This document shows positions 1-64,000 of a stretch of 64,000 nucleotides of DNA, piece after piece. This stretch comes from Candidatus Woesebacteria bacterium. Lineage in GTDB: Bacteria > Patescibacteriota > Microgenomatia > UBA8517. Made by a program: the position numbers and the translations under genes. Numbering within the stretch: position 1 is the stretch's first letter; every line of letters begins with the position of its first letter. The notes below the pieces were generated by a model. That model worked only from the letters and a program-made list of their open reading frames with translations, had not been told where the DNA came from and did no database searches. The stretch covers positions 628,549 to 692,548 of the forward strand of contig CP058602.1 of the NCBI GenBank assembly GCA_013426185.1, written 5' to 3'.

Positions 1-2
1 TA

Positions 3-1496
3 AAGATCAAACCAGAAGATTTTGAATTAAAATACGATTTTGAAGAAACTGCTAAAACTGCTTATTTTAAGAAAGAAGAAAAACCGCTCGAGAATTTAAA
101 AAGTATTTATCAAAAGACTCTTGTTACTCCAATTTTTAACTATGATAAAGAAAAATTAGAAAAAATAATTGAAGAAATTGCTATCAAAACTGAAGAAAAA
201 GGACAAAAACCTCAAGCAACATTAGAAAACGGCAAGATTAAAATCATAAACGGCAGCGTTGGTGTAATCATAAAAAAGGAAGATTTAGAAAACCAAATAA
301 AAGAAAAGATAAAAAACTTTGATTTATCACCGATAACTTTAAAGACAGTTTCCGATGACTATGTTTTAGACGATATTGATTTGAAAAAATATGAGGAGAG
401 AGTAAATAAGTTACTCAATAAAAAAATAGTTGTTTCATTTGAAAATTTTCAACAAGAAATTCCAGATAAAGAAATTATCGGCTTAACCGACTATTTTGAT
501 GGATATCAAAAAGATAAAGTTAAAGAACTGTCAAGTGTAATATCAACCAAGATCGAAAGGCCTCCACAAAATCCGATATTTAATTTTGAGAATGGCGTTG
601 TTAAAGAATTTAAACCAGCAGAAGATGGAATAGTTCTAAATCAGGAAGATTTTACTGCTAATTTAATATCTTCTTTTGAAATCCTGGAAAATAGCGACCA
701 GAAGACAATTACCATTACTCCCCCTGTCAAAAGAACACCACCTGACTATAAAACCGAAGATGTCAATTCTTTGGGAATTAAAGAGCTTGTTGGCTTGGGC
801 AAGTCAAAATTTGTAGGGTCAATACCCTCAAGAATACACAACATAAAACTTGCGGCATCAAAATTTAACGGCATATTGGTTAAACCAGAAGAAATTTTAT
901 CTTTTAATCAAATTCTAGGCGAGGTGTCAAAAGAAACAGGATACCAACAAGCTTATATTATCAAAGAAGGACAAACAGTTTTGGGAGATGGTGGAGGGGT
1001 ATGTCAGGTCTCAACCACTCTATTTAGAGCAGTTCTTAACGCAGGACTTCCTATTGTTGAAAGACAAGCCCATGCCTATCGTGTCAGCTACTATGAGCAA
1101 GATTCTCCTCCTGGATTTGACGCTACGGTTTTTTCTCCTTCGCCAGATTTTAAATTTAAAAACGACACGCCGGGCCATTTATTAATCCAAACAAAATTTG
1201 ACGGAAATAATAAAACCTTAGTCTTTGAAATCTATGGCACTAAGGACAATAGAGAGGTTTATATTTCAAAGCCAGTAATTACAGGCATTACCCCACCCCC
1301 TGAAGATCTCTACATTGATGACCCAAGTCTTCCAAGCGGCAAAATCAAACAAATTGACTGGAAAGCCTGGGGGGCAAAAGTCTGGTTTGACTACAAAGTC
1401 ACCAAAGAAGGTCAAGAAATTTTTAGCAAGAGATTTTATTCAAACTACAGACCTTGGCAGGCCAAGTTTTTAAGAGGGATAGGACCAGCACAGTAA
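3..1496 (+). CDS. VanW domain-containing protein (5' partial, continues upstream of window)
   Basis: Frame is open from position 3 with no stop. Conserved VanW core motif GGGVCQVSTTLFRAVLNAGLPIVERQAHAYRVSYY. Confidence 0.7.
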   Translation, partial: KIKPEDFELKYDFEETAKTAYFKKEEKPLENLKSIYQKTLVTPIFNYDKEKLEKIIEEIAIKTEEKGQKPQATLENGKIKIINGSVGVIIKKEDLENQIKEKIKNFDLSPITLKTVSDDYVLDDIDLKKYEERVNKLLNKKIVVSFENFQQEIPDKEIIGLTDYFDGYQKDKVKELSSVISTKIERPPQNPIFNFENGVVKEFKPAEDGIVLNQEDFTANLISSFEILENSDQKTITITPPVKRTPPDYKTEDVNSLGIKELVGLGKSKFVGSIPSRIHNIKLAASKFNGILVKPEEILSFNQILGEVSKETGYQQAYIIKEGQTVLGDGGGVCQVSTTLFRAVLNAGLPIVERQAHAYRVSYYEQDSPPGFDATVFSPSPDFKFKNDTPGHLLIQTKFDGNNKTLVFEIYGTKDNREVYISKPVITGITPPPEDLYIDDPSLPSGKIKQIDWKAWGAKVWFDYKVTKEGQEIFSKRFYSNYRPWQAKFLRGIGPAQ

Positions 1497-1538
1497 TTTT
1501 TTGAGTTAAAACAATAGTTCAGATATAATTCCACAAAT

Positions 1539-2156
1539 ATGGACACTTTGGTTATTATCGCTAAAATTGAAAGATTGTTTGATCAATTTGGTTATCTTAT
1601 TGTCTTTTTTTCAAGCTTAATTGAAATCACTCCCTTTGGGTGGATAATTCCAGGCGGACTTGTCTTGGCAACCGCCGGCTTCTTTACCTACAATAAAGCT
1701 TACGCTCTTGCCAAAATCTTAGTAAGCGGCTGGTTGGGAGCCTGGTTTTCGCTTGTTGGGGCATACATACTAGGAAAAAGAACAGGAATGTGGTTGGTTA
1801 AAAAATTAAAACAAGAAAAAAACGCACAAAGAGCAAAAAGAATGCTTGATAAAAACGGACCAATAATTTTAACTTCATCAATGCTTGCAAATTTAACACG
1901 ATTCTGGTCGGCTTATGTTGCTGGGGTTGAGAAATACTCATTCTTGCGTTTCCTTATTTACTCGGGTGCGGCTTCATTCACATGGGTTGCTCTAATGGTT
2001 TTTATTGGGTTTTTGGGAGGCAGCGAAAGAGGACAAATAGAAAACCTCTTAAGAAAAACCGGGGCCATGTCATGGATAATTCTGGGAATAGTTGGCATTA
2101 TCATCTTTCTTTCAATCAAATCCGACAAGAAAGAAAATGAAAATAATTCAAATTGA
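1539..2156 (+). CDS. DedA/SNARE-associated family membrane protein
   Basis: Multiple predicted TM helices. N-terminal pattern resembles DedA family (…ITPFGWIIPGGLVLATAGFF…). Confidence 0.55.
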   Translation: MDTLVIIAKIERLFDQFGYLIVFFSSLIEITPFGWIIPGGLVLATAGFFTYNKAYALAKILVSGWLGAWFSLVGAYILGKRTGMWLVKKLKQEKNAQRAKRMLDKNGPIILTSSMLANLTRFWSAYVAGVEKYSFLRFLIYSGAASFTWVALMVFIGFLGGSERGQIENLLRKTGAMSWIILGIVGIIIFLSIKSDKKENENNSN

Positions 2157-3195
2157 AAAAGTAAATATAGATAAAATCTGCGACGTCCTAAAAAAGGGTG
2201 GTCTTGTTATTATGCCAACCGAAACTGTTTATGGCGCTTTTGTTGACGCAACGAACCCCAAAGCGGTAGAAAAGCTCAATCAATATAAAAAAAGGCCTTT
2301 TGGCAAGCCTTATTCGGTTGCAGTCTCGGATCAAAAGATGGCAGAAAGATATGTTTTTCTTAACGAAACTGCCAAGAATCTTTATCAAAATTTTCTGCCT
2401 GGTCCACTAACCATTATTTCAAAAGGCAAAGGTAAAGCAGCAAAAGGAGTTGAATCAGAAACAGGAACTTTAGGAATTAGGATCCCAGATTACAAATTAG
2501 TAATAGAGGTCATCAAAAAATACGGCAAGCCACTTACTGCCACATCCGCCAACCAAAGTTACAAGAAAACGCCTTATAGAGTAAGTGACATTCTAGAGAA
2601 TATAAGCGAAAAACAAAAAGGGTTGATTGATATTATCATCGACGCCGGAACTCTGCCCCCCAACAAGCCATCAACTGTAATTGATACAACAGGAGATGAC
2701 GCTTTGATCTTAAGAAAAGGAGACGTTGAAATTAAAGACAAAAAAGAATTCCTTTCAAAAAGCGAGAAAGAAACAGAAGAACTGACAAAAGAAATCTGGT
2801 TAAAATTTAAAAAATTCAAAGGGCAAAGAGCGATTATCTTTGCTTTGGAAGGAGAAATGGGAGCAGGAAAAACAATATTTACCAAAGGTTTAGCAAAAGC
2901 TTTGGGGGTAAAAGAGGAAATTGTCTCTCCAACTTATGACCTATTAATTGAATATCAAACCCAAGAAAAGGTCTCTCTGGTTCACATCGACACTTGGCGG
3001 ATGATAGAGCCAAGCGAAATAGAAGAAGTAAAACTCAAAGACAAAATTTCAGACCACTCGGTAATTGCCATTGAATGGGCAGATAAAGTTGAACAGATAA
3101 TACGTAAATACAACGAAGAAGCAATTGTAATTTGGGTTAAGATAGAATATGCCAACAAAGAAAATCAAAGAAAAATTTTCTGGGGCATACTATAA
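2137..3195 (+). CDS. Fused L-threonylcarbamoyladenylate synthase (TsaC/YrdC/Sua5 domain) and TsaE (P-loop ATPase) - t6A biosynthesis
   Basis: N-terminal YrdC-like region (MKIIQIEK…IMPTETVYGAFVDATNPKAVEKL). C-terminal TsaE/YjeE-like Walker A (ALEGEMGAGKTIFTKGLAKALG…SPTYDLL). ATG at 2137 preferred over the TTG at 2092 that overlaps the previous gene. Confidence 0.7.
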   Translation: MKIIQIEKVNIDKICDVLKKGGLVIMPTETVYGAFVDATNPKAVEKLNQYKKRPFGKPYSVAVSDQKMAERYVFLNETAKNLYQNFLPGPLTIISKGKGKAAKGVESETGTLGIRIPDYKLVIEVIKKYGKPLTATSANQSYKKTPYRVSDILENISEKQKGLIDIIIDAGTLPPNKPSTVIDTTGDDALILRKGDVEIKDKKEFLSKSEKETEELTKEIWLKFKKFKGQRAIIFALEGEMGAGKTIFTKGLAKALGVKEEIVSPTYDLLIEYQTQEKVSLVHIDTWRMIEPSEIEEVKLKDKISDHSVIAIEWADKVEQIIRKYNEEAIVIWVKIEYANKENQRKIFWGIL

Positions 3196-4269
3196 ATGAA
3201 AAATTATATTCTCTCAATTGACACATCTTGCGATGAAACTGCAGCCGCTATAACTCTTGATACCAAGGTTATCGCGAGCAAAGTCTGGTCCCAAGCTTCT
3301 CTTCATGCCAAGTTTGGTGGGGTCTACCCTTCCCTTGCCAAAAGAAAACATGAGGAAAGGATTGATTTTGTTATTAAGCAAACGCTTAAAAAAGCAAAAT
3401 TAGAAATAAAAGATATTTCAGCTATCGCCGTTACTGTAGGGCCAGGTCTTGCTCCCGCGCTTGAGGTTGGTATTCAAAAAGCAAAAGAATTGTCTCTTAC
3501 ATTTAAAAAACCACTTTTTGCTGTCAATCATGTTGAAGCACATCTTCTCTCACCCTTAATTGGAAAAAGCTTTGAGGAAATTAAACAATACTTTCCCGCT
3601 TTGGGATTAGTCGTCTCAGGGGGAAATACACAATTAATATTTACCAAAAAACCGGGAAAATATAAGATAATCGCTGAAACAATCGATGACGCTTTAGGTG
3701 AAGCACTTGACAAAGGAGCGCGTGCTCTGGGTTTGGGCTACCCCGGTGGGCCCGTTCTTGAAAAAATAGCTGAAGAATTCAAAGCCAATAAAAATCTCAA
3801 AAATCCCCTACCCCTTCCTTTTGCTGGGCAAGAAAAACTTAGGAAATTTAGTTATTCGGGCTTAAAAACTGCTCTTGTTAGACTAATTGAAAAAATAAAA
3901 AAAGAAAAAGGCAGGCTTAAAAAGGAAGATATCATAAGCCTTGCTTATTTTTACCAGGAAAGAGCTTTCAATCATATTGAAAGGATAGTTTTGTTTATTC
4001 TTAAAAACCAAAAAGAAAAACCAAAAAGCTTTCTTGTAGGTGGCGGGGTTGCCGCCAACAACAATCTTCGAAAAAAACTGCGCAAAATAGCAAAAAGCAA
4101 CAACTTAAAATTAATTTTTCCACCTCAAAAAAAATACTGCGGTGACAATGCAGCAATGATAGGGGTTGCTCTTGCGATTAATCTCAAAGAAAGAAGTGCT
4201 AAAAATGTAAATCCTCAAAAAATAGACAGAATACCAAGGCTTAAATTGACTGAAAGCAAAATATATTAA
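3196..4269 (+). CDS. tsaD: tRNA N6-adenosine threonylcarbamoyltransferase TsaD (Kae1/YgjD family)
   Basis: N-terminus MKNYILSIDTSCDETAAAI plus HxxH metal-binding region (VNHVEAHLL) and GGVAAN motif. Confidence 0.85.
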   Translation: MKNYILSIDTSCDETAAAITLDTKVIASKVWSQASLHAKFGGVYPSLAKRKHEERIDFVIKQTLKKAKLEIKDISAIAVTVGPGLAPALEVGIQKAKELSLTFKKPLFAVNHVEAHLLSPLIGKSFEEIKQYFPALGLVVSGGNTQLIFTKKPGKYKIIAETIDDALGEALDKGARALGLGYPGGPVLEKIAEEFKANKNLKNPLPLPFAGQEKLRKFSYSGLKTALVRLIEKIKKEKGRLKKEDIISLAYFYQERAFNHIERIVLFILKNQKEKPKSFLVGGGVAANNNLRKKLRKIAKSNNLKLIFPPQKKYCGDNAAMIGVALAINLKERSAKNVNPQKIDRIPRLKLTESKIY

Positions 4270-4300
4270 CTTTAAACCAAAAAGACGGTATAATTGCCGT

Positions 4301-6454
4301 ATGGACAAAGTCTGGGACCACAAAGCTTGGGAAGAAAAGATTTACAAATCTTGGGAAACCTCTGGTGTTTTTACCCCAAAACCCCAAAAAAATAAAAAAC
4401 AATTCTCCATTATTATGCCGCCGCCTAACGCCAATGCCGATCTTCATATAGGTCATGCGCGCTTTATTGCCATCCAAGATATCTTGGTACGCTATCACAG
4501 GATGAAAGGAGAAACAACACTCTGGCTGCCTGGCGCTGATCATGCTGGAATTGAAACACAGTTTGTTTTTGAGAAAAAACTCAAAGAAGAAGGAAAAAGC
4601 CGACTCGACTTTAAACAAGAAGAGCTTTACCAAATGATATGGGATTACGTTCAGAAAAATAAGGTGAATATGGAAAGTCAAATCAGGTCGCTTGGCGCCT
4701 CTTGCGACTGGTCAAGAGAAAAGTTTACTCTTGACCCCAAAATAGTAAAAATTGTCTATAAAACATTTAAAAAACTTTACGATGATGGCCTTGTTTACCG
4801 GGGTAATAGAATTGTTAACTTCTGCCCTCGCTGTGGAACAGCTTACTCTCAACTTGAAATAGACACCAAAGAACAAGAAGATGAACTTTACTACATCGAC
4901 TATGGAACTATTACCATCGCCACAACTCGTCCTGAAACTATATTTGCTGATGCTGCTGTTGCTGTTAATCCCAAAGACAAACGCTACCAAAATTTAGTCG
5001 GCAAAAAAGCTATTATTCCTATAATTGAAAAGGAAATCCCCATTATTGCCGATTCACTTGTAGATCCTGATTTTGGCACAGGTGCATTAAAGATAACTCC
5101 AGGCCATGATGCCACAGATTTTGAAATTGGACAAAAGCATAATCTTGAAACCATCCTTGTTATTAATTACGAAGGCAAGATGATCAACACCCCTGAAAAA
5201 TATATAGGGCTAAAAGCAGAAGTAGCTCGAGATCAAGTAGTTAGTGACTTGAAAGAAAAAGGTAAAATCAAAAAAATAGAAAAAATAAAACACATAATAG
5301 CCATTTGCTATAAAGATAAAGGGTTAATAGAACCTTTACCTTACGAACAATGGTTTATCAAAACCAAAAGTCTTGCTGAAATGGCGCTCAAAGCAATCAA
5401 GGAGAAAAAAGTTTCTTTTACAAGCAAAAAATATGAAAAAATAGCTATACATTGGCTTAAAAACTTAAAAGACTGGAATATTTCAAGACAGATCGTCTGG
5501 GGAATAAGAATTCCTGCTTGGTATTGCAACGATTGCCATAATTGGACTATCACAGATGGTAAAAAACCTGAAAAATGCTCTTTTTGCAAAAGCAAAAATA
5601 TTATTCAAGACAAAGATACTTTTGACACTTGGTTTTCCTCAGGTCAATGGCCATACGCAACTCTTTTGGCAAGTGGTAATATTGATAATCTTGAAACACC
5701 CCTTAATTCAAAATCAAAGGAATACTCCGACTTTAATTTCTTTTATCCAACATCTCTTATGGAAACAGGCTACGATATTATTCCCTTCTGGGTTATTAGG
5801 ATGATAATGCTTGGGCTTTATGCCACTGGTGAAGTGCCATTCAAAGAAGTCTTAATCCATGGTTTGGTAAGAGATAAACAAGGCCAGAAAATTTCAAAAT
5901 CAAAAGGCAATGTTATCAACCCACTTGAGATGTCAACCAAATATGGGACAGACGCCTTAAGAATGGCAATGGTTTGGGGAGCCAAAGTAGAAAATGATAT
6001 TTCTTTATCTGAAGAAAATATTAGAGGACAAAGAAACTTCGCTAATAAAGTGTGGAATATTGCCCGTTTTATAACTCTTGTCTCAGAAAACAAAAAATGG
6101 CCAAAAAACATACCAGACATAAAAAATAAAGACGACCTGCGGCTTTGGAAAAAACTAAATGAAACAATAAAGAAAACGACCAAATATCTAGATAATTACC
6201 AGCTAAATTTGGCTGCTGAAGAAATTTACCAATTCATCTGGCACACTTTGGCTGACATTTATATTGAAAAAATAAAAATTAGAGAAGGAGAAAAGACAAG
6301 AGTTAGAAAAGATGCTTTGCCTATTTTGCAAAAGTCGTTTGAGATTTCTCTTAGACTTCTCCACCCTTTTATGCCATTTATTACAGAAACCATCTGGCAA
6401 GAATTGAAAATTTCCAAACAAAAGATAATAATCTCCGAATGGCCAAAACTATAA
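4301..6454 (+). CDS. valS: Class I aminoacyl-tRNA synthetase, most likely valine-tRNA ligase (short form)
   Basis: HIGH motif in ValRS-like context (PPPNANADLHIGHA). KMSKS-type motif (KISKSKGN). Zn-finger-like Cys pairs. At 717 aa it lacks the C-terminal coiled coil. Confidence 0.65.
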   Translation: MDKVWDHKAWEEKIYKSWETSGVFTPKPQKNKKQFSIIMPPPNANADLHIGHARFIAIQDILVRYHRMKGETTLWLPGADHAGIETQFVFEKKLKEEGKSRLDFKQEELYQMIWDYVQKNKVNMESQIRSLGASCDWSREKFTLDPKIVKIVYKTFKKLYDDGLVYRGNRIVNFCPRCGTAYSQLEIDTKEQEDELYYIDYGTITIATTRPETIFADAAVAVNPKDKRYQNLVGKKAIIPIIEKEIPIIADSLVDPDFGTGALKITPGHDATDFEIGQKHNLETILVINYEGKMINTPEKYIGLKAEVARDQVVSDLKEKGKIKKIEKIKHIIAICYKDKGLIEPLPYEQWFIKTKSLAEMALKAIKEKKVSFTSKKYEKIAIHWLKNLKDWNISRQIVWGIRIPAWYCNDCHNWTITDGKKPEKCSFCKSKNIIQDKDTFDTWFSSGQWPYATLLASGNIDNLETPLNSKSKEYSDFNFFYPTSLMETGYDIIPFWVIRMIMLGLYATGEVPFKEVLIHGLVRDKQGQKISKSKGNVINPLEMSTKYGTDALRMAMVWGAKVENDISLSEENIRGQRNFANKVWNIARFITLVSENKKWPKNIPDIKNKDDLRLWKKLNETIKKTTKYLDNYQLNLAAEEIYQFIWHTLADIYIEKIKIREGEKTRVRKDALPILQKSFEISLRLLHPFMPFITETIWQELKISKQKIIISEWPKL

Positions 6455-7014
6455 GCTAGAATCTTTCGGCAGCCTTTCCTTATACTTGCTTGTGAGGATT
6501 GATCTAAGTCAAAAATTTAACTCAAAAATTAAAACTCAAAAGTTAAAAATATAATTCAAAACTTAAAAATCAAAAGTCAAAAATTAGATTACGGATTACA
6601 GAATACAGATTAGATAACAAAATTCCAAATTACAAATTACAAACTACAAACAAATTCCAAGCTCCAATAAACAAACAAATTACAAAAATTAAATTCTAAT
6701 TTCTAATTTCTAAATTCTAAACCCTGAACCAGAATAAATTCGATTCAGGGCAGGCAAATTCCAAATTACAAACAAATAAATTCCAACTTTTAACTTTTAA
6801 CTTTGAACTTTTAACTATTTATTAATTTTGCTTTCTACTTACTACGTTCTACTTTCTACTTGCATTCCTTGCATAATACATAATACAAAATACTAAATAC
6901 CAGCTTTTGACTGGCTCCGATGTCCGATGTCCGACATCCGACGGCCGATGTCTGATGTCCGACGTCTGATGTCCGAATTCTTTTAACTTTTAACTTTTAC
7001 TCTTTTACCCAATA
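6455..7014. repeat. Dispersed AT-rich repeat family, copy R1 (inverted relative to R2/R3); includes a 7-bp tandem tract (tccgatg-like x9, 6916..6978) and the hairpin ccctgaacc…gattcaggg
   Basis: Reverse complement of 6640..6900 matches 33800..34080 at most positions by eye. The hairpin at 6721..6749 is matched by 33962..33990. The heptad tract is matched in reverse complement at 52210..52260. Confidence 0.7.
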
Positions 7015-7989
7015 TTATTCTCCAACATTAAATTTGGCAGAAGGCGTAGAAGTAGGGGTGTTTGTTGAATTCAGAAATTCGAAGCTCGAGGTCAATCCAG
7101 GCACTAAATTCTCAAAACCAGCTTCTCCTCTTGAATAATCTAAAATAAGGACTTTTTTATTAGTATCTGGATCTTTAAAAACAAAAAACACCGGGCCTCC
7201 TTCAACTTTTGGATTGTAAGATATCAAATCACGAGAACCAATTTTTTCATCAACAAACGAATTTTTGATATCTGCATAAGTTATTACAGGATTAAATTTA
7301 CTCGCCTCTTCTACCAAGATCTCTATTAAATCTTCGGAGCTTAAGACAGGCAAGACTTTTAGTTCAAGCATGGTTTTATTATCTTCTCCTGCCAAGCTAA
7401 AAACTAACAAGTCGCTCTTATTGGTTGGTATTAGATCGGGAGGATATTTTACAATGAAAGAATCACCTCGATAACTAGCCCAATTAGTAGTTAATTTTTC
7501 AAAAGAAATGGGTGTGGGAACAATAACAGCTTCGTCAGACTGATTGGTCTGAAGGGATGGAGTAACAGCCTTCTTTAAATTCAACCTACCACTTTTCCAA
7601 CCACTAATTAAATAAAGACCTAGTCCGAGAACAGAGGTTGCAAACAGAAGTAATGCTAGGGTAAATATAATTTTCTGGTTTTTATCTCTATCTAAAGTAT
7701 TGTTATCTCCTGAAACGTTGGCTTGCTGAGAAACATAATTAACCGCAACAAATGACTCTCCAACTTTATTTTCGGATTGTAAATTTTCAACCGGAACAGG
7801 TGTTGGTTGCTGACCTTGCGGAGAAGCTGCGGTTGTTTTTACTTCAACTGGCTGAGTCGTTTGATTAGAGGAAACAAAAGGCTCATTTTGATTGTTTTCT
7901 TTACCAAGAGACTCAGGGATAGAATTATTTGCACCACCAGAAGAGCTTGCTAAATTCTGATTTTCATCCATATTTATATTAAAACACAA
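7015..7989 (-). CDS. Hypothetical membrane-anchored protein (N-terminal S/N/Q-rich low-complexity region, one TM, C-terminal ectodomain)
   Basis: 324-aa ORF. Hydrophobic segment IIFTLALLLFATSVLGLGLYLI. No recognisable catalytic motif. Confidence 0.5.
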   Translation of the reverse strand: MCFNINMDENQNLASSSGGANNSIPESLGKENNQNEPFVSSNQTTQPVEVKTTAASPQGQQPTPVPVENLQSENKVGESFVAVNYVSQQANVSGDNNTLDRDKNQKIIFTLALLLFATSVLGLGLYLISGWKSGRLNLKKAVTPSLQTNQSDEAVIVPTPISFEKLTTNWASYRGDSFIVKYPPDLIPTNKSDLLVFSLAGEDNKTMLELKVLPVLSSEDLIEILVEEASKFNPVITYADIKNSFVDEKIGSRDLISYNPKVEGGPVFFVFKDPDTNKKVLILDYSRGEAGFENLVPGLTSSFEFLNSTNTPTSTPSAKFNVGE

Positions 7990-8036
7990 AAATAAAACAA
8001 ATTACAAGCACTAATTTTTGGAGCTATTTTTAAAAA

Positions 8037-8708
8037 CTATGAATTATTGTTATTTTCTTCCTCCGCCTCAGAAGAATCTTCTTCTTTTTGAGGCTCGGCT
8101 TCTTCAGCCGCAGCTTCTTCAACAGGAGCAGCTTCTTGCACTATTTCCTCCTTAACAGGCTCTACCTTAACCACTACCTCATCAGGACTCGCCTTAACTT
8201 CTAACTTAAAAGTATCAAAAGCCAAATCCTTAACCAAGATTGCCTGATCTACCTCCTGAAGAGAAGATAAATCAACTTCCATTTTTTCTGGCAAGTCGGT
8301 TGGCAAAGCTTCTACCTCAATTTCATCAATATAAACAACCACTGTTCCCAACCCTTGTTTTTCAACTGGCGATTCACCAATTCCAACCACAGGTATTGAA
8401 GCCGTAACTTTTTCCTTAAGATCAACTTGAAGAAAATCAATATGAATTATATCTTCTGTTACAGGATCTTTTTGGATATTGTGAATTAAAACAGGTCTTT
8501 TTTCTTTCCCCAATTCCAAGTTGACTATTTGAGTTTCCCCTGCTTCTTTAAAAACCTTATCAAAATCTGATTTCTGAACACTCACTGCTTCAGACTTTAC
8601 TTTTCTTCCATAAATATTCGCAGGGATAAGCCCTTCTCGACGAAGCTTTTTTACCTTCTTACCCAAGACATCCCTTTTTTCTACTTTAAGTGATAGAGTA
8701 TTTTTCAT
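8037..8708 (-). CDS. rplY: 50S ribosomal protein L25 / general stress protein Ctc, with acidic C-terminal tail
   Basis: N-terminus MKNTLSLKVEKRDVLGKKVKKLRREGLIPANIYG typical of L25/Ctc. Confidence 0.8.
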   Translation of the reverse strand: MKNTLSLKVEKRDVLGKKVKKLRREGLIPANIYGRKVKSEAVSVQKSDFDKVFKEAGETQIVNLELGKEKRPVLIHNIQKDPVTEDIIHIDFLQVDLKEKVTASIPVVGIGESPVEKQGLGTVVVYIDEIEVEALPTDLPEKMEVDLSSLQEVDQAILVKDLAFDTFKLEVKASPDEVVVKVEPVKEEIVQEAAPVEEAAAEEAEPQKEEDSSEAEEENNNNS

Positions 8709-8709
8709 A

Positions 8710-11679
8710 TTACCAATAAAAGCGACTTACAAAATCTTCGCTTAAGTTCTGCACATTATAAGTGAAACTCCCCCTCTTAGTCAAATGGAAAAGACGATCT
8801 GTGCCAACCACAAAATTAGAGGGAAAATTAACCTCAAATGAAAACGAAAAACTATCTATACCTGCTTGCTTACGCAAATAGAATCTATATTCGCCATTTT
8901 TTGACAGATCAACGGCTTTGCCACCGCTCCACTCAAAAACAACTTTTTTGCTTTCTAATGGCCCTAATTCCAAAAGAAAACCCACTTCCTTTCTTCCACC
9001 CACGAATTCTTCTTTAAAATCAACAGTATCTAAATTGTTCTGATCTCCAAGTGCCACCTTATTAACCTCAACACCAATTGGTAAAAGGAGTCTTACATAA
9101 GCTTTATATTTACCCTTGTCCCCCATAAAAGTCTGGGCTTTGTTGGTAAAACTAATCTCAAGACTTCGCTTTATTGTCTCTTGATTAACATCAACATTGA
9201 GCTTCAGATCACGATCAATAAAATAGTTAGCTTTATTAACTCCCAAATTTGCTTCTATCAAAGAAGCCCAATCAGAAAGACAATTCTCGAGAGAACAGAC
9301 GGGTTCTCTTATCGCCCCGCCCCACCCAAGATTATCTATTTTCTCCTGAAGGCGAGCTTCATGAAGAAAGACTTGAATATGCCGCTTGTTTAAGTTTTGA
9401 TAAGAAGTTTCTAAAATTTGAACCATTTGCCTTTTATCAGCAGACTTAAAATCATTAAAAATAGTTCTTGAAAGAGCTAGAAGAAAATTACCCTTCTGTT
9501 TTGAACCTGGAAAGAAATTTTTTTCAGCTTCATATTGTACAACTTCATAGAAATTTTTAGGATCTATTCTCTTATCAAAATCAGCTACATAAACTGACTC
9601 AAAAGCACCAACCAAATCTCGAGCAAAATTCAAGTCAATTGCAACCACCCCATCAACCTGAATGTTCATAGATTTATCCAAAAACCATTCAGCTCTTTGA
9701 GCGGATTTAGAAAAATCAGGATCCCAATTTGAATCACGCAGATACCAAGCCGGTTGATTAAGATATTCTTTTAATTGCCAAGGTGGTTCAACATATCCTT
9801 TTAACTGTCCATCAGCGTCATAAACATCATAGACTTCAAATTTGGTCATAGCCCCCTTATTAAAACCAACGATGGCAAAGGAACCAATAAAACCACCTGT
9901 AGGTCTTAGCTCCATATTATTCTGAAGAAGAAGCAAATAAATCTTCTCTCTATCTTCTCCCAAAACTTTACCAATAAGAGAAAAAGCAACTTTTGCTGCT
10001 TGGATTTCTTCCCTGCGATGCGGCAGGTCAATCTTATCAATATATGGCGAAAGATAAGTAAAAGGCCAACTGTCTTTAATATCCCTTAACTGCGCTTCTA
10101 AAAATGATGCCTTTTGATAGATAGAATCAAAAGTCAAAGTTAAATCCTGGGAATAACTATTCAAAGGAATTTCTTGTCCATTAAAAGATTTTTCAACCAG
10201 AGATAGTGTTTTTTGAGTACCGTCGATTGCAAGCAGTGCTATTTCAGAAGTTTGTGAAGAAATATTTGCCAGTTTTGCAGGAACTACAAACAATCTCCCA
10301 ATAAAAGGCGTGTCAGAATAAAAATAGAATTGAGACAAAGAAAAATCAGCCAGTTTCCTTTCAAAAGAAAAAGCGTATTTAGCATAAGAAAAAGAACCAT
10401 TCTTTAAAAGTCTTTGGCCAAAATAAACAGACGCCATACTCAAAAAAAGTGATATTGTAGGAACCAAAAGCAAAGTTAAGATTGCTGAAAGAGAAAAAAT
10501 TATATATTTTTGCATGAAGGAAAGATTAAACTCTTTCTTTTTAAAAAGTGGCGCCTTATCTGGCAATTTTAATTTAGATAAAGCCCTGTTCTCTATTTTC
10601 TCGGAAAGAATCTCTTTTATTTTCTCACCCAATCTTGTTTTTCTTTGACTAAAAAATGTTCTTATTTTTCCAAAATTCAGGATAGGAAAATGAAAATCTA
10701 AAAATTTTCTCGGCCTAAAATTTTTAAATATCTTCAAACTAACCACGTCTTTCTTTTTATCTAAAACTTGATTCTTTAAATAGACAGAAGAATCTCCACT
10801 AAGATAAAGTTCCTCAAGATAAAAAATATCTTTATTATTCTTAAACCAATTAATTGTTTGTTTCAAAAATTTAAAATCGACAGTCTCATCAATCAATATT
10901 TCCTTATCAAAAACGCCGTTGACTTTTTTTAACCCCTTTGAAGAAAAAGAGTATTCAAAATTTTGAAATTCATTTTGCACTTCACCTATCCACTCTTTCA
11001 AGGCCATAGGCCGACCTGAAACAACAATTCGAAAATAATTTAAATCATTAGAAGACAAAAGAGAAACAATCTTACGAGAAACACTACCCGCCCTTGATGG
11101 CCTGACTTCGCAAGAAGGCGCAATGGGTATCTCTAAAGTTTTACTTTCAACCAAACTTTTTAGAATCATTAGCAGTTCATCCCTTTTGTTTAAAATTATT
11201 CTCGGTCCAATAAGATTACCCAAGTAAATTACTAAATTTTCAAAAGAAGAACCTTGTTTGATATTTTGCTCATAGACGCGAGTCAGACTCTTCCCTAGAC
11301 TATCAAAAACAAAATAAGGCAAAAGAAAAAATCTTTTTTCTTTTACTTTAATAGAAGAAAGTAGACTTTTAATTCTTAAATCTTCTTTTAAAATAACGTC
11401 TTTTTCTTTTTCTTGATAAAGGTTGTCAAAAAAGGCAGAAACAAAAATTGAATAATCAAAAACTTCATCCCTTTTCTCAAGATAATCAAAAGATAAAAAA
11501 CGACTGTTTTTTAAATATGGAGCATTGTTAAACCACAATTCCCTTTTAACGCAAAACACTGTTACACGAAAGAAATTAGCCAGCAATTTCTCGACTAAAG
11601 AAATAGATAAACCATTGTATTCTGAAACGAGCGCCACCCTTTTTTTATCTATCTTTCCAGCCTCAAAATCTTTTTCCAT
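8710..11679 (-). CDS. Large hypothetical protein with central TM segment and ~560-aa C-terminal ectodomain (possibly DUF4012-like)
   Basis: 989-aa ORF. Single strong hydrophobic block near residue 400 (IIFSLSAILTLLLVPTISLFLSMASVYF). No catalytic motif recognised. The family guess is inference only. Confidence 0.55.
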   Translation of the reverse strand: MEKDFEAGKIDKKRVALVSEYNGLSISLVEKLLANFFRVTVFCVKRELWFNNAPYLKNSRFLSFDYLEKRDEVFDYSIFVSAFFDNLYQEKEKDVILKEDLRIKSLLSSIKVKEKRFFLLPYFVFDSLGKSLTRVYEQNIKQGSSFENLVIYLGNLIGPRIILNKRDELLMILKSLVESKTLEIPIAPSCEVRPSRAGSVSRKIVSLLSSNDLNYFRIVVSGRPMALKEWIGEVQNEFQNFEYSFSSKGLKKVNGVFDKEILIDETVDFKFLKQTINWFKNNKDIFYLEELYLSGDSSVYLKNQVLDKKKDVVSLKIFKNFRPRKFLDFHFPILNFGKIRTFFSQRKTRLGEKIKEILSEKIENRALSKLKLPDKAPLFKKKEFNLSFMQKYIIFSLSAILTLLLVPTISLFLSMASVYFGQRLLKNGSFSYAKYAFSFERKLADFSLSQFYFYSDTPFIGRLFVVPAKLANISSQTSEIALLAIDGTQKTLSLVEKSFNGQEIPLNSYSQDLTLTFDSIYQKASFLEAQLRDIKDSWPFTYLSPYIDKIDLPHRREEIQAAKVAFSLIGKVLGEDREKIYLLLLQNNMELRPTGGFIGSFAIVGFNKGAMTKFEVYDVYDADGQLKGYVEPPWQLKEYLNQPAWYLRDSNWDPDFSKSAQRAEWFLDKSMNIQVDGVVAIDLNFARDLVGAFESVYVADFDKRIDPKNFYEVVQYEAEKNFFPGSKQKGNFLLALSRTIFNDFKSADKRQMVQILETSYQNLNKRHIQVFLHEARLQEKIDNLGWGGAIREPVCSLENCLSDWASLIEANLGVNKANYFIDRDLKLNVDVNQETIKRSLEISFTNKAQTFMGDKGKYKAYVRLLLPIGVEVNKVALGDQNNLDTVDFKEEFVGGRKEVGFLLELGPLESKKVVFEWSGGKAVDLSKNGEYRFYLRKQAGIDSFSFSFEVNFPSNFVVGTDRLFHLTKRGSFTYNVQNLSEDFVSRFYW

Positions 11680-11778
11680 AAAAATAAAAAAATAAAAATC
11701 AATTTATAAATATCATTTAATTCATTAAAGCATTTTTATCAAACTCTAGAAAAATTTTTTTGGTTGCTGCTAAGAAAA

Positions 11779-12222
11779 TTAATTTTCAGGTGATAGAGTA
11801 GTCGGACGTGAAACTCTGTCAAGTTTTTCATTGACAAGTTTGTCCGCCAAAAAATTTTTTTCTCTAAAAATATGAGTGTAGGAAATAGGAAAATAAAAAT
11901 TTTTCTCAAGATTTTTAATACGATCAAAAAATTCTTTCAACTTTAAATTTTTAACTTTATAAATTCTATTCAATTGTCTTACAACTAGTTCCGAGTCCAT
12001 TTCAAAAAAGATATTGCTTTTGGTAAAGTTGTTCTCTATCAACCATTCAAGAGCTTTTAAAACAGCTGTATATTCTGCTACATTATTAGTAGTATTGCCC
12101 AAAAAAAATGCTTCCTTAAAAACAACCTCTCCGTTTCTTTTAACAACAAACGCACAAGCTGCAGGACCTGGGTTTCCTCTTGCCCCTCCATCTGTATTAA
12201 TGATGATTTTTTCCTTTTCCAT
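11779..12222 (-). CDS. rnhA: Ribonuclease HI
   Basis: RNase H fold motifs INTDGGARGNPGPAACAFVV and TNNVAEYTAVLKALE. Confidence 0.8.
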   Translation of the reverse strand: MEKEKIIINTDGGARGNPGPAACAFVVKRNGEVVFKEAFFLGNTTNNVAEYTAVLKALEWLIENNFTKSNIFFEMDSELVVRQLNRIYKVKNLKLKEFFDRIKNLEKNFYFPISYTHIFREKNFLADKLVNEKLDRVSRPTTLSPEN

Positions 12223-13525
12223 TTTTCTCTTGAAAGATTCCGCTAACTAAAAAAACTAGTGCTAACCTATTTTGAGTCAAAGTCAGCCAGTAATGATCTG
12301 CCACTCCACTAATAATAACAAAGGTTAAAGCCAAAAAAAACCAAGGTTTAAGAATTAAGCTTGCAACATGCGCTATCTTAAGCAGGGTTAAATAAAAAAA
12401 GAGAAAACCAAAAAACCCAAGTTCTGACAAAACTAACAGATAGATATTATGGACTGGCTGCAATCGATAATTAATTGCTTTAATGTCAAAAGTATAGCTT
12501 GTCTTAAGAATAAAGTTGTTTAACCCTACGCCAAAGGCTGGATGTTTTATAAACACATCTTTTGTAGAGGTAATCAAAGAAAACCTTTCTCTGATGTTTT
12601 TGTCTAAAAAAGGAATCTCTTTCCAATAATCAGAAATAAAAAGACTAAAAAGAGAAATTAAAAAAACTAGAGTAACAAGCCAAAAACAAAACTCTCTTAA
12701 CTTTTTTCTTTTACTTAACCAGAAAACAAACAGACAAAATAAGAGAGCAAAAAAGGAACCTCGAGAAAAAGACAATAAAAAGACAAAAAAACTAAAAGAC
12801 AAAACACTCCTCTTTAAAAAAACCTCAAAAGAACTGTTAGGAATAAAACTTAAAAATAAAATTAGAAAAAGGCCAAAGAAACCCGCCAAAGAATTGGGGT
12901 GAGAAAATGTGGAATAAGGCCTTAAAAAATCTCTCCCCATTAAAGAAACAAGTGCTATTCCTGGTGTATTCTTGTTAAAACTCCTCTCGCCCAACCAGTA
13001 AAACAAAGATCCAAAAGTTGACCCTTTAATAAATTGAAAAAGAGCCAAAAAACCAAAAAGGATTAAAGAAAAAGAAGCTGGCTTAAAAAACCAATCAGAA
13101 AATCTTCTTTTTTGATAAAAAGTTAAATAATAAAAAAGCCAAAGCAAAAGAAAAATTTTAGACCACAAAAAAAGAGTATTAATTTTATAATCTGAAAAAA
13201 AGAGGTTTACCAAAAACAAAGATATTAAACCAAAAAACCAAAAATTAGAAATTAAAAGAAATATCTTTTTCAATTCTTTCTTATCAAAAAGCAAGATTTT
13301 AAAAAACCAAGACAAAAAAAGAGCAAGGATTAAAACTTCACTTAAAGAAATAGACAAAGAAAGATAATCCACCCGAATTCCAAAAACCAAAGACCATGAA
13401 GGCCAAAAATGTTTAATTAACTGGCTTGGAGACAAAAAAACTAAAAACCAAAGGATAATCCTCTCTAACTGATTTAAAAAATCCTCACTTCTTTTCTTCA
13501 AAAGATTTTCCTTTATAAGAAGCAT
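12197..13525 (-). CDS. Polytopic membrane protein, O-antigen ligase / Wzy-like
   Basis: About 10-12 hydrophobic helices with a central larger loop. Assignment by topology pattern only. Confidence 0.45.
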   Translation of the reverse strand: MLLIKENLLKKRSEDFLNQLERIILWFLVFLSPSQLIKHFWPSWSLVFGIRVDYLSLSISLSEVLILALFLSWFFKILLFDKKELKKIFLLISNFWFFGLISLFLVNLFFSDYKINTLFLWSKIFLLLWLFYYLTFYQKRRFSDWFFKPASFSLILFGFLALFQFIKGSTFGSLFYWLGERSFNKNTPGIALVSLMGRDFLRPYSTFSHPNSLAGFFGLFLILFLSFIPNSSFEVFLKRSVLSFSFFVFLLSFSRGSFFALLFCLFVFWLSKRKKLREFCFWLVTLVFLISLFSLFISDYWKEIPFLDKNIRERFSLITSTKDVFIKHPAFGVGLNNFILKTSYTFDIKAINYRLQPVHNIYLLVLSELGFFGFLFFYLTLLKIAHVASLILKPWFFLALTFVIISGVADHYWLTLTQNRLALVFLVSGIFQEKNGKGKNHH

Positions 13526-13988
13526 CAGGAGTGATTACCAAACAACGTTCTTTACCTTCACCTACAGACTCGCTTTTTACACCTTGAATATTACCAATAG
13601 TCAGATGAATAATTTTCCTCTGATCAGCTGAAAGATTATAAAGGTACTGAGGAGCACCCGTTTCTTTTGCCTTCTTGGCTGTTTTCTCTGCTAGGTCCTT
13701 TAAATATTCCTCTTGTCTTTCAAGCCAATCCCCCACATTAACTTTAACTTGATGCCACTCCCCTGTTTTTTGTTTTAAAGAAAGCTGTAAAAAAGTCTTG
13801 ATGGCATTAATATTTTCACCCTGCCTACCAATAAGAAGCCCCGCTTCACTTTCAGTTTTTAAATCGACTAAATAGAAATCCTCTTCCTGATTCACTCTAA
13901 ACTCAATAGTTAAACCAAGAAGAGAAAAGAGATTTTTAACTAAATCTTCAAGAATTGTTTTTGGATCACTTTTTTCCTGACTTGTCAT
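13485..13988 (-). CDS. jag: Jag/KH-R3H domain RNA-binding protein (SpoIIIJ-associated)
   Basis: Position immediately downstream of yidC. R3H-like segment ADQRKIIHLTIGNIQGVKSESVGEGKERCLVI. Confidence 0.65.
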   Translation of the reverse strand: MTSQEKSDPKTILEDLVKNLFSLLGLTIEFRVNQEEDFYLVDLKTESEAGLLIGRQGENINAIKTFLQLSLKQKTGEWHQVKVNVGDWLERQEEYLKDLAEKTAKKAKETGAPQYLYNLSADQRKIIHLTIGNIQGVKSESVGEGKERCLVITPDASYKGKSFEEKK

Positions 13989-14790
13989 TAGAAGTTGATT
14001 TTAGCAAAGAAAAACGAGAAAGCAAAGAGCCAATCTTGGAGGAGTCATATTGTTGATAAAATTGAATTAAAGAAAAAACCACCCAATAAAGAGCAAGACC
14101 TGAAGGAAATTTCATTCCAAAAAAGAGAGTCATCAAAGGAAAAGTATAAAGCATTGACTGTTGTATTGATGCCTGCAAGTCATCTGAAACTTCTTTTGTC
14201 TTTTTTGCTTTCCTCTTATAAACTTCAGTTGAACTCATCATTAACTTTGAGGACCAAAACTGAACCAAAGCTGCCAAAATAACCACTGGGCCAGGAATAG
14301 GAAAGGGAACGCTGTTTAATTTAAAAACATCGGGTTCTGTGACATCAAGATAAAGAAATTTAGTGTTAACAACTTCCTCTTGAGAAAACTTTAAAGGGGG
14401 GTAAAGAAGGTCATTAAATTTTTGAGTCAAATTCTCGCTTGAATAAATAGTCCTTGTAAAAACATTAAAAAAGGCAATAAAAATTACTATTTGTAGAAGA
14501 TAAGGTAAGCATCCTGCGCCCGGATTTATCTTGTTCTGGCGATAAAGTTCAGCTTGAGCCTGAGCTAGTTTAACCTTATCATCTTTAAATTTAGCTTTAA
14601 TCTTCTCAAGCTGCGGCGCTATCTTTTTCATCTTTTTCATTGACTCAAGATAGGGTTTGGTTAGGGGGTTTAAAACAAATCTTAAAAAGACGCTAAAAAC
14701 AATAATTGCCAAGCCTAAATTATTTCCAAGCAGACGGTAAAATAAAATAAGTCCATTGGCAAGTGGTTGAACAAAAATGGTGGTAAACAT
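13966..14790 (-). CDS. yidC: Membrane protein insertase YidC (short form)
   Basis: YidC/Oxa1 core motifs (…KMKKIAPQLEKIKAKFKDDKVKLAQAQAELYRQNKINPGAGCLPYLLQIVIFIAFF…). Synteny rpmH-rnpA-yidD-yidC-jag. Confidence 0.85.
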   Translation of the reverse strand: MFTTIFVQPLANGLILFYRLLGNNLGLAIIVFSVFLRFVLNPLTKPYLESMKKMKKIAPQLEKIKAKFKDDKVKLAQAQAELYRQNKINPGAGCLPYLLQIVIFIAFFNVFTRTIYSSENLTQKFNDLLYPPLKFSQEEVVNTKFLYLDVTEPDVFKLNSVPFPIPGPVVILAALVQFWSSKLMMSSTEVYKRKAKKTKEVSDDLQASIQQSMLYTFPLMTLFFGMKFPSGLALYWVVFSLIQFYQQYDSSKIGSLLSRFSLLKSTSNDKSGKK

Positions 14791-14791
14791 T

Positions 14792-15016
14792 TTACTTTAA
14801 TAAATCAAGATAAGGCTTTTTAGAAAAAGGATGACAACTCAAAAATCTCTTTAGAGAAAGGTAAAAACCTTTAAAAGTTCCATATTTTTGAAAAGCGGCA
14901 ATTGAATAATCACTACAAGTTGGATAAAAGCGACAACCACCACCAAAAAGACGAACTAACAAAGGCGAGACAAATATCTGATATGCTCTAATTATTTTAA
15001 TAAAAAATTTTTTCAT
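14792..15016 (-). CDS. yidD: Membrane protein insertion efficiency factor YidD
   Basis: Conserved [10 protein letters not shown] motif. Synteny. Confidence 0.8.
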
Positions 15017-15357
15017 TTCAAAAGACCCTTCGTTTTTAAGTTTTCCTTTACTTCTAGAAAAAGAGTGTCTTTGCTACAAGAAAGGCAATTTTTATAGGCA
15101 ATAAAAAGGATATCATATCCTGGCTTAAATTCGGAGATTAAAATCCTTATTGAATCTCTTAACAACCTCTTAATTCTGTTTCTATCAACCGCTCTTTTGG
15201 AAACCCTGGTAGAAACTATAAAACCAAAGCGTGAGGGTTTGTTGTCTTTCCTAAAAAAATAAATAATCAAGAAAAAGGGTGTTCTTAAAAGAATTCCTTT
15301 TTCTTTTACAAGATTAAAATCCTCCTTGGTAACAAGCCTATTTTCCCTCGGCAACAT
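15013..15357 (-). CDS. rnpA: Ribonuclease P protein component
   Basis: RnpA signature region [20 protein letters not shown]. Synteny next to rpmH. Confidence 0.8.
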
Positions 15358-15358
15358 A

Positions 15359-15499
15359 CTAGGGAATTAGTTTTTTCCTTCCTTTCAAAGATCTTCTTTT
15401 CAAGACTAGTCGCCCCTTCTTTGATTTTGTTCTTGATCTAAAACCAAACTTTTTTACTCTCTTTTTCTTGTGTGGAAAAAAAGTTCTTTTTGTTGACAT
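15359..15499 (-). CDS. rpmH: 50S ribosomal protein L34 (not in supplied ORF track; 46 aa)
   Basis: Manual translation of the minus strand gives [46 protein letters not shown], typical of L34. Its TAG stop abuts the rnpA ATG. Confidence 0.8.
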
Positions 15500-15556
15500 A
15501 TCAAGATTATATCACAAAGTTTTTTAGATTGTGCAAGAAATTGGGGGTTGACTAAT

Positions 15557-15565
15557 TGTGGATAA
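15557..15565 (-). promoter_or_regulatory. Consensus DnaA box (TTATCCACA) in rpmH-dnaA intergenic region
   Basis: Plus strand reads tgtggataa, the reverse complement of TTATCCACA, 43 nt upstream of the dnaA ATG. Confidence 0.55.
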
Positions 15566-15607
15566 ATCGCTAAATAATCTTAAGTAAACCCCTGCCTCCT
15601 CTAAATC

Positions 15608-17002
15608 ATGATAAATGAAAGTCAAAAAGAACAAATCTGGCAAGATTGCCTCGGCGATATTAAAGTATCTGTTTCGCCAGCCATATTTTCTACCTGGTTT
15701 TCCCAAACGTATATAACCAAATTGAATCAGAAAGAGGATAGAGTTGTTGTAGAAATTGGTTGTCCATCCTCGTTTGTTAAAAATACTATTGAAAATAGAT
15801 ATTATGGATTAATTCAAGACACCCTAAATAAAATCATAGGACAAAAATGTGATGTTCTTTTTGAAATTAAAGCAAAAAAAGAAAACAAAAGTCAGGAAAT
15901 AGCTTTAACGCCATTATTTCAAGAAAAAAAAGAAAGGGAAGAAAAAAAGGATGAAACCTTCCTTGAGGAACTAAAAAAATCAAGACTTAGACCTTTTTAT
16001 ACTTTTGAAAATTTTGCTGTATCATCTTCTAACCAAATGGCTTGGGCTGCTTGCGAGGCAGTGGCAAAAAACATAGGCAGTGCTTACAATCCACTTTTTC
16101 TGTGGGGCGGAGTAGGTGTTGGAAAAACCCACTTGATGAATGCAGTTGGTTATTATGCTAAGAAAAACGACATTAATAAAAACGTTTATTTTTGCACAGG
16201 AGAAGACTTTACCAACGACATTGTTGAAGGAATAAGAAATAAAACCACGCAAAAATTTAGAAACAAGTATAGAAAGCTAGATATTCTTTTGATTGATGAT
16301 ATACAGTTTATCGCTGGTAAAGATGCTGTTCAGGAAGAATTCTTTCACACATTTAATGCTATTGTTGCAGCAGGAGGTCAAATTATTTTAACTTCTGATA
16401 AACCACCATCTGAAATATCAAAACTAGAGGAGAGGCTAAGAAGCCGTTTTGAAGCGGGTTTAATTGTAGATATTGCTCCGCCTGATTTTGAATTAAGGTG
16501 CGCTATCACCCAAATCAAAGCTAAAGAAAAAAACATCAATTTGGAAATGAATATAGTTCAAACAATAGCCGCCAATCTTGATTCGGCAAGAAAGATAGAA
16601 GGTTTTCTCATAAGGCTAAGAAGTGCCGTTGAAATTAATAAATATCCTGAAATTACAGAAGAAATAGTAGAAAATCTTTTGGGTAAAAGAGATCAAGAAA
16701 TTGAAAAGAGAAAAAAAGTAAGTAGTGAAGATGTAATTGAAGCAGTTTGCAAACAATACACTCTCAAGAAAAAACAAATACTTGGCGATTCGAGAGTTAA
16801 AAATTTTGCTTTACCACGACAGATTTTAATGTATCTGTTAAGAACAGAGCTTAATCTTCCACTTCAGGAGGTGGGTAGAATTATTGGAGGAAGAGATCAC
16901 ACGACTGTAATGCATGCTGTGGAAAAAATAACCAAGCTTGCCTCGGAAAGTGTGGATATCAGAGAGGATATAACGGGGATAAAAAAAACACTTTGGGGAT
17001 AA
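15608..17002 (+). CDS. dnaA: Chromosomal replication initiator protein DnaA
   Basis: AAA+ Walker A (GGVGVGKTHL), Walker B (LLIDDIQF). C-terminal DnaA box-binding HTH (…LPLQEVGRIIGGRDHTTVMHA…). Confidence 0.9.
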   Translation: MINESQKEQIWQDCLGDIKVSVSPAIFSTWFSQTYITKLNQKEDRVVVEIGCPSSFVKNTIENRYYGLIQDTLNKIIGQKCDVLFEIKAKKENKSQEIALTPLFQEKKEREEKKDETFLEELKKSRLRPFYTFENFAVSSSNQMAWAACEAVAKNIGSAYNPLFLWGGVGVGKTHLMNAVGYYAKKNDINKNVYFCTGEDFTNDIVEGIRNKTTQKFRNKYRKLDILLIDDIQFIAGKDAVQEEFFHTFNAIVAAGGQIILTSDKPPSEISKLEERLRSRFEAGLIVDIAPPDFELRCAITQIKAKEKNINLEMNIVQTIAANLDSARKIEGFLIRLRSAVEINKYPEITEEIVENLLGKRDQEIEKRKKVSSEDVIEAVCKQYTLKKKQILGDSRVKNFALPRQILMYLLRTELNLPLQEVGRIIGGRDHTTVMHAVEKITKLASESVDIREDITGIKKTLWG

Positions 17003-17204
17003 TTTAAAATTTTTTCCACTTATACACATTTTTAAAAGCTTTATCCACAAAAATATCCACAAAAAACAAGCTTTAAAATCAACAATCTAATCAGACTTAA
17101 ACAAACCCAACTTTCCACTTTTCAACAACCCCTACTACTATGACTACTTATAGAAAAAGAAAAAACACTGGTTTTTTCAAAAGCAATGTTTTATACTTCT
17201 TTTA
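17003..17204 (+). promoter_or_regulatory. Candidate oriC: AT-rich dnaA-dnaN intergenic region with clustered DnaA boxes
   Basis: TTATCCACA at 17042..17050. ATATCCACA at 17054..17062. TTATaCACA at 17021..17029. Flanking A/T-rich stretches. Confidence 0.55.
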
Positions 17205-18299
17205 ATGAAACTTCAGGTTGTGCAAGAAGACTTTAAGAAAGCTGTTATTATTGCTTCTCGCTTTTCGAGCGCAAGGCCACAAATTCCAGTTTTGTCTAAT
17301 TTACTACTTTCAACAAGTAATAATAATTTAACTATCTCTGCTACCAATTTGGAAATATCTATTAATTTTAAAATAGGAGCAAAGGTGGAAGAAAAAGGTG
17401 ATATTACAGTTCCTGCAAAGTCTTTGGCTGAGATAGTGAGTAATTTAAATCCGGGTGTAATTAAATTAAAATCAGAAAAGGAACAACTAACTCTTGAAGC
17501 TGAAAATTTTAAATCAAAACTTTTGGGAATAAATGCTTCTGAATTTCCCAAAGTTCCAAAAGAGATGACAGGTAGTATGATCGAGATTCCGTTTGGTTCT
17601 TTAGTCCAATCTTTGTCTAAAGTTGTCTTTGCCTCCTCATATGATGAAACAAGGCCTGTTTTGACGGGAATACTTTTAATGCTTGATGAAGGTAAATTAA
17701 GTTTGGTGGCAACTGATGGTTACCGACTTTCTGTTTCTCAAATAGAAGGAAAATATCAAAGCGATGTTAAGAAATTAATAGTTCCAAAATTTATTTTTAA
17801 CGAGATTCCAAGAATTGCAACAGGCGAGAATATAATTTTTTCTTTTGATACTAAAAACAGTCTGGTTCTTTTTAAAACTAAAGAGGCGATTTTATCATCT
17901 CGTGTTATTGAAGGTGTGTATCCTGATTTTCAAAAAATAATCCCCAAAAGTTTTAAAACAAAAGTTTTGATTGATAAAGATGATTTTTTGCGCTTGATTA
18001 AGCTTTCGTCTGTCTTTGCTCGAGATTCTGGTAATGTAATTAAAATTTCAATTAAAAATAATTTGTTGGATGTTTTTGCTGAAAGCCAATATTCTGGTTC
18101 ACAAAAAAGCTCGGCTGAAGCAAAAGTTGAGGGTGATGATGTAGAAATTGCTTTCAATTACAAATTTTTAGAAGATTTCTTGAATTCAGTATCAGGCGAG
18201 ACTGTTTCTCTTGAGTTGAATGACTCAAGTTCTCCTGTTGTTTTTAAAGATACTTCTGATAAAAATTATCTTCACTTAATAATGCCGGTTAAAATTTAA
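17205..18299 (+). CDS. dnaN: DNA polymerase III beta sliding clamp
   Basis: N-terminus MKLQVVQEDFKKAVIIASRFS… and three-domain length typical of DnaN. Position after dnaA. Confidence 0.85.
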   Translation: MKLQVVQEDFKKAVIIASRFSSARPQIPVLSNLLLSTSNNNLTISATNLEISINFKIGAKVEEKGDITVPAKSLAEIVSNLNPGVIKLKSEKEQLTLEAENFKSKLLGINASEFPKVPKEMTGSMIEIPFGSLVQSLSKVVFASSYDETRPVLTGILLMLDEGKLSLVATDGYRLSVSQIEGKYQSDVKKLIVPKFIFNEIPRIATGENIIFSFDTKNSLVLFKTKEAILSSRVIEGVYPDFQKIIPKSFKTKVLIDKDDFLRLIKLSSVFARDSGNVIKISIKNNLLDVFAESQYSGSQKSSAEAKVEGDDVEIAFNYKFLEDFLNSVSGETVSLELNDSSSPVVFKDTSDKNYLHLIMPVKI

Positions 18300-19327
18300 A
18301 ATTGATTTTTTGAAGACGCGTCAAGGTAAAGTAGTGCTTTAACTTCTTTTGTATCTTTAGTCTTGGCCCATCCAGTTAATATAAAGACTGGTGGTAAAGT
18401 ATTGTTTCTTGAGTTATTTTCTAATAGGTATGCTAGTTCTATTTTTTCTACTCTGATTGATTGTATAAAGTCGTTTTCGATATCTGGTATGTTGATATTA
18501 CCTTCGTCTAGACTTATGAGAACCGACTGATTTATGTTTTCTAGAATTTCTTTGTAATCCTTAATTTTTACTTTACCGATGTTGCTAATACTTACGTCGT
18601 TTATTAGGTTAATTTCCGAGTTTAGAATGTTTCCATCCTTAAGCACTTGAACATAATATAAAAATTGTATGGGGGCGGGGTTAAGGATGATAATGTTGTT
18701 GATTTTTTGAGAAAAATTTACTTGGTATATTTGAAAATTATCTTCTTTTGCTTCGGTAAAGGTTTCTTTCTCTTTTTCTAGTTTTAACAAGGTTGTGCTT
18801 GTGTAATATATTTTGTCTTCAGGGATATTTATTTTTTCTTTTAAAAAGTTTTTGGCAATTGCAACGACATCTTCGTTTTTAAGTTGCTTGTTGGGAGCTG
18901 TTTTTATCTCTTCTTCAGGATTGTGATTAGGTGAATACTTAATTTTTCTGTTTTTAAGGTTTATTGTTAAATCATAATTATCACCGTTCCATATGAGTAT
19001 TTTTCCTTCCTCTATGTCGTCAAATTCTTTGGGGCTTTTCGTAAAACCAAGGCTGGAGGCAATTTTTTGGGCATCATCTTTTGAAAGAGGGTTTTGTTTT
19101 TTTACAAGGTATGGCACTTCTTTTGGAAAGGAAAAATCTTTTTCATTAATATTAAATGTTATAGTAAAGTTTGCTTTTTTGGAATCACTTGGATAACTGA
19201 TTTTAGGAGAAATATATTCTTTTTTTGTTTTTTCTTTGTTTTTTCCATTTAGTATAACAATAGCAAAAACAACAAGAGATATTACTAGTAATGCGAATAT
19301 AATAATTTTTGTTTTTTTTGTTTTCAT
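18296..19327 (-). CDS. Hypothetical exported/membrane-anchored protein (first gene of minus-strand T4SS-like cluster, or its last)
   Basis: N-terminal signal anchor KIIIFALLVISLVVFAIVIL. No recognisable motif. Tightly packed with 19337..22318. Confidence 0.5.
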   Translation of the reverse strand: MKTKKTKIIIFALLVISLVVFAIVILNGKNKEKTKKEYISPKISYPSDSKKANFTITFNINEKDFSFPKEVPYLVKKQNPLSKDDAQKIASSLGFTKSPKEFDDIEEGKILIWNGDNYDLTINLKNRKIKYSPNHNPEEEIKTAPNKQLKNEDVVAIAKNFLKEKINIPEDKIYYTSTTLLKLEKEKETFTEAKEDNFQIYQVNFSQKINNIIILNPAPIQFLYYVQVLKDGNILNSEINLINDVSISNIGKVKIKDYKEILENINQSVLISLDEGNINIPDIENDFIQSIRVEKIELAYLLENNSRNNTLPPVFILTGWAKTKDTKEVKALLYLDASSKNQF

Positions 19328-19336
19328 TTTTGGTCC

Positions 19337-22318
19337 TTAAGGTATATTACCACAGTTATTGCTGCACCCGTAAGGTACGTGCTTGGGTATATATGGAACG
19401 TCCATTTTTATATTTTGTCTAAATTCATAATGCAAATGGGGTCCTGTACCATCAGAACCGCTTAGACCTATTATTTGTCCCTTGATTACTTTTTGCCCTG
19501 TTGATACTGATGATGCTGATAGGTGAGCATATCTTGTGATAATTGTTTTGCCGTTACAGGTTGACTCAACGTCTATATAAAGAGGTCTATAGGCGTTACT
19601 AGTTCTTACAACAGTTGCTGTACCCGAGTGCGTGGATATTATAGAATGACCGGTGGTAGCGGCTATGTCTATTGCCTCAACCAGTAAGTGACTAAATATT
19701 CCGCGTGGCCCTTGTGTTATCCTAAGACTCGTCTCCCCGCCCTCTGGCATTATTGGCCAACCACTAGGACATTCTTCTGGAGGATTACCTATTTTGATGG
19801 ATGCAGATCCGGCGCTTGAGACGCTTTCTCCCTCGGCATTTGTAGCAGAAACAGTTATTGTATCTATAGTAAGCGTGTCCTCAAACTGAGGCGAGGTAAA
19901 AGTTTTTTTATAGGTGAAGGTGTAAGGTGATGCTGAGTCTATTGTGCCTATATTGCTACCATTTGGTATTGCTGGATTTGGGTTTGGACAGCTTGGTATG
20001 TTATTCTTTTTTGTTACGTTACAGGTTTCGCTTATTGATATATTTGTTAGAGAACCTTTTTTTGCCTTTATTGTTATTTCGTATGTTATCTCAAGAGGGA
20101 GTTGGTTGTTTTCAAAAGAAAGTTCACTGCTTTTTCCTTTTTCTGGATATTTTTCTGAATAAGCTAGTTTTGCAACTTCTATATATTCGTTTACAACAGC
20201 TCCTGGCCCTAAAGATGCCATTTTTGTTGAAGGAGGATAAACATAAGCTCCAGAATTGATAATAAAAAGAATTATGGCAACAAGAATTGGTATGCCAATA
20301 AAGACAATAAGCATAGGAATAACAAGAGAAGCTAAAACTATATTAGTCAAAGCAAAAAATAGACCTCCCAGAAAAGCACCTATTGATGCAGCTCTTGAGA
20401 CGCTTATTACACCTACTCCGGCAACAAGGTAAAGAGGAGCACCTGTTAAAGCAAATGCTCCTACAAGAATTCCTGCTAGAATGAAAGTAAGTTTGTCTTG
20501 ATTTTTCTTAAGCCAAACTTTTATGAGACTCGCTAGATCCTTAAGCGATAATAGAGCTGTTACTGCTGATATTACTTGTCCAATAGCGGGGATAACGTTT
20601 GCGGCAAGAGCGGCCCCTAGTTTGGTGGCAGCGGCCTTGGCGGCGATTTTGGTGGCGACCTTCGAGCCTAGTTTTGCAGTCATTCCGCTGATAGCTGTGT
20701 TTAATTTGGCAACAGCGGGAATTTTATTTATGAGCTTGTCGAAGGCAAAGTTGAGTATAGGAGAAGACAAAATGTTTGGTGACGAGAAACTGCCAAAATT
20801 TAAAGAAATTGCAATAGGCAGAGATTGTCCTTGTGTGGAAATACCTATGGTGGCAAGTTGTGTGTCTAGCCAGCCGGTGCTAACAGTTACTACTTGCCCT
20901 TGGGGGGGTGGCAATTTTTTACCGGTGATAAAGCTAAAAGCTCGTGTAGCAGAGGAAACTTTGCCCGCTACTTTTTTAATTTCAGTCTCAAGACGAGCTT
21001 TTTCTGGTTTACTTAGCTGATTGTATGTTTTTTCATCTAAAATAGCATTTTTAATTTGCTTTTCCAAAGTTTGAAAGGAGACAACTTGTTCTAAAAATTC
21101 AGTTAAATTTACATTTATTCCTCCTTCTGGTATTTTCCCTTCCGGCGCAGCTTCAAGTTTTCTTATTTGAGGAGGAATAAAAAAGGGCGACCAGTCTTGG
21201 CCGAATGCTTGATTAACAAAATTAGTGGCAATAGTAGAGTCTTTTTCTAGAGAGTATAGGGCTTCAAGAGATATTCTACTAATTTCCTCTCTTGCTTTTG
21301 CGTCAGGTATTATTTTTGCTAGTTCTTCATTTTTTGGATTAGCAAAGAAAGCTAGTGTTTCAAAAGGCGAAGAATCAATAGTTATTTTTGGGTCTTTAGG
21401 ATCAATGTTTAATAATTTTAGGGTGAAAGTTTTTGCGACGATTTCAGCAGATTCTGTTTCTAAAGGATTTTCAGGATTTAATTTTGATGTTTCTATAATC
21501 CTTTCTTTTAGTTGGTCGGCAAAATTTTGTGGATCTTGGTGAGCTAATTTAACTATTTCCAGTTGTTCTTTGCTTAGTTTTATTGTTGGTTCAGGGAGAG
21601 GAGAGTAGAGATTTGTTTCTAGTGATTTTGTCTCTGTTTTTTTAATTTCAACTTCCTCTCTTTTTAATATTGACCCTACTCTTTTTAGTAGAGTTTTGCT
21701 TGAATTGGTTTTTGCTATTGTTGTTTCTGGTGTTTTTTGGAAAGGTAATATGTTAGGATTAAGAGTTTCTTTCTGAACTGCTGTTGTTTCTTTAGACAGG
21801 ATGCTTTCAGTAGGTTTAATTGAATTTGGCTGTGATGTTGATTGTTCTTGGGTTTTTGCTTGAGGGATTTTGGGTGTAGTTGTTTCTAAAATGTTAGTAG
21901 TATCTGTATCTTCTTTTACAGAAGTTTTTTCCGAAGATTTTGGTTGTTCTTTTCCTTGTGCTTTTGTAGATGAATCTTTAGCCTGGGGTATTACTGGTAG
22001 TGCTTCTTTTTTTTGTCCTGAGGCTTTTTCGTACAATGTAACTAAGTCTTCTATATTGACAGGTACTGTTGAATAGACTTCTTCTCCGCGATCTAAGGCA
22101 ATTTTCCATCCCCTTACAATTTGTATCGCGTCTTGAATACTTTCGGCTTGGGTTGCTTCTAGAAGTTTTTGTTCAAAAGTTTCTTTGTTTTGTCCAGAAT
22201 AAAAAACTGCGGGAGCAACTTTTTGATCTTCTGGATAAAATTGGTCTGGAAAGAAAGCAACACATCCGTTGTACAAGAAATCAACAACTTCTTTGCTTAG
22301 TTCGTATTTTTCTGTCAT
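19337..22318 (-). CDS. Large multidomain protein with central TM block and C-terminal M23 (LytM-type) peptidoglycan endopeptidase domain
   Basis: C-terminal M23 motifs (…LVEAIDIAATTGHSIISTHSG… and GSDGTGPHLHYEF). 3-4 hydrophobic helices near residues 560-660. T/S/P/K-rich linker region. Confidence 0.7.
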   Translation of the reverse strand: MTEKYELSKEVVDFLYNGCVAFFPDQFYPEDQKVAPAVFYSGQNKETFEQKLLEATQAESIQDAIQIVRGWKIALDRGEEVYSTVPVNIEDLVTLYEKASGQKKEALPVIPQAKDSSTKAQGKEQPKSSEKTSVKEDTDTTNILETTTPKIPQAKTQEQSTSQPNSIKPTESILSKETTAVQKETLNPNILPFQKTPETTIAKTNSSKTLLKRVGSILKREEVEIKKTETKSLETNLYSPLPEPTIKLSKEQLEIVKLAHQDPQNFADQLKERIIETSKLNPENPLETESAEIVAKTFTLKLLNIDPKDPKITIDSSPFETLAFFANPKNEELAKIIPDAKAREEISRISLEALYSLEKDSTIATNFVNQAFGQDWSPFFIPPQIRKLEAAPEGKIPEGGINVNLTEFLEQVVSFQTLEKQIKNAILDEKTYNQLSKPEKARLETEIKKVAGKVSSATRAFSFITGKKLPPPQGQVVTVSTGWLDTQLATIGISTQGQSLPIAISLNFGSFSSPNILSSPILNFAFDKLINKIPAVAKLNTAISGMTAKLGSKVATKIAAKAAATKLGAALAANVIPAIGQVISAVTALLSLKDLASLIKVWLKKNQDKLTFILAGILVGAFALTGAPLYLVAGVGVISVSRAASIGAFLGGLFFALTNIVLASLVIPMLIVFIGIPILVAIILFIINSGAYVYPPSTKMASLGPGAVVNEYIEVAKLAYSEKYPEKGKSSELSFENNQLPLEITYEITIKAKKGSLTNISISETCNVTKKNNIPSCPNPNPAIPNGSNIGTIDSASPYTFTYKKTFTSPQFEDTLTIDTITVSATNAEGESVSSAGSASIKIGNPPEECPSGWPIMPEGGETSLRITQGPRGIFSHLLVEAIDIAATTGHSIISTHSGTATVVRTSNAYRPLYIDVESTCNGKTIITRYAHLSASSVSTGQKVIKGQIIGLSGSDGTGPHLHYEFRQNIKMDVPYIPKHVPYGCSNNCGNIP

Positions 22319-22320
22319 CT

Positions 22321-24300
22321 TTATTGAATAATATCAGTTTTAATAGATATTTTTGGTTGCTCTTGTTGTGTCTGATTAAGTGCCACGTCACTTTTATTTG
22401 ATAATTCTATTGGGTTACTGGTTATAAGTTGATGTTCCTCAGGTGAAGCAACTACTCTAATAGGAGCATGGTGCGGGCCGGCGAAGAAGATTCCCTCTCC
22501 AACATTGGCTGAAAGCAAGAGCTGCTTTTCTCCTTGTGAGAGATAAAAAACTTCACCCACGCGGTCTATAGCAGTTGGCGATTGTTTTAATAGGACTCTT
22601 AGGGCGCTGTTTGTTACAATGGCTTTACCAATATCTTGAGAAAGGAAATCTTCTACATCTTGAGTAATAGTTGTTAATCCTAGGAAGTATTTTCTTGCTC
22701 TTTTAACAACGCTCCATAAAAACTGGGCTGAATCTTCATATCTCATCATATGCCAGGCTTCGTCAACAATTAGAATTCTTCTTTTGAGGTTTCTTTGTAC
22801 ACGAGTCCAAATAAAATCAAGAATCATAAACATAGCAATAGGGCGAAGAGCCTCTTGCATATCTTTAACTGAAAAAACTGTAAAGGGATTATTGATGTCT
22901 ATATTTGTTTGTTTGTCGAAAATGCCCACAAAACTTCCTTTGACAAATCTTTCTATTCTTGAAGCAAGATCAAGCGCATCTTGAGTTTCCATACCAATTA
23001 ATGTTTTATAAAGATCTTCCATAAGGGGGGGTTCTTTTTTTTGGGTACTAGGATCTTGGGTTATACCCTTTGCGTGGTATGTTGCCACTATGGCGCGGTC
23101 AAGAAGGGCTTCTTTGATAGGGTCAAGCTTCCCCATAATAACTTTAAAGAATGAATGCAGAGTGAGAATTTTTAAGCCTAGTTGATTTTCTCCCTCTGTG
23201 TAAACTTGAGAGAGATCAAAAGGATTAATCTTTGAGGGAGAGTTGAAAGAAAAGGAAATATATTCTCCTCCTACCGCCTCGCAAAGAGGTTTGTATTCTG
23301 CTTCAGGATCAAGAATGATTACTTCGGTTCCAAGCATTAAACTTCTAACAGACTCTAGTTTTACAAAGTATGATTTTCCTGCTCCAGAAGTTGCAAAAAT
23401 TGTCATATTTGAATTTTCAAGAGAAAATCGGTCAAAGATAATAAATGAGCCGTTTTGTGAATTAATGCCATATAAAACACCTTCATCTGATGAAAGTTCA
23501 GCTGATGTTAAAGGAAAGGTAGTAGCAAGAGAGGTTGAATCCATGTTGCGGGTTATTGCTAGTTTGTTAAAGCCGAAGGGAACTGTGGTTAAAAAGCCAT
23601 TTTCCATATCAAGTGTTGCTTTTTTGGCGATAATCATCAACGAGCCAAGGGTTGACTCTACCTGTTTTGTAATATGATCTAATTCTTCTATGGTCGCAGC
23701 TGGTATGGTTATGTAAAATGCAAACTCAAAAAATCTTTCAGCACCTTTTACTAATTGTTCTTGGAGGGTAAGAGCGTCCTCAAGTTTTGCCTGGGTGTTG
23801 GGATCAATTACCTTACCTCTTTCGATATCGGTTGCAATTTCAGCTTCCATTTCAGTAATTTTTCTTCGCAAATCGTCAAGAACACTTTTCCCTTCGATAG
23901 GATAGATATAGAAGGAAATATCAAGAGAATTATTAAAGTTAATTATGGGTTCAAGCCAACCTGGGCTGACAAAGCGTGGATAACCTGAAACAAAGATAGT
24001 TCGAAAATAAGTGTCGTTGATTTTAATATAATCAAAGTCGGTTTCAATAATTTTGGGAGCGATAGCATCAATCAATTCGACCTTTTTGGTAAAAATATCA
24101 ATACTGGGATTACTTATTTCCGGCTTTTCCTCAGTTGATTTTACCGTTGAATCCAAATTTAAATCTTTTACACTATTTTCTTTATTCTCGACTGGTTGAA
24201 GATTGTTTGGTCCATAAGTAGGCTCTGGCGTTTGATAGAGAACTTCTTGATTATCTTTTTTTGTTTCTTCTTTGTTTTTTTTCTTTAAGATGTTAAACAT
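22321..24300 (-). CDS. VirB4/TrbE/CagE-family type IV secretion ATPase (ATPase body)
   Basis: Walker A FATSGAGKSYFVK. Walker B RILIVDEAWHMM. Conserved TQ motif (LTTITQD). Start taken as the internal MFNILKK methionine rather than the 24366 start that overlaps the upstream ORF. Confidence 0.75.
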   Translation of the reverse strand: MFNILKKKNKEETKKDNQEVLYQTPEPTYGPNNLQPVENKENSVKDLNLDSTVKSTEEKPEISNPSIDIFTKKVELIDAIAPKIIETDFDYIKINDTYFRTIFVSGYPRFVSPGWLEPIINFNNSLDISFYIYPIEGKSVLDDLRRKITEMEAEIATDIERGKVIDPNTQAKLEDALTLQEQLVKGAERFFEFAFYITIPAATIEELDHITKQVESTLGSLMIIAKKATLDMENGFLTTVPFGFNKLAITRNMDSTSLATTFPLTSAELSSDEGVLYGINSQNGSFIIFDRFSLENSNMTIFATSGAGKSYFVKLESVRSLMLGTEVIILDPEAEYKPLCEAVGGEYISFSFNSPSKINPFDLSQVYTEGENQLGLKILTLHSFFKVIMGKLDPIKEALLDRAIVATYHAKGITQDPSTQKKEPPLMEDLYKTLIGMETQDALDLASRIERFVKGSFVGIFDKQTNIDINNPFTVFSVKDMQEALRPIAMFMILDFIWTRVQRNLKRRILIVDEAWHMMRYEDSAQFLWSVVKRARKYFLGLTTITQDVEDFLSQDIGKAIVTNSALRVLLKQSPTAIDRVGEVFYLSQGEKQLLLSANVGEGIFFAGPHHAPIRVVASPEEHQLITSNPIELSNKSDVALNQTQQEQPKISIKTDIIQ

Positions 24301-25003
24301 TTTGATTTTCCTCCTCCTTTTTAGGAACCGGCGGCTTTGAATTAAAAATATTATAGTAGAGATCAATTAATTGGGCTGTAGTTAGCTGTCTTAATGTTAT
24401 ACCCAATCTCCTTGCCTGTCTTATTAAATGATCTCTTTTTGGGTAAAGTGAGATTTTGGCTTTTTTTAAAGCGTAAGATTTTGGGAATGGAAGTTTTTGC
24501 CCTCTTTTTATAATTGTCGAGGCCGATTTGGCTATTCCCATTTCAAGTGGGCTAAAAGGAACAACTATGTAAAAGCTTTTCCCCAATACATTTCTTTTTT
24601 TAATAATTTCATTTACAAAGCTTTTGTAACGACTCATTAAAGAAGCAAGTTTTGGATTTTTAATCTTTTGTTCTGCTGACTCAAGATATTCTATGTATTT
24701 TGAAATATCTTTAATTTGCGAGCGAACAATTATCTGAATTGGGAAAGAAAGCGAGTTTAGAAGCGCAGCATAAGCAAAAATGACTGCTTGTTGTTCTTTT
24801 TCTGAAAGCAAAGAAAAATTAAGAGAAGTTGACTCAAGCACTATTGCAGCTCCGCCATCTTTAAAAAGAACAATATTATCGACAATATCGGCAATGGGTA
24901 GAAAATCTTGAGTAGTAGAAATAATAGGAGTATCGGGCATACTAAGGTAGGGTATTTTTAGAGGTATTTTTTTAATTTTGTCTTTCATATTAGTTAATTG
25001 CAT
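24293..25003 (-). CDS. Protein resembling the N-terminal (CagE_TrbE_VirB-type) domain of VirB4; possible split VirB4
   Basis: Segment …FLPIADIVDNIVLFKDGGAAIVLESTSLNFSLLSEKEQQAVIFAYAALLNSL… resembles the VirB4 N-domain pattern. It lies immediately upstream of, and overlaps, the ATPase ORF in a different frame. Confidence 0.4.
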   Translation of the reverse strand: MQLTNMKDKIKKIPLKIPYLSMPDTPIISTTQDFLPIADIVDNIVLFKDGGAAIVLESTSLNFSLLSEKEQQAVIFAYAALLNSLSFPIQIIVRSQIKDISKYIEYLESAEQKIKNPKLASLMSRYKSFVNEIIKKRNVLGKSFYIVVPFSPLEMGIAKSASTIIKRGQKLPFPKSYALKKAKISLYPKRDHLIRQARRLGITLRQLTTAQLIDLYYNIFNSKPPVPKKEEENQNV

Positions 25004-26042
25004 TTGGTGTTGTTTGCGTTGATTTGGCTCTGATTAATATAGGTGGAATGATTTCTCCTTTTGCTTCAAAAGTGGCAGGTTCAAATTCATAACCTTCTTT
25101 CTCAGTAATAATATCGTATTGTCCGTTGGCAAGCGCGGTGACGATCATAAAGTGGCCGAGTTTATTTGACCTTATAGCACGAACAGGTCGGCCGGCAATA
25201 TCTCTTATTTCAAGTATTGCTCCTTCGATAATTTTTCCATTTTGATCTAACACTTGTCCTGTTATCGTGTTCGGAATGGTTGGTGGAAGTGGAGGTGCTG
25301 CTTCGGCTGAAAACTGAACTTGCTGTGATGCTTTTGGTGGCTCTTTTAGTATAGGAGTAACCTGTTGAAGGGATAAGGAAGGCTGTGCGTTTGGTTGTGT
25401 TTCAGCTATTTTTTCTTCGACAACGATTTTGGGTCTGAACGATTTTGGTTGGGTAGTGGGTGCAACTACTGTCTGAGGTCTAACGGGCGCTTGATTAATA
25501 ACTACTGGAGTGGGAGTAGGAGTAGCAACTTGAGCCTGGTTTGCGGATTGACCTTCTTTGATGACCACATTTCCTTGTCTGAAAAGGCTCAATATTCTTG
25601 AGAGAAAATTTTCCTCACCGCTTTCTAATTTATTAAGAGCTCCCTCGTTTTCAGTTGGCACTTTTTTAAGGTATTCTTCAACTTTTTGTTCAGCTTGTGT
25701 TTGTGGAGCTTGAGCTTGAGCCATCTCTTCGTCTTGAAAGAATTTGTAGCCAGCTTGGTTTTTTTGCCAAAGGTAAATGGTAGGGGAATATACAGAGCGA
25801 AAGAAGGCAATTATCCAACGGCTCAACGGCCTTTCTTCAAAAGGTAAAAATGCAAGAGCTGCTCCAAGCGAAACAGAAAACAAAATTAATGGCCATTTGA
25901 TAAAAGGATGAAGGCCAGTTGAATAGATTAAAAGACCCACTAAAGCTCCACCCCCAAGCTGGAAGAATTGTTTTAAAGTCATATCTCCTACCAATCTGAA
26001 CTGGTAGGAACTTATCTGTTGTGGTATCGGATGAGTCTCCAT
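24990..26042 (-). CDS. VirB3/PrgI-like two-TM membrane protein with Pro/Gln/Thr-rich linker and C-terminal beta-sandwich (carboxypeptidase-regulatory-like) domain
   Basis: Two N-terminal hydrophobic helices (GGGALVGLLIYSTGL…, WPLILFSVSLGAALAFL). Position upstream of VirB4. C-terminal GQVLDQNGKIIEGAILEIRD…GHFMIVTALANGQYDIITEKEGY pattern. Confidence 0.4.
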   Translation of the reverse strand: METHPIPQQISSYQFRLVGDMTLKQFFQLGGGALVGLLIYSTGLHPFIKWPLILFSVSLGAALAFLPFEERPLSRWIIAFFRSVYSPTIYLWQKNQAGYKFFQDEEMAQAQAPQTQAEQKVEEYLKKVPTENEGALNKLESGEENFLSRILSLFRQGNVVIKEGQSANQAQVATPTPTPVVINQAPVRPQTVVAPTTQPKSFRPKIVVEEKIAETQPNAQPSLSLQQVTPILKEPPKASQQVQFSAEAAPPLPPTIPNTITGQVLDQNGKIIEGAILEIRDIAGRPVRAIRSNKLGHFMIVTALANGQYDIITEKEGYEFEPATFEAKGEIIPPILIRAKSTQTTPNAIN

Positions 26043-26084
26043 TTTCAGGTAAAAGGCAAGAGGTAAAAGGTAAAAGTAAAGATT

Positions 26085-26459
26085 TTATATCTTTTCTCTT
26101 GCCCTTTTTCTTGATCCATATAATAATTTTTTGTTCTCAACAATTAGATTTGATACCTCGTTAAAATCATCTTTTCCTATATATTTTAATTCCAGAGATA
26201 TATCAATTAAGACTTCAAGCTCAGTCAAAGAGCCTATTGAGATCGTAAGGAACCTTGAATATTCTTTAGGTTTTTCTTTTATATAACCTTCTACAATATT
26301 GGCAACGACTGATATTGCTGCCCTTCTTATTTGAGGAACAAGGCAGTAAAATTCTTCTTTGGGATAGGAATTTGTGAGGCGGTATATCATTAGAACTAAT
26401 TGTTTTGCTTTTTGATAGGAAATTAATTTCTGATAACTTGTCTTTTGTTGTTTTTCCAT
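26085..26459 (-). CDS. Four-helix-bundle protein (23S rRNA intervening-sequence protein family)
   Basis: Signature YQKAKQLVLMIYRLTNSYPKEEFYCLVPQIRRAAISVVANIVEGY. Flanked on both sides by inverted gtaaaag/ttaaaag-type repeats. Confidence 0.75.
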   Translation of the reverse strand: MEKQQKTSYQKLISYQKAKQLVLMIYRLTNSYPKEEFYCLVPQIRRAAISVVANIVEGYIKEKPKEYSRFLTISIGSLTELEVLIDISLELKYIGKDDFNEVSNLIVENKKLLYGSRKRAREKI

Positions 26460-26544
26460 AGTATTCCTTTTAACTTTTAACTTTTACCTACATATAACTT
26501 TACCCCGTGAAGAGTCTTGTGCAACCCCTCAAAGGTTTTCACAG

Positions 26545-28449
26545 GTGGATAAAAATGATATAATAATCCAAATGACAGAAGGAGAACAACAAATACCAAG
26601 GGCTGAATCTGCACCTAAAGGGTTGGTTCCCGAAAAGTACCTTGCTTTTAAAGGGTCACTGTTTTTCGGGACTGAGGATGAATTGAATAGTTTTAAAGAG
26701 GGATTAAAAGATTTATCAGATCCGGAGCGAGAGATTGGGGAAAGAGTTTTGAAGTTGCATAGGATAATGGCAGGTTTATCCACATCTTCGCTACAAGGTG
26801 AATTAGAAGAGATTTATAAGACAGCTAAAGATAACAATTTACCTGATGATAATGAGTTGTTTGTTTTTGCCGCTTCGGTTCTTTCAACCGAGATAGGACA
26901 GAGAATGACATCTTCCGGTCAGGGTCGTGTTGTAGGTGGAGAGGAAAGAGATCCTGCGTTGAATGATTTGCTAGAAATAAATAGACAACTTCTTAAAGCA
27001 ACGACAGGGCAGTTGGAATTACAAAAACAACAAATGGAGTTATTGAGGCGCTCTGGTTTTTCTGGCTTTGTTTCTGCAATGCAAGCAAGAGCGGGTATAA
27101 ATGTCCAGCAGTTTGATACAGAACCTCCGGTTTGGTATGACAGACTTTCTGATGAGTGGAAAAGAGTTGTTAGAACAAATCTGGGCATTTTGATGGGGGC
27201 TTATCTAAAGTTCAGATCGCCTGGCCAGGGGGCGGAATTGATTATAAAGTCTGAAGATATTCGTATCGAGAGGGAGGCCTTGGCTTTTATGTGGGAGAAT
27301 CTACCTGGTTTTAGGATGACCATTGCTACTATTGTTTCTGAATTGTTTGAGGATAGCGAGGGTAAGATGGTGCTCACCAAAGATGGTAAAGACAAATTAG
27401 CAGACACTCCTGCTTATATATCTTCTTTATTGGCGAGATTAAAGAAATATTTTTCAGAAAATCCCGATAGTCTTATGTTGTATTCACAAACTCTTGGGCC
27501 TGAAGATATAAACCCTGATGTTGCCGCCCGATTTGCTGTTTCTGCTGCCTTTAATTTGCTTTATTTGGGTGGTGCTTTTGAATCTGGTGATTTGGGTAAA
27601 GGCCTAAAGGATTCTTATTCTTTTAATCCTTCTGTGAGGACTTTTTGTTTACCTCGAGATCAGGCAAGGTCAAAATACATTTCAGGTGAAGAAGATATAA
27701 TTGGAACAGATGAGGCATGGGGGGGTAAATTGGGAGAGTGGTTTGCCGAGAGAATTAGGCACAAACCCCAATTTAAGCAAGACTTTTTAAACAACAAGGG
27801 AATAACTAGGCTTATGCCTCAAAGATTAATGTATAGTTTGTTTGATTTAACTTACTTTAAAAATGGAGAAACCCTTTCTAAAGCATTATTGTCAATTTTG
27901 TCTCCTGAAAATAGAAGAGAGATTTCAGGTATGGTTGACTATACAGATCCCAACCTGGTTAATTTTAGAGACCTCAAGTATCCAGAGCTTTGGGGCGGAT
28001 ATTCTGATTTAATGGATTCTGCTTTTAAGGTCTATCAGGCAATAATTGGTAAGGCGGACAAGGAATTTGACCGGCAGGCTCTGGCCAACTCTCTTTCAAA
28101 GTTGAGAAAAGATCCTACTTTGAAGGGTATCTATACGGGAGAAAATGGTGAGTGGGTGGTATTAGCCGCTTTGACCTCTCTTCTTGGCGGTCCTAATTTG
28201 TATAGTTCTGAGATACTTTTAAGATTGCCGGATGAAAGTTATGATTATTCGGTTTGGGAATGGCTTGATGATGACAGAGTTTTAGCCGCCTTGCCGAGTG
28301 GGGCAAGAGAAAGGATTTTTAGAGCTTTAAACGCGAAAAATCTAGATTCTACTGTTGATGCATTTTCATCTTTATTTAGCGGCTCCTTTTTGGGTAGAAG
28401 AGAATCTTTAAGAAGGAGAATAAGAAAGGAACAGAAAAGGTGGCGTTAG
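26545..28449 (+). CDS. Hypothetical 634-aa protein on the strand opposite to, and embedded within, the T4SS-like cluster
   Basis: Long ORF with no TM and no recognised motif. C-terminus Arg-rich (RRRIRKEQKRWR). Confidence 0.5.
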   Translation: MDKNDIIIQMTEGEQQIPRAESAPKGLVPEKYLAFKGSLFFGTEDELNSFKEGLKDLSDPEREIGERVLKLHRIMAGLSTSSLQGELEEIYKTAKDNNLPDDNELFVFAASVLSTEIGQRMTSSGQGRVVGGEERDPALNDLLEINRQLLKATTGQLELQKQQMELLRRSGFSGFVSAMQARAGINVQQFDTEPPVWYDRLSDEWKRVVRTNLGILMGAYLKFRSPGQGAELIIKSEDIRIEREALAFMWENLPGFRMTIATIVSELFEDSEGKMVLTKDGKDKLADTPAYISSLLARLKKYFSENPDSLMLYSQTLGPEDINPDVAARFAVSAAFNLLYLGGAFESGDLGKGLKDSYSFNPSVRTFCLPRDQARSKYISGEEDIIGTDEAWGGKLGEWFAERIRHKPQFKQDFLNNKGITRLMPQRLMYSLFDLTYFKNGETLSKALLSILSPENRREISGMVDYTDPNLVNFRDLKYPELWGGYSDLMDSAFKVYQAIIGKADKEFDRQALANSLSKLRKDPTLKGIYTGENGEWVVLAALTSLLGGPNLYSSEILLRLPDESYDYSVWEWLDDDRVLAALPSGARERIFRALNAKNLDSTVDAFSSLFSGSFLGRRESLRRRIRKEQKRWR

Positions 28450-28468
28450 CCCATGTTTTTGATAGTAG

Positions 28469-30070
28469 TTATTTTACTTGGCCCATAGCGCGGAGCATGT
28501 CAAAGAATTTTTTACCTCTAGCTGTTCCTTCTGGAATCGCTTTTCCTTGTGGAATAGACTTGTATCTAATTTCGCTTTCTGTGGCTGTATATTGAAGTCC
28601 CATTTTACCAACTCCTACGGCCGGCGCCACAGCCTCGCCGATTGCAGTTCCATAAGCAAATGGCTTGCCTTCTATCATACTCTTTATTATATCAGCTACT
28701 TTGGGAATCATCATATAGATCGCGAAACTTGCAAGCATCCAGAGGAACCTCCCACTGTTTGTGCCCCAAGTTAAAGGCGGGTCCCAGTTTGTAGTTGATT
28801 CTAGAGCCCTGGGTGATATTTGAAAAGGTGCCGCGCGTGCCAGAAAATCACCAACGGTGGAGCCGCCTGTTGCCTGAACAGCAAAAAAGAAGGCGAGAAA
28901 GAACATTACTCCTACGGTTGGATAAACAGCAAGATTGGCAATAAAATTTTTAGCCCACTGCCCAAATCCTCCTCCTATCGGACTAACTATTCCAATCAAG
29001 ATTTGTAAAGGAGCAGCAACAATTGAAAGGATTATTGATACATAGGTTTTTATCATCAGCCACAGAATTTTGAAAGAATTAAAGATAGTTGCTATTAGAA
29101 CTACAAAGAAAAAGAGGATGAGAAGGAAACCGCCAAAGAATCCTGCCGAGAAGATTGTGGCTATAGTGCCAAGCAAAAACATTAACACATAGTGCCAAGA
29201 AAGAACTAAAACATTTCTATCACTTGTTAGATCCTTAAATAGATCTATGGCCGAATAGCCTGAATCTACTAGCCCAGAAGCCTTTATGATTGAAGAGGTT
29301 ATCCCTATGACAACATACATCAAATCTATTAAGAAACCTGCAATTGCGTAGGAAAAGGTTATTAAGACAAGACCGATCACTACTTTAGGAAGAGCTGACT
29401 GAACGGTTATAACGGCTTGGGGAGATATTTTAACCCTGAACATTATCATCAAAGCAAAAGCAATGATAATTATAATCAGAAGGCCGTAAGATATATTTCT
29501 TGTTGCTTGCCACAGCCTTTGTACAGCTGCTCCGCCTGAAGTATAGCCAAAGCCTTGAGCTTTAGCTTCAGGCAAGCTGGTTAGTTTTGAAATTTTTCTT
29601 AAGAGATATCCGGTCCCTGAGAGTTCGTTATTGTAAAGGAAGGAATAGAGAGAAAAGTTGTGGTCCCTTGCTAGTTGGGTTCCTGTTTCGTTATCGGTTA
29701 TTAGCCTTATGGGAAAAGAGAAGAAGTTGTACATTCTTTCTATCACTTCCTTTAGGACTTGGACAGCCCCTGTAATACAACTTCCTAGGTCAGCGGAGAA
29801 GACGCAGATCCAGGGTTCTGGTCGCCCTAAGGTAAGAGCGGTCATCATGTGAGCTGGTATGGAATAAAATATCCAATTGACTTGTGCTGCTGTATATCTT
29901 TCTCCGAAAATCTCGGTTGGGTTTGAGACATCAAACGTTTTTACGTACCATTCGGGGTAGTCTTGGTGAAACCATAAATTATCAGCAGCGAAAGCTTGAG
30001 AGGATGAAGCGGGAAGAATGAAAATGGCAATTAAAATCGAGATGATTATTTTTTTAATAGTTTTTTTCAT
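28469..30070 (-). CDS. Signal-peptide-bearing polytopic membrane protein, VirB6/TrbL-like by architecture
   Basis: Signal sequence IIISILIAIFILPASSSQAFA, then an ~170-aa N-terminal domain, then at least 6 TM helices. Architecture and T4SS context only. Confidence 0.4.
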   Translation of the reverse strand: MKKTIKKIIISILIAIFILPASSSQAFAADNLWFHQDYPEWYVKTFDVSNPTEIFGERYTAAQVNWIFYSIPAHMMTALTLGRPEPWICVFSADLGSCITGAVQVLKEVIERMYNFFSFPIRLITDNETGTQLARDHNFSLYSFLYNNELSGTGYLLRKISKLTSLPEAKAQGFGYTSGGAAVQRLWQATRNISYGLLIIIIIAFALMIMFRVKISPQAVITVQSALPKVVIGLVLITFSYAIAGFLIDLMYVVIGITSSIIKASGLVDSGYSAIDLFKDLTSDRNVLVLSWHYVLMFLLGTIATIFSAGFFGGFLLILFFFVVLIATIFNSFKILWLMIKTYVSIILSIVAAPLQILIGIVSPIGGGFGQWAKNFIANLAVYPTVGVMFFLAFFFAVQATGGSTVGDFLARAAPFQISPRALESTTNWDPPLTWGTNSGRFLWMLASFAIYMMIPKVADIIKSMIEGKPFAYGTAIGEAVAPAVGVGKMGLQYTATESEIRYKSIPQGKAIPEGTARGKKFFDMLRAMGQVK

Positions 30071-30136
30071 TTTTTAAAAAGTGTCCTACCTTTTATTTTA
30101 GAGCGATTTTGGTCTTAAAGGCAATAGGCAGTTGGT

Positions 30137-30652
30137 TCAGGGATTTTTATTTTCGCAAAAACTTAGACCATAATTTTTTCCTGCATATTCTGGATTAGCA
30201 TAACTTGGTGTTGTGATATTTACTTTAAGGTAGCAAGCTTCTTGTTGACTAATTTTCAATTTATCAAGCAATGCTTTTTCGGCTTCAGTTCTAATTTCAT
30301 CAAACGGAGAACTGAGTATAGATATAAGAAATGAATTATCAACAGGAATATACATTATTTGGTAATCCTTTTTATCGATAAATTTAGCAAAACCATCCTT
30401 TTTAATTTCAGTTGCTTCTCTATAAAAATTGTTGACCTCTATCCCTGAAATTTTTATTTTTGGCGACTCTTGATCAATTTTTGTTTCCAAATCTTTTGGC
30501 AAAAAGGGGGAAGTTGTGGGTTGTATGGTTTTTTGGGGCTCGGTAATTTCGCTTTTGGGATAGGGAATAAAAATTCCTATTAAAGCAAAAACAGCTACAG
30601 CGAGAAAAGAAAAGATCAGAATTTTGTTTTTGTCAATTTTTTTTATGGGCAT
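30137..30652 (-). CDS. Small bitopic membrane protein (N-terminal TM anchor plus ~140-aa external domain), candidate VirB8-like component
   Basis: Anchor ILIFSFLAVAVFALIGIFIPY. Size and topology fit VirB8-type proteins. No sequence motif confirmed. Confidence 0.35.
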   Translation of the reverse strand: MPIKKIDKNKILIFSFLAVAVFALIGIFIPYPKSEITEPQKTIQPTTSPFLPKDLETKIDQESPKIKISGIEVNNFYREATEIKKDGFAKFIDKKDYQIMYIPVDNSFLISILSSPFDEIRTEAEKALLDKLKISQQEACYLKVNITTPSYANPEYAGKNYGLSFCENKNP

Positions 30653-32985
30653 TTTGATATATCAAGGCCACAAGCTTTAGCTGCGTTTATCCATGGGCAC
30701 CAAGGGCTGTATCCTCTACTTTTCAAGTCTTTTGTCAAAGCAACAGCCTTTTGTATATTATTGGTAGGATCAAAAAACATATTAGCGCATTCAATTACTC
30801 TGTCCTTGTCCTTAATTGTACACATTGGTCGATTTTTATCAAAGGGTGTTCCACCGTCACAGTGTGCCAAAAGGTTTATTTGAAAAAGTCCGATACTGTA
30901 GTCAAAACTACTACCGCTTAAACATCCACAATTGATGGCGTCTGGGTTGCCACCACTTTCAGTGTTGCAAATACAAGACGCGGCTGCAGCATCACCTGGG
31001 TCAAAAAACTGGCTAAGATATGATTGACTACAGTATCCTCCTCCAGGAACAGCCCCACTTGGAGAGCCGCTGTTTCCTGCAGGTGAAGAAGTACAAAGAC
31101 CGGTTGGGTCTGTTCCGCCACCACTTTGTAATTCTTGCCCGACAGAGGCAATGGATTTTTCGCTACAGGCTGATGGTATCCCTCCTATTTCAATACCTCC
31201 TATGAAAGGAATCCAGCCTGGGAGTCTTATTCCTTTTGTGCAAGCGACAATTTGGTCGTGACGATCTTGTCTTGCTCTTGGCGTTACTTCATTGGCTCTG
31301 CCTGTTAGCTGAGTTGCTGGCCTTTGCGAGTTAAGAGTGTTGATTTTGATTTTGTTTTTCCACTGAATTTCTTGAGGCAAGAGCTTGTTTAGTGGACCTG
31401 AAAACGTTGTTATTCTTTTTAGATCTGCTTCCTCTTTGTGGCTTAAAGGGTCGTCTTCGGCTCTATAGAGCGTGCCGTTTAAGTACCAGCTTAGGTATTC
31501 ATTTGCGCGGTCGGCTTCGGGAATCTTCTGGCCTGTGGTTAGACCAGCTGGTGCTCCCCCAAACTCTTTAGGCCTTAGAGCAGTCTGGATGCCCAGTAGG
31601 AAATAGTCATATATGCCTCCGAGGTGGGGAAAATAAAGCTGGGGGTTTTGGGTAGAAAGGTTGGCTCCGTCGCCATTAATATTATATTCTACATTTGAGG
31701 ACGCGGGGATGTCTTTTATTTTTTCATAAGGAGAGTTGGGGCTTGTTTTTGGCATTATTCTCCTGAAAATGGACGAGTTGCCAGCAGTTGTTTTGCTCCA
31801 AATTTCATCTACAAGAGGGGTGAAAGTTTCAACCTGAGCTGATAGTTCTGCTGTATTTGTGCATTCTCCTCTGAGGGAACAAAAACCGGAAGAGCAGTCC
31901 CATACTGCTGGACAATCAAAAGAAGCTGTATATGTTATTTTGGCAGCAGGTGCGCCTGTTGACTTTTGAGCTCTTTTGTCTATTTGTTCCCCAAACAATT
32001 GATCTCCGGGGTTATAGCGCGATTCTAGAATAGTGCACCCTGATTGCTGCCTTACAGCATTAATATCGCCAGCTTTGATGCTTTGAGCTTGTCTGTTGTC
32101 TAGATTTTCTTTTGGGGCGAATGTGGATTGTAACAGTGTTGTTAGTTCTACCCCTTCCTCAAGGTGGGGAAAATAAAGGACGCCCTCTCTTGTGGTAGTG
32201 TTTTTGGTCCTCGGGTCGTCTGATTTTTGTTTCCATTCTGTTCTTAAGTTTTTTATCTCAAAATTGGTTGAGGGCATGGAGCTAAAGTCAGACAATCTTA
32301 TTTTGCCGATTCTATCTTCGGTGGAGGAATAGGGTATGTATGGAAAAAGCGCGGCCCAGAAATCTGGCTGGAGGGGGTTGTTAAAGCAGAACAGAATCTT
32401 GAAACCAATTATTGGTATAGTTACCTCTGCGCAGGTTTTACCTCTCCATTCCTGGTATGCTGCATAATAGTCTTTCAGATTTGAATATCGAGAGGGGTCT
32501 GGTGGCAAACGGTCTTTCCATTCTGCTAGTCTTTTCTCGTTTTCTCCAAGAGACGATGTTTTTCCCCGAGGAACAAGTTCCGTGTTGCCTGCTATTGGCA
32601 GTTCGGAATTAAAAGCATTGACCGAAATCTCGACCTCCTTTGGAACGTTGCAATGGCAGGTAGTGTTTGAATTCCCTGAAGCGGCTTGAGGGGGGTCGCA
32701 TCGGCAATGGGAACTGTTAACATTGGTTGTAAAGGTTTGCCTTATGACGAAATCTTTTCCACAAAGCAGAGATTGCTCTTCATCCTTGATGGGTACTTGG
32801 CAGGGGCTTGCTTGATAAGGCCTTAAAGAGTGCCACTCTGGTTTTTTGGTTTGATCGCAGGGAACGTAGGGTTCGGGAATTGGGGCAGGGTTGGTAGCGT
32901 AGACTTTTTGGGTAGAAGATAGAAAAGCTAATAGGAAAAAGAGAGAAAAAACAAAACTAAGTCTTTTTTTGAATAAACCTGGCAT
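30643..32985 (-). CDS. Secreted cysteine-rich 780-aa protein with C-terminal GH23/SLT-type lytic transglycosylase domain (VirB1-like function)
   Basis: Signal peptide LSFVFSLFFLLAFLSSTQKVYA. Many Cys. C-terminal CICNTESGGNPDAIN…SIGLFQIN matches the SLT catalytic ES…GLMQI signature. Confidence 0.6.
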   Translation of the reverse strand: MPGLFKKRLSFVFSLFFLLAFLSSTQKVYATNPAPIPEPYVPCDQTKKPEWHSLRPYQASPCQVPIKDEEQSLLCGKDFVIRQTFTTNVNSSHCRCDPPQAASGNSNTTCHCNVPKEVEISVNAFNSELPIAGNTELVPRGKTSSLGENEKRLAEWKDRLPPDPSRYSNLKDYYAAYQEWRGKTCAEVTIPIIGFKILFCFNNPLQPDFWAALFPYIPYSSTEDRIGKIRLSDFSSMPSTNFEIKNLRTEWKQKSDDPRTKNTTTREGVLYFPHLEEGVELTTLLQSTFAPKENLDNRQAQSIKAGDINAVRQQSGCTILESRYNPGDQLFGEQIDKRAQKSTGAPAAKITYTASFDCPAVWDCSSGFCSLRGECTNTAELSAQVETFTPLVDEIWSKTTAGNSSIFRRIMPKTSPNSPYEKIKDIPASSNVEYNINGDGANLSTQNPQLYFPHLGGIYDYFLLGIQTALRPKEFGGAPAGLTTGQKIPEADRANEYLSWYLNGTLYRAEDDPLSHKEEADLKRITTFSGPLNKLLPQEIQWKNKIKINTLNSQRPATQLTGRANEVTPRARQDRHDQIVACTKGIRLPGWIPFIGGIEIGGIPSACSEKSIASVGQELQSGGGTDPTGLCTSSPAGNSGSPSGAVPGGGYCSQSYLSQFFDPGDAAAASCICNTESGGNPDAINCGCLSGSSFDYSIGLFQINLLAHCDGGTPFDKNRPMCTIKDKDRVIECANMFFDPTNNIQKAVALTKDLKSRGYSPWCPWINAAKACGLDISKCP

Positions 32986-33027
32986 TTGTTATGATTTTAA
33001 AGCTAAAACGTGAGGAAGTAAAGCTTG

Positions 33028-33330
33028 TTATTCCTGATAGATGATTTTGAATTGGGTAACGTCTACTCCTGTGAATTGATAAATTAACTTAAGTATTAAA
33101 AAAGACATTGCAAGAAGTACGATGCCAAAGATGGCGTAAGTTATGGTTTTTTTTGCTGCTTCTGCTTGCTGAGGGTTGCCTCCTGCAGTTATATAGTTAA
33201 ATCCGCCAACAATAAGCATTATAAAGAGGACTATTCCTGCAAATTCAAGCGCTACTTTTACTATGTTTCCAAAATAAGTTTCAATGTCTGATAGCTTTGC
33301 TGGTGGTTCTGCTGTTGTTGTTGATTCCAT
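33028..33330 (-). CDS. Pilin-like small membrane protein, paralogue 1 of 8 (VirB2/TrbC-like two-helix architecture)
   Basis: Shared motif ITAGGNPQQAEAAKKTITYAIFGIVLL between two hydrophobic helices. Confidence 0.55.
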   Translation of the reverse strand: MESTTTAEPPAKLSDIETYFGNIVKVALEFAGIVLFIMLIVGGFNYITAGGNPQQAEAAKKTITYAIFGIVLLAMSFLILKLIYQFTGVDVTQFKIIYQE

Positions 33331-33377
33331 CAGAGACGATTATAGCAAAAGCAGTAAAAAAAAAGAAGCTTGAGACT

Positions 33378-33773
33378 TTATTGATTAACAGTAGGAATCT
33401 GAAGGTTAAAAATGTTAACACCAAAGAAGGTTCCAATTAAGCCAGCTATTGCCCAAGCGGCAAAGACAATAACCAAGCCAACCAAGGCAGCAGTAATTTG
33501 AGCTCTAGCTTGTTCTGTTTGACCTTTATCGCCACCCGAGATAATCCAACGTATTCCGCCGATTACCAAAATAAAGAAGAAAACAATTGCTGCAATAACC
33601 AAAGCCAGTTTTAGAAGACCCGCAATAATACCTCCTATGGTTAGGTTAGCGACAGTTCCAGCTAACTGGTCGTTTGTTGGTTTTAAGTTTATTGTATTTC
33701 CTTGAGCCAAGACTTCTAGAGCTAAGCTTTTCATATTTCCCATATTATCTAATTTTTGTATTGTTTTTGTCAA
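33378..33773 (-). CDS. Pilin-like small membrane protein, paralogue 2
   Basis: Motif IISGGDKGQTEQARAQITAALVGLVIV. Two hydrophobic helices. Confidence 0.55.
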   Translation of the reverse strand: MTKTIQKLDNMGNMKSLALEVLAQGNTINLKPTNDQLAGTVANLTIGGIIAGLLKLALVIAAIVFFFILVIGGIRWIISGGDKGQTEQARAQITAALVGLVIVFAAWAIAGLIGTFFGVNIFNLQIPTVNQ

Positions 33774-33775
33774 GA

Positions 33776-34146
33776 GGGGAATTGGTCGAAGCTAATCGGA
33801 AGACTGTATTTAGTATTTTGTATTATGTATTATGGGAAATCCAAGTAGTAAGTAGAACGTAGTAAGTAGAAAGCAAAATTAATAAATAGTTAAAAGTTCA
33901 AAGTGCAAAATTCAAAGTTGGAATTTATTTGTTTGGAATTTGTAATTTGGAATTTGCCTGCCCTGAACCGAATTTATTCTGGTTCAGGGTTTAGAATTTA
34001 GATATTAGAATTTAGGATTTGGACCTTGTAATTTGGAGCTTGGAATTTGTTTGTAATTTGTATATTGGAATTTGTGATTTAATTCTATAATCTATAATCC
34101 AAAATCTATAATCTAATCATCAAGTTTTGATTTTGAGTTAATCCGT
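33776..34146. repeat. Dispersed AT-rich repeat family, copy R2 (inverted copy of R1; same orientation as R3)
   Basis: Matches the reverse complement of 6640..6900 over ~280 bp. Contains the perfect 9-bp-stem hairpin ccctgaacc(n13)ggttcaggg at 33962..33990. Confidence 0.7.
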
Positions 34147-34148
34147 CT

Positions 34149-34472
34149 CTATTCAAGAAAATTTATCCTTAATTCTAGAAGTTTAATTCCAAAGAAGTTC
34201 TCAAGTATATAAATTATAGCGAAAAGAGAAAGAAGAATGACTAGTCCAATGACAGCGTTGGTTATTTTGCTTTTTGCTGATTCGATGGCTGCTTTATCTC
34301 CTCCTGAAATAATCCATTGAATAGCGCCCACAATAATTATGGCTACGAAGATAATGGCGCCAACAATAAAACTTAGACTGATTAAATTTGGCAAGAGCTT
34401 GTTAAAAAACTCAGTTCCTGAAAGGTTTCTGACACCTTCTCCTAGAGCTGGATTTTTAATACCTTGGTCCAT
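34149..34472 (-). CDS. Pilin-like small membrane protein, paralogue 3
   Basis: Motif IISGGDKAAIESAKSKITNAVIGLVIL. Confidence 0.55.
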   Translation of the reverse strand: MDQGIKNPALGEGVRNLSGTEFFNKLLPNLISLSFIVGAIIFVAIIIVGAIQWIISGGDKAAIESAKSKITNAVIGLVILLSLFAIIYILENFFGIKLLELRINFLE

Positions 34473-34475
34473 AAG

Positions 34476-34856
34476 TTATTTCCAAATGTTTTCAACAAAC
34501 TGAGCTGGATTGAGAATTAGGCTAATACCCAAGATTTTTCCCACCAGTTCGATCAGAAAGATGGAAGCGACAACAACGACAAGACCTATAAGAGCGTTAA
34601 ATATTCTTTTTCTGGCTGATTCAAGAGCTCCTTTGTCTCCACCTGATGAGATCATTGCAATTGCACCTGAAACGAAAACAAAAATAAACCAGAGCCCAGC
34701 GACAATAGTTAAAACACCTATAACTCCTGAAATGAAGGAGTTAAAAATGGTTGGGGCAGTTTCAGGGTTGCTTTGTTCAAGACCCAGCCTGCCAAAGCCC
34801 TTAAAGCCCTCATTTGGCGAAAGCGGTATGTCTGCAGCAATTAGTTTTGAGATCAT
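34476..34856 (-). CDS. Pilin-like small membrane protein, paralogue 4
   Basis: Motif ISSGGDKGALESARKRIFNALIGLVVV. Confidence 0.55.
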   Translation of the reverse strand: MISKLIAADIPLSPNEGFKGFGRLGLEQSNPETAPTIFNSFISGVIGVLTIVAGLWFIFVFVSGAIAMISSGGDKGALESARKRIFNALIGLVVVVASIFLIELVGKILGISLILNPAQFVENIWK

Positions 34857-35188
34857 AGGCTTGGAATTTTAGGTCTAAGCAAGAAAAAGTAATCGTTGAA
34901 AACCAATTTTCCAAAAATAGCTGCCAAAACAAAAGAGCCAGCTGCAACAGCAAGGCCTAAAAGTGTTTGCCAAATTTTTGCCCAAGCACTTGCTACTTTT
35001 TTAGGATCATCGCTTGCTGAAATGAAAGCATAACCGGCTAGAATTAAATTAATCAAAGCATAAATGCCGGCAATGATTATTAAAGTTCTGAGAATTAAGT
35101 CCAAAAGCTTGCCTATAGCTCCACTTTCAACCGAGCCAAACTTGCTGATTGCTTCAGGTGAATTTATTGGTCCAAAGACTTGTAACAT
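34853..35188 (-). CDS. Pilin-like small membrane protein, paralogue 5
   Basis: Motif ISASDDPKKVASAWAKIWQTLLGLAVA. Confidence 0.5.
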   Translation of the reverse strand: MLQVFGPINSPEAISKFGSVESGAIGKLLDLILRTLIIIAGIYALINLILAGYAFISASDDPKKVASAWAKIWQTLLGLAVAAGSFVLAAIFGKLVFNDYFFLLRPKIPSL

Positions 35189-35192
35189 AAGA

Positions 35193-35513
35193 CTAAATTG
35201 TCGGCTGGGTAATAAAATTGTTACCAGTTATTATTTCAATAATTCTTATTACCCAGTACGCTCCAAATATTATTATAAACCCTATTATAGCAGTTGTGAC
35301 AGCTTTTTTCCCTTTTTCAATTTTTTGAGGATCGGAGGAGCCCGCGCCTGAAATTAGAGAGATTCCGGCGAAGATAAAAAGAAACAAGATTATTATGCCA
35401 CTAACAGCAAAAGATGCGTTTAAGATTAGTGTTATGAGGTCTCCTATTCCTTTGGTGTTGCCAAAAGGAGAACCAAAAGTACTTCCTATGTCAATTGCTA
35501 AGCTTTTCATCAT
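35193..35513 (-). CDS. Pilin-like small membrane protein, paralogue 6
   Basis: Motif ISGAGSSDPQKIEKGKKAVTTAIIGFIII. Confidence 0.5.
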   Translation of the reverse strand: MMKSLAIDIGSTFGSPFGNTKGIGDLITLILNASFAVSGIIILFLFIFAGISLISGAGSSDPQKIEKGKKAVTTAIIGFIIIFGAYWVIRIIEIITGNNFITQPTI

Positions 35514-35830
35514 TATTGGAACGTTTGTCTTATTTTATCAAGTCCTAAAACAGCAGCTACTATCTGCACAATCCAGTAGGATGCAAAAATTATAACAAAA
35601 CCAATTAGAGCTTGGGTAATTTTGCTTTGTGCTTCCTGCGCTTTTTTAGGATCGCCTGCTGAAGTTAAATACTGAAACCCGCCAAGAATCAGGTAGATGA
35701 GAAGAAGAATTCCGGCGACAGCAAAAATGTATTTTAAAGATTCACCAACTATTGTACCCACATTTCCACCCGCAAACTTGAGTCCGATACTGCCTTCTAA
35801 TTGTTGATAATTAACTTGAGCTAGGTTCAT
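35513..35830 (-). CDS. Pilin-like small membrane protein, paralogue 7
   Basis: Motif LTSAGDPKKAQEAQSKITQALIGFVIIF. Confidence 0.55.
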   Translation of the reverse strand: MNLAQVNYQQLEGSIGLKFAGGNVGTIVGESLKYIFAVAGILLLIYLILGGFQYLTSAGDPKKAQEAQSKITQALIGFVIIFASYWIVQIVAAVLGLDKIRQTFQ

Positions 35831-35835
35831 AGTTT

Positions 35836-36375
35836 TTACGATAAACCTGGAATCTTAAGTATACTAACTCCAATTACTCTTAAAATAAAAACAGAAAAAA
35901 TCAAAAGGATTAATCCCATTATAGCCGAACTTAGAAGTTCTTTTCCTGCCTGAAGCCTTTTAGGGTCTCCTTGCGATGTCATAATTTGAAATGAGGCGAT
36001 AATAATTAAGATAAAAGCTATTCCTCCTGCAATACCAATCGCCCATTTAAGTATAAATTCTATCATTCCCTGCTGCTCAATTGGGATACAACCAATGGCG
36101 GTATCAATACAGTCGCCTTTTAGGGCAGAGATACCAGCAGCAGGATTGGCAACCCCTCTTGGTAGGGGTACTATGGTCGAATTGGGGTCGTCTTGACAAT
36201 AGCCATTTACACAGATCAAGCCAGTTTGACAGGAGTCGGGCGGGCCTCCAGCTAAGTTGCAGCATCTCTCCCCAATTAGACCGCATTGAATTGGAGATTG
36301 TGCTGAAACTTTTCCTTGCGCCAGGGACAACAAAAGAAATAAGCTGGCAAGGAAGGTAATTATATTTTTTCTCAT
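35836..36375 (-). CDS. Pilin-like protein, paralogue 8, with added N-terminal signal peptide and 8-Cys-rich ectodomain (candidate minor or tip pilin)
   Basis: Signal peptide, then CGLIGERCCNLAGGPPDSCQTGLICVNGYCQ, then the family motif MTSQGDPKRLQAGKELLSSAIMGLILLIF. Confidence 0.55.
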   Translation of the reverse strand: MRKNIITFLASLFLLLSLAQGKVSAQSPIQCGLIGERCCNLAGGPPDSCQTGLICVNGYCQDDPNSTIVPLPRGVANPAAGISALKGDCIDTAIGCIPIEQQGMIEFILKWAIGIAGGIAFILIIIASFQIMTSQGDPKRLQAGKELLSSAIMGLILLIFSVFILRVIGVSILKIPGLS

Positions 36376-36438
36376 CTTCTTATTTTAACAAATTGCAAAA
36401 CATTAAAACAGTTGTAGTTGGTATAATGATCTAAGATT

Positions 36439-38118
36439 ATGACGATGTCAAAAGCCCGCTTGTTGATTTTGCTAAGAAAAGTCTTTTTTCTTTTGTTTTT
36501 GGTCTCATTTTTTTATCTTTTTAAAAATGTTGTTTTTGCTCAAACCTGTCCCACTACTGATTATGATTGCCAGATAAGAGAAATTCAAAAAGAAATTGAT
36601 CTTTTAAAACCCGCTCATGAGAAAAATAAAGCTGAGCTTGATGGTCTTAAAAAGCAACTTGCCAATCTTGATAAAAGAATTAAAAATCTTTCTTTGAAAT
36701 TGAAGGAAAATGAAGCTGAGATAGAAAAAAGGGAAGAGGATTTAGCTTATGCCAAAGAAATTTTCAATCAGAAAGCAAACAGCCATTATCGCTTTTTAAG
36801 GCTTTATGATCCGATTATTCCCTTTCTTTCAGCCCCTTTAGCCTCAGAGGCTTTTAAGGAAATTAATTTCAGGCAGAGAGCGATTGATGATGACAGGCGG
36901 ACGATGGAAAAATATGCTCAAGATCTTTTGGAACTTAAAAGTGATAGAGAAACTTTGGAGAAGAATAAGACTAGCCTTGCTTCTTTGAAAAAACAGGTTG
37001 ATGAAAGAGCTACTTTTTTGGCAGGTGAGGTTGAAAAAACAGAAAAATATTTGGCTTCTTTGTCGGCAAAACAGGAGGCAATACTTGCAGCAAAAAGCGG
37101 CAGTTTTATTGCCAGTGTTGGAGATAGTGAACTTGCGGATGATTATTATGCTTCAATCAAAGGTTTTCGTGAAGCGGCACCTCCTGGTTCCTATGCTGTT
37201 TTTGCTTTTGGCGCTTATACCCATCGCAAAGGCATGAGCCAATATGGAGCAAGAGGAAGGGCTAATTCAGGGGCAAACTACAAAGATATTCTAAGGGCTT
37301 ATTATGGCAAGGAACCGGTTAAAAAAGATACCGGTGGAACGATTAATGTTTCAGGAGTGGGAACGGTTGATTTTGAAGGATATTATCTTTTGGGAATTGC
37401 TGAAATGCCATCTACCTGGCATCCCGAAGCCTTGAAAGCTCAGGCGGTAGCAGCAAGAACTTATGCCTATCGTTATAAAGTTGAGGGAAGATCTATTTGT
37501 ACAACTGAATCTTGTCAGGTTTTTAGGAAGTCAAAAGCTGATAATTCTCCTGAGGCTTGGAGAAAAGCGGTTGAAGAAACAAGAGGGGAGGTTTTGGAAG
37601 ATGTAATTACTTTTTATTCCTCAACTGCAGGTGGGTATTTGACGACAATGGGTTGGGATACAACAGATGGCTCGGGTGGCGGAAATTTTCTTGATAAATC
37701 CTATGAGAAAATTGGTGGCTCGCCTTGGGTTTATAAGGCATGGTACACCAAAGACTATAGCCCCCAAAGTGATAAGTGTGGAAGAAGTAATCCTTGGTTA
37801 ACAAGCGAGGAATTAGCAGACATTATCAATGCCGCGCGTTATCGTGATGAAAGAGTTACCCCTGTTACAACCGCTTGTTGGGGTGGCAATCCTTATTCTT
37901 ATGAAGAATTAAGGCGAAAAGCCAATGGTCCATCAAGGGTAAATTCGGTTAGTGTAATTCAAGGTAATGGTTCAACCAGTAAGGTAATTTTTCAGACAGA
38001 TATTGGCCAAATTGAATTGTCAGCTGATGAATTCAAAACCGCCTTTAATCTTCGCGCTCCCGGTTATCTTAAAATTCCCCAGAAAGGGTACACCTTCTTT
38101 AACATTGAAAAGAAGTAG
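36439..38118 (+). CDS. SpoIID/LytB-domain protein with N-terminal signal anchor and coiled-coil region
   Basis: SpoIID signatures YTHRKGMSQYGARGRANSGANYKDILRAYYG and ALKAQAVAARTYAY. N-terminal heptad-rich region. Confidence 0.75.
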   Translation: MTMSKARLLILLRKVFFLLFLVSFFYLFKNVVFAQTCPTTDYDCQIREIQKEIDLLKPAHEKNKAELDGLKKQLANLDKRIKNLSLKLKENEAEIEKREEDLAYAKEIFNQKANSHYRFLRLYDPIIPFLSAPLASEAFKEINFRQRAIDDDRRTMEKYAQDLLELKSDRETLEKNKTSLASLKKQVDERATFLAGEVEKTEKYLASLSAKQEAILAAKSGSFIASVGDSELADDYYASIKGFREAAPPGSYAVFAFGAYTHRKGMSQYGARGRANSGANYKDILRAYYGKEPVKKDTGGTINVSGVGTVDFEGYYLLGIAEMPSTWHPEALKAQAVAARTYAYRYKVEGRSICTTESCQVFRKSKADNSPEAWRKAVEETRGEVLEDVITFYSSTAGGYLTTMGWDTTDGSGGGNFLDKSYEKIGGSPWVYKAWYTKDYSPQSDKCGRSNPWLTSEELADIINAARYRDERVTPVTTACWGGNPYSYEELRRKANGPSRVNSVSVIQGNGSTSKVIFQTDIGQIELSADEFKTAFNLRAPGYLKIPQKGYTFFNIEKK

Positions 38119-38148
38119 TTTTGTGTATAAAAGTGGTATAATTGGCAT

Positions 38149-38841
38149 ATGGCAGATATTTATGTCTCTAAGCCTTTTGTCAAAAAGGAAGAAAAACAGG
38201 AAGAAGATGCTTTTCTTGATAAAAAGGAAAATTTGACTAAGAAAAAAAGACCAATTCCTTTCAAAGAAAGAAAGAGTTTAGATTTTAACCCCGTTACCTC
38301 GTTTTCTTTTCTGCCTAAGGGGGTTGATTTTGAGACGAAAAACAAAGGCGAAAAGGTGGTCTTGCTTTTAAGAAGGCATCCGATTACCAATTTACGCTGG
38401 ATATTTTTGGCTATTTTAATGTCTCTTGCTCCTCTTCTACTTGCCAGTTTTCCAATTATTGATTTTCTACCTTCTAATTTTAGGTTTGTTGCAATACTTG
38501 GTTGGTATATGATTACTCTTGCTTTTGTTTTTGAAAGTTTTTTGAGCTGGTTTTTTAATGTCAATATAGTCACCGATGAAAGAATTGTGGATATTGATTT
38601 TGTAAACCTAATTTATAAGGAGATATCGGATGCTGATATTGATAAAATTCAGGATGTAACAGTTAAAGTTGGCGGTGTGGCACAAACAATGTTTAATTAT
38701 GGAGATGTTTATATCCAAACAGCTTCAGAAAAGCCAAGGTTTGAATTTTTGTCGGTTCCCAAGCCTGAAGACGTGGCTAAAATTTTACAAGAGCTAAGAA
38801 TAGAAGAAAAACAGGAAGAACTAGAAGGGAGGGTAAGCTAA
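38149..38841 (+). CDS. Bacterial PH-domain (bPH_2/YdbT-like) membrane protein
   Basis: Two TM helices followed by …VTDERIVDIDFVNLIYKEISDADIDKIQDVTVKVGGVAQTMFNYGDVYIQTA…, typical of bPH_2. Confidence 0.6.
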   Translation: MADIYVSKPFVKKEEKQEEDAFLDKKENLTKKKRPIPFKERKSLDFNPVTSFSFLPKGVDFETKNKGEKVVLLLRRHPITNLRWIFLAILMSLAPLLLASFPIIDFLPSNFRFVAILGWYMITLAFVFESFLSWFFNVNIVTDERIVDIDFVNLIYKEISDADIDKIQDVTVKVGGVAQTMFNYGDVYIQTASEKPRFEFLSVPKPEDVAKILQELRIEEKQEELEGRVS

Positions 38842-39062
38842 TGAATATTAATCCTTTTTCTTTTGAAGTTTGGTCAATTGTTAAATGGTTTTTTGTTTTT
38901 GCCTTTTTTCTTTATATTATTTTTTCCCTTGTTGTAATTAGGCAGGTTAGTTTAATGAATAAAACTTTGGATGTTCATTTTGAAAAGCCATTTACTCTTT
39001 TTGCCTACTTACATTTTTTCTTTGCGGTAGGGGTTTTTATTTTTGCCTTTTTAGTGCTTTGA
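38841..39062 (+). CDS. Small hydrophobic protein (two TM)
   Basis: 73-aa ORF whose start overlaps the upstream stop. Wholly hydrophobic. Confidence 0.3.
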   Translation: MNINPFSFEVWSIVKWFFVFAFFLYIIFSLVVIRQVSLMNKTLDVHFEKPFTLFAYLHFFFAVGVFIFAFLVL

Positions 39063-39065
39063 TAA

Positions 39066-40967
39066 ATGGATCTAAAAAGTACCTCCTTTAAGGTTTTAGG
39101 AAGACCAAGAAGTGGCGGATGGGCAAGTGTTTATGAAAGCGATTCGGGCTTGATTTCTGATCCAAAAGGCCGTCTTTTTATAGTTGTTTCTTCAAACTTA
39201 TCAGAAGATGTAGACGACATAATATCTTTTGGGAGAGACATACTAGTTGATCTTTATAAAGAATATTATAATCACGCATTAAGCAGCAATTTTTATGGCT
39301 TAAAAAATGCTGTTGAAAAAACTTACGCAAAATATAAGGATAGGTTTTCAGGTCTTGAGATGGGAGCGGCAAGCCTTTCTCGCGATGTTTTGAATTGCGC
39401 AGTTGTCGGAGGCGCTCAGGCGGGTGTCTTTCGCAACAAATTTTTGGTAAAGATTTTGGTTAGTTCATCACCTCAAGTGGTTTCAGCCTCAGGTTACCCG
39501 CGCGAAGATGATCTTTTTATCTTGGGAACAAGTGCTTTTTTCGAATGTTTTGAAAATTCCGATTTTGATTCTTTCTTAGAAAAAGAGAAAAGAGGAGAAG
39601 ACGGTTTATCGTTATTAAGGGAAAAAGCTTCTTCGTTTTCAAATAGTTCAAGGCTTGCTGGTTCTTTTGTTTATTTTAGCTTGCAGTCCTTGAAAATTGA
39701 GGAGCCAATCAGGCTTGAGAAAAGAAAGACGATTTTTCAGATGGAAAGGTTTGTCAAAAGAGAGCTGTTTTTACCTCTTGAGAGAGTGATAAATAAAATT
39801 TTGACCAAAAGAGGAGATTCCAGTTTTCCAAGAAGAAAAATATATGTCCGTTCTACTTTTCAGGGGTTAGAAGACGCTCAGTCAAGAAAAAAAGGTTTTT
39901 CTTTGGCACTTTTTTTGATTATTTTTCTTTCCCTTTCAGTTTTAATCGGCTCCAAGCTTAAGGATGTAAAAGAAAAAAGAGCTTTTTATCAAGCTAAATT
40001 AGTTGATGCTTCATCTAAAGTGGAAGAGGCAAAAAAGATAGCTTCTTTAGATCCTGAAAAATCAAGGGAATTATTTTTCAAGGCAAAGGATGAGGTTTCT
40101 TTACTTAAAAACGAAGGAATAAAGGATAAAAAACTACAAGAATTAGATGAAGATATTAGAAAATCAGAGGAGAGTGTTTTGAAAGAATATCACTTGGAGC
40201 CAGAGCTTTTCTTGGACCTTACACTTTTAACCCAAGGTTTTAAAATTTCTCTTTTGAAAGCTGATGCCAATAATATTCTGGTTTTGGATAGAAATGGCAA
40301 AAGATTGGTAAAGATTTCTTTTGAGAATAAGAAAACAGGAGTTGTTTCAGGCCCCGATGATTTTGATAATTATCAGGATGTAGGTCTTTATAGCGGGGAT
40401 ATTTTTGTTTTGACTTCAAAGGCTATTTTTAATGTTAAAGACAACAAAAAAGAGCTTTCCCGCAATGATTTTGGGGATGATGCTTTAATTAATTTTTATG
40501 CTGGCAACGCCTATATTTTAGATAAAAATCCTTCAAGAATTTACAGACTTGCGCCTGACAAAGAAGGCTTTTCGCTGCCACAAATTTGGATGGGAGAGGG
40601 AATAAAAGTTGATTTTACGAGTGCCAAATATTGGTTTATAGATGGTTTTGTCTGGGTTTTAATAGACAATAACCAAATTTTGAAATTTAGCCGTGGTGTG
40701 CCGGAAAGGGTTTATTTAAAAGGTGTTTATCCTGCTCTTGAGGTCATTGATTCTATTTATTCAAACGATGAGTTGAAATTTGTTTATCTTTTGGATTCAA
40801 GAAATGGGAGGGTAGTGGTTGTTGACAAAAATGGCAATTATGTTTGCCAGTATGTGGCAGATAAAATAAAAAGTTCTAATTTTTTGGTGGTTTCAGAAAG
40901 CCAAAAGAAAGCGGTTTTTTCTCTGTCTGATGGTAAGCTTTATTCTTTTGACCTAAAGCATCTTTAA
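39066..40967 (+). CDS. Hypothetical 633-aa protein: N-terminal cytoplasmic domain with faint PP2C-like pattern, one TM, C-terminal external domain
   Basis: TM FSLALFLIIFLSLSVLIGS near residue 280. N-domain segments GRLFIVVSS…, LNCAVVGGAQAGVFRN… and DDLFILGTSAFF give a weak PPM-like pattern only. Confidence 0.5.
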   Translation: MDLKSTSFKVLGRPRSGGWASVYESDSGLISDPKGRLFIVVSSNLSEDVDDIISFGRDILVDLYKEYYNHALSSNFYGLKNAVEKTYAKYKDRFSGLEMGAASLSRDVLNCAVVGGAQAGVFRNKFLVKILVSSSPQVVSASGYPREDDLFILGTSAFFECFENSDFDSFLEKEKRGEDGLSLLREKASSFSNSSRLAGSFVYFSLQSLKIEEPIRLEKRKTIFQMERFVKRELFLPLERVINKILTKRGDSSFPRRKIYVRSTFQGLEDAQSRKKGFSLALFLIIFLSLSVLIGSKLKDVKEKRAFYQAKLVDASSKVEEAKKIASLDPEKSRELFFKAKDEVSLLKNEGIKDKKLQELDEDIRKSEESVLKEYHLEPELFLDLTLLTQGFKISLLKADANNILVLDRNGKRLVKISFENKKTGVVSGPDDFDNYQDVGLYSGDIFVLTSKAIFNVKDNKKELSRNDFGDDALINFYAGNAYILDKNPSRIYRLAPDKEGFSLPQIWMGEGIKVDFTSAKYWFIDGFVWVLIDNNQILKFSRGVPERVYLKGVYPALEVIDSIYSNDELKFVYLLDSRNGRVVVVDKNGNYVCQYVADKIKSSNFLVVSESQKKAVFSLSDGKLYSFDLKHL

Positions 40968-40980
40968 AACTTAAGTTTTT

Positions 40981-41344
40981 TGGTGGAGACGGAGGGATTT
41001 GAACCCTCATCCGAGAAAAAATACCTAAAAACTTCTACAGGTTTAGTCAGTATTGTTTTTTCCTCTGGGATTTACTTACTGACAAGAATTCCCAAAGTGA
41101 GGTTTTAATTTTTGAGCTTTAGCCTGAAAACCAACAAACTAAAGCCGATCTTGACTGGTTTACACCATCAAAAAGCGGTCAAGAAGCACTTTTTGAGATG
41201 CCAACTTAGGCAAACGCGTAAGCGTAGCCGGTTGGAGCGCTAACTTTTACGTTGTCGCTTGTTTTTTTAACCAATTTTTACAAGTTTGGTTAAACTTGAC
41301 CTGCAGTTTTTAAAGTACTTTTTCCGTCGAGACCTGTCGTCCCC
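40981..41344 (-). ncRNA. ssrA: tmRNA (SsrA)
   Basis: Minus-strand 5' end GGGGACGACAGGTCTCGACGG… pairs with 3' end …GGGTTCAAATCCCTCCGTCTCCACCA, forming an acceptor stem with a G3:U70 wobble. Internal tag ORF reads …SDNVKVSAPTGYAYAFA*. Lies immediately downstream of smpB. Confidence 0.8.
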
Positions 41345-41770
41345 TTATTTATTAAAATCTTTAAGCTCTCTTTCCGCTTCTTTTTCGATATCTTGCCTTT
41401 TTAAGGCTTCTTTCTTTTCAAATTGCTTTTTGGGTTTTGCCAGAGATATCTCAACCTTGATATGACGGCCCTTATTATATATTTTTGTGGGTATCAAAGT
41501 CAATTTTTTGGCCTTTATTTTATTTTCCAAAGAAATAATTTCTCTTTTATGTAGAAGAAGTTTTCTTGATCTTGTCGGATTATCACTTTCACTAAAAATA
41601 TTAGCGTTTATAAGATATGCTTCGCCGTTTATGATTTTGACAAAAGCATTGTTAAGATCAGCTCCTCTTTCTCTTAGGGCTTTAATTTCAACTCCAATAA
41701 GAGCAATCCCCGCCTCAAATCTTTCAAGCAGGGTATAATTAAAAGAAGCCTTTTTATTAATGATTTTCAC
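41345..41770 (-). CDS. smpB: SsrA-binding protein SmpB
   Basis: KKASFNYTLLERFEAGIALIGVEIKALRERGADLNNAFV matches the SmpB N-terminal signature. Confidence 0.85.
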   Translation of the reverse strand: MKIINKKASFNYTLLERFEAGIALIGVEIKALRERGADLNNAFVKIINGEAYLINANIFSESDNPTRSRKLLLHKREIISLENKIKAKKLTLIPTKIYNKGRHIKVEISLAKPKKQFEKKEALKRQDIEKEAERELKDFNK

Positions 41771-41789
41771 CGGTTTTATTTTACACTAA

Positions 41790-42473
41790 ATGCTTTTTGA
41801 TTTTTTGTTTCCTAAAAGGTGCGTTTCCTGTCAGAAAAAAGTGGGCTATATTTGCAAATCTTGTCTTCGTTTGGTTAATAAAGCTTCTCCTTTTTGCCCT
41901 GTTTGTCTTGAGCCTTCAATTGATGGAGTAACTCATTTTAAATGCCTTAAAAAACTCTCGCTTGACGGAATAGTAGCAATTTGGCTTTACCGTGGAGTTA
42001 TTAGAAAGGCGATTTTGGCTTTAAAATATAAATTTATTTCTGATTTGGCGCGGGATTTGGTTTCTCTTTCTCTTTTGAGTCTTAAAGATAATTATTCAAT
42101 TTCTTCTTTGAAAAATGTAATTTTGGTGCCGATTCCGCTTAATAAGAAAAGATCTAATTGGCGCGGTTTTAATCAGACGGAGTTTTTGGGGAGGATGATA
42201 GCCTCCTCTTTTGGCTGGAAATTTTCTTCCAATTTGCTTTTGAGGAAGAAATTCACCAAACCTCAAGCTGGCCTTGGCAAGAAAGAAAGAAGGAAGAATG
42301 TTAAGGATGCTTTTGCTATTAACCCGCAATTTGCCAAGATCAAAAATGACAATCTAGAGGTGGTTATTCTTGATGATGTCTTTACCACAGGTTCAACTCT
42401 TAAGGAAGCTTGCAAAGTCTTAAAAAGAAATGGGTTTAAGACGGTTTGGGGACTTGTCTTGGCAAAGTCTTAG
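41790..42473 (+). CDS. comFC: ComF-family protein (double zinc ribbon plus phosphoribosyltransferase domain)
   Basis: CVSCQKK…CKSC…CPVC Zn-ribbon pairs. PRTase motif VVILDDVFTTGSTL. Confidence 0.7.
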   Translation: MLFDFLFPKRCVSCQKKVGYICKSCLRLVNKASPFCPVCLEPSIDGVTHFKCLKKLSLDGIVAIWLYRGVIRKAILALKYKFISDLARDLVSLSLLSLKDNYSISSLKNVILVPIPLNKKRSNWRGFNQTEFLGRMIASSFGWKFSSNLLLRKKFTKPQAGLGKKERRKNVKDAFAINPQFAKIKNDNLEVVILDDVFTTGSTLKEACKVLKRNGFKTVWGLVLAKS

Positions 42474-42484
42474 CTTTAGAAGAT

Positions 42485-42685
42485 TTAATCCTTTTCCCAA
42501 AGCTTTCCTCCCACAATTGCTCCTTGTTTTTGAGCCTTGCCCATTGCTTCCTGAAGCTCGCTTAAGGTAATTTCTCTTCCTTCTTCTTTTGCTTTCTTTA
42601 ATGCTTGGCAGATGGGACAATCGTCAAAATAGTCTTCAGAGGAGGAGATTAGAGTGAAAGCTGGCTCTTTTTTCTTTTTCTTCAC
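42485..42685 (-). CDS. Small hypothetical protein (66 aa, CPIC motif)
   Basis: ORF only. Lys-rich N-terminus. Weak support. Confidence 0.25.
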   Translation of the reverse strand: MKKKKKEPAFTLISSSEDYFDDCPICQALKKAKEEGREITLSELQEAMGKAQKQGAIVGGKLWEKD

Positions 42686-42735
42686 AAGGACATTTTATTT
42701 TGGTGTTCTTTGTTTTACAAGAGTCTTTTTATTCC

Positions 42736-43239
42736 CTAAATTTTTCTTGAGTCGTATGCCCAGTGTAAAAGCGCTTGCCTTTGTTTTCTTCGGCAATTTA
42801 AGTTGCCGGGCATACAATTTTTCTTAATTTGTGCGATATGCCTTTTCATAGCTTGCCATCTTCTGATTTGCCTTAAATCGTCTTCGTGTCTTCTGCCCAT
42901 AAAATAGCGGCAATACCATTGGAACCAGCCTCTTGGGTCGTCAGGATGAATCCAACCTTTTTTGCGCCAGACGGATAACGGCTGGCTTGCGTTTACGCCA
43001 AAAAAGTTTAGTTTTGGATCGTGCCTTTTAGGACATAATTTTGCTTTTAAAAACCAGTCTTTGGGAAATTCGTTCTTACAATCTGTCATATATTTTCCTC
43101 CAAAAACTCCAAGCTCAAGCATTTCTTTTGGAGAAAGTTCAGGCTTAAAATCAGGATGAAAGTTTTCTCCCATAGGCTCGGTTAAATAGTAAACGTAATT
43201 TTTTTGCATTTTGTCATTGACTACTATTTTTTTCTTCAT
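42736..43239 (-). CDS. Conserved-looking hypothetical protein (167 aa; Trp/Cys/His-rich)
   Basis: Long ORF with coding-like composition (…GWIHPDDPRGWFQWYCRYFMGRRHEDD…). Function unknown. Confidence 0.45.
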   Translation of the reverse strand: MKKKIVVNDKMQKNYVYYLTEPMGENFHPDFKPELSPKEMLELGVFGGKYMTDCKNEFPKDWFLKAKLCPKRHDPKLNFFGVNASQPLSVWRKKGWIHPDDPRGWFQWYCRYFMGRRHEDDLRQIRRWQAMKRHIAQIKKNCMPGNLNCRRKQRQALLHWAYDSRKI

Positions 43240-43246
43240 ATTTTTG

Positions 43247-44419
43247 TTAATAGGCTTTTTTATTTTTTTCTAAGAAAATGAATAGAAGCGCAGAAATCAC
43301 CGCCGTTGTTCCTCCAAAAATAAATGGCAGTCTGACGTCAATATAAGTCCAAAGTAGTCCGGCAATAAGGGAAGCAAAAAAAGTACAAACTCCGGTTGCC
43401 ATCTGATAAACACCAAGAGAGGTGGCCATTCTTTCTTTATCACCTATTAAGCTCACGTAAGCTTTACTCACGCCTTCAGTCAGAGCCATATAGAAGCCGT
43501 AGAACATAAAGAGGAGCCAGATCAAAATCTGAGATTGATTGATGCCAAAAAGAAAGTAAATAACAGCAAAGAGAAACCAGCCAAAAATAAGTAATTTCTT
43601 GGGACCAACTTTATCGCTTAAGACGCCAGCAGGTGTGGAAAAAATTGCGTAGGAAAGGTTAAAAAAAGCGTAGGCAAAGACAGCCAGACTGGTAGTTAAA
43701 CCAAGATTTTTTGCTCTTAAGATTAGAAAGGTATCTGAGCTGTTGCCAATAGCAAAGATGATGCTAGTAAAAAGAAAGATCTTGAATGAAGGGTTTAGGT
43801 TTCTAAGAGAAAATTTTGGTAAGACTGTTTTTCCTGTTTCTATTCTTTTTTCTTTAACGAAAAATACAAGAAGTAAAACGGCAATTAAGCCAGGGAAAAA
43901 GGCAATATAGAAAATTTGCCTGAGATTATTATCAAGAAATTTAATTAAAATTATGGCGGTCAAAGGGCCTATTACTGCTCCTAAAGTGTCTAATGCCCGA
44001 TGGAAACCAAAAGCCCTGCCTCTTTTTGTTTTATCGCTGTTTTCAGCAATTAAGGCATCTCTTGCTGAGGTTCTAATGCCTTTTCCAAAGCGATCCATAA
44101 AACGGCCTAATAAGACAAGAGGCCAGTTTTGGGCAAAACCAATAATTAGTTTGGAAAAGGTGGAAAGGGAATAGCCTCCGGTGATAAAAATCTTTCTTTT
44201 CTTAAGTTTATCAGAAAACCAGCCGGAAAAAGCTTTCAAGAGACTGGCAGTTGATTCTGCTATTCCCTCAATTAAACCAACTACTGAGGCTGGCGCTTGT
44301 AATACCGAGGTTAAGAAAATTGGCACGATGGGGTAAATCATCTCAGAGGCTATATCATTAAAAAAACTGACAAGTCCCAGAATAAAAACATTTCTTGAGA
44401 CGCCGAGTTTATTTTTCAT
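43247..44419 (-). CDS. MFS transporter
   Basis: 12 hydrophobic helices. Motif-A-like segments GRFMDRFGKG and FGWFLFAV typical of the major facilitator superfamily. Confidence 0.7.
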   Translation of the reverse strand: MKNKLGVSRNVFILGLVSFFNDIASEMIYPIVPIFLTSVLQAPASVVGLIEGIAESTASLLKAFSGWFSDKLKKRKIFITGGYSLSTFSKLIIGFAQNWPLVLLGRFMDRFGKGIRTSARDALIAENSDKTKRGRAFGFHRALDTLGAVIGPLTAIILIKFLDNNLRQIFYIAFFPGLIAVLLLVFFVKEKRIETGKTVLPKFSLRNLNPSFKIFLFTSIIFAIGNSSDTFLILRAKNLGLTTSLAVFAYAFFNLSYAIFSTPAGVLSDKVGPKKLLIFGWFLFAVIYFLFGINQSQILIWLLFMFYGFYMALTEGVSKAYVSLIGDKERMATSLGVYQMATGVCTFFASLIAGLLWTYIDVRLPFIFGGTTAVISALLFIFLEKNKKAY

Positions 44420-44605
44420 AGAGATTTCCCTTTCGTGGGCTTTTTAGTTGTTAAAACCCTTGCACACCAAAGTATAATCCTGAAAAAATTACTCCGCAAT
44501 TAAAAATACTAATCTTTCTTCCTATATAACTTTTATTGAAGTTTGTTGTGTTAAATTGTAAAGCTGTGTCTTTAGCGTATGGAAAAATGGTTCAGATAAG
44601 AACTT

Positions 44606-44627
44606 AAAAAGCCTGTACTTTAGGCTT
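44606..44627 (-). terminator. Rho-independent terminator-like hairpin on minus strand (AAGCCUAAAGUACAGGCUU + UUUUU)
   Basis: 6-bp GC-containing stem, 7-nt loop, followed by a T-run when read on the minus strand. It lies between the island's left end and the MFS gene, consistent with an original terminator of the tRNA-Arg/tRNA-Ser transcription unit. Confidence 0.35.
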
Positions 44628-44741
44628 GGAATTTATTATCTGTTCTGGGGTTATTTGAACGGCTTAAAATTTAATTTAGAATCTTTGCGGTGTCTGTTCG
44701 AAAAAATTCGAACCGATTTCGCCCAAAACCGATAAAACTCG

Positions 44742-44787
44742 CGGGGCGGGCGGCATTCCCCCCCAGACCCCCCTTCCGCCCGCCCCG
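44742..44787. repeat. GC-rich perfect 12-bp-stem hairpin (cggggcgggcgg…ccgcccgccccg) with C-rich 22-nt loop
   Basis: Direct reading. The composition is very atypical for this AT-rich window. Confidence 0.6.
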
Positions 44788-44971
44788 TGGAAGGCGACCT
44801 TTTCGGATTGAAAAACTGCCAAAGAACCTGAAAAAATATCGGCTCGAACTTTATTTTGGCCAAAAGCGGGCTTTTTCTCATCTTTGCCTTGTAAAAATTT
44901 ACTTGCTTTTATTATATTTGTTAGTATAATAATGAAAGAAGAAAATATCAACAATTTTATGATATCAAAAT

Positions 44972-45184
44972 ATGGAAAATAATCAAGGCAATAAATTAGG
45001 AAAGAAAATCAAAAAGTTAAGAACTGATCTTGGTTTGTCTCAAGACGAGCTCGCCCGAAAAGCCGATATACCTTATACCACTTTAACCAAGATTGAAACA
45101 GGGGTTATTAAAAAGCCTTCTGTGTATGTGGTGGCGAAGATTGCAAAGGCGTTGAATACAAAATTGGATGATTTAATAAATTAA
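44972..45184 (+). CDS. XRE-family HTH transcriptional regulator (candidate R-M controller C-protein)
   Basis: HTH KKLRTDLGLSQDELARKADIPYTTLTKIETG. 70 aa. Immediately upstream of the endonuclease and methyltransferase genes. Confidence 0.65.
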   Translation: MENNQGNKLGKKIKKLRTDLGLSQDELARKADIPYTTLTKIETGVIKKPSVYVVAKIAKALNTKLDDLIN

Positions 45185-45196
45185 GGATAAAAAACT

Positions 45197-45979
45197 ATGA
45201 ACTATTGGCTAAAATTAAGTATTGAATACGCTAACCAAAGAAGTTATTTGGATGATTTATTTCAAGTATATCCAACTATACCCGAGGGTATCAGAGATAT
45301 AGATGAAAATATTTGGGAAGAAGTAGAACAAGCTTTTAAAAACAAAGACAATACTGGACTGTTAAAGAGCCTTCTTAAGTTCGACCTTTTCCCAATAAAA
45401 GATTCTTATGTAGCTTATCTAAAGAGGGATCCGTCTGCAATCGAAAGAAACCCAGCCACAGTAAACCGACTTTGCGGAAGACTTTATGAAATGGGTCTCG
45501 ACAATATTTTTAAGCGTTGTTCAGAACCTAAAGAAACGAACAGACAAATAGGCCCTTTATTTAGGCGATGGCTTAACAAAAAATCTTTAGGTATTCAACC
45601 CGTTAAATTAGAAGAATTTTTAAAAACAAAAGAAAATGCCATATTAGATGGAAGTGATGCGGAGATAAAAAGTTTTGCTCAAGAGCATTTAAATTACAAC
45701 AGAAACAAAGGGCTAGATTTTATTGCTAGATTTAATGGTAAATACATTATTGGTGAAGCCAAATTTTTAACAGATTTTGGTGGTCATCAAAATGCTCAAT
45801 TCAATGATGCAATAGAAACACTGAAGTTGAAAGGTGTCAAGGCTATTACTATAGCCATATTAGATGGAGTTTTATATATCAAGGGGAATAATAAAATGTA
45901 TCGTGAAATAACGACAACTTTCAAAGACTACAATATCATGAGCAGTTTGGTTTTAAGAGATTTTTTATACCAAGTTTAA
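45197..45979 (+). CDS. Putative type II restriction endonuclease (PD-(D/E)xK-like)
   Basis: LDFIARFNGKYIIGEAKF gives a D…ExK arrangement. Position between the C-protein and the methyltransferase. Confidence 0.4.
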   Translation: MNYWLKLSIEYANQRSYLDDLFQVYPTIPEGIRDIDENIWEEVEQAFKNKDNTGLLKSLLKFDLFPIKDSYVAYLKRDPSAIERNPATVNRLCGRLYEMGLDNIFKRCSEPKETNRQIGPLFRRWLNKKSLGIQPVKLEEFLKTKENAILDGSDAEIKSFAQEHLNYNRNKGLDFIARFNGKYIIGEAKFLTDFGGHQNAQFNDAIETLKLKGVKAITIAILDGVLYIKGNNKMYREITTTFKDYNIMSSLVLRDFLYQV

Positions 45980-46065
45980 TTTATTTAGGACTATGATACT
46001 GACTTATAAAAATAAAAAAAAAAGAAATAGATATAATTAATCACACCAAGAAAGCCAAACTTGTT

Positions 46066-47121
46066 TATGTTTCTGAACAAAAGGGATTCAGAAACAAGCT
46101 AATTCAGGGTAATAATCTTGAAGTATTAAAAACTCTTTTAGAAGATTACAACTTTAAAGGGAAAATAGATCTTGTTTACATAGATCCTCCATTTGCTACA
46201 AACGGAGATTTTAAGATAAGTGATGATAGAGCTAATACCGTGAGTAAAAGCTCCTCTGATGAGGTCGCATATAGCGATACCCTAACTGGTAGCGATTATC
46301 TGGAATTTTTAAGAGAGCGTTTGATCCTATTGAGAGAATTGATGTCTGAAAAAGCGTCTATATATCTTCATATTGATTATAAGATTGGGCACTATGTGAA
46401 GGTTATAATGGACGAAGTTTTTGGGGTTGAAAATTTCCGTAATGATATAACACGTATCAAATGTAATCCTAAAAATTTTCAAAGAAAGGCTTATGGCAAT
46501 ATAAAGGATTTAATACTTTTTTATTCTAAAACAAAAAACCCAACTTGGAATGATCCGAGAGTTCCTTTTACTGAAGAAGACATCCGAAGATTGTTTACAA
46601 AAGTTGATAAAGATGGAAGAAGATATACAACTGTACCATTACATGCTCCAGGTGAAACATTAAACGGTAAAACTGGACAAGAGTGGAGAGGAATAAGACC
46701 TCCAAAGGGAAGACATTGGAGGAGCGACCCCGAAGTTTTAGATGAGCTAGATAAGAAAGGTTTAATAGAATGGTCAGAGAGTGGAGTACCGAGAAAGAAG
46801 ATTTATGCTGATGAACAAAAGGGTAAAAAAATGCAGGATATTTGGGAATTTAAGGACCCTCAATATCCTTTGTATCCTACGGAAAAAAACTTAGATTTAT
46901 TAAAGACTATTATAAAGGCTTCTTCAAATGAAGGCGATCTTGTACTTGATTGTTTTTGTGGATCTGGAACAACATTAGTTGCCGCACAAGAATTAAATAG
47001 AAATTGGATTGGTATTGACCAATCAGAGCATGCAATAAAAGTAACAAAAAAAAGACTATCTAAAATACCAAGAGATTTATTCTCTGGTGATGTAGAATAT
47101 GAATTTTTAATTCAAAAATAG
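46066..47121 (+). CDS. DNA methyltransferase (N6-adenine/N4-cytosine, beta-class)
   Basis: Motif IV DPPF (IDLVYIDPPFATNGDF) precedes motif I FxGxG (VLDCFCGSGTTLVAA). Start moved upstream to the ATG at 46066 from the track's GTG at 46240. Confidence 0.8.
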   Translation, partial: YVSEQKGFRNKLIQGNNLEVLKTLLEDYNFKGKIDLVYIDPPFATNGDFKISDDRANTVSKSSSDEVAYSDTLTGSDYLEFLRERLILLRELMSEKASIYLHIDYKIGHYVKVIMDEVFGVENFRNDITRIKCNPKNFQRKAYGNIKDLILFYSKTKNPTWNDPRVPFTEEDIRRLFTKVDKDGRRYTTVPLHAPGETLNGKTGQEWRGIRPPKGRHWRSDPEVLDELDKKGLIEWSESGVPRKKIYADEQKGKKMQDIWEFKDPQYPLYPTEKNLDLLKTIIKASSNEGDLVLDCFCGSGTTLVAAQELNRNWIGIDQSEHAIKVTKKRLSKIPRDLFSGDVEYEFLIQK

Positions 47122-47125
47122 CCAG

Positions 47126-48877
47126 ATGAGAATTACAGAATTAACAATAAAAAATTACCGGAGTTTTGACCCAGCAGGACAGACAATAAAATTCCCCTCG
47201 GTTCATTGTGCTTTAGTTGGAAAAAATAATGCAGGTAAGAGCAATATCTTTAGTGCATTAAACCTAGTTTTAGGAGCTAAAAATCCTGCTTACATAAAAT
47301 TTGAGGAAGATGACTACTTCGATATAAATTTACCAATCGAAATAAAAGTTGTTATTTCTGACATAACAGAGGATGATAAAAATATTTTGTTTACACTTCC
47401 TAATTTAACAAGGCAACAAAAAGGTGCTTTAAATTCAAAAATATCCAATGGCGAAGCAGATATAACTTTTTTGTTGCGAAAAAACTATGAATATATTCCA
47501 CTAGATGAAGACGAAGAACAAGCAGGTGAATCTCAAGATACTTTTGAAATAAAACTTTGGGGATTCAATGTTTATAGAAAAAAAGAAGATATTCGAAAAT
47601 TTTTAATACGCACGTTGTTAGTTCCAGCTGTAAGAGATTACAAAAATGAACTTTCTGCCTCTAAATGGACCCAATACGGGCAATTAATGAAAAGTGTTTT
47701 AGAAGACTCCCCTAAATATGCAGAGATAAAATCTGATCTTCAAAATTTAAATGAGAAAATTCAAGAAATATTTAAGAGCGAGAAAGAGAAACTTTTAAAA
47801 AGCGCGCGTATTGTTTCTTATGTTGATGATATTTCCTTTCAGTTAACAAAGGAAAACCATCCTTCAGAATTATTAAGAAATCTTGAGATTTTTATTAAAG
47901 AAGGTGGTAAATTATTTAATATCGATTATGTTGGTACAGGCACTCAAAGTGCTATTATTATTGGTATCCTTGAACTAGCATTAAAAAATAAATCGACAAA
48001 AAATAGGGTATTTTGCATTGAAGAACCAGAAGCCTTCATCCACCCTCATGGAATTAGGTATTTAGGAAGTCTTATTAAGAATATTTCTAGTGAGCAGAAT
48101 ACACAAGTTATTATTTCAACTCACTCTCTATCACTTACTGCTAATTTCGAACCAAAGGAGATAATTAAGGTTGATAAGGAAAACGGAAAAACTGTAATTA
48201 GACAAGATCCCTCTTTTGATGTTGTTCCTTTTAGACGATTTATTCATCAGGATAATGCAGAATTGTTCTTTAGCGATAGAGTAATTTTGGTAGAAGGACC
48301 AACAGAAAAGCATCTTTTCGATAATTTAGACAAAATCACAAAACAAAATCCCGCAAATCCAGATAGTGAGGATTGTAATTTTGACAGGATAAATATCGGT
48401 ATAATTAGGATGGATTCTGTTGATAGTATTGTAAATTACATAAAGATACTTTCTGCTTTTGGTATTGAATATTGCGCAATTGTTGATAAAGATTTTGTTT
48501 TAGATCCATCAAAACAGAATAAACTTAAGGAGTTATGTAGAGAGATCGGAGTTAATTATCAAAACAATGACATACCCCAACTGATAAATAATTTAAAATC
48601 AAAAAATATTCTAGTTAATACAAAAGGAGAAATCGAAGATTTATTTCCTGACCAAGATATTGCAAATATTACTGGAAGAAATATATCAGATATACAGGGA
48701 ATAAAGAGTAAATATCCAAATAAGACAAGCAAAGCATTTAAAGAATTGTTTGGTACTGGTAAAGCAGAATACGCAATCCAGATTGCAGGCTATTATGTAC
48801 AAAATAATACCTCTCATCCTTTAGAGGATATTATTAGAAAACTTTACAAAAAGGATATTTCTAATATAAATTTATAA
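47126..48877 (+). CDS. OLD-family ATP-dependent endonuclease (N-terminal ABC-type ATPase plus C-terminal Toprim; GajA-like)
   Basis: Walker A ALVGKNNAGKSNIF. Walker B / H-loop VFCIEEPEAFIHPHG. Toprim-like ILVEGPTEKHLFDNL … AIVDKDF. Confidence 0.7.
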   Translation: MRITELTIKNYRSFDPAGQTIKFPSVHCALVGKNNAGKSNIFSALNLVLGAKNPAYIKFEEDDYFDINLPIEIKVVISDITEDDKNILFTLPNLTRQQKGALNSKISNGEADITFLLRKNYEYIPLDEDEEQAGESQDTFEIKLWGFNVYRKKEDIRKFLIRTLLVPAVRDYKNELSASKWTQYGQLMKSVLEDSPKYAEIKSDLQNLNEKIQEIFKSEKEKLLKSARIVSYVDDISFQLTKENHPSELLRNLEIFIKEGGKLFNIDYVGTGTQSAIIIGILELALKNKSTKNRVFCIEEPEAFIHPHGIRYLGSLIKNISSEQNTQVIISTHSLSLTANFEPKEIIKVDKENGKTVIRQDPSFDVVPFRRFIHQDNAELFFSDRVILVEGPTEKHLFDNLDKITKQNPANPDSEDCNFDRINIGIIRMDSVDSIVNYIKILSAFGIEYCAIVDKDFVLDPSKQNKLKELCREIGVNYQNNDIPQLINNLKSKNILVNTKGEIEDLFPDQDIANITGRNISDIQGIKSKYPNKTSKAFKELFGTGKAEYAIQIAGYYVQNNTSHPLEDIIRKLYKKDISNINL

Positions 48878-50334
48878 AAGAATTTGCCGCCAAAGAAAAA
48901 CTTGAAATCGTCGCCTCGCTTTGCGAGGCAAAAACTGCCAAAGAACCTGGCCGAACTGTGTTCGGCGAAATGTTAGATAGAATTGAAAAGGGCGCAGCCC
49001 AAGGAATTTTGGCTTGGCATCCTGATAGACTGGCAAGAAATTCCATTGATGGCGGAAGGATTATCTATCTGCTGGACACAGGAAAACTTAAGGATTTAAA
49101 ATTTCCTACTTTTTGGTTTGATAATACACCACAAGGCAAGTTTATGTTGAATATTGCCTTTGGGCAAAGCAAATATTACATAGATAATCTTTCAGAAAAC
49201 ATTAAACGAGGACACAGGGCAAAACTACGAAAAGGTATTTGGCCAAGCTTTGCCCCTCTTGGATATCTCAACAACCATAAGACAAAAGGGATAGATATTG
49301 ATCAAGAGAAAGCACCGCTTATCAGAAAAGCGTTTGAATTATACGCCACTGGAGAATATACGCTAAAAGCAATTGCAAAAATTTTAAAAGACGCAGGACT
49401 TAGAAGCTACAAGGGCAAGGTGCTTTCTGTTTCCTGTGTCCAGCGAATGCTTAAAAATACGTTTTACTATGGTGTTTTTAGGTTCAATGGCGAAATGTAT
49501 GATGGAAGCCACGAGCCAATTATTTCCAAGAAACTTTTTGATACTATTCAACAGGTAATGAATAACAGAGGCAAGAAAAAGCGAAAAAGAAAACATAACT
49601 TTGCTTTTTCTGGGCTTATGCGTTGCGGAAATTGCGGTTGCATGATTACTGCTGAAATTCAAAAGGGATATATTTATTATCGTTGCACCAAGAAAAAGCA
49701 AAGATGCAATGAAAAGTATTTGCGCGAAGAAAAACTTGTTGAACAGCTAAAAGCAATAATTCAAAAAGTTTCCTTGCCAGATGAATGGGCAGAGAAAATG
49801 TTGGAAGAAATTGAGAAAGAGAAGGAACAGGCCAAACAAGAAACAAAATCACTTGTTCAAAATCTATTAAAACAAAAAGTGGCAATTGAAAGGAAGATGG
49901 ACAGACTGCTTGATCTTTATATTGAAGGCAAGGGTATTGAACCGGAAGAATATCAAGCTAAAAAACAGAAACTTCTTAATGAAAAACTGAAAATTCAACA
50001 GAAGATTAAAGATTTTGAACAAACAGGAAATAATTGGCTCGAACCAATGAAAGAAATGATTTTAGCCAGTAGCCAAGCCAAAATTCTATCGTCGCAGAGC
50101 GACAATTCTCAAATTCGAGCATTTCTAAAAAATATCGGCTCGAACTTTATTTTAAAAGGTAAAAAATTCCAATTTGAAGGGAAAATCGGCTGGCGTGCCC
50201 TTTTAAATTCCCCCCAGAATACCAATTGGCGGAGGGTACAGGATTCGAACCTGTGCCCGCCTGTAAGGCGGAGCGGTTTTCGAGACCGCCGCTTTAGTCC
50301 ACTCAGCCAACCCTCCACTCTTGGCTCCTTTTAA
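48865..50334 (+). pseudogene. Large serine recombinase lacking the N-terminal catalytic-serine segment (likely inactivated integrase of the island); 3' end runs into tRNA-Ser
   Basis: Resolvase-domain remainder …GILAWHPDRLARN…, recombinase domain, Zn ribbon CGNCGCMITAEIQKGYIYYRC, and coiled coil. The reading frame opens only at 48865, so roughly 40 aa including the catalytic serine region are missing. The ORF reads through the tRNA gene. Confidence 0.5.
50227..50316 (-). tRNA. tRNA-Ser (anticodon CGA), with CCA encoded
   Basis: Manual fold: acceptor GGAGGGT/ACCCTCC, anticodon stem GCGGT/ACCGC, loop CUCGAAA, long variable arm CCGCC…GGCGG, T-arm ACAGG-TTCGAAT-CCTGT. Confidence 0.8.
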
Positions 50335-50338
50335 TTAG

Positions 50339-50411
50339 TGCACCTGGGAGGAATTGAACCTCCAACCTTTTGGTCCGCAACCAAACGTTCTATCCGTTGA
50401 ACTACAGGTGC
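50339..50411 (-). tRNA. tRNA, anticodon read as GCG (Arg) by manual folding
   Basis: Acceptor GCACCTG/CAGGTGC, D-arm GTTCAACGGATAGAAC, anticodon stem TTTGG/CCAAA, loop UUGCGGA, T-arm GGAGG-TTCAATT-CCTCC. Confidence 0.65.
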
Positions 50412-50466
50412 GAATGAAACAAGAACTACAAACTAGTTTTCCCGCCAGTTTACAATAATTCTTTTT

Positions 50467-50982
50467 TTATCTATTTTGCATTTTGGTCGAGAACCAGCCA
50501 GCCAGTTTTTCAAGTGAGGAAGGAGGAATAGGTTGTTTAACAACATAATTTTTCAAAACAGATTCTATTTTCTCTTTGTCTTTTTTCTCTGTCACAAGCT
50601 CCATTTTCCCCGGTATAAAGTTAGTTCCCAAAATAAGCTTGTTGTAATCTTTTTCTTCTTCTATCCAAAAACTAATAATATTTTCCCAGGGAATGATGTT
50701 GTCTTTTATTCTCACTCCAAAGTTGGTTATTTTGTACTCAACTTTCTCAGGTTCTACATTGTGCAAGATAAAATAAAGGAAAGACAAAGCTATTAAAAGT
50801 ACAACAGGCACCCACCCTTCCGCTATAAAAATAATAAGGCTGATAACTGCCAAAACCGCGCCTGAATTAAGATAAAATTCTTTGCTTTTCTTTTCAAAGG
50901 GCCTAAGGTAAGCTTGCCAAGAGAAAAACACTTGTTCTTGAACAAGCTTTGGTTCTTTTTTTTCTGGGACAGGCATTTTCAT
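50467..50982 (-). CDS. Hypothetical membrane protein (two TM plus C-terminal soluble domain)
   Basis: 171-aa ORF. Hydrophobic helices AVLAVISLIIFIAEGWVPVVLLIALSFLYFIL. Confidence 0.45.
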   Translation of the reverse strand: MKMPVPEKKEPKLVQEQVFFSWQAYLRPFEKKSKEFYLNSGAVLAVISLIIFIAEGWVPVVLLIALSFLYFILHNVEPEKVEYKITNFGVRIKDNIIPWENIISFWIEEEKDYNKLILGTNFIPGKMELVTEKKDKEKIESVLKNYVVKQPIPPSSLEKLAGWFSTKMQNR

Positions 50983-51011
50983 CTAACAAAATTATATCAG
51001 ATTTATCCAAA

Positions 51012-51040
51012 TTTACCTAAGGAGACTCTTCTGCTATAAT
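51012..51040 (+). promoter_or_regulatory. Candidate sigma70 promoter for tRNA-Ser(GCT)
   Basis: TATAAT at 51035..51040, 10 nt upstream of the tRNA 5' end. Weak -35-like tttacc 17 bp upstream. Confidence 0.3.
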
Positions 51041-51049
51041 TGCTTTATT

Positions 51050-51135
51050 GGAGGTGTCGCCTAGTGGTCGATGGCAGAGGTTTGCTAAACCTCGACCCCA
51101 AAAGGGTCACGTGGGTTCGAATCCCACCACCTCCG
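51050..51135 (+). tRNA. tRNA-Ser (anticodon GCT)
   Basis: Acceptor GGAGGTG/CACCTCC, anticodon stem GAGGT/ACCTC, loop UUGCUAA, long variable arm, T-arm GTGGG-TTCGAAT-CCCAC. Confidence 0.8.
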
Positions 51136-51139
51136 CTTT

Positions 51140-51571
51140 ATGAATAACAATCTGATGCTTGTTGGGGGAGCTGTTGTCTTTAAAAGGGCAAATAATGGCC
51201 GTGTGGATTGGTTCTTGGTTGAGGAAAATAGCAAGGGTTGGGAAATTCCCAAAGCTGTTGTGAGAAAAGGTGAATCGTCTGTCAGGGCGGTTTTGCGGAC
51301 AATGGGGGAGCAAGCTGGTATGAGTTGCCGAGTTTTAGAAGAGGTGGGTAGGATTGAGGATAATCTTGAGGTTAATGGTAAAAAGACTTCCCGAAGGATT
51401 ATTTATTATTTGGTCTTGGGTAGAACTGGTGGTGAGGCTTTGGGTTTTGACAGCTCTGCTTGGCTTAATCTTAATTCGGCTTTAAAAAGAGTGTCTTGGG
51501 AGAAAGAGAAAATGATTTTAAAAAAGGCTAAGCTTGAGTTTGAAAAGTGGCTTTCAAGACAAAAGAAATAG
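51140..51571 (+). CDS. NUDIX-like hydrolase (degenerate Nudix box)
   Basis: 143-aa ORF. Segment KGESSVRAVLRTMGEQAG partially fits the GX5EX7REUXEEXGU Nudix signature. Confidence 0.4.
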   Translation: MNNNLMLVGGAVVFKRANNGRVDWFLVEENSKGWEIPKAVVRKGESSVRAVLRTMGEQAGMSCRVLEEVGRIEDNLEVNGKKTSRRIIYYLVLGRTGGEALGFDSSAWLNLNSALKRVSWEKEKMILKKAKLEFEKWLSRQKK

Positions 51572-51580
51572 CTTTTAGTG

Positions 51581-51668
51581 GGGTGGGATCGCATAGTGGA
51601 CTAGTGCGCACGCTTGGAGAGCGTGTGTCGCCGCAAGGTGACCGAGGGTTCGAATCCCTCTCCCACCG
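51581..51668 (+). tRNA. tRNA-Ser (anticodon GGA)
   Basis: Acceptor GGTGGGA/TCCCACC, anticodon stem CACGC/GCGTG, loop UUGGAGA, long variable arm, T-arm GAGGG-TTCGAAT-CCCTC. Confidence 0.8.
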
Positions 51669-51686
51669 CTTAATTTCCCTTACCTT

Positions 51687-51806
51687 GGTGGGTTGGCCGA
51701 GTGGTTTATTTCGAACGAAGTGAGAAACAAGCTTTGTTTTTTAAGCGGAGCGAGAAAAACAAAGCTTATGGCGCAGGTCTTGTCCGCCATTGGCGGATCA
51801 AGTTTT
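51687..51806 (+). pseudogene. Partial/disrupted copy of tRNA-Ser(TGA): 5' part, then a 60-nt insert containing a 12-bp hairpin, then D/anticodon-stem remnant
   Basis: ggtgggttggccgagtggttta and …atggcgcaggtcttg… are identical to the intact gene at 51912. The insert carries aagctttgtttt / aaaacaaagctt inverted repeats. No T-arm follows. Confidence 0.5.
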
Positions 51807-51843
51807 AGGAGGGATTGATATCTGTTGTTTTGGCTTTTACATT

Positions 51844-51868
51844 GGTGGGTTGGCCGAGTGGTTTACTG
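51844..51868 (+). pseudogene. Second partial copy of the tRNA-Ser(TGA) 5' end (acceptor plus D-arm only)
   Basis: ggtgggttggccgagtggtttac matches the first 22 nt of the intact tRNA, followed by unrelated sequence. Confidence 0.5.
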
Positions 51869-51911
51869 CGAAGCAGCAAAACACGAGGCTAATCTGAATA
51901 GCTTTTTCTTT

Positions 51912-51995
51912 GGTGGGTTGGCCGAGTGGTTTATGGCGCAGGTCTTGAAAACCTGTGGGAGCAATCCCTCAGAGGTTCGAATCCTCTACCCACCG
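51912..51995 (+). tRNA. tRNA-Ser (anticodon TGA)
   Basis: Acceptor GGTGGGT/ACCCACC, anticodon stem CAGGT/ACCTG, loop CUUGAAA, long variable arm, T-arm AGAGG-TTCGAAT-CCTCT. Confidence 0.8.
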
Positions 51996-52005
51996 CCTCT
52001 CTCTT

Positions 52006-52077
52006 GCCCCCGTAGTTTAATGGATAAAACGAGGGCTTCCGGAGCCTTCGATGGAAGTTCAATTCTTCCCGGGGGCA
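52006..52077 (+). tRNA. tRNA-Arg (anticodon CCG)
   Basis: Acceptor GCCCCCG/CGGGGGC with discriminator A, anticodon stem AGGGC/GCCTT (one G-U pair), loop UUCCGGA, T-arm GGAAG-TTCAATT-CTTCC. Confidence 0.7.
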
Positions 52078-52094
52078 CAGTGAAGCTGGGAGGC

Positions 52095-52657
52095 TAGTCT
52101 TCGCCTATGGCAGAGTTGGTCAAAGCTAGTCGAAGCTAGTATTTTGTATTATGTATTATGCAGGGAATAAAGGTAGGAAGTAGAAAGTAGTAAGTAGAAA
52201 GCAACGGATTTCAGATATCGGCTATCGGACGTCGGCTATCGGATGTCGGACATCGGAGCCAGTCAAAAGCTAGTTAAAGTTGGTATCAAGCATCACGAAG
52301 CAGGTGTCGAGTATGGTAATAGGTAAAAGGCAAGGGGTAAAAGTTAAAAGAATTCGGATTTCAGCTATCAGCCGTCAGCTGCCGGAGTTGATTGCTATCT
52401 TAATTCCTTAAATCATAAATCAAAATTCTATAATCAAGGTTTTGAATTTTGACTTTTAAGTTTTGAGTTATATTTTTTGACTTTTAAGTTTTAAGTTTTA
52501 ATTTAATTTGTGATTTGAGAAATTGGATAATTGTAGAATTGTTTAGAATTTAGGATTTAGAAATTAGAATTTAATTTTTGTGATTTGTGATTTGTAATTT
52601 GTTTGTAGTTTGGAATTTGTGATTTGTATATTGTAATTTGTAATTTGTCTTACATCT
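52095..52657. repeat. Dispersed AT-rich repeat family, copy R3 (same orientation as R2), ending at the dnaG start codon
   Basis: Shares agtattttgtattatgtattatg…gtagaaagtagtaagtagaaagc and the …tagaatttaggatttagaaattagaattt…tttgtaatttg… tail with R1 (reverse complement) and R2. Contains the reverse complement of the tccgatg heptad tract. Confidence 0.65.
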
Positions 52658-54454
52658 ATGGATCAGGTAGAAGAGATTAAGCAAAAGACAGACATTGTTA
52701 ATATTATCTCAGAAAGGCTTGAACTTAAAAAAGCAGGCAGGAATTACAAGGCTTTATGCCCCTTTCATCAGGAGAAAACTCCTTCTTTTATGGTTTCACC
52801 CGAGCTTCAGATTTACAAGTGCTTTGGTTGTGGCGAATCAGGAGATGTCTTTTCTTTTCTTGAAAAATATGAGGGAATGAGTTTCTTTGAGACGCTTCAA
52901 TACCTGGCTGATAAATTGGGAATTAAACTTAAAAGGGTAAATCTGGGAAGAGAGGACAAAAGAGAGCGAATCTTGTCTTTAAATGAATTGGCAGCTAAGT
53001 TTTATAATTACGTTCTTTTGGAGCATAAACTGGGGAAAAAGGCCCTGTCTTATCTGACTGAGAAAAGAGGGCTTAAGCTTGAAACTGTTAAAAAGTTTAA
53101 TTTAGGTTTTTCTCCCAAGAATAGTCAGGCTTTGGTCAACTTTTTGATTAAAAAGAAAGGTTTTACAAAAGAGGAGTTAATCGAATCTGGAACTTTTTTC
53201 CCTCGTGCGGGCGCTTTGCAGGATCGTTTTTATGGCCGTGTGATTTTTCCTCTTTATGATCATCGAGGCAGAACCGTGGGCTTTGGGGGTAGAATTTTGC
53301 CACCTGAATTTGGTGGAGAAGAAAATAAAGATCAAGCTAAATATATAAATTCTCCTGAGACTTTGGTTTATAAAAAATCGCACACCTTGTTTGGCTTAAA
53401 TCTTGTTAAAGAGGAAATTAAAAGAGAAAAGGAAGTGGTGATAGTCGAAGGAGAACTAGATATGATTTCCTCTTATCAAGCAGGAGTTAGAAATATAGTG
53501 GCTGTTAAAGGTTCTGCTTTGACACAAGAGCAGGCCTCTTTGCTTTTAAGGTTTGCTGAAAAGTTTATCTTTGCCTATGACACAGATAACGCTGGAATTA
53601 ACGCTATTAAAAGGGGAGCCGTTGTTACCCAAAAGTTAGGAGCTCAAATAAAAGTGGCGCGTCTTGGGAGTTATAAAGACCCAGATGATATGGCAAGAGC
53701 TAATCCTGAAGGTTTGAAGAGAGTGGTTCAAGAAGCAGTTCCTGTTTGGGACTTTTTGATTGATTTGTCTTTTGAAAAAAATGACGCAAAAACTGGAGAG
53801 GGTAAAGCCAAGATTAGTCAAGAGCTAGTGCCTATTTTATCAAGTATCGAAGACAAGATTGTTCAGGCACATTATGTTGAAGTTTTGGCTGAAAGACTTT
53901 CGGTTCCTTCAACGGCTGTTTTTGAAGAGGTTTCAAAAAAGCAAGGCGAGGCTGTTTTGGAACAAAAAGTAGTTACAGAAAAATTTGCTCCTAAGAAAAG
54001 TAGACGTGAGCTTTTGGAAGAAAGATTATTGGCTCTTCTTTTTCAAAGTGATGTGGAAGGTATTTTAGATGAGTCATTAGATTTATTTTTGCAAAGTCGA
54101 GTTCATAAAAAGTTAGTGGAGGAGTTAAGGAAATTCCTTAGCGAGAGTAAAAAATTTGATCCTGCTTTGTTTTTAAAGGCTCTTCCTTCTGAAATTGCAG
54201 GTCATTTTTCAGAATTAATGCTTTATGAAGCTGGTTTTGATTTTGAGGATAAAGAGCGTTTAGAAAAAGAAATTGCTTCAATTAAGAAAGATCTTAAACA
54301 AGAGATGATTAAAGAAAAATTGATTGATATTCAAGAAAAGATGAAGCAAGCTGAGGCAAAGAGGGATGTTGAGGCTTTAAATTTGCTTCGTAAGGAATTT
54401 GCCCAAAAAACAAGTGAGCTTTCGGCTTTGAATAAAGAGAATGGCGTTGTATAA
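52658..54454 (+). CDS. dnaG: DNA primase
   Basis: CHC2 zinc finger (CPFHQEKTPSF…CFGCGESGD). Toprim region (VVIVEGELDMISS … FAYDTDNAG). Followed by rpoD. Confidence 0.85.
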   Translation: MDQVEEIKQKTDIVNIISERLELKKAGRNYKALCPFHQEKTPSFMVSPELQIYKCFGCGESGDVFSFLEKYEGMSFFETLQYLADKLGIKLKRVNLGREDKRERILSLNELAAKFYNYVLLEHKLGKKALSYLTEKRGLKLETVKKFNLGFSPKNSQALVNFLIKKKGFTKEELIESGTFFPRAGALQDRFYGRVIFPLYDHRGRTVGFGGRILPPEFGGEENKDQAKYINSPETLVYKKSHTLFGLNLVKEEIKREKEVVIVEGELDMISSYQAGVRNIVAVKGSALTQEQASLLLRFAEKFIFAYDTDNAGINAIKRGAVVTQKLGAQIKVARLGSYKDPDDMARANPEGLKRVVQEAVPVWDFLIDLSFEKNDAKTGEGKAKISQELVPILSSIEDKIVQAHYVEVLAERLSVPSTAVFEEVSKKQGEAVLEQKVVTEKFAPKKSRRELLEERLLALLFQSDVEGILDESLDLFLQSRVHKKLVEELRKFLSESKKFDPALFLKALPSEIAGHFSELMLYEAGFDFEDKERLEKEIASIKKDLKQEMIKEKLIDIQEKMKQAEAKRDVEALNLLRKEFAQKTSELSALNKENGVV

Positions 54455-54469
54455 TCAAGTGCAAATAAT

Positions 54470-55549
54470 ATGGAGAAAAAGGTAGCCTCAGAGCTTATTA
54501 AAAAAGGCAGGAGTCAAGGGTTTTTAACTCAAGACGAAATTCTTGAGGCATTTCCTGATGCTGAAAACCACATTGAGGAGTTAGATGAGCTTTATGAGAA
54601 GTTAATAGCTGAAAATATTGATGTTTTTGAGTCAGTTGCCCTTGAGGAGACGGATAGCGAAGAGAAAGCAAGAGAAAAACTTGAGCGCGAGATAGAGCTT
54701 CTGACGAAACTTGAAGGTCTTGAATCAACAGATCCTGTCAGACAATATCTAAGAGAGATTGGTAGAGTGCCGCTTCTTTTTGCTGAAGATGAAATAGAGC
54801 TTGCCAAAGCTTATGAGAAAGGTGATAAAAAGGCAAAAGATCTTTTAACCGAATCAAACCTCCGCTTGGTTGTTTCAATCGCCAAAAAATATATTGGCCG
54901 TGGGCTTTCTTTGCTTGACTTAATTCAGGAGGGAAATCAAGGATTAATTAGGGCGGTTGAGAAGTATGACTGGCGGCGTGGTTACAAGTTTTCAACTTAT
55001 GCTACCTGGTGGATAAGGCAAGCGATAACAAGAGCAATTGCTGATCAGGCAAGAACTATCAGAATACCGGTCCATATGGTTGAAACCATTAATAAAATTT
55101 ATCGTGTTTCAAGAAAACTGATGCAAGAGTTGGGTCGTGATCCTACTCCTGAGGAAATAGGAGAAGAGCTTGATATGCCACCCGAGCGGGTAAGAGAAAT
55201 TTTTAAGATTGCCCAGGATACGACTTCTCTTGAAGCGCCAGTTGGAGAGGATAAGGATAGTATTTTAGGGGATTTTATTCCTGATGAGCAATCTTTATCA
55301 CCAGTTGACCAAGCTTCAAAGCAGCTTTTGAAAGACCATCTTGATGAGGTTTTTTCCACTCTCTCTGATCGCGAGGCAAAAGTTTTGAAATTAAGATTTG
55401 GGCTTGAGGGAACAAAACCGTTGACGCTTGAGGAAGTCGGTAAGGTTTTTGGGGTTACTCGCGAAAGAATTAGACAAATTGAAGCAAAAGCTTTGCGAAA
55501 GCTAAAACATCCAAGCCGCAGAAAGAAGCTTCAAGATTATCTTGATTAG
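54470..55549 (+). CDS. rpoD: RNA polymerase sigma factor RpoD (sigma-70)
   Basis: Region 2 ([56 protein letters not shown]) and region 4 ([25 protein letters not shown]). Confidence 0.9.
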
Positions 55550-55570
55550 TTTCAGTATTTGCAACGGTGA

Positions 55571-56131
55571 CTATTGGTTGGTATTAAATTGGGCCGGGTT
55601 GAATTTATTTAGGTCAATGAAATTAATATCAGCTGGCGGTTCAAATTTGTCGTTCGAAATAGCTGCTGGCAAACAAGTGTATTTAATGTCAGGACTATCA
55701 ACTCCGCTTTCTTCCCATGCATCTTTTGTCTCCCCCGTTTGATCTTTTTCTTCATAACAGATCTTGGCTCCTTGCTTTAATTTGTCAGCTGAATTCCAAC
55801 TCCAGACACAATTATCTTTAACGATCACCTCAGCTGTGTCGCCATTTGCTGATGACATTTTTCCTCTCCACATCTTGCCTTTTAAGTATCCTTCAAACTC
55901 GTTTTCGCCGATTTTGTAGGTGCATTTCATCGGTATTCCTTTTTCAACAGCTAATTTCAAACTTCCGACTACTGCTTCTTCTGTTTTTTGACTTACATTT
56001 TCAGCCACTTTTTCAACAGGACTGGTGATATTTTTATTAATTCCTTTTTGTTTTGAAATTAGAAAGGCAAAGATAAGAAGAACGACTATTATAGTTGCAA
56101 TAGGTAAAATTTTCTTTTTAATTTTACTCAC
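55571..56131 (-). CDS. Hypothetical exported protein (N-terminal signal anchor)
   Basis: 186-aa ORF. Anchor ILPIATIIVVLLIFAFLI. No motif. Confidence 0.45.
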   Translation of the reverse strand: MSKIKKKILPIATIIVVLLIFAFLISKQKGINKNITSPVEKVAENVSQKTEEAVVGSLKLAVEKGIPMKCTYKIGENEFEGYLKGKMWRGKMSSANGDTAEVIVKDNCVWSWNSADKLKQGAKICYEEKDQTGETKDAWEESGVDSPDIKYTCLPAAISNDKFEPPADINFIDLNKFNPAQFNTNQ

Positions 56132-56185
56132 CTCCTTTTGGTGAGTTAATAATAACAGATTGCGATTTCTTTTTTCTAGGGGAAG

Positions 56186-56470
56186 TTAGCTTGATTTTTT
56201 GAGATTCACAAAAGTTCCAAGAGATCCGCCTAGGGAATAGGAGATAAGAACAGGCAGATTGTTTTCAAGATGATTTATGAGCTGATAGAGAATGAAGAAG
56301 TAGAGGATATTTTCTATAAAGACGACTACTGAAGCACTAAAATTCCTTCCCCTTGCGATAAAAGAGGTTCTTGCTGTTGCCAGAAACATTTCTATAAATC
56401 CAACAAAAAGATAAATTACAGCTTGTATGACTGTGTTTAGCATAGCGTTTATTCCTCCCCAAAGGGTCAA
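56186..56470 (-). CDS. Small hypothetical membrane protein
   Basis: 94-aa ORF with three hydrophobic helices. Confidence 0.35.
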   Translation of the reverse strand: MTLWGGINAMLNTVIQAVIYLFVGFIEMFLATARTSFIARGRNFSASVVVFIENILYFFILYQLINHLENNLPVLISYSLGGSLGTFVNLKKSS

Positions 56471-56585
56471 AATCAGAGTTAGTAAGATATTCTTTTTCCA
56501 TAGGCTTTGAAAACGGAACGAAAGACTTGTTCCGCTAGCTTATTTTATCTTAAAGACGCTCTTCTATCAAGTCTAAAAAATGATA

Positions 56586-56710
56586 TAATATTAAAAGTTA
56601 AAAGTTAAAAGTTGAAATTTGTAATTTGTAACTTGGAGTCTGTTTGTATATTGGGATTTGTGGTTTGGAATTTGTTTAGAATTTAGGATTTAGAAACTAG
56701 AACTTTAAAA
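56586..56710. repeat. Dispersed AT-rich repeat family, short copy R4 upstream of tRNA-Asn
   Basis: aaagttaaaagttaaaagttgaaatttgtaatttg…gaatttaggatttagaaactagaac shares the aaagttaaaag, tttgtaatttg and tagaatttaggatttagaaa modules with R1-R3. Confidence 0.5.
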
Positions 56711-56718
56711 CAAGATAA

Positions 56719-56794
56719 TCCCCGGTAGCTCAGCTGGTAGAGCGCGCGGCTGTTAACCGCTAGGTCGAAGGTTCGAGTCCTTCCCGGGGAGCCA
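56719..56794 (+). tRNA. tRNA-Asn (anticodon GTT), CCA encoded
   Basis: Acceptor TCCCCGG/CCGGGGA, D-arm GCTCAGCTGGTAGAGC, anticodon loop CUGUUAA, T-arm CGAAG-GTTCGAGT-CCTTC. Confidence 0.75.
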
Positions 56795-56941
56795 TCCTTC
56801 GCCAAGGCTACGGAGTGGCATGCTCTAGTGTTACGAAGCTTTGGCACAATACACCTACCCAAGGAGCATTCTATAGGGGGTAGCGGATGAGATGATTATC
56901 GAACATTAAATATGAGCAAAACTAGTTGGAGTAGTATATAA

Positions 56942-57262
56942 TTATCGCTGGGGTTTATCTCTGTGAGATTCTAATTCTATCGCGAAAACTCCTAATTTTT
57001 CTTTAAATGGCGGATATAAACTTCTTAACACTCTAAGGATTTCTTCCTTTGGCATACCTGGAACAATCTTTTCGGCTTCCTCATGTTCTAACATCTCAGA
57101 AAAGGTGGAATATCTTCTCACTTCCTTGATTCCAATTTCATACTCATTATTTAAGAAGAGTCTCATCCCTGGCTTCAATTCCTGGATGTTCCTATAGCCA
57201 ACCCTAACTTCAACTGTCTTTTTGCCTTCCAGAATCTCCTTCAGAAATTGCCTTTTATCCAA
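56942..57262 (-). CDS. ASCH (PUA-like) domain protein
   Basis: 106 aa. Pattern …ILEGKKTVEVRVGYRNIQELKPGMRLFL… typical of ASCH. Confidence 0.5.
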   Translation of the reverse strand: MDKRQFLKEILEGKKTVEVRVGYRNIQELKPGMRLFLNNEYEIGIKEVRRYSTFSEMLEHEEAEKIVPGMPKEEILRVLRSLYPPFKEKLGVFAIELESHRDKPQR

Positions 57263-57303
57263 AGTGTTTTGGGTCTTGTGTCCATTACTCTTTTTACCTC
57301 ACA

Positions 57304-57909
57304 CTAGAAATTAAGTGCAATAAACGCAAGTAGTCTATTTTTTACCTCGTCAACAGGAATATCAGAAGTGTCGATAGAAAGTGATCTTACTGCATAAGAG
57401 TCAATTACGGTTGATAATTGGTGTCGCTGTTCCGAATAAGTTAGAAATCGAGTTTTGTAATGATCAGGTGTTTCTAATCTACCCTTATTACTTCTCTGAG
57501 ATATTCTTTGCAAAGCAATGTCTTCTCTAACATCTAAATATAAAGCCAAATCTATTCTTACTTCATTATTAGATGCCCAAGAAACTAAACTTTCTGCTTC
57601 ACTTTTTTGTCTTGGTAGACCATCTAACACAAATCCAGTATCTTTCATCTTGAGAATGTGAGGTGCAACTATGCTTACTACAAAATCAGCTGACCACGGA
57701 TTGGTGCGTGCAAACTGAGACTGAATTTGCCTTGCTAATTCGCTATCTGTTTGTAACTCTATTCTTGTTATTTCACCGAGAGAAATATAATTTGGTCTTG
57801 GGGTAATATTATTTACCAAAGTAGATTTCCCAGAGCCAGGAAGACCCATCAAAATTATGTTTAATTGAGATATTTTTGATTCTGCCTCCCTTAACATTAA
57901 TCTTTCCAT
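57304..57909 (-). CDS. Adenylate-kinase-like P-loop nucleoside/nucleotide kinase
   Basis: Walker A ILMGLPGSGKSTL. ADK-like LDGLPRQKSEAESL. No LID insertion. Confidence 0.55.
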   Translation of the reverse strand: MERLMLREAESKISQLNIILMGLPGSGKSTLVNNITPRPNYISLGEITRIELQTDSELARQIQSQFARTNPWSADFVVSIVAPHILKMKDTGFVLDGLPRQKSEAESLVSWASNNEVRIDLALYLDVREDIALQRISQRSNKGRLETPDHYKTRFLTYSEQRHQLSTVIDSYAVRSLSIDTSDIPVDEVKNRLLAFIALNF

Positions 57910-57982
57910 ATTATCAAAAGTGGACTCGGTTGGTTTCGCACCAACTTTTTCCTGATGAACAGGCTGTTTTAACTACATATAA

Positions 57983-58831
57983 CTACGAGCCCAGACTATC
58001 CTCGCTCCTTTTAGGAAAGATTATTGGAAGCGGGTCTGTTTCAAATCTGTGCCCTGAATAAACTTGCGCTCGTTCCAACATAGTAGGCGTGTAGACCATA
58101 ATTGAATTCGGCATAAGATATCTAATAGTGTTACCGACAAGGGCTTCGCTGGAAGCTATAACCTCAGATCTTTCTTTTATTTGCTTGCTTGTCCAGCCAA
58201 ACAATTTATAGAATTTTTTTCCCCTCTCAATTATACGATCTAAGGTAGTCTGAGGAACCGGGAGAGGTTGAATCTTAATTCCTCTGTATCCGATTGTGTC
58301 AAATAAGAAAGGAAACAATTCGCTTAATAATTCAAAAGACATTCCTTTAGGAACATATTTTTTTAGATTTTCAATATTTTTCTTCAGATCATTGATCTTC
58401 TTTAAACTTTTTTCTGGCTGTTCTAAAGCAACATCAAAAAAAATAGCCCGAGGTGGTTTACAGGTAAATCCTAACTGTCTTGACTTTTGTATAATTTCAC
58501 TTAATTTTATTATTCCCCAGCGTGAAGTATTCCCAACATCGTCGGTTCTAAACCCGTAAGCACCCAGACCCTTCTTGTATGAAGGACAAAATAAAGCATA
58601 AAATTCGAGGGGTTTCTCTTTACTGGAATTTAAGAGTATTTGACAAAGCTTCCTAGTTACTAGTTTGGGTCTCCAACCCACAACTTCATATTCTTGCAAA
58701 TAACTGAACCAGTCGAGTATATTCTTATTATAACCAACCTCTTTTATAACGATTTTCAGATCATCGAACTTTTCTTTCGATATTCTTTTATCTTCAAGAT
58801 ATTTGTTGAGTAATTTATTTATCGAAGTCAT
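57983..58831 (-). CDS. Hypothetical protein (282 aa) co-oriented with CYTH and folE
   Basis: Long ORF with coding-like composition. No motif recognised. Confidence 0.45.
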   Translation of the reverse strand: MTSINKLLNKYLEDKRISKEKFDDLKIVIKEVGYNKNILDWFSYLQEYEVVGWRPKLVTRKLCQILLNSSKEKPLEFYALFCPSYKKGLGAYGFRTDDVGNTSRWGIIKLSEIIQKSRQLGFTCKPPRAIFFDVALEQPEKSLKKINDLKKNIENLKKYVPKGMSFELLSELFPFLFDTIGYRGIKIQPLPVPQTTLDRIIERGKKFYKLFGWTSKQIKERSEVIASSEALVGNTIRYLMPNSIMVYTPTMLERAQVYSGHRFETDPLPIIFPKRSEDSLGS

Positions 58832-59396
58832 CGAATCTCATATGGGGTTTAAAAGTCAACCCTCTCTCCTTGCGCCATTCTTGAAATAAGGTATCTGCTG
58901 GTTTTGTTAAACCTTGTTGGGTGCTAAATCCTAATTCTTGAGCTACTCGTTCTATATCTTTTTTTTCGCCCTCAATTTCAATTATATCTGCAAATGGATA
59001 TTCATCTAGAGTAACATGAACGCCATCTATTTCCCATGTTGTTTGAAAACGCTCATAACTAGTTGTTGGAAGAAATTCCATTGCTTCTAAAATCTTTTCT
59101 ATTTGTCCGTTAGGATCATGAAACTTTATCTCATATTCGATTTCTCTTTTTGCTCCATTTTCGGGTGGGAGTGGTTTTTTATAGGTTAAGGTTTTCTCCC
59201 CTGAATCACCGAAGGTTCTCACTCGGATTCTGCCATCAGTTTTTTGCATAGTCCCCGCAGGGTTGTCAAACATAACATTGCTTTGGTATTGGCGAGGCTT
59301 GCTTGCGCTTGCTTTTTGATCTAAAACCTTAATCAATTTTTCCTTATCTTTAACCCAAAACTTGTATTCTAACTCTATATTGCGTTTATTGCTCAT
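58815..59396 (-). CDS. CYTH-domain protein (triphosphate tunnel metalloenzyme: class IV adenylyl cyclase / triphosphatase family)
   Basis: N-terminal EYKFWV (ExExK-type) and the alternating acidic/basic beta-strand pattern of CYTH. Confidence 0.55.
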   Translation of the reverse strand: MSNKRNIELEYKFWVKDKEKLIKVLDQKASASKPRQYQSNVMFDNPAGTMQKTDGRIRVRTFGDSGEKTLTYKKPLPPENGAKREIEYEIKFHDPNGQIEKILEAMEFLPTTSYERFQTTWEIDGVHVTLDEYPFADIIEIEGEKKDIERVAQELGFSTQQGLTKPADTLFQEWRKERGLTFKPHMRFDDFDK

Positions 59397-60010
59397 AGTG
59401 GATGATTAAAATTAGTTGCTAATGACAAAAATTCGTCTCTGGTTCTCTCGTAATCCTTGAAATCTCCTTTAACTGCCGATGTTTTGTTGATTGCTTCACA
59501 GTGAACGCCTCTCATTTTCATACAAAGATGAACACCCGATACCACTATCGCTAATCCTTGTGGTTGAAGCTTTTTATAAAACAAGTCTACCGCTTCTTGA
59601 GTGAAGTCCTCTTGGTTCATCGGTCTTTTTGCAATATGACGCAGTATACGAACAATCTTGGAAAAACCAATTTGCTCTCCGTTCTTGGGAATATAAGCAA
59701 ATGCTATATCGTAAATCACTGGTAACATGTGATGGGAACATAATGAATAAACTCTGACTGGGCTTTGCACTATCATCCCTTTGTATTTTACTTTTCTGTC
59801 GCTATGTTTCGGAAATAGGACGCTGAAATATTCTTCTAACTCTTTATTTGATTCTTCGCGAAGTGAGGAAGTAAATTCAGCCAAAACTTCCACCATCCTT
59901 CTGGGTGTGCCTTCGTAGTTGGGATCTTTAAGGTCTAAGCCAAGGTTCGTCAGAAGGTCTTTGGCTGCGATCTCCGCTTTAGTTAAGTCTATTGTTCTTT
60001 TCATTATCAT
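59393..60010 (-). CDS. folE: GTP cyclohydrolase I
   Basis: CSHHMLP (the family's CEHH-type zinc motif) and the …GTPRRMVEVL… N-terminal region. Confidence 0.75.
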   Translation of the reverse strand: MIMKRTIDLTKAEIAAKDLLTNLGLDLKDPNYEGTPRRMVEVLAEFTSSLREESNKELEEYFSVLFPKHSDRKVKYKGMIVQSPVRVYSLCSHHMLPVIYDIAFAYIPKNGEQIGFSKIVRILRHIAKRPMNQEDFTQEAVDLFYKKLQPQGLAIVVSGVHLCMKMRGVHCEAINKTSAVKGDFKDYERTRDEFLSLATNFNHPL

Positions 60011-60220
60011 TATTAAAAAATAAAGACCTGACTTAACAGGTTCTAAGGCAAAATTATATCGTTATTATTTGTATTTTTCAACTATAGTGGGTAATTAATC
60101 TTTATTACTCGTTTCGATGAGTTTGTTTACTTAACAGAAAAAATTATTGTAAGACATAGACTAGGTTTCAGACTGCAGCTAAAAGCTGCTGGGTAGATTT
60201 AAGTATTGTTTTTGGGAATT

Positions 60221-60466
60221 TCAGAGAGATAAAAATCTGTTCACTTCTTTGTTCGTAAATTCTGGATATTCTAGCTCACTTGCCCAATCTATTTGTCGGA
60301 AATCATACCATTGTTCGAGCCAGAGTTGACTATCAGCATAATTAATGATGGTATCGAAGGGTTTTAGCAAGGTATATCGGACTATTTTGCCATCTAAGGT
60401 TGGGTTCTGAAGTAAAAGCTTCAAAAGTAGCCGTCTTTCGTGAGCTTTGGGGTTTTCAAATTTCAA
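60221..60466 (-). CDS. Small hypothetical protein (81 aa)
   Basis: ORF only. Confidence 0.25.
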   Translation of the reverse strand: MKFENPKAHERRLLLKLLLQNPTLDGKIVRYTLLKPFDTIINYADSQLWLEQWYDFRQIDWASELEYPEFTNKEVNRFLSL

Positions 60467-60532
60467 ACAGATCCTTTAACTTTATTAGGTTATAGCCTTA
60501 ATCATAATGTTTTGCTACAATTTTTTTGTCTT

Positions 60533-61693
60533 ATGAAGGAAAAACAGATACAATCATTTTTTATACTTCTTTTGTTTTTAATTAGCTTTTTCTTTTGGAA
60601 ACCTCATTTTGCGTTGGCGCAAGAAGAAGTAGACCAAAGAGAAACTGAAAGAAAGGAAATTCCTAATTTTGACATCAAAGAAGAAACTTTGGAAGGGAGG
60701 GTAGTTACTATTCTTGAGCAGAAACAAATTATTCCTATAGGAGCAGATAACACCCAGCTTTATCAAAAATTGGAAATATTGATTACTAAAGGCTCTTTGA
60801 AAGACAAAAAGATTACTGTTGAAAACGGCAATTTTCCGAGTAGCAACTTGCAGGAGTACAAAGTTGGAGACAAAGTGATGATAAGTTACAGCAAGGATTT
60901 TGAAGATAAAGACGTTTTTTATATTACAGATTATGTCAGACACGGTGCTTTGCTTTTCTTGTTTTTTGTTTTTGTAGCCTTGGTGGTTTTTATTGGTCGT
61001 TGGCAGGGAATTTCTTCTTTAGTTGGTATGGGAATTTCTTTTCTAGTTATTTTTAAGTTTGTTCTCCCCAAAATCTATGCGGGAGGCAATCCTGTACAAA
61101 TTGCTATTTTAGGTTCTTTGATAATTATACCCACCACTTTTCTTTTATCTCATGGGATAAATAAAAAAACAGTAATTGCTATTATAGGAACAATTATCTC
61201 TCTTGTTATTACAGGCATTTTAGCCGGTATTTTTGTTGATTTTGCTAAACTTACGGGTTTTGCTTCAGAAGAAGCAGGTTTTCTGCAGGTTTATAAACCA
61301 GGCTTGATTAATATTAAAGGACTTCTTTTGGCGGGAATTATAATTGGTGTTTTGGGTGTTTTAGACGATATAACCATTTCTCAATCAGCGATAGTTGAAA
61401 AGTTAAAAGAAACCAACCCCAAACTGAAAGCAGGCGAGGTTTATAAAAAAGCAATGGCAATAGGAAAAGACCACATCGCTTCAATGGTTAACACCCTTGT
61501 TTTGGTTTATACGGGCGCTGCCTTGCCTCTACTTCTTATTTTTATTGACAACCCTCATCCTTTTTCTGAGGTGATCAATTATGAAATTATTGCTGATGAA
61601 GTGGTTAGAACTTTGGTGGGAAGTATTGGCTTGATACTAGCTGTTCCGATTACGACTTTTATTGCATCACTTGCTTTTGAAAAGAAAAGCTGA
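60533..61693 (+). CDS. YibE/F-family polytopic membrane protein
   Basis: Signal/TM N-terminus, external domain, then multiple TM helices with GLLLAGIIIGVLGVLDDITISQ, typical of YibE/F. ATG at 60533 preferred over the track start. Confidence 0.6.
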   Translation: MKEKQIQSFFILLLFLISFFFWKPHFALAQEEVDQRETERKEIPNFDIKEETLEGRVVTILEQKQIIPIGADNTQLYQKLEILITKGSLKDKKITVENGNFPSSNLQEYKVGDKVMISYSKDFEDKDVFYITDYVRHGALLFLFFVFVALVVFIGRWQGISSLVGMGISFLVIFKFVLPKIYAGGNPVQIAILGSLIIIPTTFLLSHGINKKTVIAIIGTIISLVITGILAGIFVDFAKLTGFASEEAGFLQVYKPGLINIKGLLLAGIIIGVLGVLDDITISQSAIVEKLKETNPKLKAGEVYKKAMAIGKDHIASMVNTLVLVYTGAALPLLLIFIDNPHPFSEVINYEIIADEVVRTLVGSIGLILAVPITTFIASLAFEKKS

Positions 61694-62310
61694 ATTTGTT
61701 TGTGAAAGTTCAAAGGCTTGGTTTATTAAGTGGAATCACATAGTCAAACAGAGCCTTGCCTTCTAGCTTAGGGTTGTTGTTGTTGGAATTAACATAAAAG
61801 CATTCTATATTAATTCATCTCCTTAAGTTGTGGTGTAAAAAAAGTACATCGGATTCTTGGGAAGTGATTTCACCACCTTAATACCAAGATTGCCTACTTG
61901 TTTTTTCTAGGTCTCCTACAACTTTGGGTGTGTTGTAGCCACTACATCTTTTTTGTATTTCCAATGATTTATTGACGACGGAACAGGAGAAAGGTTGATC
62001 TTTTATTGGTGTTTTTTCTTTAAAAGTTGCCGATCCGGGGAAACTACAACCACCCCAAATTGTTAGGTGGGGGCACTTTAGATCTGTTTTTCTATCTTTA
62101 TCCATACTCGAAAGAATTCTAGCAATTTGTCTAAAAAAGGCAAGATAAATCTTTTTGATACATAAACAACTGTTTGTTTTAAAGCTTTGTCGTACCTATA
62201 TCCTTAATTGTTGAGGCTGGGACCAATATCAAAATGTTGATAAGAAATTGTGCCTCTTAATTTTTCCACTAAAATTAGTCTAGAATAGACTATTGCTGCT
62301 GTCAATTTTT

Positions 62311-62436
62311 ATGGATAAAGAAGAAGAAAAGGAAACACAGAACTGCCCTAATTGTGGTTTTCCCATTGGGGTAGTAGCAGGCAGCAAGGAGGCAATTTGT
62401 AAAAATTGTGGCTTTAAAGATCCTTGTTGCGAATAG
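62311..62436 (+). CDS. Small zinc-ribbon protein (41 aa, CPNCG…CKNCG)
   Basis: Manual translation gives MDKEEEKETQNCPNCGFPIGVVAGSKEAICKNCGFKDPCCE. Not in supplied track. Confidence 0.3.
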   Translation: MDKEEEKETQNCPNCGFPIGVVAGSKEAICKNCGFKDPCCE

Positions 62437-63225
62437 CTAAGGGCAGTTCTTTGCTTTTCTGAATCCTGCAAATATTGCTTCTTTTTCGCTGCAAAACCAC
62501 TTTTCGCCTTTTGATTCATTAATGACAGTTTTGTGATAAGAGCCGCATTCTGTGAGGTGATAGATCTTTTCGCCTGAGGCTGAAATGTTGCCTTTAATTA
62601 AGCATCCTTTTTCTGCTTGGCTGGATAACACTTTCTGTCCAAAATATTGGCAGCTACTCCAAAGACCTTTATTTTCCTCTCTTGCTTTTCTTTGGGCTTC
62701 AAGAAATCTTTCCTGGTATTTTACATCGGGAGGATAGGTGCTTACTTGTGCGTAGCCTTCTTGAACCAAGACTTCATTAACTAAAATATCATTCACCCAA
62801 ACATATCTTAGAAGTCTGCCGTATTTGTCGGTTTCTGAAATATCCTTTTCGAGCCATACTTCTTTTCCCAAAACCAATTCTTTGTTTTTCTCTTGCGCTT
62901 CTTTGGCAAAGCATTCAACTGGTTTTGAAGGGTGAACCAGTTCTGGTGTGTCTATTCCGATATAGCGAACTTTTTGCCCGTTTTCAAGCTCAATCGTATC
63001 CCCGTCAATCACTTTTACTACTTTTATTTTTGACTCTTTGGTTTTTGTTTCCTCTTTAGTTTCAGGAATATTTGTTTTGAAATCTTTTATTATTTTGATA
63101 TTTGTGGTTTTTTGAGGCCTAAAAGTTGCAAGAAGAAATGCGAGAAAAGCTGCTAAGACAAAAAAGCTTGTGCTTTTTATTAGTTTAATCTTTTGGTTAT
63201 CAGGATCTATTTTTCTCTCGTCCAC
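62437..63225 (-). CDS. Thermonuclease (staphylococcal nuclease homologue) with N-terminal TM anchor and C-terminal Cys-rich extension
   Basis: SNase motif KVIDGDTIELENGQKVRYIGIDTPE. C-terminal Cys pairs. Confidence 0.7.
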   Translation of the reverse strand: MDERKIDPDNQKIKLIKSTSFFVLAAFLAFLLATFRPQKTTNIKIIKDFKTNIPETKEETKTKESKIKVVKVIDGDTIELENGQKVRYIGIDTPELVHPSKPVECFAKEAQEKNKELVLGKEVWLEKDISETDKYGRLLRYVWVNDILVNEVLVQEGYAQVSTYPPDVKYQERFLEAQRKAREENKGLWSSCQYFGQKVLSSQAEKGCLIKGNISASGEKIYHLTECGSYHKTVINESKGEKWFCSEKEAIFAGFRKAKNCP

Positions 63226-63971
63226 TTTTTGAGTGTTTCGGGAACAAAATCTGACAGATCGTCGGCGTTATAGTTAAACCCAACTTTTTTGTAAAGTTCA
63301 TCCGCTGCCCTTTTGACGATGAAAGAAGCAACAGAAGCAGCAAGAAGAGGTTCGTTTTTAGCAAGAAGAGCAGTGACAAGGCCTGCTAGAACATCTCCTG
63401 TTCCTCCTTTGGTTAATCCAGCATTACCGCCTTTGACAACAACTACTTCTTTGGGAGACGAGACCAATGTTTCAGCTCCTTTTAGGACTATGTAAATTTT
63501 GTATTTTTGGGAAAGAGATTTTAAAAGTTCTGCTTTTTCTCTGCCTGGCATTGTGTCAATGCCTTTTGATTCATCTTTAAAAACAAGCTTAAATTCGCGC
63601 TTGTTGGGGGTGATAATGGCATTTTGAGGAATGTCTTTTGCTTCTATTGTCTGCAGGCTTCCGGCGTCAATTACCCATTTTTTCTGTGGAAATTTTTTGA
63701 TTAGATTCTTGGTTATTTTCTTTGTCTTTTCTGCTTCTATGCCGCATTTTCCATCCTCTAAGCACTCTTTCCTTTGCTTTTCATTTCTATAGCGCATAAA
63801 ACCTGATCCGATTAAAATAGCGTCTGATTTTTTAATGTATTCTTCTACTTCTTCCCAAGGTACCCAGATAAAAGATGAAAGTTGAGCTTTGATGATAGAT
63901 GCTACTTCTCTTAGTGGTTTTTCAGGAGAGGAAAAGAAGACCATATCAACAATTCTTGAAGCAGTCTTCAA
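63207..63971 (-). CDS. nnrD: ADP-dependent NAD(P)H-hydrate dehydratase (YjeF C-terminal domain / carbohydrate kinase family)
   Basis: GGNAGLTKGGTGDVLAGLVTALLA motif. The ORF may continue beyond the window end. Confidence 0.65.
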   Translation of the reverse strand: MKTASRIVDMVFFSSPEKPLREVASIIKAQLSSFIWVPWEEVEEYIKKSDAILIGSGFMRYRNEKQRKECLEDGKCGIEAEKTKKITKNLIKKFPQKKWVIDAGSLQTIEAKDIPQNAIITPNKREFKLVFKDESKGIDTMPGREKAELLKSLSQKYKIYIVLKGAETLVSSPKEVVVVKGGNAGLTKGGTGDVLAGLVTALLAKNEPLLAASVASFIVKRAADELYKKVGFNYNADDLSDFVPETLKKWTREK

Positions 63972-64000
63972 GGCTAGAATAGGCGCGCCATGAAAAAGGG

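What the first reader, a model, noticed from the sequence alone, without database searches (positions are those of the whole stretch)
6455..7014. Dispersed composite repeat family (R1-R4), with R1 and R2 as ~0.3-kb inverted repeats bracketing a 27-kb segment that contains the origin
The reverse complement of 6640..6900 matches 33800..34080 at most positions. R3 (52095..52657) and R4 (56586..56710) share the same modules. Each copy is built from degenerate short tandem units: aaagttaaaag, tttgtaatttg, tagaatttaggatttagaaa and the heptad tccgatg. Each also carries a conserved hairpin, ccctgaacc-n11/13-g[ag]ttcaggg, at 6721..6749 and 33962..33990. R3 and R4 end at gene starts (dnaG and tRNA-Asn), and R2 sits just upstream of a pilin gene. 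This suggests promoter or UP-element-like or curved-DNA function, or a MITE-like element. Recombination between R1 and R2 could invert the oriC-containing segment.
Basis: seen in the sequence. Interest (0 to 1): 0.65.

Follow-up and report, generated by a model that had tools for sequence, protein, structure and literature searches.

The report
Heptamer-repeat arms of IVS-protein gene cassettes

Summary
R1 (6506-7005) and R2 (33786-34140) are collinear inverted copies over about 350 nt, in segments 77-93% identical. They bracket 27 kb that holds dnaA and dnaN. R3 and R4 share their modules.

The units are not 11- or 20-mers. Every module is a degenerate tandem array of period 7. Such arrays cover 689 nt of intergenic DNA and none of the 57 kb of coding sequence.

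The window's one PF05635 gene (26085-26459, minus strand; "four-helix-bundle" or "23S rRNA IVS protein") is flanked by complementary GTAAAAG/CTTTTAC arrays. One of them recurs at 93% identity in R3.

Elsewhere the link is general:
- Eight of eight sampled relatives of this gene have flanking heptamer arrays (clearly inverted arms in most), as do seven of seven plasmid loci from cultured strains.
- In a second subfamily, 65% of 66 genes have arrays on both sides, against 4% of control ORFs.
- Their arm flavours (GTAAAAG, GTATTAT, TTTGGAA/TTTAGAA) match the main modules of R1-R4.
- An exact 22-nt TTTAGAA module hits more than 120 intergenic sites across roughly 17 phyla.

R1-R4 are best read as gene-less arm arrays of IVS-like cassettes. 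A promoter or UP-element role is not supported. No inversion isomers were found. The mechanism is inferred.

The parts
6506..7005 (-). R1, a composite of heptamer arrays. On the + strand: A-rich AAAAnTn arrays 6506-6586; AGATTAC x3.9 6586-6612; AAATTAC x4.4 6620-6650; TAAATTC x4.6 6690-6721 (a left-arm type, ending AAATTCTAAAC); GC hairpin 6722-6750; AACTTTT x5 6785-6821; CTTTCTA x4.4 6831-6861; CATAATA x3 6872-6900; small hairpin 6899-6915; TCCGATG x8.7 6916-6976; CTTTTAA/CTTTTAC 6980-7005. It lies between the convergent genes valS (ends 6454) and 7015-7989 (minus strand).
   Evidence: The minus-strand RNA fold has z = -4.1, with long-range AAAAGUU:AACUUUU pairing.
33786..34140 (+). R2, the inverted paralogue of R1, with the same module order: TGTATTA x4.3 33805-33834; AAGTAGA x4.4 33843-33873; TAAAAGT x5 33883-33919; TTTGGAA x3.6 33932-33956; GC hairpin 33961-33989; TTTAGAA x4.4 33990-34020; TTTGTAA/TTTGGAA 34017-34080; TCTATAA x4.6 34084-34115. 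It lies between two co-directional (minus-strand) T4SS-pilin genes.
   Evidence: Fold z = -1.7 (minus strand) and -2.4 (plus strand). The junction is confirmed by an independent 49-kb contig, L017.
52119..52648 (+). R3: GTATTAT x3 52139-52160; GTAGAAA x4 52173-52201; CGGATAT x7.6 52205-52257; AGGTAAAAGGCAAGGGGTAAAAGTTAAAAG 52321-52350 (93% identical to the arm of the PF05635 gene); GTTTTAA x9 52439-52501; TTTAGAA x4.6 52542-52573; TTTGTAA x10.7 52577-52648. It lies between tRNA-Arg (ends 52078) and dnaG (ATG at 52658).
   Evidence: (D19, D15, I5-I8). Fold z = -0.9.
56591..56707 (+). R4: TTAAAAG x3.9, TTGTAAT x3.4, degenerate TTTGKRA units, then TTTGGAATTTGTTTAGAATTTAGGATTTAGAA. The last stretch is a typical cassette 'right arm' with no gene and no left arm. 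It ends 11 nt before tRNA-Asn (56719). A TGATATAAT extended -10-like box at 56581-56589 lies upstream of it, so the array would be transcribed as the tRNA leader (inference).
   Evidence: Fold z = +0.3.
26043..26500 (-). Complete cassette. The PF05635/TIGR02436 four-helix-bundle gene ('23S rRNA IVS protein') runs 26085-26459 on the minus strand. It is flanked by GGTAAAAGTTAAAAGTTAAAAGG upstream (within about 26463-26490 on the + strand) and by CTTTACTTTTACCTTTTACCTCTTGCCTTTTACCTG downstream (26047-26082). The right arm ends 4 nt before the ATG of the next gene, a PrgI-like gene at 24990-26042.
   Evidence: The arms are invariant in 10 related strains. The orthologue at 63% identity has the same arm flavour and the same synteny.
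6722..6750 (+). GC-rich hairpin CCCTGAACC-N11-GATTCAGGG. It is inserted exactly between the inner (TTTGGAATTTG) and outer (GTTTAGAATTT) parts of an arm. Its R2 twin is at 33961-33989.
   Evidence: 2 matches, 0 expected. Different CCTG...CAGG/CGGG hairpins occupy the equivalent place in L017 and L049.

Best explanation
R1-R4 are gene-less composites of heptanucleotide tandem arrays. The same kinds of arrays, in inverted pairs, form the two 'arms' of a widespread small gene cassette. That cassette has the layout: arm, then a PF05635 four-helix-bundle ('23S rRNA intervening-sequence protein') gene, then a complementary arm.

Shown:
- The window carries one complete cassette (26043-26500).
- The main module flavours of R1-R4 are arm flavours of such cassettes in related CPR bacteria and in other phyla.
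- The cassettes lie in the same direction as their neighbours, wedged into operons with gaps of 10-90 nt.
- Gene-less palindromes with the same arms are multi-copy and always intergenic.

Inferred:
- The cassette is a selfish, IVS-like insertion that relies on host read-through transcription.
- Its arms pair, most likely in the RNA as in rRNA IVSs. That would insulate or release the insert through a double-strand-specific nuclease such as RNase III.
- Arrays are kept uniform, and are shuffled between sites, by slippage and recombination. This would leave solo arms and mosaics such as R1-R4.

On this reading the arrays in the window have no dedicated host function. Their likely effects are incidental: hairpins at 3' ends, long transcribed leaders ahead of tRNA-Asn and dnaG, assembly breaks, and substrates for rearrangement around the origin.
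For: (1) Period 7 is the only enriched period. Lag-7 arrays cover 689 nt, all of it intergenic, and all of it in R1-R4 or beside the PF05635 gene. Nothing comparable is seen at other lags.

(2) The window cassette has complementary GTAAAAG/CTTTTAC arms. One arm is 93% identical over 30 nt to a module in R3, and the same flavour ends R1 (D19, 12, 15, 74).

(3) Every sampled member of the window's own protein subfamily (39-100% identity) has heptamer arrays flanking the gene, arranged as inverted arms where both sides could be read:
- L232 and L247: GTAAAAG flavour.
- L222, L248 and L250: GTATTTT/GTATTAT flavour.
- L251: TTTGGAA/TTTAGAA flavour.
These are the main modules of R1-R4.

(4) In a second subfamily, 66 genes from metagenomes had complete flanks. 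Lag-7 arrays were present upstream in 76%, downstream in 86% and on both sides in 65%. For 92 control ORFs in the same loci the figures were 15%, 15% and 4%. Other lags gave 0-14%.

(5) The two arms always agree in their core base: CGG/CGG in 29 loci, TAG/TAG in 13, and none discordant. At positions 5, 12, 19 and 26 the pairs are G:C or T:A.

(6) All seven distinct loci on plasmids of cultured Nostoc, Aulosira, Anabaena, Pseudanabaena, Bernardetia and Chondrinema show flanking heptamer arrays. Three of them lie between or next to cas1 and cas2, and one lies between RND pump genes.

All 120 are intergenic. In 42 of them a complementary partner lies within 300 nt on the loop side. In 14 a PF05635 ORF is in the locus, and in about 8 of those it is within 600 nt.

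(8) Cassettes run in the same direction as the upstream gene in 57 of 61 cases and as the downstream gene in 42 of 56. Median gaps are 55 and 88 nt.

(9) Precedent from the literature: the Coxiella 23S rRNA IVS carries an ORF called S23p (a name sources also give to PF05635 homologues), between terminal inverted repeats that form a 28-bp stem cut by RNase III. It is regarded as a selfish element (PMC4990558).
Against: - R2, R3 and R4 are mostly one-sided arrays with little predicted structure (z = -1.7/-2.4, -0.9 and +0.3). Pairing therefore cannot explain them directly.
- The window cassette folds with only about a 10-bp closing stem and z = -0.4.
- Within-locus arm complementarity is only modestly above that of shuffled partners: 76% against 70%, with a shuffle maximum of 74%.
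- There is no excess of G:U-type over A:C-type mismatches (107 vs 100), so nothing specifically favours RNA over DNA pairing.
- The TAG/CGG switch follows close protein relatives (41 of 42 nearest neighbours share the type). It therefore reflects few events.
- Four flavours (TCCGATG, TCTATAA, AGATTAC, GTAGAAA) were not linked to any PF05635 gene in the loci examined.
- No remnant of a PF05635 ORF lies inside R1-R4.
- Mobility was never observed directly.
- The function of PF05635 proteins is unknown (PMC11270868).
Confidence: 0.55

Rival explanations
1. The arrays are protein-binding sites. Each heptamer is one binding unit for the cassette's own four-helix-bundle protein (its PDB relatives are deposited with five chains each) or for a host single-strand-binding protein such as a cold-shock protein. 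The arms would then act like the subterminal repeats of a transposon, or like an autoregulatory operator. Solo arrays such as R1-R4 would be decoys, sponges or non-autonomous partners.
For: - The arms are driven by a shared consensus more than by pairing: 70% of positions are already pairable with arms from other loci, and the variable triplets are often mismatched.
- A four-base core recurs every 7 nt, 4-5 times per arm.
- One-sided arrays (R2-R4) make sense as binding arrays but not as stems.
- The PDB relatives 2gsc and 2rld have 5 chains per entry.
- The protein matches the DGR protein Avd weakly. From my own knowledge, Avd is a basic pentamer that binds nucleic acids.
- Cold-shock proteins bind heptamer repeats, one protein per heptamer, as reviewed in PMC4679880.
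Against: - No binding data exist.
- The same protein subfamily (39-63% identity) is found with three different heptamer flavours, which argues against strict recognition of the sequence by the protein.
- The perfect left/right concordance of the core base fits pairing equally well.
Confidence: 0.2
2. The arrays are ordinary heptanucleotide simple-sequence repeats, of the cyanobacterial STRR or 'long SSR' kind. They arise independently by polymerase slippage in AT-rich intergenic DNA and are copied between sites by recombination. The link with PF05635 genes would then be a by-product: both accumulate in the few tolerant intergenic spacers.
For: - Heptanucleotide repeats are reported as the most abundant long SSR class in many prokaryotes, with slippage proposed as the cause (Mrazek et al. 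2007, as summarised in PMC4679880).
- Intergenic TAACTGA heptamers are known in Beggiatoaceae, Cyanobacteria and Bacteroidetes.
- Control ORFs in the same metagenome loci also show lag-7 arrays in 15% of flanks, against 2-4% for other lags.
- Several flavours in the window have no known gene partner.
Against: - Slippage alone does not explain the inverted, complementary arrangement on the two sides of one gene (65% against 4%).
- It does not explain the complete concordance of the two arms.
- It does not explain the conserved non-repeat junctions: AAAC plus 8 nt before the ATG, and TTTGAATTT-GTTTAG after the stop.
- It does not explain the recurrence of one exact 22-mer at more than 120 sites in about 17 phyla, where my rough estimate of chance is about 1-13.
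- The arms show no copy-number change across 10 strains.
Confidence: 0.15
3. One reading: the repeats are promoters, UP elements or curved DNA that drive dnaG, tRNA-Asn and the pilin gene, or contingency loci whose unit number tunes expression.
For: - R3, R4 and R2 abut gene starts.
- AT-rich heptamers produce -35-like and -10-like hexamers.
- 7-bp repeats in promoters tune expression in Haemophilus and Vibrio (titles and abstracts found: PMC12721329 and bioRxiv 10.1101/2021.05.14.444153).
Against: - Promoter-like sites are not clearly enriched over shuffles in R1-R3. R4 gives 3 vs 0.7, but two of the three are on the opposite strand.
- R1 lies between two convergent 3' ends.
- R2's T-rich strand is antisense to both neighbours, and the strong pilin promoter lies outside it.
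- In R4 the -10-like box lies upstream of the array, so the array is a leader and not an upstream element.
- There is no unit-number variation in the cassette arms across 10 strains.
Confidence: 0.05
4. The family is a true MITE, mobilised in trans by a transposase encoded elsewhere in the genome.
For: - Gene-less palindromes of 120-140 nt with the same arms occur in several copies per genome in many phyla: 4 hits in one Nitrospirae MAG, 4 in one Schekmanbacteria MAG, 2 on one contig.
- Assemblies break at the repeats.
Against: - No transposase is linked to them.
- Target-site duplications were not examined.
- Differences between strains are internal block replacements.
- R1-R4 differ in length and module content rather than being copies of one unit.
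Confidence: 0.05

Closest known systems
23S rRNA intervening sequences (IVS) carrying an S23p / PF05635 ORF (Leptospira, Coxiella; Ralph & McClelland 1993 as cited in PMC4990558; Warrier et al. 2016, PMC4990558)
   Same: The same protein family sits between complementary terminal repeats. The element is inserted into a host transcript and is regarded as selfish. ORF-less versions also exist. In Coxiella the stem is 28 bp long and is cut by RNase III.
   Different: Here the insert lies in intergenic spacers of protein-coding and tRNA operons, not in rRNA helices. The arms are arrays of heptamers. In the window most copies (R1-R4) have no ORF and often only one kind of arm. Whether the classical IVS stems have a heptamer period was not checked.
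Cyanobacterial STRR sequences and prokaryotic long heptanucleotide SSRs (Mazel et al. 1990, from my own knowledge; Mrazek et al. 2007 as summarised in PMC4679880)
   Same: Tandem 7-nt units, intergenic, dispersed in many copies, function unknown. In Nostocales plasmids, perfect AATTCAA/TTTTGAA arrays flank PF05635 genes.
   Different: The organism is a CPR bacterium (Candidatus Woesebacteria). The units are degenerate, and several different flavours are strung together in a conserved order. The arrays come in inverted pairs around a gene. I found no paper reporting that link.
TAACTGA intergenic direct repeats of Beggiatoaceae, Cyanobacteria and Bacteroidetes (MacGregor 2015, PMC4679880)
   Same: Heptamer direct repeats lying just upstream of start codons, with stop codons in all three frames after three units. 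They have a patchy cross-phylum distribution that suggests horizontal spread.
   Different: The heptamers differ. That paper proposes translational regulation and does not mention PF05635/S23 genes or inverted arms. One Chondrinema cassette here has AACTGnn-type arms, which hints at a connection.
Mosaic intergenic repeats: E. coli BIMEs/REP and pneumococcal BOX elements (from my own knowledge)
   Same: Modular intergenic elements built from a few module types in a set order, with tandem repetition of one module and hairpin potential. Their effects are on mRNA ends and on recombination.
   Different: Those families are specific to a species or genus. Here the same modules recur across phyla and are tied to a protein-coding cassette.
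MITEs and transposon subterminal repeats such as the Ac/Ds AAACGG hexamers (from my own knowledge)
   Same: Short motifs repeated in inverted orientation at the two ends of an element. Gene-less derivatives outnumber the gene-bearing copies.
   Different: No transposase, no target duplication and no evidence of transposition were found here.

Membership tests
Heptanucleotide tandem repeats (STRR / long SSR class) | Tandem repetition of a 7-nt unit | tested here: met
   TRF reports period 7 for more than 25 arrays within R1-R4. Only lag 7 is enriched.
Heptanucleotide tandem repeats (STRR / long SSR class) | Intergenic and dispersed in several copies | tested here: met
   689 nt of lag-7 arrays, all intergenic, at five sites in 64 kb.
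Heptanucleotide tandem repeats (STRR / long SSR class) | Near-perfect units of one sequence per array, in a cyanobacterial host (STRR in the strict sense) | tested here: not met
   The units are 70-95% matched and several flavours are concatenated. The host is Candidatus Woesebacteria.
IVS-like PF05635 cassette | ORF of the PF05635/TIGR02436 family | tested here: met
   Met for 26085-26459: PF05635 E = 6.8e-31, TIGR02436 E = 1.1e-28. Not met for R1-R4 themselves, which hold no ORF remnant.
IVS-like PF05635 cassette | Complementary terminal repeats that enclose the ORF | tested here: inconclusive
   The window cassette has complementary GTAAAAG/CTTTTAC arrays, but the minimum-energy fold has only about a 10-bp closing stem and z = -0.4. 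In the second subfamily 76% of arm positions are pairable, against 70% with shuffled partners.
IVS-like PF05635 cassette | Insertion in a 23S (or 16S) rRNA helix | tested here: not met
   The window has no rRNA match (Rfam). All five sites lie between protein-coding or tRNA genes.
IVS-like PF05635 cassette | Excision of the insert by RNase III | not testable with these tools
   This needs RNA-end mapping or an in vitro cleavage assay.
MITE | Terminal inverted repeats, target-site duplication and discrete boundaries | tested here: inconclusive
   R1 has long-range complementary arrays. R2-R4 do not. Target duplications were not examined. Differences between strains are block replacements.
MITE | A related autonomous element that encodes a transposase | tested here: not met
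   The only gene found between such arms is the 120-aa four-helix bundle. It matches no transposase family.
Promoter / UP element | Fixed position and orientation upstream of the transcription start, and enrichment of promoter consensus | tested here: not met
   (no clear enrichment; R4 is the partial exception). R1 lies between convergent genes. The R4 array is downstream of the only good -10-like box.
Phase-variable contingency repeat | Unit-number variation between close strains | tested here: not met
   The cassette arms are identical in 10 strains that are 97-100% identical overall. R1 and R2 vary by block replacement.
Known RNA family | A match to an Rfam covariance model | tested here: not met
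   At gathering threshold the window gives only tRNAs and tmRNA.

The most novel reading that the evidence does not exclude
PF05635 'IVS protein' genes, together with their paired heptamer-array arms, form one cross-phylum class of selfish cassette. It is present in CPR bacteria, Cyanobacteria, Bacteroidota, Nitrospirota, Planctomycetota and others; gene-less arrays of the same module also occur in a DPANN archaeon. The heptamers would be the recognition units of the element, each bound by one subunit of the pentameric protein or paired and then cut. rRNA IVSs, cyanobacterial STRR arrays, TAACTGA repeats and the Woesebacteria R1-R4 composites would then all be products of the same system, with the gene-less arrays as its non-autonomous derivatives.
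Probability: 0.3. Interest if true: 0.85.

Novelty: new variant of a known kind. Interest (0 to 1): 0.68.

Why it matters
PF05635/TIGR02436 is a very widespread bacterial protein family whose function is still unknown. Heptanucleotide repeats have been known in cyanobacteria since 1990 without an explanation.

A physical link between the two, conserved from CPR bacteria to Nostoc plasmids, gives both problems a concrete and testable hypothesis. One can ask whether the arms pair and are cut, or whether they are bound by the protein.

The link also suggests where rRNA intervening sequences come from. They would be the rRNA-resident minority of a cassette that mostly lives between ordinary genes.

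There are practical consequences too. These arrays break short-read assemblies of CPR genomes. Here they isolate the 27-kb origin segment as a separate contig in two assemblies. They also create ambiguous joins: valS is followed by groES in one MAG but by the 27-kb segment in the window. Gene order around them should therefore not be trusted without long reads.

Tried and rejected
- Promoter and terminator scans of R1-R4 showed no clear enrichment over shuffles.
- Rfam at gathering threshold found nothing in the repeats.
- RNA folding: only R1 is clearly more stable than shuffles. R3, R4 and the window cassette are not.
- A search for G:U against A:C asymmetry, meant to separate RNA pairing from DNA pairing, found none.
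- A test of whether the arm core type tracks the protein gave ambiguous results. Mean identity is the same within and between types (0.70 vs 0.68), but nearest neighbours share the type in 41 of 42 cases.
- A search for inversion isomers or alternative junctions in public contigs found none. There is only one conflicting valS-to-groES join in a MAG.
- PF05635 remnants inside R1-R4: none.
- Phage origin: the TTTAGAA module hits 1 of 2.9 million viral contigs, and the GTATTTT module hits none.
- BLAST of R1 against plasmids gave only an irrelevant hit.
- PADLOC defence families gave only a weak AbiB match.
- Literature searches for the module sequences, for PF05635 or S23 with repeats, and for STRR found no paper linking heptamer arrays to this gene family. 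The library lacks most subscription journals, so this is absence in that library only.
- The first alignment of distant four-helix-bundle proteins was too diverse for the locus search.
- The window's own source contig was not retrievable. An 818,817-bp contig is listed for the identical protein.
Full report

Yes. The repeat finder returns three collinear inverted arms between R1 and R2. They are 6755-6866 vs 33838-33949 (112 nt, 93%), 6676-6772 vs 33939-34035 (97 nt, 91%) and 6566-6674 vs 34026-34134 (109 nt, 77%). A fourth arm is 6872-6920 vs 33786-33834 (84%).

A multiple alignment of the reverse complement of R1 with R2 shows the same order of at least eight modules over about 350 nt. That criterion is not met.

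R3 and R4 share modules with R1 at 75-94%. A 22-nt module, GTTTAGAATTTAGRWWTTAGAA, occurs exactly once in each of R1-R4, against 0 in 100 shuffles.

dnaA (15608-17002) and dnaN (17205-18299) lie between R1 and R2. The cumulative GC skew turns near 13-15 kb. The 27-kb segment therefore does hold the likely origin.

The GC hairpin is at 6722-6750 and 33961-33989, and occurs only in R1 and R2.

**2.

Tandem Repeats Finder reports period 7 for more than 25 arrays inside the four regions. The units are AAAAGTT, TTTGTAA/TTTGGAA, TTTAGAA/TTTAGGA, TCCGATG, GTAGAAA, GTATTAT, TCTATAA, AGATTAC and AGGTAAA.

Among periods 2-15, only 7 gives strong self-similarity (28 windows against 0). With a 17-of-21 threshold, lag-7 arrays cover 689 nt. 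All of it is intergenic and none lies in the 57 kb of coding sequence. Other lags give essentially nothing in intergenic DNA: 31 nt at lag 6, and 68 nt of coding sequence at lag 11.

Apart from R1-R4, the only other place with such arrays is the pair that flanks the gene at 26085-26459 on the minus strand. That gene is a PF05635/TIGR02436 'four-helix-bundle' or '23S rRNA intervening-sequence' protein (E = 6.8e-31 and 1.1e-28).

Its upstream flank reads GGTAAAAGTTAAAAGTTAAAAGG. Its downstream flank reads CTTTACTTTTACCTTTTACCTCTTGCCTTTTACCTG. These are complementary heptamer arrays. The plus-strand form of the downstream arm is 93% identical over 30 nt to a module inside R3 (D19), and the same flavour ends R1.

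**3. The organism and the state of the assemblies.**

The identical PF05635 protein is named by NCBI as coming from a Candidatus Woesebacteria MAG, on a contig of 818,817 bp.

In the related MAG GCA_020725745.1, the 27-kb segment is a separate contig of 27,063 bp. Both of its ends stop in the repeats (L013, L019). A Logan assembly gives the same picture with a contig of 26,945 bp (L020).

A 49-kb JGI contig (L017) crosses R2 in the window's arrangement. There, about 115 nt (the hairpin plus the TTTAGAA and TTTGTAA arrays) are replaced by a different CCTG...CGGG hairpin.

The MAG's contig 17 carries the identical valS and the left 312 nt of R1. It then has a replaced internal block, and it leaves the window's sequence near 6956, inside the TCCGATG array. 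It continues into a CIRCE-like operator and groES/groEL (L001). This could be a strain rearrangement between family members or a chimeric join. I cannot tell which.

No contig shows the junctions expected from an R1 x R2 inversion.

**4. The same module in many phyla.**

My rough chance estimate for this pattern in 596 Gb is about 1 to 13 (inference).

The record titles name the following groups:
- many CPR groups
- Nitrospirota and Nitrospinota
- Bacteroidota
- Verrucomicrobiota
- Planctomycetota
- Omnitrophota
- Cyanobacteria
- Acidobacteriota
- Gammaproteobacteria
- Syntrophia-like Desulfobacterota
- Bdellovibrionota
- Caldithrix
- Schekmanbacteria
- Clostridia
- an actinomycete
- a Pacearchaeota archaeon

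Cultured Mucilaginibacter pineti and Flavobacterium stagni are among the hits. Several hits have GC-rich flanks, so this is not the result of mis-binned CPR DNA.

All 120 hits are intergenic. In 42 of them a complementary partner (at most 5 mismatches in 22) lies within 300 nt on the side of the GTTT end, against 2 on the other side. The usual form is thus a long imperfect palindrome whose two arms are both heptamer arrays. An example is AAATCCTAAATACTAAATTCTAAAC ... GTTTAGAATTTAGATATTAGAATTTAGGATTT.

Some of these palindromes sit inside operons. One lies between atpD and atpC (L117).

**5. The arms flank PF05635 genes.**

An iterative search with the window protein found PF05635 ORFs in 14 of the 120 loci. 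About 8 of them lie within 600 nt of the module. Reading the flanks shows the gene sitting between the two arms:
- The left arm is (AAATCCT/AAATTCT)n-AAAC, followed by about 8 nt and then the ATG.
- After the stop codon comes about 35 nt, then TTTGAATTT-GTTTAGAATTTAG...

Gene-less palindromes keep the same junction sequence, CTAAACAATATC.

I then ran the test in the other direction. Eighty metagenome loci were chosen only for encoding this protein subfamily. Sixty-six of the genes had complete flanks. Lag-7 arrays were present upstream in 76%, downstream in 86% and on both sides in 65%. For 92 control ORFs in the same loci the figures were 15%, 15% and 4%. Lags 5, 6, 8 and 9 gave 0-14%.

The cassettes run in the same direction as the upstream gene in 57 of 61 cases and as the downstream gene in 42 of 56. 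Median gaps are 55 and 88 nt, so the arms fill the spacers.

**6. The window's own subfamily and the flavours of R1-R4.**

Relatives of the window protein were sampled at 39-63% identity. All have heptamer arrays flanking the gene, arranged as inverted arms where both sides could be read, and most are wedged between co-directional genes, the four most distant with gaps of 10-50 nt:
- L232: GTAAAAG flavour. This is the orthologue, with the same position before a PrgI-like gene.
- L247: GTAAAAG flavour, also before a PrgI-like gene.
- L222, L248 and L250: GTATTTT/GTATTAT flavour. L248 lies between ferredoxin and PFOR. L250 lies before dnaJ.
- L251: TTTGGAA/TTTAGAA flavour, between an HlyD-type adaptor and an ABC ATPase.

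These three flavours are the main modules of R1-R4.

On plasmids of cultured strains, all seven distinct loci show flanking heptamer arrays:
- Nostoc flagelliforme and Aulosira: perfect AATTCAA x4 / TTTTGAA x4-5.
- Anabaena cylindrica and Nostoc TCL26-01: the GTAAAAA/AGTAAAA flavour. Here the gene lies between cas2 and cas1.
- Pseudanabaena: CTTCnnn.
- Bernardetia: AAAATCT.
- Chondrinema: AACTGnn, between RND pump genes.

Four flavours in the window (TCCGATG, TCTATAA, AGATTAC, GTAGAAA) could not be tied to any gene in the loci I hold.

**7. How might it work?**

Evidence for pairing of the arms:
- The core base of every heptamer agrees between the two arms: CGG/CGG in 29 loci, TAG/TAG in 13, none discordant. 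At positions 5, 12, 19 and 26 the pairs are G:C or T:A.
- There is a close precedent. The Coxiella 23S rRNA IVS carries an S23p ORF (a name sources also give to PF05635 homologues) between terminal repeats. Those repeats form a 28-bp stem cut by RNase III, and the element is regarded as selfish (PMC4990558).
- Co-orientation with neighbours and the lack of room for a promoter fit an insert that lives on read-through transcription.

Evidence against a simple stem:
- Pairable positions are 76% within a locus, against 70% with arms from other loci.
- The variable triplets often mismatch.
- G:U-type and A:C-type mismatches are equally common (107 vs 100).
- The window cassette has only about a 10-bp closing stem, with z = -0.4.
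- R2, R3 and R4 are essentially one-sided (z = -1.7/-2.4, -0.9 and +0.3). Only R1 is clearly structured (z = -4.1).
- The TAG/CGG type follows close protein relatives (41 of 42), so the covariation reflects few events.

A protein-binding model is the main rival. In it, one heptamer is bound by one subunit. The PDB relatives 2gsc and 2rld have five chains per entry.

I commit to the following reading. R1-R4 are gene-less mosaics of cassette arms, kept and reshuffled by slippage and recombination, with no dedicated host function. The arms of complete cassettes most likely act by pairing, as in rRNA IVSs. The descriptive part is well supported. The mechanistic part is inference.

**8.

Promoter-like sites are not clearly enriched over shuffles in R1-R3. 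R4 gives 3 vs 0.7, but two of the three are on the strand opposite tRNA-Asn. The strong pilin promoter lies outside R2. R1 lies between convergent 3' ends.

In R4 the only good -10-like box (TGATATAAT, 56581-56589) is upstream of the array. The array would therefore be a tRNA leader (inference).

The cassette arms do not vary in unit number across ten strains, which argues against a contingency-locus role.

Inversion of the origin segment remains possible in principle but has no supporting evidence.

**9. Novelty.**

Three things are already known: heptanucleotide repeats, TAACTGA repeats and ORF-bearing rRNA IVSs. PF05635 is described as functionally uncharacterised (PMC11270868).

I found no paper that links heptamer arrays to PF05635 genes or that gives these module sequences. 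The library lacks most subscription journals, so this is not proof of novelty.

I rate the finding a new variant of a known kind. It would be of real interest if the cassette model holds.

Noticed in passing
window 51669-51726 and 51826-51883 (compare tRNA-Ser at 51912-51997): Two extra copies of the 5' part of a tRNA-Ser gene (GGTGGGTTGGCCGAGTGGTTTA...) lie between the annotated tRNA-Ser genes (repeat family D6). ARAGORN and Rfam do not call them. They could be tRNA fragments, pseudogenes or halves of interrupted genes.
   Followed up: no
L001 6640-6811 (GCA_020725745.1 contig DYEL01000017): In a MAG of the same lineage the identical valS is followed, through a mosaic R1, by a CIRCE-like inverted repeat (TTAGCACT...AGTGCTAA) and groES/groEL instead of the window's 27-kb segment. 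This is either a rearrangement between repeat copies or a chimeric assembly join.
   Followed up: partly
L238 (Anabaena cylindrica pANACY.01), L243 (Nostoc sp. TCL26-01), L245 (Pseudanabaena galeata): Annotated four-helix-bundle genes with heptamer arms sit between cas2 and cas1, or next to cas1, on cyanobacterial plasmids. In the two Nostocales cases the gene is on the strand opposite the cas genes. This may explain why 23S_rRNA_IVP appears in an older catalogue of cas genes from metagenomes (PMC3936711, seen).
   Followed up: partly
window 26085-26130 (3' end of the PF05635 ORF) with 26047-26082: The last codons of the gene (AAAAAGGGCAAGAGAAAAG) are complementary to the downstream arm. They form a local hairpin in the predicted fold. 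In L247 the right arm likewise overlaps the end of the ORF.
   Followed up: no
window 56576-56589 and 26549-26562: The same AAAAATGATATAAT motif (an extended -10-like box) occurs just upstream of the R4 array and just upstream of the start region of the gene at 26545.
   Followed up: no
window 61694-62436: This is the longest stretch in the window without an ORF of 80 aa or more (743 nt). It has no lag-7 arrays and no Rfam match at gathering threshold. Its content was not examined.
   Followed up: no
L232 2984-3384: In Woesebacteria GW2011_GWA2_40_7 a second PF05635 gene follows the PrgI-like gene. In the window that gene overlaps the next one directly. This is a presence/absence difference between related genomes.
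   Followed up: no
L095 (candidate division WWE3), L027 (Gracilibacteria), L025 (Saccharibacteria): Other CPR genomes combine the TTTAGAA arms with further heptamer flavours (GGGGCTA, GTTACTG) and with short GC hairpins of the type GTCATCCTGAA...TTCAGGATC or GTCATTCCCGC...GCGGGAATC. These resemble the CCCTGAACC hairpin of R1 and R2.
   Followed up: no
window 33028-36375: A run of short minus-strand genes; the four scanned match the Pfam T4SS_pilin family, and more do in related contigs. PrgI-like, TraC-like and VirB4/TraG-like genes lie at 22321-26042 (seen in related contigs). R2 splits the pilin run.
   Followed up: no

What the first reader, a model, noticed from the sequence alone, without database searches (positions are those of the whole stretch)
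18296..36375. An 18-kb minus-strand cluster that looks like a T4SS/pilus apparatus, with no coupling protein or relaxase, sitting beside the chromosomal origin
All of these genes are co-oriented and tightly packed. They include a VirB4-family ATPase (Walker A/B and TQ motif) and a VirB3-like protein. They include a VirB6-like polytopic protein and a bitopic VirB8-sized protein. Two distinct cell-wall hydrolase modules are present, a C-terminal M23 peptidase and a C-terminal SLT lytic transglycosylase. Eight tandem pilin-like paralogues complete the set. There is no VirD4-like coupling ATPase, no relaxase and no oriT-like feature anywhere in the window. The cluster starts only 0.1 kb from dnaN. 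That placement and content argue for a chromosomally fixed surface filament or translocation machine, for example host attachment or DNA uptake in an episymbiont, rather than a conjugative element. Several components (18296..19327, 26545..28449, 30137..30652) have no recognisable homology.
Basis: partly seen in the sequence, partly recalled or inferred. Interest (0 to 1): 0.8.

Follow-up and report, generated by a model that had tools for sequence, protein, structure and literature searches.

The report
Patescibacterial type IV secretion/pilus gene cluster
This is the chromosomal, origin-adjacent type IV secretion and pilus gene cluster typical of ultrasmall Patescibacteria (here a Woesebacteria genome); it is real, but the system has been described in papers from 2023 and 2025.

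Summary
The cluster is real. It holds a VirB4 ATPase (NCBIfam CD1110 family, above cutoff), a TrsD-like protein, a PrgI/VirB3-like protein, an M23 peptidase protein, a lysozyme-like protein and eight PF18895 VirB2-like pilins. Its 3' end overlaps the stop of dnaN, next to a DnaA-box cluster. No relaxase, coupling ATPase or second T4SS ATPase lies in the 64 kb.

Three corrections. The gene at 26545-28449 is on the plus strand. The 'VirB6-like' protein has only membrane topology and position in its favour. The 171-aa 'VirB8-sized' protein does not model as a VirB8 (NTF2-like) fold.

The window comes from a Candidatus Woesebacteria genome (class Microgenomatia). The order pilins-hydrolase-polytopic protein-PrgI-TrsD-VirB4-M23-dnaN-dnaA recurs in 49 of 54 related loci, so this is a fixed chromosomal machine, not an ICE.

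Side observations not mentioned in PMC12102498, the survey I checked: a large, soluble, hypervariable, convergently oriented gene always follows the polytopic gene (37/37 loci), and the surface-exposed parts are recombination mosaics between strains.

The parts
18296..19327 (-). 343-aa protein with an N-terminal membrane anchor and no known domain. Last gene of the cluster; its stop overlaps the dnaN stop.
   Evidence: No Pfam, NCBIfam, PHROG or PDB-sequence hit. Single N-terminal TM segment. Profile-detected homologues in 19 related loci, downstream of VirB4 next to dnaN in several (e.g. L012, L026) but upstream of VirB4 in others. No similarity to TcpC by hhalign. Structure not predicted.
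19337..22318 (-). 993-aa protein: hydrophilic N-terminal part, TM cluster at about 568-696, C-terminal M23 metallopeptidase. VirB1-type wall hydrolase directly downstream of VirB4.
   Evidence: Peptidase_M23 6e-18 at residues 882-969. TM scan. HxH motif kept; the first motif is an atypical [ST]H-x3-EAID that is conserved in relatives. A 1050-aa M23 protein occupies the same position in the Pontibacillus cluster.
22321..24366 (-). VirB4-family ATPase. The probable start is the ATG at 24300; the longest ORF begins with TTG at 24366.
   Evidence: Pfam hits. NF045971 CD1110 family, 392.9 bits against a 325 cutoff. Walker A ATSGAGKS. 56-85% identical to VirB4 of 80 Microgenomatia loci. 37% identical to the best plasmid hit.
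24293..25003 (-). 236-aa TrsD-like protein, equivalent to the N-terminal domain of long VirB4 proteins.
   Evidence: NF041427 TrsD at E 7e-6, and a match to residues 103-254 of the Mbov_0397 VirB4 model at E 1.4e-9. 30% identical (E 1e-28) to the gene just upstream of VirB4 in Pontibacillus. Found in 71 of 80 loci.
24990..26042 (-). 350-aa PrgI/VirB3-like membrane protein with a Pro/Gln-rich linker and a C-terminal CarboxypepD_reg-like beta-sandwich.
   Evidence: PrgI 27.3 bits (gathering score 27); CarboxypepD_reg 3e-7. Hydrophobic (TM) region at residues 47-70. E 3e-9 to the 116-aa Pontibacillus gene in the same position. Found in 67 of 80 loci.
26085..26459 (-). 124-aa 23S_rRNA_IVP (four-helix bundle, bAvd-like) protein. 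An accessory passenger, not a T4SS component.
   Evidence: PF05635 6.8e-31. Present in only 9 of 80 loci. Replaced by a 36%-identical variant in the close strain L084. No TR/VR-type repeats nearby.
26572..28449 (+). 625-aa soluble, mostly alpha-helical orphan protein on the opposite strand, convergent with the polytopic gene (the 'slot gene'). The longest ORF starts with GTG at 26545.
   Evidence: No Pfam, NCBIfam, PHROG, PADLOC or PDB hit. No TM segment. AF2 model is poor (pLDDT 59) and has no fold match. A large opposite-strand ORF occupies this position in 37 of 37 loci.
28469..30070 (-). 533-aa polytopic membrane protein (signal peptide plus about 6 TM segments). Positional and topological candidate for the VirB6 role.
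   Evidence: TM scan. Family of 3223 representatives at E<=1e-3. No Pfam or NCBIfam hit in 34 members. hhalign probability 1-2% against TcpH and the Pontibacillus polytopic protein.
30137..30652 (-). 171-aa bitopic accessory protein with a small extracellular alpha/beta domain. Not VirB8-like.
30643..32985 (-). 780-aa secreted protein: a conserved ~635-aa N-terminal region of unknown fold plus a C-terminal lysozyme/SLT-like domain.
   Evidence: SLT_3 9.5e-6. Lysozyme C catalytic-region alignment TESGGN...GLFQIN. N-terminal hydrophobic segment consistent with a signal peptide. The C-terminal domain is swapped in L084 while the N-terminal 635 aa stay 72% identical.
33028..33773 (-). Two VirB2-like pilin genes: 33028-33330, and 33378-33773 (whose start is probably downstream of the TTG).
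   Evidence: PF18895 4e-11 and 9e-10. Two TM helices each. An 11/12 sigma-70-like promoter at 33773-33744 overlaps the TTG start.
33774..34148 (.). 375-bp non-coding spacer inside the pilin array. It is a dispersed repeat built from 7-nt tandem repeats around the hairpin CCCTGAACC-N11-GGTTCAGGG.
   Evidence: No ORF. TRF heptamer arrays. An 83% copy at window 6566-6900 and partial copies at about 52113-52646 and 56576-56674. No Rfam family.
34149..36375 (-). Six further VirB2-like pilin genes: 34149-34472, 34476-34856, 34853-35188, 35193-35513, 35513-35830 and 35836-36375. The last has a signal peptide and a Cys-rich N-terminal extension.
   Evidence: PF18895 hits at E 1.4e-8 to 4.8e-3. Gaps or overlaps of -4 to +5 nt. 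Paralogue identity is 21-38%, whereas each orthologue is 67-88% identical in L001 and 81-94% in L084/L085.
16918..17061 (.). DnaA-box cluster in the dnaA-dnaN spacer (context: the replication origin).
   Evidence: Six TTATCCACA-like boxes with at most 1 mismatch. GC-skew turn.

Best explanation
This is the chromosomally fixed type IV secretion/pilus system of Patescibacteria, here in a Candidatus Woesebacteria (Microgenomatia) genome. It derives from the monoderm MPF_FATA conjugation machinery but is no longer a conjugative element.

Shown here: the gene set, its homologies, its conserved position beside oriC, and the lack of relaxase, coupling ATPase or integration signatures in the window.

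Inferred mechanism:
- The VirB4 hexamer, together with its split-off N-terminal domain (the TrsD-like protein), docks on the PrgI/VirB3-like protein and the 533-aa polytopic protein to form a cytoplasmic-membrane translocon.
- The M23 endopeptidase and the lysozyme-like protein open peptidoglycan.
- VirB4 extracts the two-helix VirB2-like pilins from the membrane and polymerises them into an extracellular tube that contacts the host cell.
- By analogy with Southlakia epibionticum, where the homologous cluster and its pilin array are essential for epibiotic growth, the machine most likely mediates host contact and macromolecule exchange. Its substrate and direction of transport are unknown.
- Each of the eight pilin paralogues is individually conserved across species. 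This suggests a filament built from distinct, non-redundant subunits (or major and minor subunits) rather than interchangeable antigenic variants.
For: - Component homologies.
- Taxon: 279 VirB4 relatives, the best 80 in Woesebacteria/Microgenomates/Patescibacteria MAGs at 56-85% identity. The best plasmid hit is 37% identical and from Bacillota.
- The same core order (pilin-like, polytopic, PrgI-like, TrsD-like, VirB4, M23) occurs in a Pontibacillus replicon.
- Synteny with dnaN/dnaA holds in 49 of 54 loci, and is convergent as here in 44.
- VirB4 (85%) and several pilins (up to 88%) are as conserved against the closest complete genome as dnaA (75%) and yidC (70%).
- No relaxase, coupling protein or other T4SS ATPase lies in the window. 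No flanking repeats.
- Pilin orthologues are 67-94% identical, against 21-38% between paralogues.
- Literature: PMC12102498, PMC10633639, PMC12857230. A 2026 preprint reports tubular structures that may be T4SS pili at a Patescibacteria-host interface.
Against: - No experiment exists for any Microgenomatia member. Function is extrapolated from one Saccharibacterium.
- The channel protein has no detectable VirB6 homology.
- No VirB8-like component was found.
- A coupling protein may exist elsewhere in the genome; I could not search it.
- VirB4 placement in the Patescibacteria clade rests on similarity, not on a tree.
Confidence: 0.85

Rival explanations
1. It is an integrative conjugative element, or a decaying one, that happens to sit next to dnaN. 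Its relaxase and coupling protein would be encoded elsewhere or be too divergent to recognise.
For: - The VirB4 belongs to a family typical of conjugative elements of Bacillota.
- A large serine recombinase lies at 48958-50334, beside tRNA genes.
- Cluster GC (0.36-0.41) is slightly above that of the left flank (0.30-0.33).
- Mosaic recombination occurs within the locus.
Against: - The same position and orientation beside dnaN-dnaA-rnpA-yidC hold in 49 of 54 loci, across VirB4 identities from 56 to 85%.
- No relaxase, T4CP or att-like repeats.
- The recombinase is 12.6 kb beyond the cluster end. SpoIID, an MFS transporter and tmRNA lie between them, and the recombinase belongs to a separate R-M/OLD island.
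- PMC12102498 finds relaxases in only 103 of 3035 Patescibacteria genomes.
Confidence: 0.04
2. It is a DNA (or nucleic-acid) import machine, like Helicobacter ComB or the archaeal Ced system. The pilus and VirB4 would pull host nucleic acid into a cell that cannot make nucleotides.
For: - No coupling protein or relaxase in the window, as in ComB.
- VirB4 has weak matches to CedB (1.2e-14) and CedD.
- PMC12102498 notes T4SS genes next to comF/recG/radA in class ABY1.
- A 2026 preprint links VirB4 with macromolecule transfer and RNA-based parasitism.
Against: - In S. epibionticum, as summarised in PMC12857230, transformation depends on comEC. Deleting comEC abolishes competence but not viability, while the T4SS is essential.
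- The CedB scores are far below cutoff (53.9 against 700 bits).
- No competence genes lie in this window.
Confidence: 0.15
3. It is only an adhesive filament: a pilus-assembly machine with no substrate translocation.
For: - Eight conserved pilins, one with a Cys-rich N-terminal extension.
- Exposed components are recombination mosaics between strains, as expected for host-recognition surfaces.
- No coupling ATPase in the window.
Against: - Patescibacteria already use type IV pili for adhesion (PMC12857230).
- Two wall hydrolases and a large polytopic channel-type protein are kept.
- A conserved soluble partner gene is embedded in the cluster.
Confidence: 0.1

Closest known systems
Patescibacteria-clade T4SS (Quinonero-Coronel et al. 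2025, PMC12102498; S. epibionticum SEML1_0006-0019, Wang et al. 2023, PMC10633639)
   Same: - VirB4 of MPF_FATA ancestry, with an adjacent TrsD-like gene and a PrgI/VirB3 gene.
- Wall hydrolases directly downstream of virB4.
- An array of divergent PF18895 pilins (2-11 reported; 8 here, at 21-38% identity).
- No relaxase.
- Location beside dnaA/dnaN/rnpA, reported as typical for Microgenomatia.
   Different: - In S. epibionticum the pilins are on the opposite strand to the rest. Here they are on the same strand as the rest.
- S. epibionticum has a protein with a DPAM-assigned NTF2-like (VirB8-type) domain and a TrbL/VirB6-like fold hit. Here neither could be detected.
- This Woesebacteria layout has a convergent orphan gene between the polytopic gene and PrgI.
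Monoderm conjugative T4SS, MPF_FATA class (CTn2/CD1110 type; pCF10 Prg/Pcf; pCW3 Tcp)
   Same: - VirB4 passes the CD1110-family model.
- PrgI, TrsD and large multi-domain wall hydrolases are present.
- There are no outer-membrane core components.
   Different: - No relaxase, T4CP (VirD4/TcpA) or oriT context. The locus is chromosomally fixed.
- It carries VirB2-like pilins, which these conjugative systems generally lack.
- No detectable TcpH/PrgH (VirB6) or TcpC/PrgL (VirB8) homologue.
Pontibacillus sp. ALD_SL1 898-kb replicon cluster (NZ_CP062975, 351-361 kb) and Mycoplasma ICE Mbov_0395/0397 families
   Same: - Same core order: pilin-like gene, large polytopic gene, PrgI-like, TrsD-like (30% identity), VirB4 (37% identity), roughly 1000-aa M23 protein.
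- The last pilin weakly matches the Mbov_0395 pilin-like model.
   Different: - One pilin-like gene instead of eight.
- No dnaA/dnaN context; flagellar genes are adjacent.
- The polytopic proteins show no detectable similarity.
T4CP-less T4SS-derived machines (Helicobacter ComB DNA uptake; archaeal Ced DNA import; Bordetella Ptl)
   Same: They work without a coupling protein and relaxase. They are chromosomal and are not conjugative.
   Different: ComB and Ptl are diderm MPF_T systems with VirB7/9/10. The Ced scores here are far below cutoff. There is no evidence for the substrate here.

Membership tests
Type IV secretion system (VirB4-defined superfamily) | VirB4-family ATPase with N-terminal CagE/TrbE/VirB domain and Walker A/B P-loop domain | tested here: met
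   Pfam P-loop_TraG 6e-32 and CagE_TrbE_VirB 3.8e-5. NF045971 scores 392.9 bits against a 325 cutoff. Walker A ATSGAGKS. The Walker B motif (LIVDEAW) and the TITQD motif were read directly from the translation.
Patescibacteria-clade T4SS (PMC12102498) | VirB4 belongs to the Patescibacteria clade nested in MPF_FATA | tested here: met
   This is a similarity proxy only; no tree was built. The best model is the MPF_FATA CD1110 family. Identity is 56-85% to 80 Woesebacteria/Microgenomates loci, against at most 37% to any plasmid VirB4.
Patescibacteria-clade T4SS (PMC12102498) | TrsD-like and PrgI/VirB3-like genes adjacent to virB4 | tested here: met
   TrsD at E 7e-6 (below the NCBIfam cutoff), plus a match to the N-terminal part of the VirB4 model at 1.4e-9 and E 1e-28 to the Pontibacillus neighbour. 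PrgI scores 27.3 bits against a gathering score of 27.
Patescibacteria-clade T4SS (PMC12102498) | Array of VirB2-like pilins (PF18895) near virB4 | tested here: met
   All eight ORFs hit PF18895, six of them above the gathering score. Each has a two-helix hairpin. Paralogue identity is 21-38%, as reported for such arrays.
Patescibacteria-clade T4SS (PMC12102498) | No relaxase near virB4; chromosomal location near dnaA/dnaN | tested here: met
   No relaxase domain among 40 ORFs. dnaN abuts the cluster. The arrangement is conserved in 49 of 54 loci.
Patescibacteria-clade T4SS (PMC12102498) | Required for epibiotic growth on a host | not testable with these tools
   Shown only for S. epibionticum by Tn-seq.
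Conjugative element (ICE or plasmid) | Relaxase and type IV coupling protein (VirD4/TcpA) | tested here: not met
   None in the 64-kb window. The rest of the genome could not be searched.
Conjugative element (ICE or plasmid) | Integrase at the border, flanking direct repeats, variable insertion site among relatives | tested here: not met
   No flanking repeats. The only recombinase is 12.6 kb away, in a separate island next to tRNAs. The position is fixed in relatives.
VirB6/TrbL/PrgH/TcpH family (for 28469-30070) | Sequence-profile match to a VirB6-type family | tested here: not met
   No Pfam or NCBIfam hit for the protein or for 33 homologues. No PDB sequence hit. hhalign probability is 1-2% against TcpH and the Pontibacillus polytopic protein; these tests used single-sequence targets, so sensitivity was limited.
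VirB6/TrbL/PrgH/TcpH family (for 28469-30070) | Polytopic membrane protein with five or more TM helices encoded in the T4SS cluster | tested here: met
   Signal peptide plus about 6 hydrophobic segments. Conserved position in 37 loci.
VirB8/PrgL/TcpC/TraM family (for 30137-30652) | Bitopic protein whose extracytoplasmic domain has an NTF2-like fold | tested here: not met
VirB8/PrgL/TcpC/TraM family (for 18296-19327) | Bitopic protein whose extracytoplasmic domain has an NTF2-like fold | tested here: inconclusive
   The protein is bitopic. Profile comparison with TcpC and PDB sequences was negative.
VirB1-type cell-wall hydrolases | Peptidoglycan hydrolase domain with catalytic motifs, encoded in the cluster | tested here: met
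   M23: 6e-18 with HxH retained and a conserved variant of the first motif. Lysozyme-like domain: SLT_3 26.4 bits (gathering score 27), with the catalytic Glu-Ser and GLFQIN motifs aligned to lysozyme C.

The most novel reading that the evidence does not exclude
The convergently oriented, soluble, Pfam-less gene between the polytopic gene and PrgI (26572-28449 here) may be a lineage-specific, rapidly diversifying partner of the Microgenomatia T4SS. It could be a translocated substrate/effector, or a cytoplasmic recruiting factor that stands in for the missing coupling protein.

- Such a gene sits in this slot in 37 of 37 loci, but the genes fall into at least 11 sequence clusters.
- The proteins have acidic N-termini and basic C-termini; the window protein ends in GRRESLRRRIRKEQKRWR.
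- Another metagenome contig shows an abrupt recombination breakpoint after codon ~115.
- Together with the strain-level swapping of the polytopic protein, the hydrolase C-terminal domain and accessory genes, this would make the locus a modular host-specificity cassette.
Probability: 0.2. Interest if true: 0.65.

Novelty: already known. Interest (0 to 1): 0.3.

Why it matters
The Patescibacteria T4SS is of real interest. It is the first T4SS shown to be essential for its owner, and apparently the only pilus-forming one in monoderm bacteria. Its substrate is unknown.

This window adds only another, uncultivated, example of the published Microgenomatia arrangement, so the finding as stated teaches nothing new.

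What could matter are the by-products. A universally placed but hypervariable soluble gene inside the cluster, and cassette-like recombination of the exposed parts, give concrete candidates for the unknown substrate or the host-specificity determinants. They are unproven.

Tried and rejected
- VirB6 homology of the 533-aa protein: Pfam on 34 members, NCBIfam, a PDB profile search, and hhalign against pCW3 TcpH and the Pontibacillus polytopic protein were all negative. A phmmer scan of 1.84 billion representatives showed a large family (3223 hits), but the listed hits were all close relatives, so it gave no bridge to known families.
- DGR idea, prompted by the Avd-like IVP protein: no template/variable repeat pair and no reverse-transcriptase hit among the 40 ORFs scanned.
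- ICE idea: no att-like repeats.
- The intergenic repeat as a known RNA: no Rfam family, and no significant fold (z -1.66).
- AFDB Foldseek was unavailable.

Full report
**What is there**

The interval 18296-36375 holds 19 substantial ORFs. Eighteen are on the minus strand, with gaps or overlaps of a few nucleotides. One, at 26545-28449, is on the plus strand.

Reading in the direction of transcription (from 36375 downward), the genes are:
- six pilin genes;
- a 375-bp spacer;
- two more pilin genes;
- a 780-aa secreted protein with a C-terminal lysozyme/SLT-like domain;
- a 171-aa bitopic protein;
- a 533-aa polytopic protein;
- the convergent plus-strand gene;
- a 124-aa 23S_rRNA_IVP protein;
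- a 350-aa PrgI-like protein;
- a 236-aa TrsD-like protein;
- VirB4;
- a 993-aa protein ending in an M23 peptidase;
- a 343-aa bitopic protein whose stop overlaps the stop of dnaN.

**Component tests: what is confirmed**

- **VirB4.** It hits P-loop_TraG (6e-32) and CagE_TrbE_VirB. It passes the curated NCBIfam model 'VirB4-like conjugal transfer ATPase, CD1110 family' with 392.9 bits against a cutoff of 325.
- **The 236-aa protein.** It matches TrsD (7e-6). It also matches the part of a long mycoplasma VirB4 model that lies N-terminal to the part matched by the VirB4 ORF. It is therefore a split-off N-terminal VirB4 domain.
- **PrgI.** It is just above its gathering score, and the protein carries an extra C-terminal beta-sandwich.
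- **Pilins.** All eight small proteins hit PF18895. Each has two hydrophobic helices.
- **M23 domain.** It keeps the HxH motif. Its first motif is a variant that is conserved in relatives.
- **Lysozyme-like domain.** It keeps the catalytic Glu-Ser and GLFQIN motifs.

**Component tests: what is not confirmed**

- **The polytopic protein.** It has no profile similarity to VirB6-type families in any test. It belongs to a large family of its own, with 3223 cluster representatives.
- **The 343-aa protein.** It remains untested by structure.

**No conjugation module in the window**

Pfam scans of 20 further ORFs show housekeeping genes: LeuRS, L25, YidC, DnaA, DnaN, SpoIID, DnaG and RpoD. They also show a small island with a Tsp45I restriction-modification pair, an OLD-family nuclease and a serine recombinase next to tRNA genes.

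No relaxase or coupling protein appears. VirB4 is the only T4SS-type P-loop protein. No long direct or inverted repeats flank the cluster.

This says nothing about the rest of the genome. The 2025 survey found VirD4-like genes far from virB4 in most Patescibacteria.

**Origin context**

Six DnaA boxes sit in the dnaA-dnaN spacer and two lie upstream of dnaA. The cumulative GC skew turns at 12-16 kb. The cluster is therefore directly beside oriC. It lies on the lagging strand, head-on to replication.

**Taxon and synteny**

A scan of one genome per species found 279 VirB4 relatives. The 80 kept are Woesebacteria, Microgenomates and other Patescibacteria MAGs at 56-85% identity. The closest is the complete genome CP055308.1.

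tblastn of all window proteins against these loci shows the same gene order and orientation, including dnaN-dnaA-rnpA-yidC. Of the 54 loci with at least 7 kb downstream of VirB4, 49 carry dnaN and dnaA, and 44 are convergent as in the window.

Against CP055308.1, VirB4 (85%) and several pilins (up to 88%) are as conserved as DnaA (75%).

Each pilin has its own orthologue: 67-88% identity in L001 and 81-94% in closer strains. Paralogues within the window share only 21-38%. The array is therefore old, and its members are individually maintained.

**Relation to known systems**

The best VirB4 match among 72,556 plasmids is 37% identical. It lies on an 898-kb Pontibacillus replicon.

That locus has the same core order: pilin-like gene, polytopic gene, PrgI-like, TrsD-like, VirB4, and a roughly 1000-aa M23 protein. 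This fits an origin from monoderm MPF_FATA machinery.

The literature already states every main point of the finding:
- A Patescibacteria-specific VirB4 clade nested in MPF_FATA, TrsD/PrgI/VirB2 arrays of 2-11 genes, near-absence of relaxases, and proximity to dnaA/dnaN/rnpA in Microgenomatia and Paceibacteria (PMC12102498).
- Essentiality of the cluster and of its pilins, with no recognisable coupling protein or relaxase, in S. epibionticum (PMC10633639).
- A review treatment of these systems (PMC12857230).

**Mechanism**

I take the machine to be a VirB4-powered membrane translocon. It assembles a VirB2-type tube through a wall opened by its two hydrolases, and it is used at the contact with the host cell. 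The gene content and its conservation are shown here. The assembly model and the role in host interaction are inferred from other T4SSs and from S. epibionticum. The substrate is unknown.

The ICE reading is essentially excluded by the synteny. A ComB/Ced-like uptake role and a purely adhesive role remain possible minority readings.

**Side observations**

1. **A conserved slot with a variable gene.**
   - In all 37 loci that hold both the polytopic gene and PrgI, the gene after the polytopic one is a large (379-1080 aa) ORF on the opposite strand.
   - These proteins fall into at least 11 BLAST clusters. Only two clusters are linked by hhalign.
   - They have no Pfam or PADLOC family, and they lack TM segments.
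   - Their N-termini are acidic and their C-termini basic relative to other ORFs (p 5e-11 and 8e-9; p 0.02 when counted per cluster).
   - PMC12102498 does not mention this gene.

2. **Mosaic recombination between strains.**
   - Metagenome contig L084 is a close strain for VirB4, PrgI, TrsD and the slot gene (94-97.5% amino-acid identity).
   - The same contig has a 48%-identical polytopic protein, no 171-aa gene, a different IVP protein and a swapped hydrolase C-terminal domain.
   - Contig L083 shares 91% nucleotide identity with the slot gene's promoter and first ~115 codons. Similarity then stops abruptly, next to a polytopic gene that is only 37% identical.
   - Exposed parts are thus exchanged as cassettes, while cytoplasmic parts stay fixed.

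3. **The spacer is a dispersed repeat.** The 375-bp spacer in the pilin array has further copies at 6566-6900 and near 52.1-52.6 and 56.6 kb.

**Verdict**

The system is already described. Interest lies only in the side observations, which are preliminary.

Noticed in passing
window 26572-28449 (+); equivalent ORFs in L001-L062, e.g. L003:4218-6815, L009:5449-7728, L062:1316-4558: A large soluble ORF on the opposite strand, convergent with the polytopic gene, occupies the same slot in 37 of 37 related loci. The ORFs fall into at least 11 sequence clusters with no Pfam or PADLOC family. Their N-termini are acidic and their C-termini basic relative to other ORFs. Not mentioned in PMC12102498.
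   Followed up: partly
window 21232-36561 compared with L084 (Ga0101944_10001818) and L083 (Ga0453685_036927): The locus is a recombination mosaic between strains. Nucleotide blocks of 93-97% identity (VirB4, TrsD, PrgI, slot gene) alternate with blocks below 75% or with no match (polytopic gene, 171-aa gene, IVP gene, hydrolase C-terminal domain). Sharp breakpoints lie near 26900 and 28710.
   Followed up: partly
window 33774-34148; copies at 6566-6900, about 52113-52646 and about 56576-56674: A dispersed non-coding repeat of about 340 nt, made of several different 7-nt tandem repeats around the hairpin CCCTGAACC-N11-GGTTCAGGG. One copy splits the pilin array. It matches no Rfam family and is absent from the same spot in L001.
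   Followed up: partly
window 15358-36375: The whole 18-kb cluster lies on the lagging strand directly after oriC, so it is transcribed head-on to replication. This convergent orientation relative to dnaN is kept in 44 of 54 related loci.
   Followed up: partly
window 45197-50411: A small island: a Tsp45I-type restriction enzyme and methylase, an OLD-family ATPase-nuclease, and a large serine recombinase that abuts two tRNA genes. It is separate from the T4SS cluster.
   Followed up: no
window 35836-36375 (-): The first pilin of the array has a signal peptide and a ~70-residue Cys-rich N-terminal extension (CGLIGERCCNLAGGPPDSCQTGLICVNGYC) in front of the pilin hairpin. It may be a tip or minor subunit.
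   Followed up: no
window 26085-26459 (-): A 23S_rRNA_IVP / bAvd-like four-helix protein is embedded in the cluster. It is present in only 9 of 80 loci and is replaced by a 36%-identical variant in a close strain. No reverse transcriptase or TR/VR repeat lies nearby.
   Followed up: partly
L081 (NZ_CP062975.1 351-361 kb, Pontibacillus sp.): A non-mobilizable 898-kb Bacillota replicon carries a relaxase-less cluster with the same core order (Mbov_0395 pilin-like, polytopic, PrgI-like, TrsD-like, VirB4, M23), next to flagellar genes. Pilin-bearing MPF_FATA-type clusters therefore also exist outside Patescibacteria.
   Followed up: partly
window 24990-26042 (-): The PrgI/VirB3-like protein is three times the usual length. 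It has a Pro/Gln-rich linker and a C-terminal CarboxypepD_reg-like beta-sandwich, and this architecture is conserved in relatives.
   Followed up: no
window 19337-22318 (-), residues ~870-970: In the M23 domain of this family, the usual HxxxD zinc motif is replaced by [ST]H-x3-EAID, while HxH is kept. The variant motif is conserved in most related loci where the domain was detected.
   Followed up: partly
window 40981-41344 (-): A tmRNA gene (Rfam 153.6 bits) lies between the T4SS side and the restriction-modification island. Seven tRNA genes lie at 50230-56791.
   Followed up: no

Follow-up and report, generated by a model that had tools for sequence, protein, structure and literature searches.

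A large fraction of bacterial diversity belongs to the Patescibacteria, which appear to live on other cells. No T4SS before theirs had been shown to be essential for the growth of its owner (PMC10633639, PMC12857230). The system and its location near dnaA have been described, as have peptidase and lysozyme homologues that are essential and encoded directly after virB4 in Southlakia epibionticum (PMC12102498). One S. epibionticum protein, SEML1_0007, is 1113 aa long, was essential in Tn-seq and has structural neighbours that include a "Peptidase M23 domain-containing protein" (Wang et al. 2023, supplementary tables). Among other bacteria, PrgK consists of an N-domain in the cytoplasm, one TM helix and LytM, SLT and CHAP domains outside the cell, and binds PrgL, the product of the next gene (PMC11323569).

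Position in the T4SS gene cluster

The window (the whole 64-kb stretch of Woesebacteria DNA that was analysed) contains a T4SS gene cluster with an ORF for a 993-aa protein (Table 1). The stop codon of virB4 is separated by 2 nt from the ATG of this ORF, which suggests coupled translation. The ATG was backed by M1 and Y5, kept in 12 homologues, while VirB4 itself likely starts at MFNILKK and has 659 aa, as called in locus L055. PrgI and TrsD are accompanied near the M23 gene by an array of VirB2-like pilins and an SLT_3-like protein. The cluster is chromosomal and adjoins dnaN/dnaA, its neighbours being rnpA, yidC, dnaA, dnaN, dnaG and rpoD.

The order PrgI-TrsD-VirB4-family gene-partner-dnaN(-)-dnaA(-) was recovered in 51 out of 54 Woesebacteria/Microgenomates loci. 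Two of the remaining loci had a post-VirB4 gene too diverged for BLASTP, and in the third the contig ended there. The M23-protein family was confined to the slot after VirB4.

In the preliminary description the layout was likened both to Gram-positive T4SS channel/hydrolase proteins and to phage tape-measure proteins. The Gram-positive T4SS layout agrees with the position of the gene in an MPF_FATA-like cluster. A phage tape-measure protein was rejected, as 272 phage records matched aa ~845-991 only, within the M23 region, and the neighbours were T4SS and housekeeping genes with no phage genes nearby. The description had also credited the cluster with a glycan-cutting and a peptide-cutting activity. 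The M23 domain stood, whereas the glycan-cutting partner was borderline: the SLT_3-like domain, located in a separate 780-aa protein, scored 26.4 bits against a cut-off of 27.

Table 1. Features of the M23 gene and its surroundings (positions in the window)
Feature	Position	Strand	Remarks
533-aa polytopic protein	28469..30070		signal peptide, ~6 hydrophobic segments, conserved in the cluster
PrgI (VirB3-like) domain + CarboxypepD_reg-like domain	24990..26042	(-)	
TrsD-like protein	24293..25003	(-)	resembles the VirB4 N-terminal domain
VirB4-like ATPase	22321..24300	(-)	directly upstream of the M23 gene
Whole ORF	19337..22318	(-)	993 aa, ATG start; T4SS-associated membrane-anchored M23 protein
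N-terminal domain, aa 1-95	22034..22318	(-)	alpha/beta, without fold assignment; probably cytoplasmic
Low-complexity disordered linker, aa 96-235	21614..22033	(-)	length and indels vary among homologues
Conserved middle domain, aa 236-465	20924..21613	(-)	mostly helical, fold unassigned; probably cytoplasmic
Segment aa 466-566	20621..20923	(-)	poorly modelled; ends in Lys-periodic amphipathic helices
Hydrophobic membrane block, aa 567-691	20246..20620	(-)	from hydropathy and K/R profile
Junction motif F685-I-I-N-S-G-A-Y-V-Y-P-P696	20231..20266	(-)	end of last TM helix; boundary of exchanged cassette
Beta-rich spacer domain, aa 700-851	19766..20221	(-)	from family C-terminal alignment
M23 metallopeptidase head, "M23a" type, aa 852-970	19409..19765	(-)	H877, E881, D884, H932, H961, H963
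Cys-containing C-terminal tail PYIPK...GC985..C989..IP + stop codon	19337..19408	(-)	conserved in M23a heads
Downstream partner (p343), 343 aa	18296..19327	(-)	ATG 9 nt after the M23-gene stop
Exchanged cassette (ectodomain + head + partner)	18299..20226	(-)	no DNA similarity to L055, which is otherwise 88-97% identical

Domain architecture and membrane topology

Pfam and hydropathy confirmed the overall plan given in the preliminary description, an M23 domain at the C-terminus of a long protein with TM helices in mid-chain. The domain search placed Peptidase_M23 (PF01551) at aa 882-969 (E=6.2e-18; score 65.2 bits, gathering threshold 28.7), and NCBIfam and PDB matches on the same stretch were to ShyA, MepM, TagE and lysostaphin. 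The low-complexity linker noted there (aa ~96-235) was likewise borne out by its S/T/P/Q/N/K-rich composition, its variable length and a pLDDT below 50 over aa 92-224 in the AlphaFold2 model. The N-terminal domain was absent from some family members and therefore cannot be essential to the core function. Hydropathy revealed no N-terminal signal peptide. Neither by sequence nor by fold did the N-terminal part or the TM block resemble a characterised T4SS protein, and a tblastn search with aa 1-702 against 72,556 plasmids gave zero matches. The Lys period of the segment preceding the membrane block (K549, K553, K557, K561) was seen in the family-wide K/R profile, and the helices in the model.

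The first helix of the membrane block (aa 567-592) is weakly hydrophobic and is flanked by K/R-rich segments on both sides, the second being a loop at aa 593-609. It is followed by about 80 uncharged hydrophobic residues (aa 612-691), with room for roughly three TM helices; across aa 612-699 the family K/R profile contained no conserved charges. The TM block was the sole part common to the whole family and ended in FIINSGAY(V)xPP, a motif that was invariant in 52/52, 47/47 and 45/45 sequences. Six of the seven Cys residues of the protein lie C-terminal of the block. The same bias was found in the 50 loci whose C-terminal part was complete, where 0-1 Cys preceded the block or motif and 3-12 followed it. 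This distribution and the conserved Lys/Arg flanking the cytoplasmic side suggest that the M23 domain is extracellular. Hydropathy, charge and Cys distribution are compatible with a putative layout of cytoplasmic N-part, anchor and extracellular hydrolase, although the anchor is polytopic and the TM block was modelled at a pLDDT below 50. Four membrane-spanning segments, if real, would put the N- and C-terminal parts on the same side. The spacer domain, which we call "Ig-like" tentatively from its sequence pattern, contains C765 and C777, and its last residues read IGNPPEEC850P.

A channel function (VirB6-like), as in the preliminary description, was not upheld. None of 45 TM blocks matched TrbL, VirB6 or PrgH in Pfam and one of the 45 matched TraG_N (E=1.7e-4). 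A profile of the TM block had no match in the PDB, which excludes detectable sequence similarity to any solved chain. Moreover, the 3-4 hydrophobic helices in aa 567-691 are fewer than the at least five TM helices of VirB6 proteins. The 533-aa polytopic protein is the likelier VirB6 analogue.

Catalytic residues of the M23 head

A profile of 21 heads matched ShyA and TagE at E~1e-18. The conserved catalytic-type residues of the head are D884, H932 (in YAHL), and H961 and H963 (in HLH). The three His residues were invariant in 21 M23a heads, which were 35-63% identical to the head in the window, and D884 was present in all M23a heads whose fragment spanned that column. The HxH motif of Peptidase M23 (H961-L-H963) and its additional catalytic His (H932) were thus both found. 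The "HxxxD-like AIDIAA...GH" motif that had been proposed earlier was wrong, since V880 stands four residues before D884, where the His of HxxxD is expected, and the "GH" (G890-H891) varies within the family. It is H877 that is the conserved His of the head, forming H-x6-D with D884 (the spacing in the family is 6-10 residues). In a profile alignment the H877-type His of the family fell on the upstream RxHP His of TagE.

With its first His off the canonical position, the head could be a LytM-type domain without catalytic activity, like those of PrgK, EnvC or SpoIIQ. However, catalysis is favoured by the conservation of D884, H932, H961 and H963 and by the alternative heads, all of which belong to catalytic-type wall hydrolase families. 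The head is probably a zinc-dependent peptidoglycan endopeptidase.

Head replacement and the co-varying partner gene

Close relatives differed in their extracellular heads, which were of two M23 types, an HExxH type, CHAP and Amidase_2. Pfam head domains among the 52 members were M23 (29 members), CHAP (3) and Amidase_2 (2), and the HExxH and M23b types were seen in the C-terminal alignment. Head types were scattered across the VirB4 tree, and different heads were found in pairs with 94-99.7% identical VirB4 C-terminal parts.

The boundary of the exchange was visible at the DNA level. The window and L055 were 97.4% identical up to window position 22025 and 87.8% identical over 21655-20226. Similarity was lost just past the junction motif, from ~20226 to 18299, and resumed at 97.4% identity at the dnaN stop. 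Between P0003 and P0009, identity was 86.5% up to FIINSGAYVYPPST and 30% beyond it. The ectodomain and the partner are a cassette that is replaced by recombination at the conserved junction, and related strains consequently carry different wall-cutting chemistries.

Across loci the downstream gene always encoded a bitopic membrane protein, almost always Cys-free. The partner in the window has an N-terminal TM anchor and models as a PepSY/YycI/YpeB-like fold, with tandem alpha+beta domains predicted outside the cell, an arrangement that matches bitopic PepSY/YycI/YycH/YpeB-like proteins. In every locus where both were readable, the BLAST cluster of the partner corresponded one-to-one with head type (20 M23a, 10 M23b and 8 HExxH pairs, plus Amidase_2 and CHAP pairs), and two further M23b pairs came from L046 and L055. 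Profile-profile comparison showed that the three large partner families have only the TM helix in common, their ectodomains being unrelated. Co-variation and analogy suggest that p343 may bind its cognate head. The polymorphism of the head and the partner gene travelling with it had been missed in the preliminary description.

Proposed function and alternative explanations

We consider it probable that the locus, as part of a Woesebacteria-type chromosomal T4SS, encodes a T4SS-coupled, membrane-anchored peptidoglycan endopeptidase together with an inhibitor or chaperone cognate to it. The 993-aa protein would be made from the same operon as VirB4. Its N-terminal ~560 residues (two folded domains and the disordered linker) would lie in the cytoplasm and may dock to the VirB4/TrsD ATPase. 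In the simplest form, the membrane block would consist of one peripheral or re-entrant helix and three TM helices ending in FIINSGAYVxPP, and would place two domains outside the membrane, a spacer with disulfide bonds and a zinc M23 endopeptidase. The head would cleave peptide cross-links in peptidoglycan, letting the T4SS channel and the VirB2-like pilus pass the cell wall; the wall cut might be the cell's own, that of the host, or both. The PepSY/YycI-like partner would bind its specific head and, in the way YpeB acts on SleB, keep it inactive or stable until it is required. An enzyme serving assembly alone would not usually have its head replaced so rapidly, which speaks against this explanation.

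It is possible, if rather unlikely, that the core membrane subunit of the T4SS carries a polymorphic "warhead" that attacks the walls of hosts or rivals at the T4SS contact site. The head would be swapped at FIINSGAY together with the bitopic partner, which would be the immunity protein for the producer's own wall. A conserved N-part and anchor, a junction motif, unrelated C-terminal heads in close relatives and a co-varying downstream gene, all found here, are the standard signature of polymorphic toxins. The partner would lie on the outer face of the producer's membrane, and inhibitors of proteases and hydrolases (PepSY propeptides, YpeB, cystatin-like folds) belong to its fold class. Patescibacteria live on host cells and have a T4SS without relaxase (PMC12102498, PMC10633639), and antibacterial T4SSs with peptidoglycan-hydrolase effectors and immunity proteins occur in Xanthomonas and Stenotrophomonas (PMC6759196). 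The head may even be freed by cleavage at the invariant NSGA/Y, which fits the -3/-1 small-residue rule of signal peptidase I, though such release is pure conjecture. However, each locus had a single module with no orphan array, and orphan partner or immunity genes and spare head cassettes were not found elsewhere in the 64-kb window. The M23 protein is also an integral membrane protein, not a soluble substrate. As a fixed operon member, probably translationally coupled to virB4, it is more typical of a machine part, and its positional counterpart in S. epibionticum is essential, like the machine genes.

A mainly structural translocon subunit ("extended VirB6"- or TcpH/ConG-like), whose M23 domain would be a non-catalytic module for wall binding or regulation like the degenerate LytM of PrgK, is improbable. 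It would agree with the universal conservation of the TM block alone, the single TraG_N match inside that block, the missing HxxxD His and the reported scarcity of VirB6 homologues in Microgenomatia (PMC12102498). The lack of TrbL/VirB6/PrgH and PDB matches, the small number of helices and the separate conserved polytopic protein argue against it, as do the four conserved catalytic-type residues and the catalytic families of the alternative heads. We disfavour, as very improbable, a MepM/ShyA/LytM-like housekeeping wall endopeptidase used in growth or division whose gene happens to adjoin those of the T4SS, as well as a relic of a phage tape-measure protein or tail lysin. The best M23 matches were indeed ShyA, MepM and TagE, and similar M23 domains occur in phage tape-measure proteins. 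However, the 2-nt gap to virB4, the strict synteny, the restriction of the family to this slot and the confinement of phage similarity to the C-terminal region are at odds with both origins, and no housekeeping enzyme would alternate between M23, CHAP, amidase and HExxH heads among genomes with nearly identical VirB4.

The post-virB4 gene of Woesebacteria/Microgenomates encodes a membrane subunit that has a predicted wall-cutting enzyme, an often-replaced head and always its own partner. As such it is the most variable part of a conserved essential machine, and a candidate determinant of host interaction or self-protection. Action of the head on host walls would tie T4SS function to the host range of uncultured ultra-small bacteria. 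Action on the cell's own wall would make head and partner an unusually clear autolysin-inhibitor pair evolving as a unit. If the head is a warhead, its type would help to decide which hosts can be exploited or which kin are tolerated. The head-partner pairs are testable, the junction motif is usable for engineering, and strain typing would gain a marker.

Comparison with known systems

The head shares with the M23 family (LytM, lysostaphin, ShyA/MepM, TagE) the motif-1 Asp, the YAHL His and HLH, with a Pfam match well above threshold. It differs in that the first His lies 6-10 residues before the Asp and not 3, in a conserved Glu/Gln/Asn three residues ahead of the Asp, and in extra conserved Cys residues and the PYIPK...GC..C..IP tail.

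Polymorphic toxins (CdiA-CT/CdiI, Rhs, LXG) and X-Tfe/X-Tfi similarly combine a conserved N-part, a junction motif and a variable C-terminal enzyme with a co-varying gene immediately downstream and recombination between near-identical flanks. Peptidoglycan hydrolase payloads are common among them. In contrast to these systems, whose carrier is a secreted filament or a soluble substrate, the carrier here is a membrane-integral subunit encoded in the T4SS operon. Neither the loci nor the window showed orphan modules, and toxicity, delivery and immunity are putative.

A wall hydrolase gene beside that of a dedicated partner is also known from SleB-YpeB of the Bacillus spore cortex, where the partner keeps the hydrolase inactive or stable (bioRxiv 10.64898/2026.06.01.729290), and from the T4SS autolysin and inhibitor SagA-PhiA of Brucella (PMC8334348). 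PhiA, however, failed to inhibit SagA in vitro (PMC8334348). SleB is a soluble lytic transglycosylase, unlike the membrane-anchored M23 protein, and neither pair is known as an exchanged cassette.

PrgK of Enterococcus faecalis pCF10 and TraG of pIP501, which are VirB1-like, occupy the same slot right after the VirB4 homologue. Like the wall hydrolases of monoderm T4SSs in general (PrgK/TraG/TrsG/CD419), the M23 protein lies in a T4SS operon beside VirB4, but it has M23 alone and not the SLT/lysozyme-like, CHAP or NlpC-P60 domains of VirB1-like hydrolases. PrgK has the same general layout of cytoplasmic N-part, membrane anchor and extracellular wall hydrolase, including M23/LytM, and its following gene also encodes a bitopic protein, PrgL, which binds it. 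However, PrgK is anchored by a single TM helix and combines SLT (muramidase) and CHAP domains with a degenerate LytM, whereas the window protein has a 3-4-helix block, the junction motif and an M23 domain that keeps four of five catalytic-type residues at standard positions. The partner of PrgK is VirB8-like and that in the window PepSY/YycI-like. The two proteins have no detectable sequence similarity outside M23, and cassette-style polymorphism has not been reported for PrgK.

SEML1_0007 of S. epibionticum ML1 (Saccharibacteria) was compared by description. Its head is M15/DD-peptidase-like and not M23, and, unlike the M23 gene, it is followed by a separate lysozyme+CHAP protein (SEML1_0006). 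It shares with the M23 protein the position directly after VirB4 in a cluster beside dnaN/dnaA, a C-terminal peptidoglycan peptidase of the LAS group (Hedgehog/DD-peptidase), and small exported Ig-like and BT0923-like proteins later in the cluster.

The M23 protein and its locus

The 993-aa ORF opens with an ATG, a start supported by 12 homologues, in which M1 and Y5 are conserved. Each element listed for it in the preliminary description (N-domain, linker, TM block and C-terminal M23 peptidase) was found. Pfam recovered the proposed peptidase as Peptidase_M23, covering aa 882-969 with E=6.2e-18 and 65.2 bits (cut-off 28.7), and the same stretch was matched by NCBIfam and PDB entries (ShyA, MepM, TagE, lysostaphin). 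Its motifs had been partly misread. The canonical form of the "HxxxD-like" motif is missing, with V880 four residues ahead of D884, and the highlighted "GH" is not conserved across the family. The conserved histidine is H877 (H-x6-D; spacing of 6-10 residues in the family), and D884, H932, H961 and H963 are also conserved. Four of the five catalytic-type residues occupy standard positions and the first His is displaced; the domain is probably catalytically competent. Kyte-Doolittle analysis of the whole protein gave one hydrophobic block (aa ~567-691) and no N-terminal signal peptide. Residues ~96-235 are of low complexity, differ in length among homologues and are modelled by AlphaFold2 at pLDDT below 50.

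The region has a GC content of about 35%. Gene content marks it as the chromosomal origin region: one side holds rnpA, yidD, yidC, dnaA, dnaN and a Jag-like gene, and farther off are dnaG, rpoD and the gene for a class I aminoacyl-tRNA synthetase. The genes around the M23 gene are the Patescibacteria T4SS of Quinonero-Coronel et al. 2025 (PMC12102498), described as MPF_FATA-like, with TrsD, PrgI and VirB2-like pilin arrays and without a relaxase, often adjoining dnaA/dnaN in Microgenomatia and Paceibacteria, and with virB4 seldom adjoined by VirB1 homologues. The array of eight small proteins fits the pilin arrays reported there; its last member (179 aa) also has a signal peptide and 8 Cys. 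The 780-aa protein is the "SLT-domain protein" of the preliminary description, and its SLT_3 score is marginally below the Pfam cut-off. The SpoIID-domain protein adjoining the pilin array is a third wall-remodelling gene of the locus.

Several further features were observed. Next to the PrgI gene, homologues of the PF05635-type protein are found twice in L010 and also in L011, L017, L023, L032, L049, L053 and L055. The 634-aa ORF has a counterpart at the equivalent place in L001 (53% identity) and L054, and a 566-aa gene occupies that place in L055. About 25 kb away from the T4SS cluster, the OLD ATPase and serine recombinase genes may form a small island, mobile or defensive. The genes for the partner and dnaN (+) are convergent, their 3′ ends overlapping by 4 nt (18296-18299) with no intergenic space.

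Coordinates of features in the window and in homologous T4SS loci (L numbers)
Feature	Position	Strand	Remarks
M23 gene, 993 aa	19337..22318	-	
Partner gene (p343), 343 aa	18296..19327	-	downstream of M23 gene; PepSY/YycI/YpeB-like model
VirB4-like ATPase gene		as M23 gene	upstream; stop codon, 2 nt, then ATG of M23 gene
TrsD-like and PrgI-domain proteins		as M23 gene	upstream of M23 gene
533-aa polytopic and 171-aa proteins		as M23 gene	upstream of M23 gene
"23S rRNA-intervening sequence protein", 124 aa	26085-26459	-	PF05635, E=7e-31; in T4SS cluster, directly upstream of PrgI gene
634-aa ORF	26545-28449	+	mid-T4SS cluster, opposite strand; no Pfam match, no TM helix
780-aa Cys-rich secreted protein	30643-32985	-	28 Cys; C-terminal SLT_3 "lysozyme-like" match, 26.4 bits (Pfam cut-off 27)
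Eight small proteins	33028-36375	-	two hydrophobic helices each; first matches T4SS_pilin PF18895, E=4e-11
SpoIID-domain protein, 559 aa	36439-38118	+	E=1.6e-19
OLD-family ATPase/TOPRIM nuclease (583 aa), then large serine recombinase (458 aa)	47126-50334	+	
Long VirB4 ORFs, 1171-1349 aa	L009:6461-9976, L011:5208-9257, L024:5577-9152, L039:1730-5326, L043:4515-8261		
TrsD-VirB4 single ORFs, 860-914 aa	L005:2628-5210, L014:6935-9544, L023:6727-9471		

Family size, synteny and topology

A word-indexed protein search, run with the full protein and then with 47 aligned sequences of the N-terminal part and TM block, reached only 12-13 close relatives with either query (one named Patescibacteria among the 12 found with the full protein), so an exhaustive representative search was needed to establish family size. 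Using the N-terminal part and TM block as a profile, this returned, at E<=1e-3, 294 clusters defined at 50% identity, with the TM block as the common matched region. A plasmid search found no T4SS relatives of the same part.

Scanning one genome per species yielded 54 loci, nearly all labelled Woesebacteria, Microgenomates or Patescibacteria. The order PrgI-TrsD-VirB4-M23-protein family-one small gene-dnaN(-)-dnaA(-) was present in 51 of these; in two others the gene after VirB4 was not recognised by BLASTP, and in the last the contig stops there. Many loci from public MAG records, among them L002, L004, L007, L010, L014 and L017, carry the title "uncultured Gammaproteobacteria bacterium", and a single one the title Alphaproteobacteria. 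The gene content of these loci, with the Woesebacteria-type dnaA-dnaN-T4SS arrangement, and the 57-85% identity of VirB4 in the Gammaproteobacteria-titled MAG loci to that of Woesebacteria genomes suggest that these titles are wrong.

Across 52 sequences, invariance was limited to F685-I-I-N-S-G-A-Y692 and P695, where the last hydrophobic helix ends (the junction motif, FIINSGAYVxPP). The length of the N-terminal region varies from about 130 to about 1700 residues, marking the region as an accessory part; it had neither a Pfam nor a structural match. We also considered, and rejected, a fusion of the N-domain to VirB4 as the source of the long VirB4 ORFs of some loci. The extra length is either an insertion of ~530-600 aa or a TrsD-VirB4 fusion. 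The insertion lies at about aa 332 of the window VirB4, next to where the P-loop domain match begins, has flanks 66-81% identical to the window VirB4, and looks like an intein. The fusion ORF in three loci supports TrsD being a split-off N-terminal domain of VirB4.

Among 50 loci with a complete C-terminal part, 3-12 Cys follow the junction motif and 0-1 precede it; in the window protein six of seven follow it. Family-wide, conserved Lys/Arg recur every four residues through aa 549-561 and are densely placed at aa 594-609, with none between aa 612 and 699. The AlphaFold2 model of the TM region was unreliable (pLDDT below 50). The simplest model would place both K/R-rich segments in the cytoplasm, with helix 567-592 peripheral or re-entrant, and would leave three membrane crossings, putting the C-terminal 300 residues outside.

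Presumed extracellular heads and their partners

In most members the junction motif is followed by a beta-rich domain of ~150 aa with two Cys, called Ig-like here by sequence pattern only, which ends in IGNPPxxCP and precedes the enzyme domain, or head. Every recognisable head belongs to a peptidoglycan hydrolase family. The gene between the family member and dnaN always encodes a protein with a single TM helix at its N-terminus, which is Cys-free in all cases but one. BLAST clusters of this partner corresponded one to one with head types. When the three large partner families were compared profile to profile, only the TM helix aligned, and a Big_5 Ig-like domain was found in the M23b and CHAP partners.

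Head types and the partner families that accompany them
Head	Loci	Head features	Partner
M23a (window's type)	20	[ST]H-x6-EAID ... YAHL ... GPHLHYEF ... PYIPK..GC..C..IP	322-356-aa family of window p343
M23b	12 (10 by clustering, plus L046 and L055)	GHGS..YW ... YYGYAxDV ... LTH ... HLHxEF ... YFC; Pfam M23 only at E=0.02	family of ~150-170 aa
HExxH	8	no Pfam match	family of ~190 aa
Amidase_2	3	E=1e-10	family of ~380 aa
CHAP		two subtypes	families of ~205-215 aa
Further M23-like	3		

Cassette exchange

In a neighbour-joining tree built from the C-terminal parts of VirB4, head types were interleaved, and pairs such as window/L055, L012/L022, L020/L038 and L014/L023 carried different heads despite VirB4 C-terminal parts 94-99.7% identical. 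The clearest case is contig L055. Its DNA is 97.4% identical to the window over 26500..22025, a stretch that takes in the PrgI gene, virB4 and the 5′ end of the M23 gene, and 87.8% identical over 21655..20226. Similarity is lost from ~20226, right after the FIINSGAYVYPP codons, down to 18299, and identity returns to 97.4% at the dnaN stop codon and beyond it. This stop is exactly where the cassette (ectodomain, head and partner) has its 3′ boundary. At the protein level, P0003 and P0009 are 86.5% identical up to ...FIINSGAYVYPPST and 30% beyond. Between species, nucleotide similarity ends at or barely within the 5′ end of the M23 gene and restarts exactly at the dnaN end, sometimes with a ~300-nt island of similarity ending at the junction motif.

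Interpretation

The best-supported reading is that the 993-aa protein is a T4SS-dedicated, membrane-anchored peptidoglycan endopeptidase. Most likely its head-specific extracellular partner restrains or stabilises the head, which would involve physical binding between the two. PepSY propeptides inhibit zinc metalloproteases. YpeB is a bitopic partner that keeps the cortex-lytic enzyme SleB inactive (bioRxiv 10.64898/2026.06.01.729290), and in the Brucella T4SS the autolysin SagA has been reported with a named inhibitor, PhiA (PMC8334348). A housekeeping wall endopeptidase was rejected, the T4SS order being kept in 51 of the 54 loci.

The likeness to phage tape-measure proteins raised in the preliminary description did not hold, since phage similarity was confined to the M23 domain. 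Its comparison with T4SS channel proteins, which would mean a VirB6-like structural role, was not supported by any test: there was no Pfam match to TrbL, VirB6 or PrgH and no PDB match for the TM-block profile, only one isolated TraG_N match, and membership of VirB6 was rejected. A polymorphic effector-immunity system is a serious rival, though rather unlikely; we retain it because such systems are recognised by this very pattern, a head and partner that are often exchanged at a conserved junction. The position of the invariant S-G-A|Y, directly behind a hydrophobic helix, is compatible with a signal-peptidase-type site. Against this reading, release of the head is conjecture, its carrier is an integral membrane member of the operon, and no orphan modules were seen, the 64-kb window containing neither orphan immunity genes nor spare cassettes.

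Comparison with known systems

The literature offered no description of the family as a polytopic anchor with an invariant junction, or of its interchangeable head chemistries, coverage being incomplete and the evidence weak. Within the same incomplete coverage, none was found of a one-to-one co-varying partner with a PepSY/YycI-like fold or of cassette exchange between near-identical genomes. The T4SS as a whole and a peptidase gene after virB4 are already known. SEML1_0007 of Southlakia epibionticum, the essential 1113-aa product of the gene after VirB4, has a C-terminal Hedgehog/DD-peptidase domain and a "Peptidase M23 domain-containing protein" among its structural neighbours (Wang et al. 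2023, supplementary tables). Also known is the M23/LytM domain of the Gram-positive T4SS hydrolase PrgK, with which the 993-aa protein shares the slot after VirB4 and its general layout (PMC11323569).
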